DNA of 63,382 nucleotides, counting the filler, from Basidiobolus ranarum (Eukaryota), in NCBI GenBank assembly GCA_040143965.1. It is 33 parts of 33 records of this genome, joined end to end, with 100 filler letters (N's around TTAATTAATTAA, not from the genome) between each part and the next. Parts side by side here need not be neighbours in the genome. Positions count along the whole stretch, not along the records: positions 1 to 1,833 come from JASJQH010004245.1; positions 1,934 to 3,765 come from JASJQH010004246.1; positions 3,866 to 5,697 come from JASJQH010004247.1; positions 5,798 to 7,629 come from JASJQH010004248.1; positions 7,730 to 9,560 come from JASJQH010004249.1; positions 9,661 to 11,490 come from JASJQH010004250.1; positions 11,591 to 13,419 come from JASJQH010004251.1; positions 13,520 to 15,347 come from JASJQH010004252.1; 25 more parts are not named here. The stretch is one strand, 5' to 3'. The notes beneath the pieces are model-generated. The model saw only the letters and a list, made by a program, of their open reading frames with translations, did no database searches and was not told where the DNA came from. Position 1 is the first letter of the stretch; every line of letters begins with the position of its first letter. Below, piece by piece: positions 1-63,382 of the stretch. Position numbers and translations under genes: made by a program.

Positions 1-96
1 TGACACCATCACAGAATCAGCTGATGATATTGATGGGCTATACCTAGAATATCACCCTTTTGTGGATGGTGTTCTTTTTTCTACAATATCCTTCTC

Positions 97-1833
97 ATGC
101 CACAACACAAATGGTTAAAGATGCCTTGCTATTATTGTTGCACATTCTTGTGCTATGAAAGCTGGAGGCTTCATGAAAAAATAATCACCACATGGTCACT
201 GTACATTGCTGCCAGCTGCACAAATCCTGGTGTATAGCAACAGTACTAAGTGCACTATATTGACTTTAGTGTTGCCCATTGAGTCCAATGACTGTAGTTT
301 GCCTCAATGTTTTGGTAACTTTGCAAAAAGTCAAGATACCATGAAGTTACCACAGTTATATGACCGGAATGATATAGGTCAAAATGCAACTTGGGTCAAA
401 CCAGTAAGTCCAGACAACTTTGAGGACTTGCTGCTAGATGTTGACCTTGGTTATTCCAGTATCAATGGTAGTATATCAGAAGTTAAAGAAGAAGACAACA
501 GCATTGTTACAGACCCTTGGTTATTGGCAAACATTAGTCCACTCATAACACCTACTGTAAAGGTAGCAGTTTTGATTATTGAGGAGTGGAGAGTTTAATC
601 CAATCATAGCAACGCAGTGTTTATTAGTTTTCTTACACTTTTACCTCAGTTCATTGGCAACTGTTGCTTGCCACAGACCTGGTACAAGTAGAAAACACTT
701 CTCAATTGTATGATGTATCATTCTTCAGTAATTAAACAACCTTCATTTCCAAATGGTTGTTTGGCTTTTGCCAGTGATCTGACAAACCCAAAGTCATATA
801 CTGTTTGCACACAATTAGCAATCACCAAATCAGATAAATATCACTCATATTTGGCTTACATACAATTGATTCCCTGTCTTAAAGTTTTGATGAAATCATC
901 CAAATATATATCATTGATCTAATACCAAAGTACTCACCATTTAAGTTGAAGGTATTACCTATATACTTGATGGATATCCCTACCACTATCTGAAGAGTCA
1001 AGGTTTCTTTGAGAACACATATGATCATGCATTTGCATTAGCTCTGGAAGGTTTCTCACAAACAAATATACCATTGGAAGGGCTTGCTGGCCAATAATTT
1101 TGATCAACTTAAATATTTCTTCTTCTAAACAGTATAAGAGTCATAATATTTTGATACTATCCATCATATCTGGATCTAAATCTCCAGTGCTTGTTTATAG
1201 CTTCTTGGAGCCTTTGATTGTGGAATTTGAACAGTTATCTAATGGGGTTCGGATGCGTGAATATTTTATTAAAGCTAATATCTTTGTATGTATTGGTGAC
1301 ACTCCTGCCATCAGTAAGCTTGGAGGTTTTTCCAGGCATAATGCACTATCTTGCTTTAGATTTTGTCATATCAATAGAGTTAACTCTAACAGCCATATGC
1401 ATTACTACTATCCAAATACAGCACTAAATTTCATGATTTTACCATTAAGAGCCCGGTCATATTTCAACATCATCACTCCTATCAATTCACCAAATAGTCA
1501 GTCTAATATCAAACTTGATGTTAGCCATAAGCCTAACATTATATTGCTAAAGGGGATCAGCTGGAGCCAGAACTTCCCATTAGGCACTATGCACTTACTA
1601 TTCAACAACATTCTGATATTACTTACTCAGCTATATAGTGGAAAACACAATATGAATGAGCCATTCAAGATAGTATCAAAGTTTGAATTGATTGGGAAAA
1701 TGCTTGAAAACATCAAGATACTATCATATTTTACCAGGACTCCCATCAATATCCACTCATCTAGGCGTTTATTTAAATGCAAAGACTGGAAGTATTGGAT
1801 TTGTATATATTCAAGTGGAATCTTGAAAAGATT
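97..1833 (+). mobile_element. CACTA/EnSpm (Transposase_21-type) transposase pseudogene, N-terminal and central part
   Basis: Putative ATG at 97 (MPQHK..PCYYC); PNGCLAF..C.VC motif; WPIILINLN; GDTPAISKLGGF.RHNALSCFRFC; GTMHLLFNN; FKCKDWKYW. Many stops and frameshifts. Confidence 0.88.
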
Positions 1834-1933
1834 NNNNNNNNNNNNNNNNNNNNNNNNNNNNNNNNNNNNNNNNNNNNTTAATTAATTAANNNNNNNNNNN
1901 NNNNNNNNNNNNNNNNNNNNNNNNNNNNNNNNN

Positions 1934-2270
1934 AATTCTTTATGGAAATTTGCCAAAATCCAAGTGCTTATTCTCATTGTGAATGGTAACAAGAGTATGC
2001 TATTTGCCAAGTGTTGGTGCTATTTAAGATTTCAGGTGTTTAGCAATTTTTCTACCATTAGTTTGCTGGTTATGCATATTGATGTTGTTGAGTTACGTCT
2101 GATCAGTCCAGTATGTCCATACATAGACACTATATACAACAAGATTCTTGCATTTTTTGATTCCCATTATGGCAGTAATAGAAAGCCTGAAATATCTAAA
2201 TAAAGGTATGCATATTAATTTGAATTCCTGCAGCAGTAAACCCAGTAATTTACCATTCAAGTGTATTATT
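1934..2270 (+). mobile_element. CACTA family: transposase C-terminus and downstream flank
   Basis: Homologous to 36090-36524, 17376-17480 and (reverse) 27300-27620; ends ...FFDSHYG.N.KP.ISK*. Confidence 0.85.
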
Positions 2271-2299
2271 TTTCCAATCCAGATCAAATCAGTTTTATT

Positions 2300-3215
2300 T
2301 ATGTTAGAGGTTAGCTCAGATCCAAATTTTGAAGATATTGGCACATTACTCCCGCAGAATATGCAAAATCTGGCCTTGTCTCAACCATTATATGCATCAA
2401 ACTACCAACCATAGATTGAAAAGGAAATCTCTGGTTCTCATTTAAATCTAAGAATGTCTGATATCAGCCATTTTGGGTCATGTGAAGATTTTCTCCATTG
2501 GGGTAGATAATGGATCACATTCTTGCATTTTAAACTTCTTTAGTAAATCTAGGATATACTTAGACTGGTCTAAAGGTATTGTTCTGATAGTTCTATATAT
2601 CTTAATTTGGATTGCTAGATAGTACATCAGTTTGCCAAGATCAATCAATTTGAATTTGACAGATAAGCTGAATTTGGTCTTCTCCGAAGTCTTCCAATCT
2701 TTGGTTCCTATAATAAGGTCATCTACTTATAAGGCTATATAAAACGAGGTTTGTTTTATCCGGCCTGCACTTGATATCTGAGTCAGTGTTACTCTTTTGG
2801 AATTTGAATATTTCCAAAAAAGCATCTAACTTGCTATTCCAAGCTCTTGGAGATTGTGTGAGGCTATCAAGTGTTTTCCACGGTCAGAAAACTTTGTTGG
2901 GGTTTTTGAGTCCTCAAATCAATCTGACTGGTCCATATAGATCTCCTCAACCAGCTCACCATTCAAATAAGCTTCTTTAACATCCATTTGATTTCTAATC
3001 AACAAACATTTAGCCCAAATTGATCTAATTGAATTCAACTTTGCTACTGGTGCAAAAGTTTCTGTAAAATCTAATACTGGTGCTTTGGAATAGCCCTTTG
3101 CACTAGTCTAGCCTTACACTTCTCTATGTTGCTTTCAAGGTTATATTTAACTTTAAACACTTTTTAGCGGCCAGCTGATTTTCTGCCATCAGGTAAGTTG
3201 GTTAAAGTCCAATTG
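2300..3215 (-). mobile_element. Ty1/Copia reverse transcriptase remnant
   Basis: Minus-strand WTLTNLPDGRK..., ARLV.KGYS, FAPVAKLNS, FPFQSMVGSLM motifs, with stops. Confidence 0.88.
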
Positions 3216-3289
3216 GATAAACTTCTAAATTTAGCAATCTTCCAGCTGGTGTACCTGGTTTGATGGTAAAGTTAAGCCTTTTTGCTATT

Positions 3290-3765
3290 ATAGCTGACTC
3301 TCAAGGCACGGATCTTTGTAATGAAAGGAAGAATTTTGTAAGTGTGACAGTAGAGCATAAACTCACTGACTCCTTTGCTTTTTGCTTGGGTTTAGTAACT
3401 TCCTGCTCCTTAAGTACTTCTTGAGCTGCTTTTCTTTCTTTTCCAGGTTGATAATTGTGTACATCTGATATGCTTCCTGAAAAGGTCTATACTGGCCCAA
3501 TTGCTATTTACTTGCAAAACTCCAGGATAAGCCACATGAAATAAGTCAAGAATATTCATAGTAATGCCTTATTTTGCTTTTTCCAAAACTGGTGGAAATT
3601 GTGTTGATTTTGGCTAAATTCCACACAGTTTCTAAAATGTTAAATCACTCATCATCAGAGCAAGTGACAGTATCTCTGACATTCCAAGTCATTTAGTTTG
3701 CTGGTTTTCCTACAAGATTTTTACTTTTATGTGTGCAATCAATTTGGGGTTGTTCTGTAGGCTTA
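3290..3765 (-). mobile_element. CACTA family second ORF (ORF2) remnant
   Basis: Reverse complement matches 7010-7290 (AYPG.LQ.N.NWASI) and continues into a K/E-rich stretch (KRKKAAQEVLKEQE). Confidence 0.75.
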
Positions 3766-3865
3766 NNNNNNNNNNNNNNNNNNNNNNNNNNNNNNNNNNN
3801 NNNNNNNNNTTAATTAATTAANNNNNNNNNNNNNNNNNNNNNNNNNNNNNNNNNNNNNNNNNNNN

Positions 3866-5269
3866 ATGGAGAAGCAAGTGAAGGTCCCCATGATTGTTAT
3901 TGCCAAGTGTGGGACACCAGATGAAGCCAACTCTCCTAAGGCTGGAAATCGAGGTAAACGTGACAGTCAAATCATTCTCATGTCCTTTTTACAGCATGTT
4001 ATGTTTGACGACCGCATGACCGAGATGGAGTACGAACTATTCAATGCTATGTGGAGTGTTACTGGTGTTAGTCCAGATCATTTCGAGATTATATTGATGG
4101 TGGATGCAGATACGAAAGTTTACCCAGATTCCGTAACTCGAATGGTCTCTTGTATGGTTCGTGATCCACAAATTATGGGTCTTTGCGGGGAGACCAAGAT
4201 CGCCAACAAACGAAACAGCTGGGTGACTATGATTCAAGTCTTTGAATACTACATCTCACATCATTTGAACAAGGCATTCGAGTCCATCTTTGGTGGTGTT
4301 ACATGTTTACCTGGTTGCTTTTGCATGTATAGAATCAAAGCGCCAAAAGGGACGAACGGCTTCTGGGTACCGGTCTTGGTAAGTCCCGATATTGTGGATC
4401 ATTATTCGGAGAATGTGGTTGACACCCTACACAAGAAAAACCTTCTCTTACTGGGTGAAGACCGTTTCTTGAGTACTATGATGTTACGTACATTCCCCAA
4501 AAGAAAGATGATTTTCGTACCTCAAGCAGTATGTAAAACGGTGGTACCAGAATCCTTCAAAGTACTTTTATCTCAACGTAGACGTTGGATTAACTCTACG
4601 GTGCACAATCTCATGGAGCTGGTGCTTATCCGTGATCTATGCGGTACATTCTGCTTTTCAATGCAGTTTGTCGTGTTCATGGAGCTTGTAGGAACCGTTG
4701 TATTACCAGCAGCCATTTGCTTTACAATATACTTGGTGGTCATCTCATTCGTCAGTAAACCGGTCCCCGTCATTCCGTTGATTTTACTTGCGATCATTCT
4801 AGGATTGCCTGCAGTTCTAATTTTAATGACCACTAGAAAGTTGGTATATGTTGGTTGGATGTTGATTTATTTGATGGCATTATTTGTATGGAATTTCATG
4901 TTGCCAGTATACGCCTTTTGGCATTTCGATGATTTTAGCTGGGGTGAGACGAGACAAGTTTCGGGTGCTGATAAAAATGATGATCATGGGGCTACTGAAG
5001 GGGAATTCGACGGTGCTCTTATTACCATGAAGAAATGGTCGGATTTTGAAAGGATGAAGCGTAGAAAGACTCAAAGGACCCTCAATATTCTATCCATGAG
5101 TGGCAGGTTAACTCCCTCAGAGTCCCTTGAGAAGTTGGGCTATCAGACACCAAGTCAACTTGCCCATTTGTCGATTGTAAATTTATCCAACCCAAATAGT
5201 CATACACCCAGTGAGGAGGGAAGCGAGAGTAGTGGAAGTATTTTCTATAGACCTCTGAGTCCTCGGTAA
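3866..5269 (+). CDS. CHS3: Chitin synthase class IV (Chs3-like), 5'-truncated by contig edge
   Basis: Intact 467-aa ORF with [43 protein letters not shown]-terminal TM helices and FDDFSWG; closely follows yeast Chs3. The ATG at the contig edge is internal. Confidence 0.96.
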
Positions 5270-5445
5270 CTTTCCCAAGTGAATTTTCGCATATTACTAC
5301 CTCAACGAACACTTTTTCAATAAGTAGGGTTTGTCCCTTACAGGTTTATCCTTACCTTTTCACATTCAACTTTTGTTAAAAAGATACAATATTATAATAA
5401 TAAAATCGAGACAAATAATCGATTAAATGTCTGCAATAATCCCTT

Positions 5446-5697
5446 CTAGATATGGAAATCTTGAAACAAATGGCTGTAAGGATCCTCATAATTAGGTTCA
5501 TTAAGTTCTGCTTCTGGCTCCGGATATTTGTCAAAGTTGGATGTGTCACCGCAATGGCGATATGCTGGTACAATGGGGGCCTGGATTTGGCATTTAATAG
5601 TTGGCATCAGAAAGTGCAGGTTTGGGGTGAAGTTACCATGATGTCTCGATTCATAACAAGTTGCCAGTCTACTCCCGAAAACCACTTGTGTCTTTTG
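5446..5697 (-). CDS. cAMP-dependent protein kinase catalytic subunit (PKA/PRKX-like), last two exons (5637-5697, 5446-5580; intron 5581-5636)
   Basis: Spliced translation KRHKWFSGVDWQLVMNRDIM|APIVPAYRHCGDTSNFDKYPE...LFQDFHI* is an AGC-kinase C-tail with FxxF; 56-nt GTAACT...CCAG intron. Confidence 0.9.
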   Translation of the reverse strand, partial: QKTQVVFGSRLATCYESRHHGNFTPNLHFLMPTIKCQIQAPIVPAYRHCGDTSNFDKYPEPEAELNEPNYEDPYSHLFQDFHI

Positions 5698-5797
5698 NNN
5701 NNNNNNNNNNNNNNNNNNNNNNNNNNNNNNNNNNNNNNNNNTTAATTAATTAANNNNNNNNNNNNNNNNNNNNNNNNNNNNNNNNNNNNNNNNNNNN

Positions 5798-7290
5798 GAA
5801 AAGGATATTGTATGAAAAGAAAACCCACTATATCAGGGTAATAACTTAGATGTTTCTCATTAACATCATCCACTGATTCTGAGACGGTGTAGTTGTTTTA
5901 CCAACACTTTGAGGCAAAGTACAGTCAGTGGACTCAGTGGGCAAAACTAAAGTCAATTTTGTGCACTTATTACAGTTTATATTCACCAGGCTTTGTGCAG
6001 CTGGTGGCTTTGTACAGTGACCATGCTTGTGATTATTTTTCTATGAAGCCTCTGGCTTTCATAGCACAAGAATTTGTGAAAATAATAGCAGGGCTTCTTT
6101 AAACATTTGTGTTGTGGCATGAGAAGGATATTGTGGAAAAACAACACCTCCTATGTAAGGGTGGTATTTTAGATATAGCCCATCAATATCATCAGCTGAT
6201 TCTGAGATGGTGTCACAGATGAGTCATCAGGGGATTTACAAGATATTTCTGGTAATGGATGGTAATTTTAGTTTATTATAAGCTGTTTTGAAGCAATTTC
6301 ATTACACCAAGTTTACCATCTGCAAATTTCAATGCCATTCAAGAAGCATGCAAAACCTAAGTCAAAATTGGTTCCAAGCCAAAGCCTGCTGGCACAAACA
6401 GAAAAAAACCAGCAAGAACAGAGGACTTAATTCATGAGCAGTCTAGAAATCCACTATCCACTTTGGAAGGCATTAACATGCCAGAAACTAACTCAAGTAA
6501 TGATGAAGTGTTAATCAACTTACCAGATATGTTCCTTTCCAGTGATAGTGTAGGTGAAGAAATTGTACTCCCCCAATTACATAGTAAATTAATAGTTGAG
6601 CAAAGTTCAACAAAAACACTGTCAAGGTCATCAACTTCCAAAATGGCTACTTTGCCCACTATTGATCAACCCTCCACAGAAAATTTGGACAGAATTAATA
6701 CAACAAGGGAATTGCAGGCAGAACACCATAATGATTTGTATGCAATCATAAGTAAAAACTACAAAGTTGCTATATATGCCATGACAAGTAATAATGCCAC
6801 AATATTACAATTAATGCAGCATTCAGAAGCAACTAGTCAACAGTTAGATAGTCACTCAACAATGATACAAGACCTTCAGAATGCTGTACTTGAGCTACAG
6901 CAATATGCTGCTCCCTCCATCCATTTTCATATGGGATTTCAATCAATTGCACACCATACATATGAATGTCACCATGACAATCTAGCAGAGCAGAATATGT
7001 GTTAGACCATTAAGCCTACATAATGACCTGAAACTGCTTGGGCACATGAAAGTAGAAATCTCATAGGAAAACCAGCAAACCTAAAGACTCTGAATGTCAG
7101 AGCTGCCATCACTTGCTCTGATGATGAGTGGTTTAACATTTTGGAAACTGTGCAGAATCATGCCCAAAATCACCTGGATTTGAGCCAATCATGGAAAAAC
7201 CAAAAACCAGGTGTTACTCTGAAGGTTCTTGGCTTATTTGATGTTGCTTATCCTGGGTTTTTGCAAGCAAATGGCAATTGGGCTAGTATA
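5798..7290. mobile_element. CACTA family head region: transposase 5' end on minus (ATG at 6120) and divergent ORF2 on plus (about 6280-7290)
   Basis: Same arrangement at 9661-11490, 56540-57281 and 61150-61466; ORF 6463-7005 is homologous to 9967-10200(-) and 42390-42530. Confidence 0.8.
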
Positions 7291-7629
7291 TGTTGAAAGT
7301 CTGGTGACTTGTAGTACAAGCAGTAATTCCCAAAGAGGAAAAATATAGTCTATGGTGAATGCATCTGAACACAAATTCTAAGGCCAAATCAGTTGCTTGT
7401 ATAGCTCAAATGCCAAAGTACCATACATTGACAGACTAGGTTAAGGTTCCCTAGCAATATAGGCATAGCATACAAGGACTGGTAGCTCAGTGGTTAGAGC
7501 ACCTTGCTAGAGTGAAGCAGGTCCCAGGTTCAGATCCTGGCCAGACCAATATTTCTACCTAAACAATTTCAATCTCAAATAAACCAATCTTTGGTTATTT
7601 AGGAATGGTATATGCTATGCTATCTATTG
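7291..7629 (+). mobile_element. LTR-like element (family F, starts TGTTGAAAG) inserted into CACTA ORF2; contains a tRNA-like sequence
   Basis: Interrupts ORF2 after ...GGGCTAGTATA (uninterrupted copy near 3482-3500); its first ~55 nt recur, inverted, at 19856-19909. Confidence 0.7.
7476..7548 (+). tRNA. tRNA-like (pseudo-tRNA) sequence with Pol III A and B boxes; nominal anticodon AGA, isotype uncertain
   Basis: GGACTGG...CCAGACC-A acceptor stem (6/7 pairs); D arm GCTC/GAGC with TAGCTCAGTGG; T arm CCAGG-TTCAGAT-CCTGG; anticodon stem only 3/5 paired; no long variable arm. Confidence 0.75.
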
Positions 7630-7729
7630 NNNNNNNNNNNNNNNNNNNNNNNNNNNNNNNNNNNNNNNNNNNNTTAATTAATTAANNNNNNNNNNNNNNN
7701 NNNNNNNNNNNNNNNNNNNNNNNNNNNNN

Positions 7730-9560
7730 GAAGTTCTTCACCATCACACTTCTCTGTGGATTCAAAATAAATTTGTAATAGTACTAGTAGGCAGTACTCA
7801 GCAGCTAGCTTGGAGCTAATAACCTGATAAATGTGTTAGGGGGATTTGGAATTGTTATAGACAAAATTTTGATTTGTGAATTAGACACTTGAGTTTTCTG
7901 AACTGTATATGTCCTATTTGTAGTTTACTACAGAATTAGACTATTAGACATGCTTCAGTCATATAAAACATGCCTGTTAAGCATGAGTGAAGATTTGAGA
8001 TGATTTGCAGAGGTTTTGAGAAAATAGTGAAAATTGACAAAAGGATCTAATTGATGTTTCTGTTAGTGAGAGCAATACACACATTTTTCAATGACAGAAT
8101 TGAGTGCTAAATAATCATAATATGAATAACAACATAATATACAATGAGTTGCTATTCACCCTATTAAATATTTCTACTCAACTAATTATTTTGTGTTGCT
8201 CTTAAACCTAACTTATATCTTAATAGTTCAAATTGCACTTTAGCTATAGGTTTGGATAGGAAGTCAGCAATCTTTTCTTCAGTAGGGCAATAGGCAAGTT
8301 TAATTACATAATTATCTATTGCTTCTCTTACAAAAAGATGCCTAATAACAATATGTTTTGTTCTAGCATGAAATGTAGGGTTTTTTACTAAGGAAATACA
8401 ATTGTGACTATCTTCAAATACCACAATAGCATTATTTTACATGTATCCTGAATCTTTAAATAACTTCCTTAACCATTTAGCTTCTTGTATTGTAGCAGAT
8501 GTAGCCATATACTCTACTTTTGTAGTGGAAAGTGCTACAGTTAGTTGTATTGTACTATTCCAAGTTATGGCCCAATTACCATAGAGAAAAGTATACTCAG
8601 TTGTTGGTCTTCTATCATCAAGGTTTCTTTCCCAGTCTGCATCACTGTAGCCTTTAAAACTTTGAGCATGAAGAGGGTAGAGTACTCCAGAACTAGGTCT
8701 ACAGTTCCTCTTAAATATCTGACTTTTTTTTTACTGCAGTTTTGTGCTCAGATCCCGGATTTATGAGATATTGCCTAATAGTTCCTGCTGTCACAGCAAT
8801 GTCTGGATATGTTCCAACCAGTGTATACATAAACTACCCACCATGGATTGATATGGAAACTTCTGGCTTTGAGTTGACTATTACAGGGCTAAATTAAATG
8901 AAATTTTGATTTATTTCACATTTGGATACATTGGTGGTGATACTGGCTTGCTAATTTCCATGTTGAACCATCTTAGTATGTCTAGGATGTATCTATACTG
9001 ATTTAGCATGATTTTCTGAATGGATGTATCTCTATAGACTTGGATTACAAGCAAATAATGTATTTCACACATACCAGGCATCTAAAATTGCTTTTATAAG
9101 CTGCTTTTTGCCTGATTAAGAGCTTCTAGCTCATTTGTGGCTATAACCAAGTCAGCTGCATATAGAGCTAAGATGAAGAATGTATTTCCAGCTGTTTTGC
9201 TGTAGATACTGTGTTCTGCTATTTTTGAATTCCAATGATTCCAAATTGGAATTTATTTTGTCAAACCATGCCCTGGGTGCTTGCTTGATTTAATATAGCA
9301 GTTTTTGAGACTTACAGACCATAGCAGGGTATTTTAAGTCAACAAATCCATCTGGTTACTCTGTATAGATGACTTTTTCTACATTTTATTCAGAAAGGCT
9401 GTTTTTACATCTTTTTGATATAAGTCAAGCTCATGGCAGGCTGAGAGTGCCAGGATTGATCTAATGGAGCTAAACTCAGCTACTGGAGCAAAAGGTTCAT
9501 GGAAATCAACTCCTGGAGAATGGGAATAAACTTTTGCATCTAATCTTGCTTTGTAGCTTT
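7730..9560 (-). mobile_element. Ty1/Copia family A: RT-RNase H, degenerate PPT, LTR (7825-8170), PBS (7813-7824), gag start
   Basis: FHARTKHI..RHLFVRE, ADFLSKP (RNase H); LTR homologous to 21550-21901; degenerate PBS GGTTATTAGCTC. Confidence 0.9.
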
Positions 9561-9660
9561 NNNNNNNNNNNNNNNNNNNNNNNNNNNNNNNNNNNNNNNN
9601 NNNNTTAATTAATTAANNNNNNNNNNNNNNNNNNNNNNNNNNNNNNNNNNNNNNNNNNNN

Positions 9661-11490
9661 AAGTACAGCATTCTGAAGATCTTGCATCATTGGACTTGTT
9701 CTCTGTGGTAGTGCCAGATTGTGCTGTATACATTATATTCAATAAAGTATTCTAAAATTTATGTGGCACAATTTAGCACTATCCTCACCCTCTGCCATGC
9801 TCAATTTCAATTACATGTACTCTATACATTGATCCAAGGTCCGATAAATCCTGGCACAATGGAACAGGTCCATTGTTGAGTAACTCTGCTGAATAGTTGC
9901 TTCCAAATGCTGCATTAATTGTGGTATTGCAGTGTTATTACTTGTCATGACTTGTATGGCAACTTTCTAGTTTTTACTTATGATTGCATACAATTTGTTA
10001 TGGTGTTCTGGCTGCAATTCCCTTGTTGTAATGATTCTATCCAAATTCTCTATGGAGGGTTTTTCAATAGTAGGCAAAGTGGTCATTTTGGAAGTTGATG
10101 GTCTTGATGGTATTTCTGTTAAACTTTGCTTGACTATTGATTTACTATGCAATTGAGGGATTACAATCCTGTCATTTGCACTAGTGCTAGAAAGGAACAT
10201 ATCTGGCTAGTTGATTCATGCTTCATCATTACTTGATGTAGTTTCTGGCATGTCAATGCCTTCCAAAGTGGATAATAGATTGCTAGACTGCTCATCAATG
10301 AAGTCCTCTGTTCTTGCTGGTTTTTTTCTTTTTGAGCCAGCTGCATTTGCTTGGAAGCCAACTTTGATTTTGATTTTGAATGCTTTTTCAATGGCACTGA
10401 AACTTTCAGATTGTAAAGTTAGTGTAGTGAAATTGCTAAGAAACAGCTTATGTTAAACCAAAATTGCCATTCATTACTTGAAATATCTTGTAAATCCCCT
10501 GATGACTCATCTGTTTTGCAGTCTCAGAATCAGCTGATGATAGTGATGGGTTATACTAAAAATACCACCCTCATTTAGGCGGTGTTTTTTTCTAAAATAT
10601 CCTTCTCATGCCACAACACAAACATTATAAGAAGCCTTGCTATTGTTTTCAAAAATATTTGTGCTATGATAGCCACAGGCTTTGTAGAAAAAATGATCAC
10701 AGGCACAGTCACTATACAAAGCCAGGTGAATATCAACAGTAATAAGTGTACCAAAGCTACTTTAGTTTTGCTCACTAAGTCCACTGGCTGTGCTTTGCCG
10801 CAAAGTTTTGGTAACACTGCCAAAGGTCAAGATACCATGGAGTTATCACATTTATATGACCAAAATGATGTAGGTAGAAATGCAACTGTGGTCAAACCAG
10901 TAAGTCCAGAAACTTTGAGGACATGCTGCTAGATGTTGACCTGGTTATTCCAGTACTGATGGAAGTATATCAAAAGTCAAAGGAGAAGACAACAGTTTTG
11001 TTACAGACTCTTTGTTATCAGCAAGCATTTGTCCACTCTTTACACTTACAGTAATGGAAGCTTTGATTATTGTGGAGTGCAGAGTTCAATCCAATCTTAG
11101 CAACCAGGTGTTTATTGACTTTCTTACACTTTTACCACAGTTGTTTGGCAACTGTTGCTTGCAACAAACCTGGTACAAGTGGAAAAAACTTGTCAATTGT
11201 ATGCCTTATAATCCTTCAGTAATTGAACCACCTTCATGTCCAAATGGTTGTTTGGCTTTCACTGGTAATCCAAAAAACATGAAGTCATGTAATGTTTGCC
11301 CACATTTGGCAATCACTGAATCAGATAAATATTGCTTGTCTTTAGCTTACATACCATTGATTTCCCATCTTAAAGTTTTGACGAATCATCCAAATATAGA
11401 TCATTGATCTAACACCACAGTTCTTGCCATAAAGCTGATGTTATTACCAATATACTGGATGGATATCACTACCAGAATCTAAAAAGTCAA
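9661..11490. mobile_element. CACTA family copy: ORF2 on minus (9661 to about 10460), transposase N-terminus on plus (about 10608-11490)
   Basis: Homology to contigs 1 and 4; QTWYKWK, CPNGCLAF..CNVC, AYIPLI motifs. Confidence 0.85.
9692..9871. mobile_element. 180-bp MITE (Harbinger/Tourist-like) with TIR GGAC[T/C]TGTTC and 3-bp TSD ATT
   Basis: GGACTTGTTC...GAACAGGTCC flanked by ATT at 9689-9691 and 9872-9874; the empty site (ATCATTGTTGAG) is present in the ORF2 copy near 6855-6870. Confidence 0.85.
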
Positions 11491-11590
11491 NNNNNNNNNN
11501 NNNNNNNNNNNNNNNNNNNNNNNNNNNNNNNNNNTTAATTAATTAANNNNNNNNNNNNNNNNNNNNNNNNNNNNNNNNNNNNNNNNNNNN

Positions 11591-11687
11591 CACTAAGTAA
11601 TGTTAACTAACTTATATGTGATATATGAAATAGTTAGGTGTATAAAGATAGAGATAACAAATATGATAAAGACAATAAACTTCAACA
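11591..11687 (-). repeat. LTR family E terminal part (TGTTGAAGTTTATTG... on minus)
   Basis: Near-identical segments ending ...AAACTTCAACA at 24474-24539 and 59651-59761. Confidence 0.75.
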
Positions 11688-13419
11688 CAGATTTGTTTTG
11701 GTAAATCTTCATCATGAAGCATTGATCTTGCCTTTTTCATTATGGATCTGTTTGCACTCTCTGGTACTCCATTCTGCTGTGGGGGATATGGTACTGTAGT
11801 CTGCTGTTTTATCCCATGTGTTGAGCAGAAGTTATAGAAGAGTTTAGAGGTATGTTCCCTTCCATTATCAGTATGGATAATCTGAATCTTTAATCCTGAT
11901 TCAGTCTCCAATATTGCTTTGAATTTCTTGAAGATATCATAGGCTTCATCCTTACTGGCCAGAGAGTACACCCAGGTATACTTTGTCTTATTGTCATTAA
12001 AGGTCATAAAATATCTTTTTGTATCCAAGGATTTTGTCTGCATTAGGCCCCTCAGATCTGAGTGTATCAGGCCCAATTCCTGATCACTTTTGCTCATTCC
12101 AGAGCCCACAAATGGCTGTCTGTGTTGCCTACTATATAGGCAACCTTTACATAGATCCAGATATGGGGGAATTAAAAAATATAGTCCCAAAACCATCTGG
12201 TTTTTGATTAAATATCTCATATTTTCAGCTCCTAGATAGCCCAATCTCCTATGCCAGATTTTCCAGTCTATCTCTTCAGCTATGGCAGTATTAGCTTGTT
12301 CATATATTAGCCTAATATAATGAAGTTTATACTTGTTATTTTGCTTAGCTCTAGAAGCTATGTAATTTCATTCTTGATCCCTGAGTGTATAGCCATATTG
12401 ATCAAAATTCAAGCTATTTCCCTCAGATGTAACTTTACTCACAAATAACAAATCTTTTGCTATCCCAAACACATATAGCATGTTTTGTAGTATCAAATAC
12501 ATGTCCTCAGAGATGCCTCCAAGATCCACTTCAATATCTCCTGCTTCCATAGCTTTGGGTGGCCAGTCATCTCCCGTATAAACCTTCATGTTTATGTCAG
12601 TTGTGAGTTTCTTAAACCAGTTTTTATAATTAGAGAATGTTGAGAGGTTCCAGAATCAATATATCACTTCCTACAGTCTTGTTTGGAGGTCACTGATAGG
12701 GCAGAAATGAATAAAACTTCCTGTTTGGTTGAAACTTGATTTGCTTGTTTTGACTTTACATTTTGTTGTAATATCTTGATTTGCAATCTTTTAATGCATG
12801 TCCTGGTTTGTTATAACCATAGCTTAAACCAGGTATCCTTCTTCTGTAACCTTTGTACTTGCCAATGCTATGTTTTCCAACTCCAAAAAAGCCACTTCCT
12901 CAGATTCTTTTTCTAAATTCTTACTTCTGAGGTGTTGATCTATTAGTCTTGCCACCACAAACTCCAAAGATACCTTGTTCGATTTTGCTTCCAAAGCTGT
13001 GACCAAGTTTGAATACTGTTCTGGTCAACTAGTTAGAAGAGTCATAGTGACATCTTCTTGCTGTAAAGTTGTTTAGTGACTCCAGAGTAAATATACCACA
13101 ACCTACAGTCTTGTTCAGAGGTCACTGATAGGACAGAAAAAAGTAAAACTTCCTCTTTGGTTGAAACCTGATTTACTTCTTCTGACTTCTCATTTTTGTT
13201 GTAATTTCTAGATTCACAATCTTTTAACTGGTGTCCTGGTTTCCTTCTTCTGTAACCTTTGTACTTGCCAAAGCTACATTTTCCAGCTCCAAACAGGGCC
13301 ACTTCCTCAGATTCTTTATCCAAATTCTTACTTCTGAGGTGTTGATTCATTAGCCTTGCCACCACAACCTCTAAAGACAACTTGTCAGATCTTGCCTCCA
13401 AAGCTGTGACCAAGTTTGA
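11688..13419 (-). mobile_element. Ty1/Copia gag-protease-GAG-pre-integrase-integrase remnant with a duplicated gag segment
   Basis: WHRRLGY..CKGC, LIHSDL, HTDNGREH, PQQNGV.E motifs; ORFs 12824-13006 and 13042-13413 are homologous. Confidence 0.9.
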
Positions 13420-13519
13420 NNNNNNNNNNNNNNNNNNNNNNNNNNNNNNNNNNNNNNNNNNNNTTAATTAATTAANNNNNNNNNNNNNNNNNNNNNNNNN
13501 NNNNNNNNNNNNNNNNNNN

Positions 13520-13908
13520 CCAAAATGTATAAATGCTTAATTTCTGGTCAATAAATAATTATCTCACAAAGCTATTCACAACTCCACTTTTCTAAAGTTC
13601 CTCCAAACAGCCCATATTTTCCCAATAACTACTAGGATCAATACAAAGAGGGATGATGTAAGGATGATGTAAGAATGATCAGGTGACCTTCCATGGAAGG
13701 TTTTGGCGGAAATACACTATGTGTGGGATTACATGATTGGTTAGGTTTGATGCAGTGTTCCAAAGAACATGACTTCCATATAGGGTAACCTGGATGAACT
13801 AACAAAAGATTGCCGAGAAGGGATGGCACAGCAGATATGATTTCATAATGTAATAATAGAAGCACTCTATTTGCAGTGGATCAGTATGCCAAGATCAGAA
13901 TCATGACA
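13520..13908. repeat. Two abutting LTR-like segments: family C 3' part (13520 to about 13627, +) and family D (about 13628-13908, -, starts TGTCATGATTC)
   Basis: C recurs at about 38570-38675 (TATAAA and AATAAA motifs); D recurs inverted at 57282-57555. Confidence 0.7.
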
Positions 13909-14674
13909 CATAGTTTTTGATTTTTCTACCCTGTTATGGTTGTGACCATTAATTTGTATATCTAGAAATATTGAAACACACTTCCTTTGCTTCACAGAAG
14001 ATATAAAACTGTGAAGTGAGATTTATCATCAATAGTGATGAGAAAATATTATTGCTTAATTGGTATCTGTGTTTTCATTGGGCCACATAAGTATATATGA
14101 ATATGATCCAATAGATCTTTAGCATTACTAGCTCCTTCCTTTGGAGATGGTTTTCTGGTGATTTTCCCTTGAATATAGCTTTCACAGTTAGTAACATCCA
14201 AGGGCTTGAGATCCATTTCAGTACATAGGCTATTTTTGAATAATAGTTTTACACTATTATATTTTAGATGAACCAAGCACTGATGCCAAGTCATCAAGTG
14301 TCCAGTAGTAATTGTAACAAAGTAAGACACAGTCTCAGTTAATGGTGCAATATCCAGGTGATATAGGTTCCCAATTCTTGTTCCAGTTGCTACTATCAAG
14401 TCCTTTGATTTGTATATGTTTGCTTTTCCTTAGCTGAATTTGACATTAAAATCTTTCTTTTCACATATTCCATTTGAAAATAGGTTTGTTGTCAATGATT
14501 GAATATATAAGATGTTTTCCAAGGTTACAATTACACTTTTGGTTTTGCTTTTTTGTAAGTCAAGTGTTACCTTTCCCATTCCATACACAACCAGTTTGTT
14601 TCTTACAGCTACCATGATGTCCCAAGGTTCTATTCTTCTGTAGTCATGCATTATGCTTCTATTGTGACACATAC
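13909..14674 (-). mobile_element. Ty1/Copia protease/GAG-pre-integrase/integrase remnant
   Basis: TLENILYI.SL.TNLFS, LY.L, WHQCLVHL, CESY..GK, IHIYLCGPM motifs. Confidence 0.85.
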
Positions 14675-14790
14675 AGACTTGTTCCGTTTAGTATTAGTTA
14701 GTGTAACTGGTTATGTAATGATGTAACTATGAGAGATTGAACATTCCGGTTCTTTTTCTTGATCTGTAAAAATATTATGAGATAGCAATA

Positions 14791-15347
14791 GGACTTGTTG
14801 CATTTTATTGAGCCAGATCAGGCCAACTTAAGAGTGTGCCAGCACAAATTGGCATGATTGGGCACTATCTGGCATGATGTTATTTACCATTTTGGAAACA
14901 GTTTATTTGACTTATGTGGTATATTTAGGAAGAGAACTTTAGACATTATTGCACATTCAAAAGATGATGAAATCTTTGTTAATACGGTCTTAAATCTAGA
15001 GCTCTCAATGGATATCTTCAAATATGAATGTATTGAGAATTAATCAAGTTTTTGAGTACTTTGCCTAACTTTGATTGAGGCCCACATGATGCTTTTTCTC
15101 TATACTTTCCTGATACAATGTTAAATCTCTTTAAGAAACCAAAGCTATGTTTTACTCTTGCTCTAAAATGGGAAAGATGTAAGTATAAAGCTTTTGCCTC
15201 TTTGTGAGTATCTTTCCTCTGGGCCTCTTGTTAGCTGTGACACATCCTAGCCTTCTGCATTCTTCCCCAACATATGCCAAATCAGCCATAGTCTTCACAT
15301 ATCTTACAAATGGTGCATGCCTCTCAACCCAAAGCCTTTTGTCATGG
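14791..15347 (-). mobile_element. IS5/PIF-Harbinger/ISL2EU-type (DDE_Tnp_4-like) transposase C-terminal remnant with probable 3' terminus GGACTTGTTGC at 14791
   Basis: Minus-strand translation MADLAYVGEE...NKRPRGKILTKRQK/HLSHFRARVKHSFGFLKRFNIVSG matches the D.GY.G and R..VEH.FG.LKRF motifs; one frameshift. Not in the ORF track. Confidence 0.75.
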
Positions 15348-15447
15348 NNNNNNNNNNNNNNNNNNNNNNNNNNNNNNNNNNNNNNNNNNNNTTAATTAAT
15401 TAANNNNNNNNNNNNNNNNNNNNNNNNNNNNNNNNNNNNNNNNNNNN

Positions 15448-15748
15448 CAGCCAACAAAGGGCTCTTTTCAATGTGCTCATGGGATTTTGCATTGCCTGAG
15501 CACAATAACAGCAACAAAGCCCAATCCATGGACACAGAGTAAATACCTCTATAATTGGACCAATTTGCTTGTGTGATAATCTGATGGTATTTTTAGGAAA
15601 GCTGCAAGACAGACTTCTTGGTGAGATAGATTGAGATACACAGTATTATCATTTTAGCTATGGGGTAATCTATTCAAGCAATGACACAACTACTTGTGGC
15701 AGGACAATTGTTGACTTCAAGTCAGGAATATGTTGGCTGAATTCTTTA
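15448..15748 (+). mobile_element. CACTA transposase C-terminal fragment
   Basis: Homologous to 35800-36100. Confidence 0.85.
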
Positions 15749-17375
15749 GAGTTGTAACACTCAATTGGACACTATAAGAAGCAAAATGGCACTATTCTAC
15801 CACGATCAGACACAATGATTTTATTGGAGATATTGTGCCAGCCCATACTGAGTTACCTATTTAGTATTCCCAAATTACAATTTTGGGTAACTGACAAAGC
15901 AAGTTCATCCCCTAGTTTGTATCTTACAAATTACTGAATGTGTAAAAATAAACAATTTATCCTGTAACTTACCCAATCAAATGAATAACCAAGACATTCA
16001 CATGTTTTTAGGCTAATCATTTGTCCCTCACTCACACAGTATCCTGATTTTCAATTGGACACATCAGCTCTTGCATTACAAAACACCAGTAGTTTTGGCA
16101 CACCGGTGACAAATCACAGCACTCCATGATGGAATGATATGCAGTATGATAGTAGTGATCAGGATTGCTTGATTCATCATTTTTAGATCAGCAAATTATT
16201 CATTCACTCATGTTAGCTTGTAATTGGGTGAAAATGTGAACGGATTGAGCCATATTTAGCCAATACAGCTGCGCAAGCTTTTTATTGACAGACATTCTTC
16301 ATTTGATAGTAGTGAAATTGTTTGTATTAATAGGCTATCATTGATTTTTTTGATATATGACAATTTCACACTATCAATGTTTCATAAACACATAAGCAAT
16401 TGTGATCAAACTAAAGCAATTTATGATATATTTAACTGCAATCCATATGGATTTTGCATGATGCACTAAACAGTAAAGATAGGATAATGTAAGTATTAAC
16501 AAGTGTATTTAGCATACAAATTCAGCACCTCAAGATGCTCACAAAATTAGTGCTAATGTCTGAACTAACCAATGGATTCTTTTCAAATTTTGCACAGAGC
16601 TGCAACATTACATGATGCCAGTGTGTTCAAAGTTTCAAAGCCGCAGCTGCCTTATTAGTGATCTTATTGGCACTTTGATGCTAAGCCACCCACTCATAGC
16701 TTTATTCTCAGCCACCAATTCATAGCATTTATTGTAAGCTGTTTCTTGATATAAGCAACCCTTCCCACTTTTGAAAATGCTTCTAGCCTTAGCACCATCC
16801 AAAACTGCACGATACTCTTTATCCTTTCCTTAACTAGATATTCTACCCTGTATCATAGTAAGATAGTAAAAATTCCTATTGCAACTCAACTAGGCTTAAC
16901 TATTGAAGATTGCAGTACAGATTCTTTCATAGTTATCTTCACTTTTACAGCCATAGAAAATTTTCAACTCTTAATCAAAGTCTTAGCCAATCTCAAAAGA
17001 ACCATATCTTTTTCTTCTGACTTCAAGTTAGAGAAACCACCAGAGTTTTATCTACCCTTGTACTATTGAGGATTTTTGATAGTTCTTTTATCAGAAATAA
17101 TCTTTTCTCATAAATTCTTCAAGCTATTGACATACTAAAGTGTGTCTTGACCCTTTGAAGATAGAGTGAAGAATTTATCTCCTATTGATATTTTTAAGCT
17201 TGCAGTATAAAAAATTCAGCTTTACTGGAGATTTTTAGTGGGATTAAGCTTTATTACTGAATATTTAAGTTAACANNNNNNNNNNNNNNNNNNNNNNNNN
17301 NNNNNNNNNNNNNNNNNNNTTAATTAATTAANNNNNNNNNNNNNNNNNNNNNNNNNNNNNNNNNNNNNNNNNNNN

Positions 17376-17692
17376 GCTGGAATACAAGGCCTAAAATATC
17401 TAAATAAAGGCATGCATATTAATTTGAATTCCTACAGCAGTAAACCCAGTAATTTGCCATTTGAAAATTATATTTTTGCAAAAATTCCTGCATATTGAAT
17501 AACGCATGCCAAATTTGAGGATCAATATTTTAACATGTATGAATACCGTTAAGATACTGTCAAGAACCCGCCGTTACACCTTCAAAATCCCTGGCAGAAT
17601 GCAAGCCGGCAATATTGTGACGGTTCTCTGAGGTTTTGCTATTTTGGAGGATGGATCCGATCCGGATCAAATTGATTTTATTTTTGTCAGGG
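17376..17692 (+). mobile_element. CACTA family right end (terminus ...TTTTTGTCAGGG)
   Basis: Follows the transposase stop; same terminus at 27071 and 32400 in reverse orientation. Confidence 0.85.
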
Positions 17693-18864
17693 GAATTGGT
17701 GGTTTTCACTTATTCACTCTTTGGGTAGAAAGTTGACATTCATAGTTTTGTCAAAATGTAAGCAAACTAATGTTTAGAATGTGCTAAAGAAGGTCCCAAG
17801 AACATGTGTGTAAAGTCTGGGGCTACTAGCACAAGTTTGAAACATCTATATATCTGAGAACTCCTAAGTTGGTCACAATATTTGAAGTAAACTCGGATTG
17901 ACAATATTGTGTTATATCTTAGTGAAATATGAGATAACCAAGTACCAAGCTATTTATGACTATATAGGTGTTCAGGCAAGGCTATTTTCAACATATTAAG
18001 TAAGAGATATTGAAGACAGGAGATCAGCAATGCAATGTTTACTTCTTTGCTCTAATGGAGCTATTTCTTGGAATTCAAAGAAACAACCTACCATGCCACT
18101 TTAAACTTCAGAAGCAGAATACATGACTCCTTGTGAAGCAACTGAAGAAGCAATATGGTTAGGAAAGTTCTTAAAAGATTGGGACTACTCTCATATTCGC
18201 CAAGTATAATATTTAATGATAATCCAAGTTGATCAAATTATGTAGAAATCTCACATATTGTACTAAAAGCAAACATATAGGTATTAGATATTAGTTTTTT
18301 AGAGTGGTTGTAGTGAATAAGTTTGTTGACTTAACTCATTGTTCTATTGAAAACATGATTGCTGATATGTTATCCAAACCATTAGCCTGGCAGAAATTTG
18401 AGAATTTTAGACCTTACTTAGGATTAGTTTATGTGACTATTTAGTTCAGGGAGAGTGTTGAAAGTAGCATTGCCTCAGCACCTATATAGTTGTATATAGC
18501 TTAGCATTTAGTTATCCTGTTTTTCACTAAGTTAGCATCCACTATTCTCAATTGGAATCTATATAGAGTGCTTTTAGCAACTTAGAAGTTCTCAGATATA
18601 TAGATTCTCCAAACTTGTGCTGGAAGTCCCATACTTTGCACACATGTTCCTGGAATCTTTCTTAACACATCCTACATGCTAGTTTGTTTATTCCTGACAA
18701 AGGTATAAAGGTCAGCTTTGAACTTAATAAATCAATAAGTGAAAACCACCATTTTCCTTAATTCTCCAAGCCACTTCCAAGAGGCGCTCAAATACTTTAA
18801 CAAAGACCACTAATTTCCCTAATTCCCCAAACTTCTTCCAACAGGCTCCCAAAATAGTTTAACA
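17693..18864. mobile_element. Copia family B: inverted partial LTR (17693-17993), RNase H remnant (+), PPT AGGGAGAG, full LTR 18456-18802, extra LTR 3' end (to 18864)
   Basis: WNSKKQPT, SEAEYM, ADMLSKP motifs; TG...CA LTR of 347 bp homologous to 53906-54253. Confidence 0.88.
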
Positions 18865-19124
18865 ATATATGTCCCAGAGATTCACAATCAAGGAACTACA
18901 TTCTGCCAAAAGCTTTCCAAAGCCCAGTAACACTATCAGACTACAATTTGACCAAAGGTCTAGCTAAAATGCTATATTGGGGATACAAACTTGACTCTAT
19001 CAAAATGAAATGTGGTTTGTCTATGGCTAGTCACATAAATTGGTTTGAGGCTATGGCAAAACAACACATATCCATTGAAACACTTCTAGATGAGGATGGC
19101 ATAGTCATTTTACATTACATGTTA

Positions 19125-19202
19125 CCCTAACAGAAATTTGAGGATTGTTATCGTAGGAAAACCATCACAATTTTAATCCATTTGGGGTTGACCGTTTACT
19201 TA
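19125..19202 (+). mobile_element. CACTA family left end (CCCTAACAGAAATTTGAGG...)
   Basis: Same terminus at 39518, 40103 and, inverted, 56539. Confidence 0.8.
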
Positions 19203-19302
19203 NNNNNNNNNNNNNNNNNNNNNNNNNNNNNNNNNNNNNNNNNNNNTTAATTAATTAANNNNNNNNNNNNNNNNNNNNNNNNNNNNNNNNNNNNNNNNNN
19301 NN

Positions 19303-19855
19303 CACTTTTATCATTCTGGTGGTCCCTTTGGCTCTATTTCTTCTCCTGTAACAAATCCCCAAAGGTCCTTGTCTTCTAGCACCATTTGCATCCTGAACTT
19401 CCAAAGGTGAAAGTCTTCATCATCAAACTTCTCTGTGGATGCAAAAATATTGGTAATAGTACTGGTAGACATTCCTTTAACAGCTAGCTTGGGGCTCATA
19501 AATTGACAAAAGTGTTTAGGGGATTTGGAAGTGTTTTGGCCAAGATTTGGATATGTGTATTAGACACTTATGCTTTATTGAATTGAATATGTCCTCTTTA
19601 TAGTTTACTATGAAAGATGACTATTGGATGTGCTTAGATCATCACAAACATGCCTGTTAAGCTTGGGTGAAAATTTGAGATGATTTGGAGAAGTTTAGAG
19701 AAAAAAGTGAAAATTGGTAAAAGTGATCTAATTGATATTTCCATTAATTAGGGCAATAAACACACGTTTTTGAATGACAGAATTGAGTGCTAAATAATCA
19801 GAATATGAATTAACTAACTACTAAATAATGAGTTGCTATTTACCTAATTTTAACA
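19303..19855 (-). mobile_element. Copia family A 5' LTR (19504-19855), PBS (19492-19503) and gag start
   Basis: TG...CA LTR; gag N-terminus EKFDDEDFHLWKFRMQMVLEDKDLW. Confidence 0.9.
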
Positions 19856-19909
19856 CTATTTTCCTCTTTGGGAGTTATTGCTTGTACCACAAGTCACCAG
19901 CTTTCAACA

Positions 19910-21129
19910 CTAGCCAATATGTAGCTTTTGAACTGAGTCTATTTTGATGGGATAGGGGCAGCAAGGTACAGGCATGTCTTCAACAATATTGTAGAGAGTT
20001 TTCTCTTGTACAACAAGCTCCTCTGATTCTTGAGAAATTGATTACTCAACTTCCTCCCTACTAGTTCTGAGAATGGTTGGTCCTCAAAAAGTTGTGTTAT
20101 TATGCTGAAATAGACAAGTTTTTCCAAGCACTATGTCATACTCATAACTCTCAGCCAAGAAAGTTTTATATGATTGTGGTAGTTTCATATGGTAATCAGC
20201 AAGGGACTTGTATTTTAACTCGTTGAGAGTGCCATTCTATCTGCAGTTGAAACTGAAGATGGAGTAGGCTCTGTGTAGATTCTTGCTTTGTAGGCAAACT
20301 GGGATCATAGTTTTTCATAAGATACTGAGTTCATCTTTATTTTTGCAGCAGTTGTGTTTCTAACCCAATATGATATAGTATTTCTCTTGCATACTCATTC
20401 ACATTACAAAGTTATTCAGCAGGCTGTTGCAAAGTGTTCTCAGCTACTTCTTCCTCATTGTAGTCCAACTCATATTCTCAGAAATATCCAAGCTCCTCTT
20501 ACTTTCTTTTGGCTTTCTCTATGGATGCTATTAAATTCAATGTACCTTCTTATGGCCTGTGAAACACAATTATCATTGCTTACATTTTTCATTAGTGAGC
20601 TCTCTAAGGATGGAATCCATCCCCATGGGAGTTTCTTCCATTAGTGTCTTTGGTTACCTCTGAAGTTGCCTGTTCTACATAGCATCAGGTCTACCTTCAC
20701 CATACATGGCTGTGTTGAAGATAATCACAATCAAGATTGCCTGCTCTAAGCTGTTAAGGGCTTAGCATATTATTTTCATTTTGGTTCTTCCTTTCCAGCA
20801 TTCAAAAAATTGTTGCCCTTTGTTTAGTTGACGTATACAGTTGATCTGGCCCATTAAGCTTCTGAAGCAATGTATACATTTCTGCAAGGTCTCTATTGGC
20901 TTCGGTTGTTCTAGTTTTCTTCTAAGTAGCTGCTGTGAATGTGCCGGTTCAATGGCATTCCAAATTTCATTGACAAATGGCTCCCATGTACCAAATGCTA
21001 ATAGTACTCCTAATACCGGTGCTCTGGCACTGTCACAATACCACTCAATGGCTGCATTGTTCAGATAGAAAGCTGCATGATGTATCCTGCTTGCATCTTG
21101 AACTCCTCTGGTATAAATGTCTTCCTCTA
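19910..21129 (-). mobile_element. Ty3/Gypsy gag (Retrotrans_gag-type) remnant and downstream sequence
   Basis: Minus-strand AAFYLNNAAIEWY...TWEPFVNEIWNAIEPAHSQQLLRRKLEQ...FRSLMGQI...SLEQAI and a decayed zinc knuckle. Confidence 0.72.
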
Positions 21130-21229
21130 NNNNNNNNNNNNNNNNNNNNNNNNNNNNNNNNNNNNNNNNNNNNTTAATTAATTAANNNNNNNNNNNNNNN
21201 NNNNNNNNNNNNNNNNNNNNNNNNNNNNN

Positions 21230-21901
21230 ATACAAGAAGCTATGTGGTTTAAAAAGTTATTTACAGACTTAGGATACATGCAAAAACGTGCTATTACTGT
21301 GTTTGAAGAAAATCAAAGTTGTAGTTCATTAGCTAAAAACCCTACATTTCATGCTAGAACTAAACACATAGATATTTGGCATCACTTTGTTATAGAAGCA
21401 ATGGAGAATGATATAATTGAACTTGTCTATTGCCCTACTGAAGAAATGATAGCTGATATCATCACCATACCTTTAGCTAAAGCACAATTTGAATTATTAT
21501 GATACAAGTTAGGTTTTAGAGGAATACAAGATAATTAGTTGAGTGGGGGTGCTGAAATTTGATAAATAGCAACTCATTATTTAGTAGTTAGTTTATTCTT
21601 ATTCTGATTATTTAGCACTCAATTCTGTCATTCAAAAAATGTGCTTTTATTGCTCTAATTGATATTTCTATCAATTAGAACCCTTTTACCAACTTTCACT
21701 ATTTTCTCAAAACCTTTCCAAATCACTTCAAATTTTCACCCATGCTTAATAGAAATGTTATTATGATCTAAGCACATCCAATAGTCCTATTTCATAGTGA
21801 ACTATAAATAGGGCATTTTCAATTTAATAAAACTTAAGTGTCTAATTCACAAATCCAAGTCTTGTCCAAAGCACTTCCAAATCTCTCAAACACTTTTATC
21901 A
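21230..21901 (+). mobile_element. Copia family A RNase H end, PPT (GAGTGGGGG) and 3' LTR (21550-21901)
   Basis: FHARTKHIDIWHHF, YCPTEEMIAD; LTR ends TATCA. Confidence 0.92.
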
Positions 21902-23055
21902 GTTTTAAACTTGGAAATTGAAATAGGCACCTCATTGGATCTGTGTAAAGGTTGCATAAATGAAACTCATCAGACACAGTTTTCTAGCTATGGGGAGATC
22001 AAATCCAATCAAACTCTTGCCCTGATTCATCCTGTCCTATGTTGGCACATGAAAAAATGTCTCACTAGGTAGCAAAATGTACTTATGACCTTTATTGATA
22101 ATAAAACAATATATACCTGGGTATTATTTCTCAAATCAAAATCTAAAGCCTTAGCTAAGCTCATGCACTACAAAGTAATAGTAGAGAAAGAAACAGCACA
22201 AAAAAAATGGGGACTAAGGAGTGATAATAATGGAGAATACTACTCTAAAGACTTTGCTAGTTTTTGTTTTAAACATGGAATTAAGCAACAAACTACCATA
22301 CCTTTAACTCAACAGCAAAATGGAGTTGCAGTACATGAATATTGGTTTATAGTGGAGATAGCAACATCCATATTAAATGAGCAAAAGTTAGATTACCATT
22401 ATTTGGCTGGATCTGTCTCCACTACAGTCTATGTCAAAAACAGATGCCCCACAAGATTGCTATAAAATTCTTCTCCATTTGAAGCCCTATCTGGATTAAT
22501 ACCAAGTATGGGTCATCTTGAGATCTTTGGGTGCATAGCATATTGCCTCATTCCAGCTTATAAATACTCTAAATTGGAGCCCAAAATCAGAAAATGTATA
22601 TTTCTTGGATACTGTGTTGGATCTAACACCTAAACACTGCTTGATATCAAAAATCAGAAGTTAATTAAGTACAGAGATATGATATTTGATGAAAATGCAA
22701 ATGTTTAACCTCAAGTTATAGTTCTGGTTCCAGAAACACAATCAGCACTATTCAGGAAGTGTCCAAAAAAATTCCAGCTGTATCTGAGCCCAACTCAACC
22801 AATATTCCAGCTCCAATTACATTAGAGGATTTGTTCAAGCTCGAGAAGATCCTTGAGAAGGAGGAATGAGTCAGGTAACTAGTGGAGCACTTCCAATTAT
22901 GATGACTATGCTTGTACTACATTCTGTCAAAAGCCACAGACTTTAGATCAAGATCTGGAGTGACCAGAATCAGAATTATGGGTAAAAGCAATGTCTGACA
23001 AGTTTTCTTTACTGTAGGAATATAAAGAATGGGTTTTAAGTCCTCTACCAGCTGG
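21902..23055 (+). mobile_element. Ty1/Copia integrase to RT-start remnant
   Basis: MTFIDNKT, LRSDNNGEY, QQNGVA, IFLGYC motifs; homologous to 33120-34255. Confidence 0.9.
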
Positions 23056-23155
23056 NNNNNNNNNNNNNNNNNNNNNNNNNNNNNNNNNNNNNNNNNNNNT
23101 TAATTAATTAANNNNNNNNNNNNNNNNNNNNNNNNNNNNNNNNNNNNNNNNNNNN

Positions 23156-24981
23156 ATTAGCATAAGGTAATACTGACAATTTCACATGGAGCATCATTTC
23201 ACCGCAGATGCACTCCATTGGGAACTCCCAGAATGTATAGTAAGGGCCTATAATCTCTAAGCATTGTGAAAGATGCAGCAGGGAATGTATTGAGTACTAG
23301 TATATATTCAGTCTGTCTTCTTTGAACCTGTAATAAAGTTTTTCATATTCAATTACAAAATCACTGCATGGTCACTGTACCTGCCTGAGATCTGCCAATG
23401 TGAGTTGATGCCATAGGAATATATTAACAATATCCACAAATAACTCCCAATGTTGCCTATACTTATCAGGTAGAAATTGTTTCAAAATTACACTTGAATA
23501 TATACAAATCCAATACTTCCAGTCTTTGAATTTGAATAAATGCCTAGATGAGTGGATATTGATGGGAGTCCTGGCAAAATATGATGGTATCTTGACATTT
23601 TCAAGCATTTTCCAAATTGATTCCAACTTGATCCTATCTCAAATGGCTCATTCATATTGATTTTTCCACCATATAGCTGAGTAAGTAGTATTGGAATGTT
23701 GTTGAATAGTAAATGCTTAGTGCCTAATGCAAAGCTCTGGCTCCAGCTCATTGCCTTTAGCAATATAACCTTAGGCTTATATCAAATACCAAGTTTGATG
23801 TTAGCCTGACTATTTTGTGAATTTATATTAGTGATCAAATTGAAATCTGACCAGCTCTTGATGGTAAAATCATGAAGTTTAGTGTTGTATTTGGATAATA
23901 GTAATGTGTATGCCTGTTATAGTACACTCCATTGATTTGACAAAATCTACAGCAAGATAGTGCATTGTGCCTACAAAAACCTCCAAGTTTAATGATGGCA
24001 GGAGTGTCACCAATAAATACAATGATATTTGCTTTAATAAAATATTCACCCATCTGATCCAAATTAGATAACTCTTCAAATTCCACAATCAAAGGCTTCA
24101 AGAAGCCATCTTAAGTTCTGGTGACTTAGGTCTACTTATGATGGATAGTTTCAAAATATATGACTCTTGTACCATTGATTAGAAGGAATATTCAAGATAA
24201 TAGAGATTATTGGCCAGCAAGCCTTTCCAACAGTACATTTATTTAGTGAGAAACCATCCAGAGCCAATGCAAATGCATGATTGTATGTGATCTCAAAGAA
24301 ACCTTGACTTTTCAGAGTCTAGCAGTGATATCCATCAAGCATATTGGTAATACCATCAGCTTTATGGTGAGTACTTTGGTATTGGATCAATGATCTATAT
24401 TTATGTGATTTCATCAAAACTTTAAGATGGGGAATCAATGGTATGTAAGCAAAATATGAACAATATTTACCTGTATATGAAATAGTAAGGTGGATAAAGA
24501 TAGAGAAAACAAATATGATAAAGAAAATAAACTTCAACAGCAATCAATGGTGTGTAAGACAAATATGAGCAATATTTACCTGATTCAGTGATTGCTAATT
24601 CTGATCAAACAGTGTATGACTTCATGTTTTTAGATCATCAGTTAAAGCCAAACAAACATTTGGACATGAAGATAGTTATCTTACTGAAGGAATATAACTC
24701 ATAAAATTGGTAAGTGTGTTCCACTTGTACCAGGTCTGTGGCAAGCAACAGTCACCAATCAACTGAGGTAAAAGTGTGAGAAAACCAATAAACACCTGGT
24801 TGCTAAGATTGGATTGAACTTTCCACTCCTCAATAATCAAAGCAGCTTCCTTTACAGTAAGTGTTATGAGTGGACTAATTTTTGCCAATAACAAAGAGTC
24901 CATAACAAACTGCCATCTTCTTCAACTTCTGATATACTACCATTGGTACTGGAACAACTGAGATCAACATCTTTCAGCAAG
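23156..24981 (-). mobile_element. CACTA transposase pseudogene (central part) with an LTR-E fragment at 24474-24539
   Basis: GDTPAIIKLGGFCRHNALSCCRFC, DWKYWICIYSS, WEFPME motifs. Confidence 0.9.
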
Positions 24982-25081
24982 NNNNNNNNNNNNNNNNNNN
25001 NNNNNNNNNNNNNNNNNNNNNNNNNTTAATTAATTAANNNNNNNNNNNNNNNNNNNNNNNNNNNNNNNNNNNNNNNNNNNN

Positions 25082-26706
25082 ACAATTCTGGGCTGAATTG
25101 GTTGCAACTGCAGTATATATCAGGAATAGATATCCTTATAGGGCTCTATTGGCTATGACACTTTATCAAGCTTGGTTTGAAAGTAAATCTGATGTGGCTA
25201 ATCTCAGAGCTTTTGGAAGTACTGCATATGCACTGATTTCAGACCAGGAGAGATCAAAATTTGACCAAAAAAGTCTGAAATGTCTTTTTTTGTGATATTG
25301 AGATGGAACAAAAGGGTACAGAATATATGACACTGAAAATAAGAGGCTAATAAAGTCAAGGGACATGGAATTTGCCGAAGAAAAATCTTTCAATCAAAAC
25401 AATCTAGGATCAAGAAAAACAATCAAAATTGATGACCATTGGTCCTTTTCTCACCAGATCCGGATCAGTGAGAAAATATTGAAAATTCCTCACCTGCAGT
25501 CTCCTCAACTGAGCCTGAGGTGATTTCTTTGCTGAAATTGGTACCAGAAGTTGAAGTGCCAATTTCTCATCTTAGCAGATTCAGTTGAATGAGATCTCCA
25601 CCCGATTACTACTCTCACACTAGCCAAAAGGAGCCTAGTGCTAATTTAACCTTTTATTATGAACCCAAATCAGTAGAGGAGGCTGTGGAGAGGCCCAACA
25701 TGGAGTTTTGGAGTGCTGCAATGGCAGAGGTGTATCATTCACTCTTAGATAACCAAACTTGGACTTTGGTTAAGTTATGTGATGACCAAAAATCTATTGG
25801 AAATAGGTGTCTAGAGTCAAACAGTAAGCTGATGGATCTGTACAAAGATGTAAAGTCAGACTTATGGCTCAAGGATACTCTCAAATGGAAGGAGCAGACT
25901 ACAATAAAACATTTGCTCCTGTAACTAAGTTTAATTCCATCAGAACTGTACTAGCAGTAGCAGCAAAACCCAGCTTTAAATCCATCAAATGGATGTAAAA
26001 ACTGCTTTTTTGAATAGGGACTGGAAAGAGGTTACATCCATGGATCACCAGATGGTTTGGTGAATCATGAGCACCCTGAGGACATGTGTAAGCTACAAAA
26101 ATCACTTTATGTACTTAAACAATCACCCAGGGCATGGTACAATAAGATAGACACATACTTGGAATCAATTTATTTCCAAAAGAGTACAGTGGATTTTGGG
26201 ATCTACGTTATGACAGATAAGGACAGTAATGTGATACTTGCCTTATACGTAGATGATCTGATGATAGTCACCAATAATGATGAAGCTCTCAGGAACACCA
26301 AAAGAGATCTATCCTTCCAATTTAAGATGCCCAATTTTGGTGAATTTACATATTTTTTGGGCCTGCAGATCCATACAGATCCCTGACAAAAGAATTTAAA
26401 TATGCGTTTCATACTATTTTCTGATTATCAGATATTTGAAGGGGACAATTGATCTGGGATTAAGATACACATATTCTTATAAGAATAAGGATCTAATTGG
26501 GATTAGTGATGCACATTGGGGACTTGATATTGAAGATAGAAGATCTATCAGTGAATATACCTTTCTCTATAGTGAAGCAGCCATATTTTGGAATAGCAAG
26601 AAACAACCCACTGTAGCACTTTCAACAACTGAAGCAGAGCATCACATGCAACAAAGGAGGCTGTGTGGTTAACGAAACTGTTCAAAGATTTAAACAACTT
26701 TCAAAG
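25082..26706 (+). mobile_element. Ty1/Copia integrase-RT-RNase H remnant
   Basis: SLYVLKQSPRAWY, LYVDDL, SDAHWG, WNSKKQPTVALSTTEAE. Confidence 0.93.
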
Positions 26707-26906
26707 TTTACCATTTCAGAAACAGTAGTTTACACTTCTGTGGCATATTTAGGAAAAAGTACTTTTAGACATTAGTGCACATTCAAAAGACGATGACAGA
26801 TGTATTCATAGTGTCTAAAGTCTAGAGCTCTCAATGGATATCTTTGAGTATGAATGTGTTGAGAATAATTAACATTTTGACTACTCTGCCTAACTTTGAT
26901 TAAGGG
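26707..26906 (-). mobile_element. Second copy of the IS5/Harbinger-like element 3' region
   Basis: Collinear with about 14882-15080 (TTTACCATT...GCACATTCAAAAGA...CTAGAGCTCTCAATGGATATC). Confidence 0.75.
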
Positions 26907-27070
26907 NNNNNNNNNNNNNNNNNNNNNNNNNNNNNNNNNNNNNNNNNNNNTTAATTAATTAANNNNNNNNNNNNNNNNNNNNNNNNNNNNNNNNNNNNNN
27001 NNNNNNGGAGCCTAAGGCCTTTCATGTTTAAAAAGTGAGCTGCAATTTGGAGTGTTATAAGCTAAAAATT

Positions 27071-28831
27071 CCATAACAAAAATAAAATTGATTTGACCTG
27101 GATTGGATCCACCCTTCTAAATTGCAAAACCATCAGAGAACCATCACAATATTGGTGGCTTGCATTCCGCCAGGGATTTTGATGGTGTGACAGTGGTTTC
27201 TTGATGGTATTTTGATGGTTTCATACATGTTAAAATACTGCTCCTCATATTTGGCATGCATTATTAATTTCCAGCAATTTTTGCACAAAATAATTTTTGA
27301 ATGGCAAATTACTGGGTTTACTACTGTTGGAACTCAAATTACTATGCCTGCCTTTATTTAGAGAGTTTTGGCTTTACATTCAAGCCATAATGAGAATCAA
27401 AAAATGCAAAAATCTTGTTGAGTTTAGTCTCTGCATATGCACATACTTGACTGATGAGACATAACTCAACAACTTCAATATGCTTTGCCAGCAAACTAAA
27501 GGTAGAAAAATTGCTGAACATCTGAAATTTTGAATAGCACTGACACTGGGCAAATAGCTGACTCTTGTTTCCATTCACAATGAGAATAAGCTTTTAGACT
27601 TTGGCAAATTTCCATAAAGAATTCAGCCAATTTATCCCCAACTTGCAGTTAACAAATTTCTTGCCACAAGTAGATGTATCATTGCTTGAATAAATTACCC
27701 CATGGCTAAAACAATAATACTGCAAATCTTGATCTATCTCACCAAGAAGTCTGTCTTGCAGCTTTCCTAGAAATACCATCAGTTTATTATACAAACAAAT
27801 TAGTCCAAATTTTAGAGATACTTACTCTATGTCCATGAATTGGGCTTTGTTGCTGTTATTGTGCTCAAACAATGCAAAAACCCATGACCACATTGAAAAG
27901 AGCCCTTTGCTGGAAGGTTAATATACTCTGGAGTCTCCTTAACCCATTGCATTATATCCATCACCAATTTTGCTGATGCAGTGTTGATCAGATCAGCATA
28001 CAGTAATACAAATGATTTCACACAGAGCATCATTTCATCAAAGGAGCACTCCATTGGGAGCTCCCAGAATGTATAGCAAGAGCCTATAATCTCTAAGCAT
28101 TGTGAAAGATGCAGCAGCAAGTGTATGGAATACCTGCATAGATTCAGTGTATCTTCTTTAAGCCTGTAATCAAGTTTTTCATAGCCGATTATAAAATCCT
28201 TGCACAGTCATTGAATCTGCCTGCAAGCTGCCAATGTGAGTTGATGCTGTAAGAATAAACTAACAATATCTACAAACAACTCCCAATGTTGCCAAAACTT
28301 ATCAGGCAGAAATCTTTTCAAATTCCACTTGAATATAAAAATATCCAATACTTCCAGTCTTTGCATTTAAATACATACCTAGATGAGTTGATATTGCTGG
28401 GAGTCCTGGTAAAATATGATGGTATCTTGATGTTTTCAAGCATTTTCCCAATTGATTCAAATGTTGATCCTATCTTGAATTGCTCATTCATATTAAATTT
28501 TCCACTACATAGATGAGTAAGTATATTGGAATGTTGTTAAATAGTAGGTGCATAGTGACTTATGGGAAGCTCTGGCTCCAGCTGATCCCCTTTAGCAGTA
28601 TAATCTTAGGCTTACAGCTAATACCAAGTTTGATGTAAGACTGACTATTTTGTGAATCAATATCACTGATCATGTTGAAATCTGACTGGGCTCTTGATGG
28701 TGAAATCATGGAGTTTAGTGTTGTATTTGGATAGTAGTAATGTGCATGGCTGATAGAGTAAACCCCATTGATTTGACAAAATCTACAGCAAGATAGTGCA
28801 TTGTACCCACGAAAACTTCCAAGTTTACTGA
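27071..28831 (-). mobile_element. CACTA transposase 3' half through the right terminus (CCATAACAAAAAT at 27071)
   Basis: Continuous from the HNALSCCRFC region to the stop and subterminal region; links the right end to the transposase. Confidence 0.9.
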
Positions 28832-28931
28832 NNNNNNNNNNNNNNNNNNNNNNNNNNNNNNNNNNNNNNNNNNNNTTAATTAATTAANNNNNNNNNNNNN
28901 NNNNNNNNNNNNNNNNNNNNNNNNNNNNNNN

Positions 28932-29929
28932 CTCTTTCTTTTCCTTTTTTTCTTTCTTGGACTTCTTTACGCTCTCCTCAGTGGTTTCTTCCGCCTTACG
29001 TTTTTTCTTTTCTTCTTTGGTGGACTTTTTCAAAATCAGGTCTTTATCAATACGAGAAAGTTTTCCCGATTGATCACCACGAGCACCTTTTCTAGCAGTG
29101 CGACCGTCGCAGGCTTCGAAAAGTTCTTTATCAGATATTCTCATGGAATAATCTTTGGTTTCTTCGTTGGTTACTTTAGTAATAATTCTGATATCAATTA
29201 ATGGTAAGTTAGAACGACTAAATTAATTGAATAAAGAACGGTTTGGTAAGAAGGGTACGTACTCGGTATTGTTTTGAATGGTATTACCACTCTTGACAAA
29301 TAATCCATATAATAGTGATTTTGCTTTAGGAGTTGGGGTAGAGACTCCACTTTCAACGTCGGAGCTTTCTACAGAAGAAGAGACTGCACTAGGACGTTCA
29401 GTGCTGATGATACCCATTCTATTACGTTGTGCCTCACCACCTTGCTTGCTAACTGAAACCTATTTGAAAGATAGCTTAGCTAAGGGCTCTTACATAGTGT
29501 GCTTAGACGAGGAATACTCACTCCTTCTGAAGATTTTTCGATTTTAATACTATTGGAAGTTTTGTTATAGACGTGGTCCCACCAAGCGAAATCGAATTGC
29601 TCCTTGGCTCCCAACTATATATTGCAAATACTTGATAAATAAAGGATAAAAGAGCAAGTGCATACACACGTATAGTAAAGTGAAAACTCACTTACCCCTT
29701 TAGTATCGTTCTTTTTCACAACGGAAATAGCACGCTTGATACCTTCATTATTACGACCAAGACCCTTTCCTCTATTAAAATATTTTGAAAAAAGAACACA
29801 AATAAATCAGAAACGACATTCTAGGCAGAGATATGAAATGAAGGGTATCCTATAAGTTTACTTGTCACTAAAAACAACTTACTTTTGCCAACCAAACTTG
29901 GTTAATTGAGCTTCAGCGAAATCCGACAT
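28932..29929 (-). CDS. G-patch protein, GPATCH4/Tma23-like; exons 29883-29929, 29696-29771, 29522-29614, 29263-29459, 28932-29187 (3' truncated)
   Basis: Spliced MSDFAEAQLTKFGWQKGKGLGRNNEGIKRAISVVKKNDTKGLG...WWDHVYNKT...ISDKELFEACDGRTARKGAR...KLSRI and K/E-rich tail; four GT-AG introns (111, 81, 62, 75 nt) keep the frame. Confidence 0.9.
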
Positions 29930-30633
29930 ATTTCAAAATAAACTCAACTATATGGATAAAAGAGTGAACGTTACCAAAATATGGAGATTTATGTTGAGGT
30001 AAGAGTGAGCTCAAACAAATCCTTGTAGAACAATCCAAAGAATCGAACCATTTCTCTAATACAGTTGGAATATTTCAACTTTTTTTTTCTTTTTTTCCCT
30101 TCGATTATATTCCCTCAACATTCAACATTTCATCTGCATTCTTTTTTGTGAATCGGAGTATTCTGATGAGTTGGAGTGATTCCAGAATAGATTACATCCA
30201 TTCGGCAAAGGGGTAGGATTTGGAGTGATGATTGATTGATGTTATTACTAAGAGAAAACCAATAGATATTCAAAATTGTACTCCAACGACATGATGGATA
30301 TTTATTGAGTAAACTGGAAATAAGATAAGGCTAAAATAGAATAAAGAGTCCATTTCGAGATGAAAATCATGGATTTTCTTTTTCGATCCCCCTTTTCATT
30401 CGAAGATAAAAATATACCAAAGTGAGGGTAGGGAGTGTGCGTTCGGTGAGGTGAAATTAAGAGATCATGATTCCATTTTACCCTATGGATCTATCCTTCA
30501 TTTCTGGAATTCTACATCGTTTTGTATGGAATTCGCGGTTGGAATCTGGTGGAATTAAGATATCTGCTAGAAAAATGGTGACTTCTTATAAGTGACTTCG
30601 GACTATTTACATAGGGGAATGCGTCTGGTTATA

Positions 30634-30755
30634 TCATTGGGCCGTGTTCACCTCCGCATCTAAAGGTACACTCAGTTGTGCTCGAGGAGGGTACATTGGG
30701 TTTGGGTATGGCTGTGCTGGTGGGTACCCATGATTTACCGCTGTTGAGTTTGCGT
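30634..30755 (-). CDS. Possible C-terminus of an unknown host gene (Pro/Tyr-rich tail)
   Basis: Open frame from the contig edge: ANSTAVNHGYPPAQPYPNPMYPPRAQLSVPLDAEVNTAQ*; CpG retained as in host DNA. Confidence 0.4.
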
Positions 30756-30855
30756 NNNNNNNNNNNNNNNNNNNNNNNNNNNNNNNNNNNNNNNNNNNNT
30801 TAATTAATTAANNNNNNNNNNNNNNNNNNNNNNNNNNNNNNNNNNNNNNNNNNNN

Positions 30856-32399
30856 TTCAATCTAATTTTAGCCACCAGGTGTTTATTGGTTTCTTGCAAT
30901 TTAACCATAGTTGCTTGGCAACTGTTGCTTGTCACAGACCTGGTACAAGTGGAAAACACTTGTCAATCATATGACTTATAATCCTTCAGTAATTAATCTA
31001 CCTTCATGTCCAAACGGTGGTTTGGCCTACACCGGTGATCTGAAAAACCTGAAGTCATGGACTGTTTGCACACAATTGGCAATGATGAATCAGGTAAATA
31101 TTGCTCATATTTGGCTTATATACTAGTGATTCCCCATCTTGAAGTTTTGATGAAATCACCCAGATGGAGATCATTGATGCAAAACTGAGGTACTCTCTGT
31201 AAAGCCAATGGTATTACTAATATACTTGATGAATATCACTAGCAAAATCTGAAAAGTCAAGGTTTCTTTGAGAACACATATGATCATGCATTTGAATTGG
31301 CTCTGGATGGTTTCTCACTAAATAATTATACCATTGGAAAGGCTGGCTGGCCAATAATTTTAATCAACTAAAATCTTCCTCCTTCTGAAAGGTATAAGAG
31401 TCACAATACTTTGACACTATCCATCATATCTGGACCTAAATTACATGTGCTTATAGATTGATGCTTGGAGCCTTTGATTGTGTATATGAACAGTTATCTA
31501 AAGGGATTCAGATGGGTGAAAATTTTATTGAAGGTAATATCATTGTATGTATTGGTGAAACTCCTGCCATCAGTAAACTTGGAGGTTTTTGCAGGCACAA
31601 TGCACTATCTTGCCGTAGATTTTGTCAAATCAATGGAATATGATCCATCAGGTGGATGCTTTACTACAATCCAAATACAAAACTAAACTCTATGATTTTA
31701 CCATCAATAGCCCAGTCAGATTTTGGCATGATCACTGATATCAATTCACCAAATAGTCAGTCCAACATCAAATTTGATATTAGCTTTAATTCTAATATTA
31801 TATTGCTCAAGGGGATCAGCTGGAGCCAGAGCTTCTCATTAGGCACTATGCACTTACCATTCAACAACATTCCAATACCAGTAACTCAGCTATATAGTGG
31901 AAAATTCAACATGAATGAGCCATTCAAGATTGGATCATAGTTTGAATAAATTGGGAAAATGCTTGAAAATGTCAACGTACCTTCATATTTTACCAGGACT
32001 CCCATCAATATCCACTCATATAGGCATTTATTCAAATGCACAGACTGGAAGTATTGGATTTGTATATATTCAAGTAGAATTTTGAAAAGATTTCTGCCCA
32101 ATAAGTATTGTCAACATTGGGAATTGTTTGTCAATATTCTTAATATATTTTTACAGCATCAACACACATTGGCAAATCTAAGCCAGATACAGCAACTGTC
32201 CAAAGATTTTGTAATTTGAAATGAAAAACCTTATTACAGGTTGAAAGAAGATAGACTGCATCTATGCCAGTATTCAATATATTCCCTGTTACATCTTTCA
32301 CAATGCTTAGAGATAATATGCCCTTGCTATCCATTCGGGGAGCTCTCAATGGAGCACACCTGTGGTGAAATGAGCTCCTTGTAAATTTTTCAGTATTAC
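30856..32399 (+). mobile_element. CACTA transposase pseudogene interrupted by another copy's end
   Basis: LALDGF, WPIILIN, GETPAISKLGGF, GTMH, ME motifs. Confidence 0.9.
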
Positions 32400-32678
32400 C
32401 CCTAACAAAAATAAAATCGATTTGATCCGGATCGGATCCACCCTCCAAAATAGCAAAACCATCAGAGAACCATCACAATATTGTTGGCTTGCATTCTACC
32501 AGGGATTTTGATGATGTGACGGTGGTTTCTTGACGGTATCTTGGCAGTATTCATACATGTTAAAATATTGATCCTCAAATTTGGCATGCGTTATTCAATA
32601 TCCAGCAATTTTAGCAAAAATATAATTTCCGAATGGCAAATTACAGGGTTTACTGCTGTAGGAATTTGAATTAATATG
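32400..32678 (-). mobile_element. CACTA right end inserted into a CACTA transposase
   Basis: CCCTAACAAAAATAAAATCGATTTGATCCGGATCGGATCC..., the reverse complement of about 17415-17692. Confidence 0.88.
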
Positions 32679-32778
32679 NNNNNNNNNNNNNNNNNNNNNN
32701 NNNNNNNNNNNNNNNNNNNNNNTTAATTAATTAANNNNNNNNNNNNNNNNNNNNNNNNNNNNNNNNNNNNNNNNNNNN

Positions 32779-34601
32779 AATTTACACCAAAATTCAGCTA
32801 CACCATCTGCAAAATTAGATGATGCATTTAATGTACCAAATATAGCCAAGAATCTACTCTCAGTAAGACAAGCAACACCTCAAGGACTCAATTTTCCATT
32901 CAGTAAGGTTAGATGCACTATCACAGATCAGAATAATATCAAATTAGCTACTGGGAACAAAACTCAAAACTTATACAAGCTAGAAATTAACAAATTGCAT
33001 TCTGAGCATGCAAGCTTGGCCAAAACTGGTGAAACAAGCTGTCAAATGTGGCGTAAAAGATTAGGCCACATTGGGGAACAAAAACTGACCCAAATGATCT
33101 GCAATTAGCTTGTTTTGGGCTTAAAAATTGAAAATATCACTAAATTGGATCTGTGTGAAGGTTGCATGTGTGGAAAACATCACATAGAGCCATTTTCAAG
33201 CTCTGGAGAGTTCAAATCCACTCCAAATTGTGCCCTGATTCATTCTGACCTATGTGGGCACATGAAAAATGTCTGACTAGGTGGGAAAAGGTACTTTATG
33301 ACCTTTATTGATGGTAAAACAAGATATACCTGGGTATTCTTACTCAAATCAAGATTGGAAGCTTCAGCTATGTTCAAGCACTTCAAAGCAATGGTAGTGA
33401 AAGAATCAGTACAAAGAAATAAGGGTACTAAGGAGTGATAATGGTGGAGAATACTGCTCTAAAGCCTTGCTAGTTTTTGCACTAAACATGTAATGAAGCA
33501 ACAAACTACTGTACCTTATACTCCACAGCAAAATGGAGTTGCAGAATGTGCTAATAGAACCATAGTCAAGATGGCAAGATCATTGTAACATGATCAAAAG
33601 TTAGATTACCAACATTAGGCTGAATCTGTCTCTACTGCAGTCTATACCAAAACAGATGCGCAACAAGATTGCTACAAAATTCTACTTCATTTGAAGCCAT
33701 ATATGGATCAAAACCAAGTGTGGATTATTTCAGGATCTTTGGTTGCACAGCATATTGCCAAATTCCAGCTCAAAAACACTCTTAATTGGAACCCAAAAGC
33801 AGAAAGTGCATATTTCTTGGTTACTGTGATGGATGTAAAAAATTGATACCAAAAATCAGAAGTTAATCAAGTGCAGAGATATGAATTTTGATGAAAAAGC
33901 AAATTTTTCACCTCCAATCACAGTTTTGATCCAGAAAATACAATCAGCAATATTCAGGAAGTGTCAGATGAAATTCTAGCTATATCTGAGCACTATTCAA
34001 TAGATTTTCCAGTCCCAATTACATCAGAGGATGATTCAGGACCCAGCAGATCATCCAGAAGGACAAATAAGCCAGGAAACTGGTGAAACACTTTCAATGA
34101 TGATGTATATGCTTATGCAGCATTATGTGACAAGCCACAGACTCAAGATCCAGCTCTGGAGTGTCCAGAATCATAACTATGGGAAAAAGCAATGTCAGAT
34201 GAGTTCTCTTCACTTCATGACAATAAAACATTGGTTTTAAGACCTCTTCCATCAGGGAGAAAGCTGATAGGTTGCAAATGGGTCTACAAAGACAAAAACC
34301 AAGCTAATGCAACCATTAAAAGGTACAAAGCAAGATTAGTTACAAAGGCTATTACCAGACTGCAGGAGTTGATTTTAATGAAACTTTTGCTCCAGTAGCT
34401 AAGTTTGGGTCCATTAGATCATTCCTGGCACTCTCAGCCATCCATAACCTTGATCTACATCAAATGGATTTAAAAACAGCCTTTCAGAATGGAAATCTAA
34501 AAGAAGAGATCTATATGGAGCAATCAGATGGATTTGTTAACCCAAAACATCCTGATAAGGTCTGTAAACTACATAAATTACTATATGGACTCAAGCAAGC
34601 A
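32779..34601 (+). mobile_element. Ty1/Copia pol remnant (protease end, GAG-pre-integrase, integrase, RT start)
   Basis: NLLSV, WRKRLGH..CEGC, IHSDLCG, TPQQNGVAE, IGCKWVYK, YKARLV, LYGLKQA. Confidence 0.93.
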
Positions 34602-34701
34602 NNNNNNNNNNNNNNNNNNNNNNNNNNNNNNNNNNNNNNNNNNNNTTAATTAATTAANNNNNNNNNNNNNNNNNNNNNNNNNNNNNNNNNNNNNNNNNNN
34701 N

Positions 34702-36524
34702 GATTATGTTGATCCATAGATTTTGATACTATCAATCATATCTGGACCTATATCACCAGTGCTTGTAGATAGCTTCTTGGAGCCTTTGATTGTGGAATTT
34801 TAACAGTTATCTAATGTGGTTCAGATGGGTGAATATTTTATTGAAGCTAATATCATTGTATATATTGGTGACACTCCTGCCATCAGTAAACTTGGAGGTT
34901 TGTGTGGGCACAACAAACTCTCTTGCTGTAGATTTTATCAAATCAATGGAGTTTACTCTAACAGGCATACACATTACTACTATCCATATATAAACTTAAA
35001 CTTCATGATCTTACCATCAAGAGCCTGGTCAGATTTCAATATAATCACTGATATCAATTCACCACACAGTCAGTCTAACATCAAACTTGATATTAGCCAT
35101 AAGCCTAAGATTATATTGCTAAAGGGGATCAGCTGGAGCCAGATCTTCCCATTAGGCACTATGTGCTTACTATTCAACAACATTTTTATACTACTTACTC
35201 AGCTATATAGTGGAAAATTCCATATGAATGAGCCACTTGAGATAGGATCAAAGTTTGAATCAATTGAGAAAATGCTTGAAAACATCAAGATACCATCATA
35301 TTTTACCACGACTCCCACCAATATCCACTCATCTAGGCATTTACTCAAATTCAGACTGAAAGTATTAGATTTTTATATATTCAAGTAGAATTTTAAAAAG
35401 ATTTCTGCCTGATGCATATTGGCAAAATTCGGAGTTGTTTGCGGATATTGTTAGTATATTTAATAGCATTAACGCACATTGGCAGATCTCCAGCAGCTAC
35501 AGTGACTATGCAAAGATTTTGTAATTGGATATGATAAACTTTATTACAGGCTTAAAGAAGATAGACTAAATTTATGCCAGTATTCAATACATTCCCTGCT
35601 GCATCTTTCACAATGCTTAGAGATTATAGGCCCTTGCTATACTTTCTGGGAGTTCTCAATGGAGTGCACCTGTGGTGAAATGATGCTCTGTATGAAATTG
35701 TCAGTAATACCATATGTTAATCTGATTAACAATGTATCAGCAAAATCAGTGATGGATGTAATGCAATGGGTTAAGGAGACTCCAGAGTTTATTAATATGC
35801 CAAAAAAGGGCTCTTTTCAATGTGCTCATGGGTTGTCACATTGTTTGAGCACAATAACGGCAACAAAGTCCAATCCATGGACACAGAGTAAGTACCTCTA
35901 AATTTGGACTAATTTGCTTGCATGATAATCTGACGGTATTTTTAAGAAAGCTGCAAGACAGACTTCTTGGTGAGATAAATGGAGATATGTAGTATTATTG
36001 TTTTAGCCATGGGGTATTCTATTCAAGCAATCACACATCTACTTGTGGTGGGACATTTGTTGACTGCAAGTTGGGGTTATATTGGTTGAATTCTTTACGG
36101 AAATTTGCCAAAATCCAAGAGCTTATTCTCATTGCAAACAATAACAAGAGTCAGCTATTTGCCAAGTGTCAGTGTTATTCAAAATTTCAGATGTTTAGCA
36201 GTTTTTCCACTGTTAGTTTGCTGGTAAAGCATATTGATGTGGTTGAGTTATTTCTAATAAGTCAAATATGTGCATATGTAGAGACTAAACACAACAAGAT
36301 TCTTGTATTTTTTGTTTCTCATTATGGCTGGAATACAAACCCTAAAATATCTAAATAGAGGCATGCATATTAATATGAATTCCTATATATGTATATGTAG
36401 AGACTAAACACATCAAGATTCTTGTATTTTTTGATTCTCATTATGGCTGGAATACAAAGACTAAAATATCTAAATAAAGGCATGCATTTTAATTCAAATT
36501 CCTACAGCAGTAAACCTAGTAATT
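34702..36524 (+). mobile_element. CACTA transposase pseudogene, central to C-terminal, with a 119-bp tandem duplication at the stop region
   Basis: Catalytic-region motifs; units start at 36274 and 36393. Confidence 0.9.
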
Positions 36525-36739
36525 NNNNNNNNNNNNNNNNNNNNNNNNNNNNNNNNNNNNNNNNNNNNTTAATTAATTAANNNNNNNNNNNNNNNNNNNN
36601 NNNNNNNNNNNNNNNNNNNNNNNNAGAATATAGGGGCTATAGATACGTTGCTTTCTGTTTCTGATATATGTATCATAACTAAAGTTAACTATGATGTTGA
36701 ATAAAGATTAATTATCCAACAAGTACATATGTTGTCATC

Positions 36740-38446
36740 TAGATTCTTTCTGACTGTAGGTGAAGCACTCACAAGTTCCACAATTGGGACAGAAAGGCAA
36801 GAGTCTAAGATCCTCTCAGTCAGTGTCTCAAGATCTGCTTTCTTGCTAATCTTGTATTGCATCTGATTGTTAGGCTGTCAAGGTCCTTCTTCACTAGTTC
36901 TTGATATTGGTTTTGGAATGTTCTCAATAACAACCTCTGGCTCAGAAAATCTTGCCTTTGGTGTACTAGTAGGGCCTAGTTCCTCAGGTGGAGAAGCTCA
37001 CTTGGTTGCATAAGCTTCAGCTAAGCAAGCAAATTCATCTTCATTGTCAGATTCCAATGTTTGGATCTGGTGTTTGTCAACAGCAAAGTGTTGTGTGTTC
37101 TGGTCAGGGTCTTCAACAGTTATTCTTCTGGTGTTGTTAACCGGTGGGCAGTAAGTGCTTTTATACCTCCTCTTCCAAAGTTTGGCCTGACATTTCTGCC
37201 ATCATGATCAAGTATACACCCTCTTGAGTCCAATTGGAGCTCTCCTTTGTTAAGCAATTCATTCAATTCAGGACAGTCCTTCTTGGAATGCTCAGATGAG
37301 TCACACCATACACATTTAGATAGGTAGGGAGACTGATAAGTTCCTCCTTGGTAGGACTTACTCTCAATCTTCAAAGTGAGATGTTCAAGTTTCTTGCCAA
37401 TGTTGGATAGTTCTTCCTCTACATCAACTGTTCTGTTTTTTGTCAAAAGTTCTTCTGGTCTGGGTTGCTGTTGTTCCCTGCTCTTCTGGTGCATTTTCAT
37501 GAGTGCTGAGCACTCCTGGCTGGCTAGGAGGCGTTTCTTCACACTAGCAAGAGAGGGAATATCAGAGGTTGATTGGCTGGTAGTTTCTTGATGTACCATT
37601 GTCAGTAGGTGTCGGGGTAACGCATTCAATAGATAAATAGTAAGGGTAACTTCAGTAATTACACCATGTTGGATCAAAGGAGCTCCAATATCTTCAAGTT
37701 CTTGGATAAACTGTCTGGTAGGCATCTTTGAAAAGTGGGTTTTGGCAAAGTCCTCCAAGTCATAGATTGAGTTGGTACAGCAGGATTCTCCATAGTTTTC
37801 TAGCAAGTGTCCTTTCATAAGGCTCCAGTCTTGTAGTACGGAAGGGTTGCCCTCAAGTGCTAACATAATATCATTTTTCTAGTAAGGTGGTAGTTGCTCA
37901 GCCATTCTGTCTTGAGGAACATTGTAAGCTTGGCAGAAAAGTTCCCATCTCCTGATGAATGCTTGAACTTTAGTTCCATCAAAGAAGGGAGTTCTTGGGG
38001 ATCCACATAATGGTAGTATTGGGGTTAACATGTTGAATGAGTTATAGTAGTAGTAGTCTTTCTTGTTGTAAGTCTTTGGAGAGATTCAGTTGAGCCCCCC
38101 ACATTGGGTGCCAAATGTAATTGTTTTAGGGTGTAAGCAGCAACTATAACTGTAATATCCTAAGGGTTTTGTGAGGTGTTGAAATGGTGCAATAACCATG
38201 GTTGAATAGCTCTGGGATGTACTGTAATATGGGTCTGTCTCTTGCCTCTTGTGACTTTGTGAAAGGGAATCAAGCCTCTAGAAATGTCCAAGGACTGATA
38301 AACCACAATGCAATGTCCAACTTTCTGTTGAATAATATGCTGGCACCTGACAAAAGAATATACTGGCTTCAAAGTCCTTTGAGAATGATCAGATAAAAAG
38401 GGTATATCCAATCAAAAACAACCGTAAACTCAGCCAGTAGGGTCTT
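36740..38446 (-). mobile_element. Ty3/Gypsy-type element: 5' LTR end (38116-38446), tRNA-Lys PBS (38097-38113), gag (ATG 38031; in-frame stop 37879-37881)
   Basis: LTR ends ...ACA-TT-TGGCACCCAATGTGGGG; gag has PFFDG and a CX2CX4HX4C knuckle (CVWCDSSEHSKKDC); the LTR piece recurs at 61776-61910. Confidence 0.82.
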
Positions 38447-38546
38447 NNNNNNNNNNNNNNNNNNNNNNNNNNNNNNNNNNNNNNNNNNNNTTAATTAATT
38501 AANNNNNNNNNNNNNNNNNNNNNNNNNNNNNNNNNNNNNNNNNNNN

Positions 38547-38871
38547 AGTGTTAGTTTTCTGTATTTCCACCAAAATGTATAAATGCTTAATTTCTGGTCA
38601 ATAAATAATTATCTCACAAAGCTATTCACAACTCCACTTTTCTAAAGTTCCTTCAAAAGCCCAAATTTTCCCAATATGATCATGTGATTGGTCATATGAT
38701 CTTATAGAAGGGATAAGCAAATAGAGGGTTAGTCAGGTGATAGGTCAAATGATAAAGTCACTGGATAAGGTCAGGTGACTAGTTAGTGAGAATAATAAAC
38801 TAAACAGATATTCAAGCAAGTTGTAAAGATATGGCACAAGTTTAAACAACTTTTTATGTTGGTGTACAACA
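38547..38871. repeat. LTR family C 3' part followed by another LTR-like end (family G, TGTTGTACACC on minus)
   Basis: 38570-38675 matches 13520-13627; the next segment ends TACAACA at the junction with CACTA sequence and has repeated GTCA.GTGA motifs. Confidence 0.6.
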
Positions 38872-40368
38872 ATACTTATCAGGTGGAAATCTTTTCAAGA
38901 TTCCACTTCAATATAAACAAATCCAATACTTGCAGTCTTTGTATTTGAATAAATGCCTAGATAAGTGGATATTGATGGGAGTCCTGGTAATATATGATGG
39001 TATTGTGATGTTTTCCAGCATTTTCCCAATTGATTCAAACTATGATCCTATCTCAAATGGGTCATTCATATTGAATTTTCCACTATATATCTGAGTAAGT
39101 TTATTGGAATATTGTTGAATAGTAAGTGCATAGTGTCTAATGGGAGGTTATGGCTCCAGCTGATCCCCTTTAGCAATATAATCTTAGGCTTATGGTAATA
39201 TCAAATGTGATGTTAGACTGACTAGTAGGTGAATTGATATCATTGAGCATGTTGAAATCTGACTGGGCTCTTGATGGTAAAATCATGGAGCTTAGTGTTA
39301 TATTTTGATTGTAGTAATGCACTTGAATAGTAGAGTAAACTCCATTGATTTGACAAAATCTACTGTAATAGAGTGCATTGTGCCCATGAAAACCTCCAAG
39401 TTTACAAATGGTGGTAGTGTCACCAATACATACAACAATATTAACTTTAAAAAAACTTTCACCCATCTGAGCACCATGGGACAACCATTCAAATTATACA
39501 ATCAAAGGTTCCAAGAACCCTGACTGAAATTTGAGGATTTTTTTTGCAGGAAAACCATCACAATTTTAATCCATTTGGGATTGACCATTTACTTATCATC
39601 ATAAAATTGTCAAGTTAAATTTGATTTTGATCAATTTTTTCAGCATCAGGAGTGAAATTTCAAGATCTCACAAAATAGTTGTGCATGATTGGCTACAATC
39701 TCAGAGAACTATGGATCAATACATGTGCAAAAACATAACTCAAATTTTACACAATTACCACTTAATCACTAATTTGTCACCTCCAAAATCCCTAGTCTCT
39801 TTGATATATTCTCCTGAATATTTTTATAGAGTTCTTCATACCCAAGGTTTAACTCATACCCAACAAAAGTTTGTGTCAATATCTTCATCAAAGCCCACCA
39901 TTGTATTAACATTGCTGAATCATCATTCTTCCAACTATCTGGCCAATACCCTAAATATTGTGCCACTCTGTATTAAGTTCTTCCCAGATATCTGTATGGT
40001 CAACACCAGACTGAATGTCAAATTGAATATTCTTCTTCTGAGGCCACTTTCTACATACTTACACTGCATTTTTCCCTTCATACTTTTGAACATACTCCTC
40101 AACCCAAGCAGAAATTTGAGGATTGTTATCTTAGGAAAACTGTCACAATTTTTTTCCATTTGGGATTGACCATTTACTTACCATCATGAAATCATCAAGT
40201 TAGATGTGATTTTAATCAATTTTTTCAGTTTCAGGAGTGAAATTTCAAGATCTTGCTAAATAGTTGCAAATGATTGGCTAAAATCTCAGAGAACTATGGA
40301 TCAACACATGTGCAAAAAACGTAACTCAAATTTTACACAATTACCACTTGAACGCTAATTTGTCACCT
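38872..40368. mobile_element. CACTA transposase fragment (-, 38872-39517) followed by two nested CACTA left ends (start 39518 and 40103)
   Basis: CCCTGACTGAAATTTGAGG and CCCAAGCAGAAATTTGAGG each begin about 265 bp of mutual homology. Confidence 0.82.
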
Positions 40369-40468
40369 NNNNNNNNNNNNNNNNNNNNNNNNNNNNNNNN
40401 NNNNNNNNNNNNTTAATTAATTAANNNNNNNNNNNNNNNNNNNNNNNNNNNNNNNNNNNNNNNNNNNN

Positions 40469-42289
40469 AATAAACACATGTTTTTGAATGATGGAATTGA
40501 GTACTAAATAATCAGAATATGAATAAACTAACTACTTAATAATGAGTTGCTATTTACCTAATTTCAACACATATTCTGAGCATATAGCATTTATTCCTGC
40601 CATTCAAAAATGTTTGTGTATTGCTCTAATTGATAGAAGTATCAATTTGATTGCTTTTACCAATTATTACTATTTTCTCAAATTTTCTCTAAATCATCTC
40701 AAAACTTCACCCATGGTTAACAGGCATGTTAGTTATGATCTAAGCACATTCATCAGTCCTATTCTACAGTAAGCTATAGTAGGACATATTTAATTCATTA
40801 AAGCTTAAGTGTCTAATTCACAAATCCAAATCTTGTCCAAAACACTTTCAAATGCCCCAAATGCCTTTATCTGGTTATGAGCCCCAAGCAAGCTGTTAAA
40901 GGAACATTTACCAGTACTATTGCCGATGTTTTTTGCATGAATAGAGTAGTTTGATGGCAAAGACTTTCACCTATGGAAGTTCAAGATGCAAATAGTACCA
41001 GAAGACAAGGACCTTTGGGGATTTGTTACTGGAGAAGAAATAGAGCCAAAGGATCCACCAGAAGCTATTGTTGCCTTTCACAAGAAGCAGAGGAAAGTAT
41101 TCTCTACACTTTGTTAACACCTCAGAGACTCCCAATTGAGGCACATAAAATCAGCCAAAAGACCAAAATGCTTGGTAAACTCTTGAGGGACTATATGACA
41201 CTATATATCTGGCTAATAGGCTAAATCTTAGGTGAAAATTATTCTCAATTCCAATGAATTCTGATGTTTCTATGCTTGACCATATCAATTGCACAAAAAC
41301 TATGGCAAATCAGCTCTCATCCATTGAAGCACCTCTAAATGAATATGACTTGGTCATCACACTACTTGGGAACCTGCCATACAAGTTTGGGAATTTGATA
41401 ATTGCTCTAGAATCAAGATTAGAGCAACTAACAATGGAATAAGTTGGTGCTAGGCTTTTGAATGAGGAATTCAGGAGATCTAGTTCTCAGCCAAATAATG
41501 CAGAACAGGCATTTTTTGGAGCTGTAAAATGTCCAACAGGCTTCAATAATGGTGCCCCTGATAGGAAATCAATCATTTGAAAGTATTGTAAGAGACCAGG
41601 CCATTTAATCAAAGATTGCAGAAAAAGGATTTGCCAAAAAGCTCAAATTGGAACAAGCAAACCAAGTAAGCACTGATTGGGATTGTCTATTTGTGCCTGC
41701 CCTATCAGTAACCAGTAAAGACGACTCAGAAATGTGGTGCATTGATTCAGAAGCTTCCCAGCATGTGTCAAACAAGAAAGATTGTTTTTCCAGCTTAAAA
41801 CAAATCCAATCAAAGAAAGTCTACTTAGATGATGACTATGCACTAGATGCAGTTAGTAAGGGCACCGTTGGGCTTAATTTAGAACAAAATTCAGCCACAA
41901 CATCTGCAAAATTTGATGATATACTCTAGGTACCAAATATAGCTTAGAATCAACTCTCAGTGAGCCATGCAACAACTCAAGGACTAAATTTCATTTTAGT
42001 AAGGCAGGATGCACTATCACAGATTAGAGTACCACCACATTAGCTATGGGATCAAAACTCAAAACTTATACAAGCTAGAGATCAACAAATAGCATTCTGA
42101 GCATCCAAACTTGGCCCAAGCCAGTGAAATAAGCTGTCAAATATGGCATAGGAGATTAGGCCACATTGGGTAACAAAATTGTCCTGAATGATCCAAAAAT
42201 AGCTTGTTACAGGCTTTGAAATTGAAAATATCACTGAATTGGATCTGTGTGAAGGTTGCATATATGGAAAACATCACAGACAGCTGTTT
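40469..42289 (+). mobile_element. Copia family A: inverted LTR piece (40469-40569) in the 5' LTR, PBS 40873-40884, gag-protease-GAG-pre-integrase remnant
   Basis: PBS GGTTATGAGCCC; knuckle KYCKRPGHLIKDC; WCIDSEASQH; WHRRLGH..CEGC. Confidence 0.92.
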
Positions 42290-42389
42290 NNNNNNNNNNN
42301 NNNNNNNNNNNNNNNNNNNNNNNNNNNNNNNNNTTAATTAATTAANNNNNNNNNNNNNNNNNNNNNNNNNNNNNNNNNNNNNNNNNNNN

Positions 42390-42530
42390 GTAATGATTTG
42401 TATGCAATCATAAGTAAAAACTATGAAGTTGCTATACAGGCCATGACAAGCAATAACGCCGCAATATCGCAATTAATGCAGCGTTCGGAAGCAACTAGTC
42501 AACAGTTAGAGAGTCACTCAACAATGATAC
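42390..42530 (+). mobile_element. CACTA ORF2 fragment retaining ancestral CpGs
   Basis: Aligns to 6729-6868; CG here corresponds to TG/CA/TA there. Confidence 0.85.
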
Positions 42531-42604
42531 ATAAAAGCATGATAAAATTTCAAGATGATCTATTCAATTAAAAGAAAGCCAAGTTTTACACAAAAAGCTA
42601 CTTT

Positions 42605-43165
42605 AGGTAATTGTACTAGATTTGAGCAGGTATGTTTTACTTGTCGTAAGATTCTCAGAAACATTGACCTAAAACACTACTCTTGAATGTTGCAATGATA
42701 TAATACATAATGATTTCAAAAGAATCATTTGTTTAAAATAAGTAGAATTTCAAACAAATATCCATTTTAAGTGAGTATACTAGATTTGAGCAAGTATGTC
42801 TTACTTGTCGTAAGATTCACAGAAACAGTTACCTAAAACACTACTCTTCAATATTCAAATGATATAATATATTATGTTTTCAAAATAATCATCTGTTCAA
42901 AATAAGTAGAATTTCAAGCAAATAAATAGATCAGGTGATTGTGCTAAGTTTGAACAAGTATGTTATTACTTGATACAAGATTTCAGAAACATTTTCCCAA
43001 TACACTACTCTCCAATACTGCAATAATGTAATATATTGTCATTTCTGAACAATCATTTGGTTTAAATAAGTAAAATTCCAAACTGATGCCTATTTTAGAA
43101 TATAATAATATAATTCTTAGAGAAACATGTCTTACTTGCCGTTGAAATCTTGAAAAACATATTGT
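42605..43165. repeat. AT-rich tandem repeat, 164-bp unit, about 3.3 copies
   Basis: ACTAGATTTGAGCA-like anchor at 42615, 42779 and 42943; shared CAGAAACA, ACACTACTCT, AAATAAGTAGAATT blocks. Confidence 0.85.
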
Positions 43166-43780
43166 CAATGTGAAACTTATATCAAGATGACTATGTATAC
43201 ATTGATATGATAAGTTTCTGTTAAATCATATCTACTTAAAAGTATGTTTATTTTAAACAGATTAGAACTACTTATAATAGTTGAGTTAAATCTCACTATG
43301 TATATTTTACTTGAAATAAAATTTTGAAGCTTACACAAAGTTATTACAAATCAATGATAAAATTTTGCTCAACAACTTTGATTTGTGATATACTAGAAAT
43401 TAGGCAAGAAACTGCTCAAGCAGATTAAGCTCAATTGACAACCTTATTTATTAACTCAAAAGCTTATAGATACACAATATATTAGAAATTTTACTTATTT
43501 AAGCAAAGCAAAATATGGAGCAAATTTCAACTTTCAAATGCTTTTTCAAATTTCTGACTAACTTTCATTTCCAATAGTTTCAAGCAAGTAAACTAGGATA
43601 TAAGTTGCAAATAGCACTTGTCCATAAGCAGTCAGTAAAGTGGTATTTGAAATAAGAAATTCAACTAACTTTGATATTTCCTATAATGCTCCAAGGAGTA
43701 CTCTTATATATGAAGAGTTCAGCATTAGTTTGACATTCAATTGCTCATATTGAGAAAATATTTGTTTTGGGAGGGGGGGG

Positions 43781-44139
43781 TTGGCAGTTGTAAATAGCAT
43801 TATCTAAGTACTTACGTAGTCATATTTAGCTTAGCATTCAGTCATCCAAAATTTCACCACAATATCACTCACTATTCCCAATCAGAGTTTACTTGGAATA
43901 TAGAGACTAGCTTTGAAGTTCCCAGATATATGGATTCTTCAAACTTGGGCTAGAAGCCCCAAGCTCTATACATAGATCTTTGGGACCCTCCTTAAAGCAC
44001 TCTACATGTTTGATTGCTTATATCTTGATAAAACTATAAATGTCAACTTTCTACTCACTCAATCAATCAATAAGTGAAAAGCCACCAATTTCTCTAATTC
44101 TCCAAACCACTTCCAACAGGCTCCCAGAATACTTTAACA
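43781..44139 (+). repeat. Copia family B LTR (diverged), preceded by a G-rich tract
   Basis: Homologous to 53906-54253; ends TTTAACA. Confidence 0.8.
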
Positions 44140-44309
44140 ATTTTACCAGTTGTAGCTTAAAGTTTCATTTTCACATTTACAGAAGAAATAAATAAGCACA
44201 TGAATCCATNNNNNNNNNNNNNNNNNNNNNNNNNNNNNNNNNNNNNNNNNNNNTTAATTAATTAANNNNNNNNNNNNNNNNNNNNNNNNNNNNNNNNNNN
44301 NNNNNNNNN

Positions 44310-45865
44310 AATAATTGATAGTATCTTAGTGAGTTACAAGATAACTAAGTACTAAGCTATATATGACTATATAGGTGTTTAGGCAATGCTAATTTCAACA
44401 GTTTTTCACTTATTGATTTATTGAGTAGAAAGTTGACATTTATAGTTTTGTCAAGATGTAGGCAAGCTAATGGGTAGAATGTGTTAAGGAAGGTCCCAGC
44501 AACATGTGCGCAAAGTTTGGAGCTTCTAGCACAAGTTTGAAATATCTATTTATCTGAGAACTTCTAAGTTGGTAAATGTATTCCAAGTAAATTCCAATTG
44601 AGAATAAAGGATAATATCTTGGTGAATTATAAGATAACCAAGTACTAAGCTATATATTACTATATAGGTGTTTAGGCAAAGCTAACTTCAACAGATAGAA
44701 GATTAATTGGCTGCCAATGGGTGTTTAAAGTTATATACAACTCTGATGGCAATATTGAAGGGTTCAAGGCTATACTAGCAGCCAAAGGCTATTCCCAAGC
44801 ACCAGGAATATATTACATGGAGACTTTTGCTCCTGTAGCAAAGTTTGATTCAAATAGATTGATAACAATTTTAGCCAAGTATTGGTTTATTATATATCAA
44901 ATAGATGTTAAAACCTGCTTTTTTGAATGGTGAGCTTGATAAAAAGATCTATATGGACCAGTCAGATGGATTTGTGGACCCAGGAAACCCTAAAAAAAGT
45001 TTGCATACTCTGGAAACACCCTATGGCTTACAATAATCTCCAAGAGCTTGAATAGCAGGAGAGATGCTTTTTTGGAAATACTTGAATTCCAAAAGAGTAA
45101 TGCTGACTATAGTATCTTCTTCAGGCCAGGTAAGACAACTCCAGCTTTATTAGCCTTATATGAAGATAACCTTAGTATAGCAACCAATGACTCAAAGACT
45201 TTGGAATGGACCAAATCCAGCTTATCTGCCTAATTCAAAATGGCCAATATTGAACTAATATACTATCTTGGAATCTAAATTAAGATAGATAGAACTATCA
45301 AAACTATAACTTTAAACCAGTCTAAGTATATGCTTGATATATTGAAAAAGTTTTAAATGGAAGATTGTAATCCAGTATCTACCCCAATGGAGATAAATCT
45401 TAACTTGACCAAAAATGGCTCAAATCTGACATTCTTGGATTCAAATGAAAGCCAGAGATTTCCTTATCAATTCATGGTAGGTAATTTAATGTATGTCATG
45501 GTTGAAATATGGCCAGATATTGGATATTTTGTGGAAGTTATGTGCCAATATCTTCAAAATTATGGATCTGATCAAATTGTAGCAGTTAAGCAAATTTTCA
45601 AATAGTTGAAAGGTATTGTGGATCTGTGCTTAAAACACACATATTCTGGATCAAACTTTGATTTGATGGGATATTCAGATTTCAAAATTGGGAAGAGATA
45701 TTGAAAACAGGAGATTCACAACACTATACTTATTTCTTTGCTGCGATGGAGCTATTTCTTGGAATTCAAAGAAACAACATACCATAGCACCTTGAACAAC
45801 AAAAGCAGAATATATGGCTGCCTGTGAAGCAACAAATGAAGTCATGTGGTTAAGAAAGTTCTTGA
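44310..45865. mobile_element. Two nested family B LTRs (-, ending 44400 and 44693) abutting a Copia RT-RNase H remnant (+, 44694-45865)
   Basis: Two ...TTCAACA termini; [29 protein letters not shown] motifs. Confidence 0.88.
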
Positions 45866-46228
45866 CATTCAGAATAAGAATCCATTAGCTGAAGCATTCC
45901 TTCAACCCTAACCCTAAGCTATTGTCCGAATGATTACCACTAGAGCTACCACTTAATATTTATCCATACAGAAGCAGACCATTATAAAGTAACTTGTATG
46001 TCTTATAATCTTCGTATCCCTGGCATTTAAACATCTCGTGTTACTCCAAATTTCATGGTCACCGAGGTTTGGATGCTTGAGGTATGTACACATCTTAAGC
46101 GTGACACTAACCAAAATAATGGTTAATTNNNNNNNNNNNNNNNNNNNNNNNNNNNNNNNNNNNNNNNNNNNNTTAATTAATTAANNNNNNNNNNNNNNNN
46201 NNNNNNNNNNNNNNNNNNNNNNNNNNNN

Positions 46229-46317
46229 AGAACACCACTGATAACTCCCACATCGTAACCAAAGAGGAAACCTCCGATAGCAGCAGCTGAAGCAGCGAGA
46301 TATACTAATACACCCAT
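46229..46317 (-). CDS. MFS sugar porter, N-terminus (paralogue 2; runs off the contig)
   Basis: ATG at 46317: MGVLVYLAASAAAIGGFLFGYDVGVISGV, the sugar-porter TM1 signature. Too short for the ORF track. Confidence 0.88.
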
Positions 46318-47270
46318 AGTATGATAATTGTAAATGTTTATGAACTTCTTGGAAACTCACCTGGTCTTATATACATGCTGTGTGGGCTAGATGGTGGCTT
46401 AAGGCCTAATTTTGCTTTTGGAAGGTACATAACTCCCCGCAGGTTATCTGCCCAGTTTGGTAATTCCATACCAAGACACCAACATTTTCTGAAACCTCAG
46501 TTTCTAACTAGTAGGCAGCTCTCTGTTGGCGACGATGGACAAGATGATAGGTAAAATTCATACTGAACGTGAAGGACAAATTCCGAACCCTTGGATTTAA
46601 TTGGTTGTAGTGGTCTAGAATCAGTAAATATAGGATTCCAATGGTTTAGAATATTCGTATACTTTAAATGGAAATAAATGAACAATGTTTGCATTAATCT
46701 ATGTAGAAGTTCTTAATTTTAACTGTTCATAATTGGATACTCAGCCAACCTATTATAGCAAATCTTCCACTGGGTCCAACTCAGACTGGTCACGCGGGAA
46801 ATAAAGATCTGCGCTCTGTTTTTTGTAGCGCGGCTTAGTAAACATTCGTCGCTACTTCTCACACTTATCTTAATCCAGTTCGTGTTCCATTCCTGTACAT
46901 GTTTTATTTCTAGAAATTTCGGTTCGATGATTTCAATCTGTATTATGTAACTTACACTGCTCTGAGCATTACCTATTTTCATCTAATCTACGGATAGTAT
47001 ATCTATATACTCGGATATTTCAACTTAATAATTGATTAAGCCCGGCTCCATATATGTGATAGTGCAGCAATTAGCATTAGCATAGCCTAACTGAGATAGT
47101 TATTTGAACCCTACGAGTGATCTCATACTACTGGGCGATTATTTGACAAAGCATTCGCCATTTAATGCACAATAACTTAAGTGGTTAGAGATTAATTTCC
47201 TTGTTAAAAGTGAAATACAGTAGAGTGGATGCTTCGACATAATAGGTTTTGTTAATACTGAAATATAGGT

Positions 47271-47362
47271 AATATATACATTTTTAGTTACAGAGATGGC
47301 TATTCTATAAGCTACACATGTAGTGTATTCGTTCTAAACTTTGGCTTTCTCTTCATTATTGG
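47271..47362 (-). pseudogene. Relic copy of the sugar porter last codons and 3' UTR
   Basis: Aligns to 47537-47627; reads ...NNEEKAKV* versus ...NIEEKIKV*. Confidence 0.7.
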
Positions 47363-47598
47363 TACGACAAAAGATCCCTTTGAGTCACTATCGAGGAGAT
47401 TACCTGATAAGTACGCGACATTTAATGGACGTTATCTAAAAAGATGCCCTGATACCAGTTTTACGATTAAAAATGAAGCACCATGGAGTGAATATTTTAT
47501 GATAATAAGATTTATTAATATATTGGAATATTGGAAATATATACAGTTCTAGTTACAGGGATGGCTATTCAAGAAGTAACACATGTAGTCTAGTCATT

Positions 47599-48046
47599 CT
47601 AAACTTTGATTTTCTCTTCAATGTTGGAGCAACCTCCAAACATGTGATCAATTTGTTCCAAACTCTTTCCTTTAGTTTCGGGTACAAAGAAGTACACAAA
47701 GATGAACATAAGGACACCGCATGCTCCAAAGATGATATACAGTCCCCAGCTAATAGAGTTGATCAAGGGTGGAACAACAAGAGCAATGATGAAGTTGAAG
47801 GCCCAGTTAGAAGCGGTAGTAATACTCATACACTTGGCACGGACACGAGTAGAGTAGATTTCGGATGGGTAAATCCAACCAATAGGTCCCCAGGTACAGG
47901 CGAAGAATGCAACAAACAAGTAGATCAAAGCAATCGTGGCATAGCCAGCTGACTTGTCATCGAAGCCACGAGGAGCGAAGATGGCAATCAAAGTACCAAC
48001 CAAAATCATGGCCAAAGCCATCAAGGCGGCACCAGCGAGCAAGAGA
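47599..48046 (-). CDS. MFS sugar porter (hexose transporter family), C-terminal part (paralogue 1)
   Basis: WGPIGWIYPSEI, R.RAK, NWAFNF, VPETKGKSLEQID motifs; TM helices. Confidence 0.95.
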
Positions 48047-48146
48047 NNNNNNNNNNNNNNNNNNNNNNNNNNNNNNNNNNNNNNNNNNNNTTAATTAATT
48101 AANNNNNNNNNNNNNNNNNNNNNNNNNNNNNNNNNNNNNNNNNNNN

Positions 48147-49964
48147 TGTGTAGTAGCAGAGGCAGCCATATACTCTGCTTCTGTAGTGGAAAGTGCTATG
48201 GTTGGTTGCTTCTTACTATTCCAAGTTATGGCTCCATTACCATAGAGAAAAGTGTATTCAGTTGTTGATCGTCTATCATCAAGGTTTCTTCCCCAGTCTG
48301 CATCACTGTAGCCTTCAAATTTCATGCATCAGGAGTGGCAGAGTATTCCAGAACTAGATCTACACTCCCTCTCACATACCTAAATATTTCTTTTACTGCA
48401 GTTTTGTGCTCAGATTCTGGATTTTTGAAATAGTGGCTGACAGTTCCCACTGCTACAGCAATGTCTGGACGTGCTCCAACTATTGTATACATTAAACTAC
48501 CAACCATTGATTGATAAGGGAGCTCCTGGCTTTGTTTCGAGTCACTTTGGGCCAAATCAGTTTAATTCTAATTAATATCACATTGGGATCCTTTGGTGTT
48601 GATACAGGCTTGCTATTCTCCCTGTTGAAGCATTTTAGGATGTCTAGGATGTATCTAGACTGGCTCAGCATGATCTTCTGATTGGGTTTATCTCTCTTGA
48701 TTTGGATTCCAACAATGTAACTTAATATATCCATAGCAGTCATCTGAAATTGGTTTGATAAGCTACTTTTTGACTGATTAAGTGCTTTTAGATCATCTGT
48801 GGCTATGATTGAGTCATCCACATATAGTGCCAAGATAAGGATCCTATTTCTGGTTGTTTTGATGTACATACTGTGATCTGCTGTGCATTTTTGGAATTCC
48901 AGAGATTTCAAATGGGCATCTATCTTGTTGTACCATGCCCTGGGTCTTGCTTGACTCTATATAGCAATTTTTGCAGTTTACAGACCTTATCAGGATGTTT
49001 TGAGTCAACAAATCCATCTGTTTGCTACGTAGAGATCTCTTCTTCTAGATTTCTATTCAGAAAGGCTGTTTTTACATCCTTTGGATGTAGATCAAGGTTA
49101 TGAACGGCTGTGAGTGCCAGGATTGAACTAATGGCACTAAACATAGCTACTGGAGCAAAGGGTTCATTAAAATCAACTCCTGGAGTCTGGGAATAGCCTT
49201 TTGCAATTAATCTTGCTTTGTAGCTTTTTATGGTTCCATCAGCTTGTTTTTGACTTTGTAGACCCATTTGCACCCTATTGGCTTTCTCCCCAATGGAAGA
49301 GGACTTAAAACCCACATGTTATTGTCCTGAAGTGTAGAAAACTGATCTGACATTGCTTTTTCCCATAATTTTGATTATGGACACTCCAAAGCTTGATCTA
49401 AAGTCTGAGGCTTGTCACAGAATGCTGCATAAAAATATACATCATCATTGGCAGTGTTTCACCAGTTTCCTGGCTTATTTCTCCTTCTGGATGATCTTCT
49501 GGGTCCTGTATCATCCTTCTATGTAATTGGGACTGAAATTTTGGTTGAATAGAGCTCAGATACAGCTGGAATCTTGTCAGACACTTCCTGAATAGTGCTA
49601 ATTGTTTTCTGGATCAACAACTGTGATTTGAGGTGAAAAAATTGCTTTTTCATCAAAAATCACATCTCTGCACTTCATTAACTTCTGATTTTTTGTATCA
49701 AACAATTTGTAGGCTTTGGATCCATCACAGTAACCACAAAATATGCATTATCTGATTTTGGGTTTCAATTTTGAGCCTTTTTGAGCTGGAATTAGGCAAT
49801 ATGCTGCGCCACCAAAGATCCTGAGAGGATCCACACTGGGTTTTGATCCATATAGAGCTTCAAATGGAATAGAATTTTGTAGCAATCTTGTTGGGCATCT
49901 TTTTTAGATACAGAATGCAGTGTAGACAGCTTCCGCCCAATATTGGTAATCTAACTTTTGATCT
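48147..49964 (-). mobile_element. Ty1/Copia family A integrase end-RT-RNase H remnant
   Basis: YKARLIAKGYSQ, LYVDDS, YQSMVGSLMY, GYSDADW, WNSKKQPTIALSTTEAEY. Confidence 0.94.
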
Positions 49965-50064
49965 NNNNNNNNNNNNNNNNNNNNNNNNNNNNNNNNNNNN
50001 NNNNNNNNTTAATTAATTAANNNNNNNNNNNNNNNNNNNNNNNNNNNNNNNNNNNNNNNNNNNN

Positions 50065-51882
50065 CTCTTGGATTTTGGCAAATTTACATAAAGAATTCAG
50101 CTAAAACATCGCCAACTTGCAGTCAACAAATGTCCTGCCACCAGTAGATTTATCATTGCTGGAATAGATTACCTCATGGCTAAAACGATAATACTGCATA
50201 TCTCCATCTATCTCACCAATAAGTCTGTCTTGCAGCTTTCCTAAAAATACCATCAGATGATCACACAAGCAAATTAGTCCAAATTATAGAGGTACTTACT
50301 TTGTGTCCATGGATTGGGCTTTGTTGCTTTTATTATGCTCAAACAATGCAAAAACCCATGAGTACATTGAAAAGAGCCCTTTGTTGGTAGGTTAGTATAC
50401 TTCAGAGTCTCCGTCACCCACCACGCTACATTCATCACTGATTTTCCTGTTACATTGTTAATCAGATTAGCATTTGGTAATACTAACAATTTCACAAAGA
50501 GCATCATTTCACCACAGCTGCACCCCATTGGGAACTACTAGAAGGTATAGCAAGGTCCTATAATCTCCAAGCATTATGAAAGATGCAGCAGGGAATGTAT
50601 TGAAAACTGGCATAGATTCAATCTATCTTCTTTAAGCCTGCAATATAGTTTTCCATATCCTATTACAAAATCTTAGCATAGTTGCTGTATCTGCTTCATA
50701 TCTGCCAATGTGAGTTGATGCTATAAGAACATATTAACAGTATTGACAAACAACTCCCAATGTTGCCAATACTTATAAGGTGGAAATCTTGTCAAAATTC
50801 CACTTGAATATATACAATTCCAATATTTCCAGTCTTTGCACTTGAATAAACACCTAGATGAGTGGATATTGATGGGAGTGCTGGTAAACTATGATGGTAT
50901 CTTGATGTTTCAAGTATTTTCCCAAACAATTCAAACTTGTTGCCAGCCAGTCCCATTTATCAATATAATCTCAGGCTTACTGCTAACACCAAGTTTTATG
51001 TTAGACTGACTACTTGGTAAATTGATATCAGTGATCATGTTGAAATCTGACCAGGCTCTTGACAGTAAAATCATGAAGTTTAGTATTGTATTTGGATACC
51101 AGTAATGTGTATGTCTGTTAGAATAAGCTCCATTGATTTGACAAAGTCTACAGCAAGATAGTTCATTATGCCCATAAAAACTTCAAAGGTTACTGAAGGC
51201 AGGAGTGCCACCAATACATACAAAGATATTAGCTTTAATAAAATATTCACCTATCTGAACCCCATTAGGTAACCATTCAAATTTTGCAATCTAAGGTTCC
51301 AAGAGGCTATCTAAAAGCACTGGTGATTTAGGCCCAGATATGATTGATGGAATCAAAATATTGTGACTCTTATACCATTCAGAAGGAGGAAGATTAAAGT
51401 TAATTAAAATTATTGGCCAGCAAGCTTTTCCAATGGGATATTCATTTAGTGAGAAACCATCCAGAGCCAATGCAAATGCATGATCATATATTTTCTTAAA
51501 GAAACCTTGACTTTTCAGATTGTTGTAGTGATATCCATCAAGTAACATGGTAAAACCATCAACTTTACAGTGGATACCTTGGTATTGCATTGCTGATCTA
51601 TATTTGCATGATTTCATCAAAAAAATATGAATAATATTTACCTGATTCAGTGATTGCCATTCGTGTTCAAACAGTACATGACTTCAAGTTTTTCAGATCA
51701 CCAGTGAAAGCCAAACAACAATTTAAACATGAAGGTAGTTTAATTACTGAAGAATAATAAGTCAAACAATGGACAAGTGTTTTCCACTTGTACCAGGTCT
51801 GTGGCAAGCAACAGTTGCCAATCAACTGTGGTAAAAGTGTAAGAAGACCAATAAACACCTGGTTGCTAAGATTGGATTGAAC
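50065..51882 (-). mobile_element. CACTA transposase pseudogene
   Basis: ALALDGF..ACWPIILINFNLPPSEWYK..SIISGPKSP motifs; internal deletion near 50940. Confidence 0.9.
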
Positions 51883-51982
51883 NNNNNNNNNNNNNNNNNN
51901 NNNNNNNNNNNNNNNNNNNNNNNNNNTTAATTAATTAANNNNNNNNNNNNNNNNNNNNNNNNNNNNNNNNNNNNNNNNNNNN

Positions 51983-53800
51983 AAGAATCTTGTTGTGTTT
52001 AGTCTCTACATATGCACATACTTGACTGATTAGACATAACTCAACAACATCAATATGTTTTACCAGCAAACTAATGGTGGAAAAATTGCTAAATATCTGA
52101 AATTTTGAATAGCGCTGACACTTGGCAAAGAGCTGACTCTTGTTACCATTCCCAATGAGAATAAGCTCTTGGATTTTGGCAAGTTTCCATAAAGAATTCA
52201 GTCAATTTATCCCCAACTTGCAGTCAACAAATGTCCTGCCACAAGTAGATGTGTCATTGCAGGAATAGATTATCCCATGGCTAAAACAATAATATTGCAT
52301 ATCTTGATCTATCTCACCAAGAAGTCTGTCTTGCAGCTTTCCTAAAAATACCATCAGATTATCAAACAAGCAAATTAGTCCAATTATAGAAGTACTTACT
52401 CTGTGTCCATGGTTGGGCTTTCTTGCTGTTATTGTGCTCAAACAATGCAAAAACCCATGAGCACATTGAAAAGAGCCCTTTGTGGCAGGTTAATATACTC
52501 TGGAGTCTCCTTAACCCATTACATTACATCCATCACCGATTTTGCTGATACATTATTAATCAGATTAGCATATGGTACTACTGACAATTTCACACAGAGC
52601 ATCATTTCACCACAGGTGTGCTCCATTGGGAACTCCCAGAATGTATAGCATGGGCCTATAATCCCTAAGCATTGTGAAAGATGTAGCAAGGAATGTATGG
52701 AGTACCGGCATAGATTTGGTCTATCTTCTTTAAACCTGTAATAAAGTTTTTCATATCCAAGTACAAAATCTTCACAAAGTTGCTGTATCTGCCTGAGGTC
52801 TGCCAATTTGAGTTGATGCTGTACGAATATATTTACAATATTGACAAACAACTCCAAATGCTGCCAATACTTATCAGGCAGAAATCTTTTCCAAATTCCA
52901 CTTGAATATATACAAATCCAATACTTCCAGTCTTTGCATTTGAATAAATGCCTAGATGAATGGACATTGATGGGAGTCCTGGTAAAATATGATGGTATCT
53001 TGATGTTTTCAAGCAGTTTCCCAATCAATTCAAACTTTGATCCTACCTTGAATGGCTCATTGATATTAAATTTTCCACTATATAGATGAGTAAGTAGTAT
53101 TGGAATGTTGTTGAATAGTAAGTGCATAGTGCCTAAAGGGAAGCTCTGGCTCCAGCTGATCCCCTTTAGCAATATAATCTTAGGCTTATGGCTAATACCA
53201 AGTTTGATGTTAGACTGACTATTTGGTGAATTGATATCAGTGATCATGTTGAAATCTGTCTGGGCTCTTGATGGTGAAATCATGGAGTATAGTGTTGTAT
53301 TTGGATAGTAGTAATGTGTATGCCTGATAGATTAAACTCCATTAATTTGACAAAATCTACAGCAAGATAGTGCATTGTGCCCACAAAAACCTCCAAGTTT
53401 GCTGATGGCAGGAGTGTCATCAATACATACAATGATATAAGTTTTAATAAAATATTCACCCATCTGAACCCCATTAGATAACTGTTCAAGTTCCACAATC
53501 AAAGGCTCCAAGAAGCTATCTATAAGCACTTGTGCTTTAGGTCCAGATATGATGGACAGTATCAAAATATTATGACTCTTATACCATTCAGAAGGAGGAA
53601 GATTGAAGTTGATTAAAATTATTGGCCAGCAAGCCTTTCCAATGGTATATTTGTTTAGTGAGAAACCATCCAGAGCCATTGCAAATGCATGATCATTCAT
53701 GTTCTCAAAGAAACCTTGACTTTTCAGATTTTGGTAGTGATATCCATGAAGTATATTGGCAATACCTTCAGCTTTATGGTGAGTACTTTGGTATTGGATC
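51983..53800 (-). mobile_element. CACTA transposase pseudogene, least decayed catalytic region in the window
   Basis: ORFs 53332-53700 and 52519-53283 carry LDG, DTPA, CCRFC, GTMH, HSLLHL, GPCYTFWEFPME. Confidence 0.92.
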
Positions 53801-53905
53801 NNNNNNNNNNNNNNNNNNNNNNNNNNNNNNNNNNNNNNNNNNNNTTAATTAATTAANNNNNNNNNNNNNNNNNNNNNNNNNNNNNNNNNNNNNNNNNNNN
53901 GAGAG

Positions 53906-54253
53906 TGTTGAAATTAGCATTGCCTAAACACCTATATAGTCATATATAGCTTAGTACTTAGTTATCTTATATTTCACCAAGATATTATCAATTATTCTCA
54001 TAAGGAATTTGCTTAGAATGTGTCTACCAACTCAGAAGTTCTCAGATATACCGATTTTTCAAACTTGTGCTAGAAGCCCCAAACTTTGCATACATGTTCC
54101 TGGGCCCTTCCTTCACATATTCTACATGTTAGTATGTTCACATCTTGACAAAACTATAAATGTCAACTTTCTATTCAATAAATCAATAAGGGAAAACCAC
54201 TAATTCCTCTAATTCTCCAAACCACTTCCAATAGGATCCCAAATAATTTAACA
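53906..54253 (+). repeat. Copia family B 3' LTR, complete (348 bp), after PPT remnant GAGAG
   Basis: TGTTGAAA...TTTAACA ends; TATAAA and AATAAA signals. Confidence 0.88.
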
Positions 54254-55718
54254 GATACTGGATTACATTCTTCCATTTTGAACTTCTTTAGTATATCTAG
54301 GATATACTTAGACCGGTTTAAAGTTATTGTTTTTGTAGTTCCATCTTTCTTGATGTGGATTCCAAAGATAATGTGTCAGTTCACCAAGATCAATCATATT
54401 GGATTTGGCAGATAAACTAGGTTTGGTTTTCTCCAAAGTCTTCAAGTCATTGATTGCTATAATATGGTCACCTACATATAAGGCTAATAAAACTGGGTTT
54501 GTCTTATCTGGCCTGAAGTAGATACTATAGTCAGCATTACCCTTTTGAATTTGACTGTTTCTAAAAAAGCATCTATCTTGCTATTGCAAGCTCTTGGAGA
54601 TTGTTTTAAGGCATCAAGTGTTTTTCAGAGTCTGCAAACTTTTTTAGGGTTTTTTAGGTCTGCAAACCTATCTGGCCAGTCCATATAGATCTCCTCAGCA
54701 AGCTTGCCATTTAAAAAAGCAGCTTTAACATCCATTTCTTATAAAATAAACTGATATTTAGCTGAAGTTGCTAAAATCAATCTAATTAAGTTAAACATGG
54801 GTGCAGGAGCAAAAGTTTCTGTATAATCTATTATTGGGGTTTGGGAATAGGCTTTGGCTACTAGTCTAGCCTTGTACCTTTCTATATTTCCATTGGAGTT
54901 GTATTTTACTTTAAACACCCATTGGCAGCCAATGGAGTTTCTATCATCAGTTAAGTCAGTTAAAATCCAAGTTTGTTTATCAATCAAAGCCTGGTACTCA
55001 TCAGCCATTTAGATCTCCAAAATTTCATATGAGGGCCATTCAGGGCCTCTTTTACAGTCTGGGGCTCATGTATTTGAGCTGTGCAGGCATAGGCCCAATT
55101 GTGGGACTCATTGATATAGGAATCAGGGCTATTTCTGATATAATTTGATCTCCTAGTTTGGAATAAAGGTACTACAACTTCTGGCATTGTATTGGGCACT
55201 GCAGTAGGCAAGAATTTGGTTGAAGGGCTCACAGGAAATCTATTTTCTTCATTGCTTTGGTTTGATTCAATTTGAACAATTGGATCAGAAGATAACAGAT
55301 TTTTGTCATCACCTGTGATCATTTTGTGTCCACACTTTTCATTTTCATTAAACAAAACATCCCTGGACTTGATTAACTTGAAATATTTGTATCATAGAGT
55401 TTATAGGCCTTAATTTGAGTACAATAATGCAGAACTGTATATTTTTTACTTTTTGGATCAAATTTAGATTGATTTTTGGTCATAATACTGACATAAGCAA
55501 CACATCTAAAGATCCTCAAATGTTTTACATCAGGTTTAACTCCAAACCAAGCTTGATATGGTGTAGAGTTAGACAAACTTCTAGTAAAACTCCTATTCTT
55601 CAGATATACAGCTATAGCAACAGAGTTTGCTCAAAAGTTATGAGATAAATTTTGTGTATTTATCATAGATCTCATCATTTCCATTATTGTCCTGATAGCT
55701 CTGTCAGAAACTAGATTT
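54254..55718 (-). mobile_element. Ty1/Copia integrase-RT remnant
   Basis: [35 protein letters not shown] motifs. Confidence 0.92.
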
Positions 55719-55818
55719 NNNNNNNNNNNNNNNNNNNNNNNNNNNNNNNNNNNNNNNNNNNNTTAATTAATTAANNNNNNNNNNNNNNNNNNNNNNNNNN
55801 NNNNNNNNNNNNNNNNNN

Positions 55819-56539
55819 TGGCACAATATTGCAAGCTATCCACCAGATAGCTGGAAGAATGATGATTCAGCATTGTTAATACAATGGTGGGCTTTGATGA
55901 AGATAATTATGAAACTCATATTGGATATGAGCTAAACCTTGGGTATGCAGAACTCTATAAAAATATTCAGGAGAATTCATGCAAGAAACTAGAAATTGCA
56001 AAGGTGACAAATTAGCATTTAAGTGGTAAAAAAAAATCTTTAAATTTCACTCCTGAAACTGAAAACATTGATTGAATTCAAATCTTGTTCAAAATAGGTA
56101 AATAGCAACTCATTATTTAGTAATTAGTTTATTCATATTCTGATTATTTAGTACTCAATTCTGTCATTCAAAAACCTGTGTTTATTGCTCTAATTGATAG
56201 AAATATCAATTAGATCACTTATACCAATTTTCACTATTTTCTCAAAACTTCTCCATGTCATCTCCAATTTTCACCCATGCTTGACAGGCATGTTTTTATG
56301 ATCTAAGCACGTCCAATAGTCCTAATTCATAGTAGACTATAAATAGGACATATTCAATTCAATAGAACGTAAGTGTCCAATTCACAAATCCAAATCTTGT
56401 CCAAAACACTTCCAAATCCCCTAAACACTTTTATCAAGCCTAACTTGATAATTTAATGATTGTAAAAAAATGGTCAATCTCAAATGGATTAAAATTGTGA
56501 TGTTTTCCTATGATAACAATCCTCAAATTTCTGTTAGGG
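55819..56539 (-). mobile_element. CACTA left end (terminus 56539) split by a solo Copia-A LTR (56086-56436)
   Basis: Flanks rejoin to match 39518-39965; LTR TGTTCAAAA...TATCA with degenerate 5-bp TSD AATCT/AGCCT. Confidence 0.82.
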
Positions 56540-57634
56540 TAGATTGTCAGACTGCTCATCAATTAAGGCCTCTGTTCTTGCTGCTTTTTTTCCTTTTGTG
56601 CCAGCCAGCCTTTGCTTGGAAGCCAATTATGACCTAGATTTTGAATGCTTTTTGAACAGTATTGAAATATTCAGCAGAGACACTTGGTGTAATGAAATTG
56701 CTAAGAAACAACTTACAATATACCAAAAATGCCATCCATCACCAAAAATATCTTGTATATCCCCTGATGACTCATCTGTGATACTGTCTCAGAATCAGCT
56801 AATGATATTGATGGGATGTATTTAAAATACCACACCTTTTTATGAGGTGTTGTTTTTTTGATAATATCCTTCCTGTGCCATAACACAAACATTCAAAGAA
56901 TCCCTACTATTATTGTCACAAATTCATGTACTACAAAAGCTGGAGTGCTTGTAGAAAAAATAATCACAAGCATGGTCATTATACACAGCCACCAGCTGCA
57001 TAAAGCCTCATGAGTATCAATAGTAATAAGTGCACAAAATCCACGTTAGTTTTGCTCACTGAGTCCACTGATTGTGGCTTATCTGAAAGTTTTGGTAGCA
57101 CTATTGAAAGTCAACATACCATGGAGTTACCACAGTCATATTACCAGCATGATGAAGGTGGAAATGCCACTTTGTTCAAACAAGTAAGTCCAGACAATTT
57201 TGAGCACATGCTACTAGATGTTGACCATTGTAGTTCTAGTACTAATGGTAGTATATCTGAAGATGAAGAAGACAATGGTATTGTGATGATTCTGATCATG
57301 GCATACTGATCCACTGCAAATAGAACTCTTCTATTAATAGATTATGACATCATTTCTGCGGTGCCATCCCTTCTTGGCAATCATGTGTTAGTTCATCCAG
57401 AATACCTTATATGGAAGTCATGTTCTTTGAAACATTCCATGAAACCTAACCAATCATGACATCCCACACATAGTGTATTTCCACCAAGACCTTCCATGGA
57501 AGGTCACCTGATCATCCTTACATCATCCCTCTTTGTATTGGTCCTTGTAGTCCCCAACACCCCTACTCTTGAACTTGCCACAGTATATTCCCTATTCAGT
57601 ATATTATGTTTCACCTTGCAATATCTATATAAGC
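56540..57634. mobile_element. CACTA head region (56540-57281) interrupted by LTR family D (57282-57634)
   Basis: Homology to 10280-11000; LTR-D starts TGTGATGATTCTGATC. Confidence 0.8.
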
Positions 57635-57734
57635 NNNNNNNNNNNNNNNNNNNNNNNNNNNNNNNNNNNNNNNNNNNNTTAATTAATTAANNNNNNNNNN
57701 NNNNNNNNNNNNNNNNNNNNNNNNNNNNNNNNNN

Positions 57735-58235
57735 GAATATTTTTACCTACTTAGAGTTCTCAGATATATAGATTTTTCAAACTTGTGCTAAAAGCCCCAA
57801 ACTTTGCACACATGTTCCTGGGACCTTCCTTAACACATTCTACATATTTGTTTGACTACATCTTGACAAAACTATAAATATTAACTGAATACTCAATAAA
57901 TCAATAAGTGAAAACCACCAATTCCACTAATTCTCTAAACCACTTCCAACAGGCTCCCATATACTTTAACAATTTAATCACTTTTGCAAAGTTCATGGAA
58001 TTAAGCAAGAAACCACTGCCCCCTATTCACCTCAACAAAATGGTGTTGCTGAAAGAGCTAACAGGAATATAATAGAGATGGCAAGATCTATGATAAATGC
58101 ACAAAATTTATTTCATAATTTTGGGTTGAATCTGTTGCTACAGCTGTATATCTGAAGAATAGGAGTTTTACCCAAGTCTGTTTAACTCTATACCATATCA
58201 AGCTTAGTTTGGAGTTAAACTTGATGTAAAATGTT
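57735..58235 (+). mobile_element. Family B LTR 3' part (to 57971) abutting a Copia integrase fragment
   Basis: LTR homology; PYSPQQNGVAERANR motif. Confidence 0.85.
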
Positions 58236-59650
58236 AATGAATAGGTCTAAAGTCCACCTGAATAGCAAGTTGAATATCATCACTGATAGCTTGATAAATT
58301 GAGTGGAATCACAAAGTTGGGAGATCCCAGGTTCTCCCCAGGTATGGCCCTGTGAACCATATAGTATGACTCCACCTGGCTTTAAACTGAAAAGGAAATG
58401 TTTCTAATGGATCTGTCAGTGCACACTAGATGAGTTTTTACTAATGGAACATCCATAATCAGATCCACTCTTCTTTACTTTGCAGAAGCTGTGTTGGAAA
58501 GCAACTTACTGTACAACCAAAGTTGAATATATGGTTTTTGATTAATCAACAAAGAATAAATGTGCTACATAAACATTGCTAAATCTGAGAATTCAGCCAC
58601 TATCATTCCAAATGCTATTTAATTAGTCAAGATCCGGTCTATCATGTTAGCAATAAGCAAATTGCAGAAACTTACTCGATATCCGCACACTACATGTTAT
58701 ATTCTTATAGTCTTGCATTACTAACTACATCAATTCAACAGTATTGTAAGTGTATCTGGTAAAAAGTAGCATACAAATGGACAGCATTGTATTATTAGAA
58801 AAACAGTTAAGAATAACCACGTCTAGTAGGAGTATTTTCCCGCCAATGTCATGACTACAAACACTGTGACGAAGTAATTAATAGTTTCACAATAATTTGA
58901 GATTGACTAGTGGGGGATACTTTGTCAGAGCGTTCAATTACTATTCAAAATCATTTAATATTATACGATTTTCCACTTGTTCGACTTCCGGTCAATAGTG
59001 TAAGAAATATATCGCACTTAGCCTTGAAAGATTCCTAATACTGTTACAGTGCGTGCACTCTCAAGGCAATAGTAACTATTTCCCATTCAGAACTAAGAAC
59101 CTATAAGAACCAGGTAGGATGAGACTCCCAAGTGTTGACTATGGCCCTAGGGAATACCTACATCAAACCCCACGAGCATGGCCCAGGCTCAGTAACGCAG
59201 ACCAAATTTGCAGAATTCGTCACCTGATAGGCAATACTAAAACCATCGTTGCTAGGGTATCAAAGGATCGGAGTTATCTTCAAAGTAAAAGATTTGGTAG
59301 TATTAAAACAATGTTGGTCCTAAAGGTTTCAGTTTGAGTCCATAAGGCTTCAATAGTCCGCTGGTGATAGGTGTTCTCCTTGCATAGAGCATCAGAAGAA
59401 ATACCTTAACATGGTCGATAATCACCATGGCAGTAAAATTATTGAATATGGCTTAGTAGTGGAGCAATGACTCCAAACATCCTTCTTAGATTTTCGCTTT
59501 ATACTGAGTGCCACTATTCTCAAGGTTCAAAAGAGACAATGTATTCTTGGNNNNNNNNNNNNNNNNNNNNNNNNNNNNNNNNNNNNNNNNNNNNTTAATT
59601 AATTAANNNNNNNNNNNNNNNNNNNNNNNNNNNNNNNNNNNNNNNNNNNN

Positions 59651-61145
59651 GCTAAGTGATATTTAACTAAATAATGTTGACTAACTAATATGTGATATAT
59701 GAAATAGTTAGGTGTATAAAGATAGGGATAACATATATGATAAAGACAATAAACTTCAACAAATAGGCTTTTTCTTCATAGTCTCTAATGAAACTATGTC
59801 CAATATCTTTATGTTTGTTTTTATTATTTAAGTGTGGGAGTTTTAGCTAATTTGATACAACTTTGATTAACTTGAAGTATTGTGGTTAGCAAATTTTGAG
59901 AACAAGCTAAATATGTTAAGAGTTTTCTTAACCATATTGCTTCTTTTGTTGCTTTACAGGCAGCCATGTAATCAGCTTCTGTTTTTGAAAGTGCTACAGT
60001 TTGTTGTCACTTTGAATTCCAAAATATAGCTTCATTGCAGCAAAGAAATAAGGATTCTGCTATAGATCTCATGTCTTCAATATGTCTACCCCAATTTGTA
60101 TCCATATATCTCATCAGATCATAGCTTGATCTGGCATATGTATATTTTGCTCAAAGATCTAAATTATCTTGCAAATATCTGAAAATCCACTTAACTGCTA
60201 TGATTTGATCAAATTCATAAATTTGAAGTTATTGCTACACAGCTCCCACAGATCATGCAACATCATGGGTATGTTACAATTTATTGTACATAAACTACTA
60301 ACATTAGATTAAGGAGGTAATTTCTAGCTTTCTTTGAAATTCAAGAACATTGGATTTGAGTCATTTCTAGTAAGGTTTGTCTCCATTGGGGTAGATGTTA
60401 CATTAAATTTTTCCATTCTAAACTTCATTGATATATCTAGATTATACTTAGACTGGCCTAAAGGTATTGTTTTGGCAGTTTCAGCAGCCTCAATTTAGAA
60501 TCCCAGAAAGTATGTCACTGCTCCAAGATTTGTTGTTTTGAATTTCTAAGATAAGCAGGAATTGTTTTCTTCAAAGTCTTCAAGTCATTGATTGCTATAA
60601 TAAGATTATCAACATAGTGGTTAATTAAACTGGGATTCTCATATCTGGCCTGAAGTAGATACTATTGTCAGCATTACTCTTTTGGAATATGAGTGTTTCT
60701 AAAAAAGCATCTATCTTGCTGTTCCAAGCTCTTGGAGATTGTTTCAAGCCATAGGGTGTTTTCCAGAGTCTGCAAACTTTTTTAGGGTTTTCTAGGTCCA
60801 CAAAACCATCTGGCTGGCCATATATATCTCCTCAGCAAGCTGACCATTCAAAAAAGCTGTTTTAACATCCAATTGATGTATAATAAACTGATATTCAGCT
60901 GAAATTGCTAAAATCAATTTAATTGAATTAAACTTAGCTACAGGAGCAAAAGTTTCTGTGTAATTTATTCCTGGTGTTTGGGAATAGCCTTTGGCTACTA
61001 GTCTAGCCTTGTACCTTTCTATATTGCCATCAGAGTTGTATTTAAGTTTAAACACCCATTAGCAGCCAATTGATTTTCTATCATCTGGTAAGTTGGTTAA
61101 AATCCAAGTTTGATTATCAATCAAAGCCTGGCACTCATCATTCAT
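59651..61145 (-). mobile_element. LTR-E end (59651-59761) and Copia RT-RNase H remnant
   Basis: [24 protein letters not shown] motifs. Confidence 0.9.
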
Positions 61146-61149
61146 TGCA

Positions 61150-61466
61150 GATCTTGTTACTGTTGTTATAAACCAGGCTTTGTGCAGCTGGTGGCTTTGT
61201 ATAGTGACTGGGCTTGTGATTATTTTTCTATGAAGCCTCCAGCTTTCATAGCACAAGAATTTGCAACAATAATAGCAGGGCTTCTTTAAACATTTGTGTT
61301 GTGGCATAGGAAGGATATTGTAAAAACAAGAACACCTCCCACATAAGGGTGGTATTTTAGGTATAGCCCATAAATATCATCAGCTGATTCTGAGACGCTG
61401 TCACAAATGAGTCATCAGGGGATTTACAATATAGTTCTGGTAATGGAGGGCGTGTTTGGTTTTTTA
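61150..61466 (-). mobile_element. CACTA head region (transposase N-terminus, ATG at 61307)
   Basis: MPQHKCLKKPCYYCCKFLCYESWRLH; matches 1-260. Confidence 0.82.
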
Positions 61467-61775
61467 NNNNNNNNNNNNNNNNNNNNNNNNNNNNNNNNNN
61501 NNNNNNNNNNTTAATTAATTAANNNNNNNNNNNNNNNNNNNNNNNNNNNNNNNNNNNNNNNNNNNNCAATATGCTCCAATGTGTTCTGCCATGCAACAGA
61601 GGTCATGGCAGCCAGTCAAAAGAGATGAAGCTTCTATCATGGTTGAAGAGGCAAGAACTGGCAAATGCAAACCTCAAGGTATATGACTTGCTCCAACACG
61701 TACTGGAATGCAACCATGACAATGGCCAGTTGAAGGAGATGAAGCTGCCACTGTGGTTGAAGAAGCAATAACCAC

Positions 61776-61910
61776 TGTTGTTGTTTTAGGATGTAAGCAT
61801 CAACTATAACTGCAATATCCTAAGGGTTTTGTGAGGTGTTCAAAGGGTGCAATAACCATGGTTGAATAACTCTGGGATGTACTGTAATATGGGTCGGTCT
61901 CTTGCCTCTT
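61776..61910 (-). repeat. Gypsy LTR 3'-end fragment (same family as 38116-38250)
   Basis: Collinear TGT..TTGTTTTAGG.TGTAAGCA.CAACTATAACTG...CTCTTGCCTCTT. Confidence 0.8.
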
Positions 61911-63382
61911 GAAATGAAACATACACATTACTACTATCCAAATACAACACTGAACTTCATGATTTTACCATCAAGAGCCTGGTCAGATTTCCACATGATT
62001 ACTGATATCAATTCACCAAATAGTCAGTCTAATATCAAACTTGGTATTAGCCATAAGCCTAAGACTATATGGTTAAAGGGGATCAGCTGGAGCCAGAGCT
62101 TCCCATAAAGCACTATGCACTTACTATTCCACAACATTCCAATACTACTTACTCAACTATAAAGTGGAAAATTCAATATGAATGAGCCATTCAAGATAGG
62201 ATCAGATTTTGAATCAATTGGGAAAATGCTTGAAAACGTCAAGATACCATAATGATTTACCAAGACTCCCATCAATATCCACTCATCTAGGTGTTTATTC
62301 AAATGCAAAGACTGGAAGTATTGGATTAGTGTATATTCAAGTGGAATTTTGAAAAGATTTCTGCCTGATAAGTATTGGCTACATTAGTAGTTGTTTGTCA
62401 ATATTGCTAATATATTCTTATGGCATCAACTCACATTGGCAGATCTCAAGCAGATACAGCAACTGTGCAAAAATTTGTAATTGGATATGAAAAACTTTGT
62501 TACAGATTTACTGAAGAGAGACTGAATCTATGCTTGTTTTCATTACATTCCCTGCCGCATCTTTGACAATACTTAGAGATTATAGGCCCTTGCTATACAT
62601 ATGGGAGTTCCCAATGGAGCACACCTGTGGTGAAACAGTGCTCCATGTGAAATTGTCAGTATTACCATATGCTAATCTGATTAAAAATGTATCAGCAAAA
62701 TCAGTGATGGATGTAATGCAATGTGTTAAGGAGACTCCAGAGTAGAATAATCTGCTATCAAAGGGTGCTTTTCAATGTGCTCATGGATTTTCACATTGCT
62801 TGAGCACAATATTAACAACAAAGCCCAATCCATGGACACAAAGTAAGTACCTCTATAATTGGACTAATTTGCTTGTGGGATAATCTGATGGTACTTTAGG
62901 AAAGCTGCAAAACAGGCTTCTTGGTGAGATAGATTCAGATATGTAATATTGGCATTTTTGCCATGGGGCAATCTATTCAAGCAATGACACATCTACTTGG
63001 GGCAGGACATTTATTGACTGCAAGTTGGGGATATATTGGCTGAATTCTTTATGGAATTTGCCAAAATCCTAGAGCTTATTCTCATTGTTAATGGTAACAA
63101 GAGTGAGCTATTTGGCAAGTGTCAGTGCTATTCAAAATTTCAGAAGTTTAGCATTTTTTCTACCCTTAGATTGCTGGTAAAGCATATTGATGTTGTGAGA
63201 TAGATTCAGATATGTAATATTGGCATTTTTGCCATGGGGCAATCTATTCAAGCAATGACACATCTACTTGGGGCAGGACATTTGTTGACTGCAAGTCGGG
63301 GATATATTGGCTGAATTCTTTACGGAAATTTGCCAAAATCCAAGAGCTTATTCTCATTGTGAACGGTAACAAGAGTCAGCTA
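61911..63382 (+). mobile_element. CACTA transposase 3' half with a 271-bp tandem duplication (units start 62924 and 63195)
   Basis: WEFPMEH and other family motifs; duplicated block with shared private substitutions. Confidence 0.9.

Follow-up and report, generated by a model that had tools for sequence, protein, structure and literature searches.

Depletion of CpG driven by methylation was reportedly described by Bird in 1980 for animal genomes, and classical RIP, known from Neurospora and other ascomycetes, prefers CpA and leaves a high TpA/ApT ratio and a positive composite index. For the rust Austropuccinia psidii, CpG-hypermethylated transposable elements are described next to hypomethylated coding sequences and UTRs, together with CpG depletion, insignificant RIP indices and fewer CpGs in older insertions (bioRxiv 10.1101/2025.05.29.656941). 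In fungal repeats, Horns et al. (2012) set a TpCpG hypermutation in Pucciniomycotina beside a generic excess of CpG transitions in Agaricomycotina, the latter ascribed to 5mC deamination, and their work already holds the debate between methylation with deamination and a RIP-like process that arises here (PMC3318451). Among early-diverging, 6mA-rich lineages, Phycomyces blakesleeanus, which has DNMT1, and the zoopagomycete Linderina pennispora carry CG-enriched 5mC almost exclusively in repeats; these are measured methylomes, reported without a mutational footprint in transposon alignments in the parts of that study that present them, whereas here it is the mutational footprint alone that we describe (PMC11258239). 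Our literature search found no equivalent report for Basidiobolus, and the first-pass annotation of this DNA drew its comparators from ascomycetes and rusts, whereas the host here is Basidiobolus-like.

The window, i.e., the whole stretch of DNA analysed (63,382 nucleotides), is a sample of 33 contigs (c01 to c33) of 1816-1833 bp each, arranged in size order and joined by N44-12mer-N44 spacers. Its main features are the following:
3866-5697, plus strand: host-gene contig c03, chitin synthase fragment (ORF 3866-5266; Chitin_synth_2, E=1.6e-225), CpG retained
28932-30755, minus strand: host-gene contig c16, pieces of a G-patch protein gene, CpG retained (observed/expected 0.85)
46229-48046, minus strand: host-gene contig c25, C-terminus of a sugar transporter (ORF 47602-48045) and 1.37 kb of unique non-ORF DNA
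51983-53800, minus strand: c28, best-preserved copy of the CACTA (Pfam Transposase_21) transposase, CpG observed/expected 0.07
1-1833, plus strand: c01, N-terminal copy of the CACTA transposase
23156-24981 (c13), 27007-28831 (c15), 30856-32678 (c17), 34702-36524 (c19), 38547-40368 (c21), 50065-51882 (c27) and 61567-63382 (c33): other CACTA copies
48147-49964, minus strand: c26, Ty1/copia RT relic (RVT_2, E=1.8e-22), with related copia pieces on c05, c12, c14, c18, c07 and c08

Chitin synthases of Basidiobolus ranarum/meristosporus share 87-89% identity with the one on c03, the G-patch match (29618-29806, minus strand; Pfam E=7.2e-6) lies above the cut-off, and the sugar transporter matches Pfam Sugar_tr at E=9.3e-41. 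No repeat partner of the chitin synthase contig was found within the window, and the repeat search likewise left the G-patch contig unique there. Transposase_21 (CACTA), RVT_2, rve and gag_pre-integrs domains (Pfam) lie on CpG-poor contigs, the last three being matched on c07, c08, c12 and c14. The CACTA copies, which were also matched by tblastn with the intact 698-aa ENA protein P0121, are 83-90% identical among themselves (blastn), and c28, the reference of our 9-copy alignment, retains 426 codons with one in-frame stop at 87% identity to P0121. A single repeat network of CACTA and copia sequences unites 28 of the 33 contigs, c31 among them (c07 and c20 fall outside), and the host genome is very repeat-rich. 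Judged by its protein matches, the host belongs to the early-diverging fungi (Zoopagomycota), is Basidiobolus-like and is not a rust. It resembles A. psidii in having a large, AT-rich fungal genome dominated by transposons and, on our reading, transposon-targeted 5mCpG with historic deamination, but A. psidii is a basidiomycete in which methylation was measured, whereas here it would follow from a 63-kb contig sample of a zoopagomycete.

CpG observed/expected, computed per contig, is 0.72, 0.85 and 0.70 in the chitin synthase, G-patch and sugar transporter contigs (pooled, 156 CpGs observed and 207 expected), 0.34 in c31 and 0.02-0.23 (median 0.09) in the remaining 29 contigs of CACTA and Ty1/copia, with ranges of 0.02-0.21 for the CACTA copies and 0.02-0.13 for copia. 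Pooled transposon contigs hold 146 CpGs against 1668 expected (0.09; gene versus transposon contigs, Mann-Whitney P = 2e-4), so that the contrast claimed by the first-pass annotation, depleted repeats (0.02-0.23) and undepleted host genes (0.70-0.85), is borne out. The loss goes to TpG and CpA, as had also been proposed: the CG deficit of the transposon contigs (~1522) is matched by an excess of TG+CA (~2136), and reciprocal TG/CA columns are found in the alignments (see below). Since unique non-ORF DNA keeps its CpGs (0.74 in 46229-47601 of the sugar transporter contig, with 0.58 in its ORF; 0.59 in the 428 bp downstream of the chitin synthase ORF, itself at 0.75) and transposon coding regions lose theirs, this is not a coding versus non-coding effect.

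The two compartments meet within one contig, c31:
57735-58634, plus strand: CpG-free half, a copia integrase relic and ~400 bp of adjoining sequence, 0 CpG
58635-59550, no strand assigned: CpG-normal half, unique, unclassified DNA directly adjoining the CpG-free half, 20 CpG
The first half, with 0 CpGs for 26.4 expected and a TG+CA observed/expected of 1.31, includes an rve_3 fragment (57970-58152), and contig positions 1-501 are homologous to c29, c24, c10 and c23 (blastn/tblastx); in the second half the values are 0.61 for CpG and 1.10 for TG+CA. The switch from 0 to 20 CpGs is sharp and falls at ~position 900 of the contig, past the transposon part, and the probability of finding no CpG in the first half at the second half's rate is 1e-7.

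This contig bears directly on the idea that the assembly is mixed, its CpG-poor transposon contigs coming from an organism depleted of CpG genome-wide, e.g., an animal host, and its CpG-normal contigs from a fungus. Such a mixture might be suspected from the high fragmentation of the assembly, from the ESM-Atlas neighbours of the transposon proteins (arthropod, basidiomycete and plant clusters), from the copia integrase, whose best named matches are plant and insect proteins at only 40-44% identity, and from GpC observed/expected, which is unlike between the compartments (0.83 vs 1.16). However, c31 joins a transposon relic to CpG-normal DNA, the CACTA transposase has a B. ranarum protein as its nearest named relative (74% identity; next full-length relatives at most 37%), CACTA and copia belong to the one repeat network, and GC content and the remaining dinucleotide values are alike in gene and transposon contigs. 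The homology search gave no close relative of the copia integrase in any taxon, and thus the copia contigs are assigned to this lineage by the repeat network alone. Typical vertebrate values of CpG observed/expected are, moreover, higher than the 0.02-0.1 seen in transposons here. We consider a mixed assembly very improbable. The TpG/CpA products are those of animal genomes, as on our reading the chemistry would be too, but where vertebrates show genome-wide depletion with unmethylated islands, the present pattern is a mosaic of depleted transposons among genes and unique DNA that have kept their CpGs.

Homologous copies record the direction of change. Across 113 HSPs (66,784 aligned columns) a CG is conserved in the homologue in 2.6% of cases, compared with 67-75% for the other 15 dinucleotides, and is replaced by CA in 28% and by TG in 28%. 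TG and CA co-occur at 154 of 5891 column pairs, whereas each of seven control double-transition pairs does so at 12-42. In the 151 TG/CA sites the copy states (n=843) are TG 360, CA 327, TA 60 and CG 14, i.e., CpG survival at identifiable ancestral sites is 1.7%; c28 has 57 reciprocal TG/CA sites. At control AC&GT sites the intermediate GC/AT states are kept in 64 of 161 copies. Decay is strand-symmetric. Three codons in the CACTA alignment illustrate it (coordinates of c28):
53260-53262, minus strand: codon with its ancestral CpG and both decay products, CGG in c01, CAG in c15, c17, c21 and c28, TGG in c19, c27 and c33
52618-52620, minus strand: MEH/MEC codon, TGC in c13, c15, c19 and c27, CAC in c17, c28 and c33
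52819-52821, minus strand: W/Q/stop codon, TGG in two copies, CAG in three, TAG in two (c19 and c27)
Both reciprocal codons that had been pointed out, MEH/MEC (TGC in four copies, CAC in three) and W/Q (TGG in three, CAG in four, with CGG surviving in c01), are thus real, and the TAG at the third of these codons is due to double decay. Inactivation of ORFs through CGA to TGA had been suggested as well; such stops exist, but they are a minor route, since CpG gave rise to only 4 of the 35 positions at which the CACTA frame has a stop.

The excess of TG&CA sites (~120) implies that ancestral transposons had a host-like CpG observed/expected, 0.64 or more, and therefore the loss occurred inside this genome lineage. 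The reciprocal sites largely refute an intrinsic avoidance of CpG by the elements, i.e., selection on transposons or a CpG-poor donor in place of mutation in this genome, which would fit the CpG poverty of every transposon class in the window, including the best-preserved c28, but not the reciprocal disagreements at 151-154 sites, the surviving CGG and CG states, the ancestral value or the similar decay of dead copies and non-coding transposon parts. We give this alternative very little credence.

Decay has proceeded gradually, in step with the divergence of the copies, same-state sharing climbing with non-CpG identity (r = 0.61, 35 copy pairs). It is seen in progress in one segment:
17503-17664, no strand assigned: part of c10, homologous to 32418-32631 in c17 and ~27067-27385 in c15
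Of its 11 CpG sites, c10 keeps eight, c17 seven and c15 none, with TG or CA at all 11 in the last, and c10 and c17 are 91% identical over the shared segment. CpG-type changes make up only 1311 of 10,550 inter-copy mismatches (12.4%), with a ts/tv of 1.22, and the mismatch profile resembles that of repeats ageing neutrally in the usual way, to which CpG hypermutability is added; the earlier description of the repeats as hypermutated overstates how much of the divergence is of this type.

The pattern alone fits both passive 5mC deamination and an enzyme-driven, CpG-specific mutator, and both had been offered. In the second case a DNMT-family protein or deaminase would recognise duplicated DNA and turn the C of its CpGs into T, acting in bursts linked with a sexual or parasexual stage. 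The restriction to repeats, the very deep loss (observed/expected down to 0.02, survival 1.7%) and the hits on both strands would suit it, as would some weak clustering of same-strand events (|z| > 1.96 in 6 of 37 runs tests, with negative values in five of the six; mean z -0.29). A precedent for CpG-containing targets is the TpCpG hypermutation of Pucciniomycotina (PMC3318451). Entomophthoralean relatives are claimed to have RIP-index signals and two-domain DNA_methylase genes (PMC11105155). With classical RIP the present case shares C-to-T mutation that is limited to repeats and can make stop codons (PMC11105155). Unlike classical RIP, it combines a CpA/TpG excess and a ts/tv of 1.22 with a negative CRI (-0.78) in the transposon contigs, where TpA/ApT is 0.78 and (CpA+TpG)/(ApC+GpT) 1.57. 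Nor is there a trinucleotide target: the 5' base at the 151 decayed sites (302 strand-sites) is A in 94, T in 85, C in 78 and G in 45, so decay follows all four bases, as had been claimed, CCG being mildly over-represented (P = 0.003, chi-square test). The Pucciniomycotina target needs a 5' T, which is present here at only 85 of 302 strand-sites, and the decay, concentrated as in Horns et al. at C before G in transposon alignments, resembles the generic CpG pattern instead (PMC3318451). The same-strand clustering is at least in part inherited, the long TG run of c28 is common to other copies, and decay is graded, not all-or-none per copy. We consider a RIP-like mutator unlikely; because decay is gradual, CpG-type mismatches amount to 12.4%, ts/tv is 1.22 and RIP indices are negative, the data favour methylation with deamination, and CpG methylation confined to transposons followed by 5mC deamination is probably the best reading.

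A variant in which transposon methylation was ancestral and has since been lost, other marks now silencing elements whose sites are no longer methylated or hypermutated, seems to us quite unlikely. Family-level decay is indeed saturated (only four copy-sites are still near-unanimously CpG), and among surviving transposon CpGs with at least two aligned homologues, 38 of 81 sit at positions that read as none of CG, TG or CA in the homologues; many survivors are probably newly created, as expected if new CpGs were no longer removed quickly, which also makes the 2.6% conservation an imperfect estimate of survival. The group has been called 5mC-scarce as well (PMC11258239). Yet values of 0.02-0.1 lie far under the level to which CpG would relax after a long time without hypermutability, and since 91%-identical copies still differ at 7 of 11 CpG sites, decay went on late in the family's history. 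B. meristosporus encodes CDCA7F, and species with CDCA7/CDCA7F in the same survey all have HELLS and nearly all DNMT1, with Basidiobolus absent from the exceptions it names, which suggests that all three are retained (PMC10538959).

On the reading of transposon methylation and deamination, germ-line transposon DNA (CACTA and Ty1/copia, coding and non-coding) would be, or long have been in the past, CpG-methylated on both strands by a cytosine methyltransferase of the maintenance type (DNMT1, for instance), probably aided by CDCA7F/HELLS, while host genes and adjacent unique DNA would be unmethylated. Spontaneous deamination of 5-methylcytosine to thymine would turn CpG into TpG when it strikes the top strand and into CpA when it strikes the bottom strand, with TpA as an occasional later product, at a rate tens of times that of change at other cytosines. 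As this would have run on while the families diversified, sub-lineages would have inherited some losses, while others would be confined to single copies, the outcome being near-complete CpG erasure with occasional nonsense and missense changes as a by-product. Zoopagomycota are described as 5mC-scarce and Basidiobolomycota as 6mA-rich (PMC11258239), and strong CpG methylation of transposons may thus be somewhat unexpected in this group, or historic instead of current. Transposon-only CpG loss is what cytosine methylation aimed at repeats, followed by deamination, classically leaves behind, and such methylation is an already known kind of genome defence.

The window is made up of 33 contigs, arranged from the longest (1,833 bp) to the shortest (1,816 bp) and joined by 44 N's, a 12-base AT spacer and another 44 N's. 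It is therefore not a single locus but a near-random draw from a fragmentary assembly, and its overall GC content is ~35%. Given that 29 of these contigs (numbered c01 to c33 in window order) are transposable element (TE) relics, as is half of c31 (the other half being unique DNA), the source genome must be extremely repeat-rich. The three remaining contigs carry host genes, recognized by Pfam:

3866–5266 (c03): class IV-type chitin synthase (E = 1.6e-225)
29618–29806 (c16): G-patch motif
47602–48045 (c25): C-terminus of a sugar transporter

The three best matches of the chitin synthase (89%, 89%, and 87% identity) all belong to Basidiobolus ranarum or B. meristosporus, with the next genera at 70–78%. 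Given this closeness to Basidiobolus proteins, the host is a Basidiobolus-like zoopagomycete, unlike the basidiomycetes (rusts and others) implied by the comparators of the first-pass annotation. A tRNA-Ser (anticodon AGA) was also called by ARAGORN within a CpG-poor repeat contig (c04, 7476–7548); whether it represents an element derived from a tRNA, a pseudogene or a coincidental match, it has no bearing on the CpG question.

CpG observed/expected ratios (o/e) were 0.72, 0.85, and 0.70 in the gene contigs c03, c16, and c25, 0.34 in c31 and 0.02–0.23 (median 0.09) in the other 29. Pooled, the gene contigs hold 156 CpGs against 207 expected (o/e 0.75) and the TE contigs 146 against 1,668 (o/e 0.09), which bears out the first-pass claim that transposon contigs are nearly CpG-free and host-gene contigs CpG-rich. 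The deficit is confined to the repeats and comes with a compensating excess of TpG/CpA, i.e., a shortfall of ~1,522 CG and a surplus of ~2,136 TG+CA in the TE contigs. Transposase and reverse transcriptase coding regions are depleted, whereas unique non-ORF DNA keeps its CpGs (o/e 0.74 over 1.37 kb of c25, and 0.59 over the 428 bp 3' of the chitin synthase ORF), so the depletion is not a coding effect. As an observation, transposon-restricted CpG decay is thus confirmed and robust. GpC runs in the opposite direction, with an o/e of 0.83 in the gene contigs vs 1.16 in the TE contigs.

The switch is also visible inside a single contig. Where 26.4 CpGs would be expected in the first 900 bp of c31, there are none (TG+CA o/e 1.31); the remaining 916 bp contain 20 (CpG o/e 0.61, TG+CA o/e 1.10), and the chance of finding one half CpG-empty at the o/e of the other is P = 1e-7. 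Homology to other contigs covers contig positions 1–501 only; the following ~400 bp (contig positions 502–900, 58236–58634), lying between the copia relic and CpG-normal DNA, are CpG-free without homology to the other contigs, and represent either unmatched element sequence or a CpG-depleted state that spread ~400 bp past the element. The start of c23 (42457–42486), where five CpGs in 30 bp at the contig edge are followed by CpG-free sequence of 23–27% GC, may likewise mark a junction of unique DNA with a TE.

Beyond the host genes, the contigs bear Transposase_21 (CACTA) and the Ty1/copia domains RVT_2, rve, and gag_pre-integrs, all above or near Pfam cut-offs, the CACTA class being assigned from protein domains. 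For the CACTA transposase, a word-indexed search with the 270-aa CACTA ORF turned up a single relative, an intact 698-aa protein in ENA (P0121, 87% identical); as a tblastn query, P0121 matched 12 contigs, 11 of them at 58–89% identity and c30 weakly at 34%. Given this intact relative, and the single in-frame stop among the 426 codons of the best-preserved copy (c28, 51983–53800, minus strand), recent activity of the family is possible, even though it has almost no CpG. A full HMMER scan with P0121 listed the best 150 matches, and the source was checked for nine of these and for P0121 itself: of these ten, one carries an organism name, a B. ranarum partial protein with 74% identity across 114 aligned query residues, another is labelled 'hypothetical protein' (JGI/IMG), and the full-length relatives among the matches listed reach 37% identity or lower. 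For the copia integrase (c07, 11615–12367), searched against the 441–2000-aa length class of 5.8 billion clustered proteins, none of the 120 matches listed exceeded 44% identity or came from Basidiobolus, the best among them (40–44%) being from plants and insects; this genome's copia lineage has little coverage in public data. ESM Atlas neighbours of the TE proteins fell in arthropod, basidiomycete, and plant clusters and were taxonomically uninformative. In blastn, 28 of the 33 contigs form one repeat network that includes CACTA pieces, copia pieces, and c31, in which a copia relic is physically joined to CpG-normal unique DNA; with the CACTA relatives, this makes it highly improbable that the contrast arises from DNA of different organisms mixed in the assembly. 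Apart from these families, c20 (36625–38446) combines a CpG o/e of 0.09 with an unusually high GC of 40.8%, has neither a Pfam match nor a repeat partner within the window, and encodes a 252-aa ORF (37123–37878, minus strand) with a zinc-knuckle-like C-x2-C-x4-H-x4-C pattern, which is probably the gag of a retrotransposon family otherwise unsampled here.

All-against-all blastn within the window yielded many copies at 78–90% identity, from which the course of the decay can be read. In 113 HSPs spanning 66,784 aligned columns, 2.6% of the CGs face CG in the homologous copy, 28% face CA and 28% TG, and the remaining 15 dinucleotides each have a conservation of 67–75%. Reference-anchored pileups (5,891 adjacent column pairs, ancestral states gauged by column counts) showed TG and CA co-occurring at 154 positions, against 12–42 for each of seven control double-transition pairs (Poisson P = 2e-40 vs the largest control). 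At 151 such sites, the 843 copy states comprise 360 TG, 327 CA, 60 TA, and 14 CG, i.e., a CpG survival of 1.7% and a near-perfect strand symmetry, with CG to TG and CG to CA about equally frequent and decay independent of the flanking base (apart from a mild excess of 5' C); at control AC/GT sites the intermediate GC/AT states were kept in 64 of 161 copies. The ~120 excess sites amount to 2.0% of dinucleotide positions, where the base composition predicts 3.2% for CpG, and hence the family ancestors had a CpG o/e no lower than 0.64, similar to present host genes, so that CpGs were lost within this genome lineage and not missing from the start; that the elements avoid CpG intrinsically is very hard to credit. 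Individual codons show the same thing: 52618–52620 (minus), the codon behind the MEH and MEC variants of the first-pass annotation, appears as TGC four times and as CAC three times across the copies; 53260–53262 (minus), of its W/Q type, has one CGG (c01), four CAG, and three TGG; and 52819–52821 (minus) is TGG, CAG or, through double decay, TAG. These codon examples were exact as a whole.

The annotation had further proposed that CpG decay inactivates ORFs, and this holds in part. Within the 426-codon CACTA frame, one or more copies have a stop at 35 positions (42 occurrences; insertions relative to c28 do not enter the pileup, so the count leaves out frameshifts), and four of these positions (seven occurrences) are CpG-derived, with TGA opposite CAA at two and TAG opposite TGG/CAG or CAG/CGG at the other two. 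CpG decay thus adds to ORF inactivation without dominating it, and most stops arise from other changes.

Decay had been described as occurring after A, C, G, and T, and all four bases are indeed found 5' of the decayed C at 302 strand-sites (A 94, T 85, C 78, G 45); CCG is mildly over-represented (P = 0.003 vs base composition). The 85 sites with T fall under the 32% share of T in the base composition, and the strict 5' T of Pucciniomycotina-type TpCpG hypermutation is therefore not seen. Classical repeat-induced point mutation (RIP) has as its signature a high TpA/ApT, a low (CpA+TpG)/(ApC+GpT), and a composite index above 0. The TE contigs give 0.78, 1.57, and -0.78, opposite to what CpA-biased C->T change of the ascomycete kind should leave, and C:G->T:A transitions do not dominate copy divergence either (5,793 transitions and 4,757 transversions, ts/tv 1.22), so we reject this candidate as well. 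Mismatches in CpG-decay configurations account for 1,311 of the 10,550 between-copy differences (12.4%).

The tempo of loss is graded. A 280-bp segment with 11 CpG sites shows decay in progress, c10 retaining eight of them, c17 seven, and c15 none (TG or CA at all 11). Across 35 CACTA copy pairs, the share of ancestral-CpG sites at which the two copies ended in the same state rises with non-CpG identity (r = 0.61), from ~0.5 at 85% to 0.7–0.8 at 91%, and thus decay ran alongside the diversification of the family, some losses being inherited and others private to one copy. Together with the low ts/tv, these figures describe a gradual, age-dependent loss and not a burst. The 37 runs tests for strand-specific tracts (mean z -0.29; six with |z| > 1.96, five of them toward clustering) found no copy-private tracts, and the longest run, in c28, is also present in other copies and therefore inherited. 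Polarisation of singletons left four near-unanimous CpG copy-sites, too few for a CpG rate; for non-CpG C>T changes it gave 182/3287 at CpA (inflated because some ancestral CpGs are misassigned), 69/1675 at CpC, and 97/2700 at CpT. Judging by survival, CpG transitions run some tens of times faster than non-CpG ones, a rough estimate since 38 of the 81 surviving TE CpGs with at least two aligned homologues appear newly created and not retained.

A pattern that is repeat-restricted, CpG-specific, strand-symmetric, without 5' context, and gradual is the textbook footprint of methylation and deamination, and we consider this the probable cause: the repeats alone would be CpG-methylated, and their 5mC would then deaminate spontaneously, turning CpG into TpG/CpA. 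The first-pass annotation had offered this mechanism alongside a CpG-specific RIP-like defence, and the graded tempo, low ts/tv, and absence of a trinucleotide target favour the former. A RIP-like mutator is thus an unlikely cause, even though a part of PMC11105155 raises RIP outside Dikarya from index evidence. A little less likely again is its more specific form, in which an enzyme of the non-Dikarya Basidiobolus lineage, possibly one of the DNMT1/RID family, would be directed at repeats and mutate C->T specifically at CpG, its plain target. Such a mutator, if real, would have erased transposon CpGs down to an o/e of 0.02 and spared DNA a few hundred bases away. We similarly doubt that the footprint of methylation and deamination is historic only.

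Early-diverging fungi are poorly mapped for cytosine methylation, the Basidiobolus group is described as one where adenine methylation dominates, and our literature search found no paper mapping 5mC or describing TE CpG decay in Basidiobolus. Passages of PMC10538959 list B. meristosporus among the fungi with CDCA7F and state that all species with CDCA7/CDCA7F have HELLS and nearly all DNMT1, Basidiobolus not being an exception named there; from this text we infer that B. meristosporus, the closest sequenced relative, probably has DNMT1 and HELLS, which supports the methylation reading indirectly. In the portion of PMC11258239 consulted, 5mC is almost exclusively in repeats in Phycomyces and the zoopagomycete Linderina, and Zoopagomycota are 5mC-scarce and Basidiobolomycota 6mA-rich, a background against which a CpG-decay footprint is mildly unexpected. 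The closest comparators are the TE 5mCpG decay of the rust Austropuccinia psidii (preprint, bioRxiv 10.1101/2025.05.29.656941) and the generic excess of CpG transitions in Agaricomycotina TEs (PMC3318451). What is new here is the lineage and the depth of depletion; no new mechanism is revealed. CpG o/e (below ~0.25 vs above ~0.6) offers a simple marker for sorting TE-derived from host DNA when assemblies from this lineage are fragmentary. Such deep, transposon-restricted decay argues for long-standing CpG methylation of repeats as a genome defence in the Basidiobolus-like lineage too; the footprint predicts which sequences would be expected to carry 5mC today, and is relevant to how fungi of this kind cope with genomes so rich in repeats.
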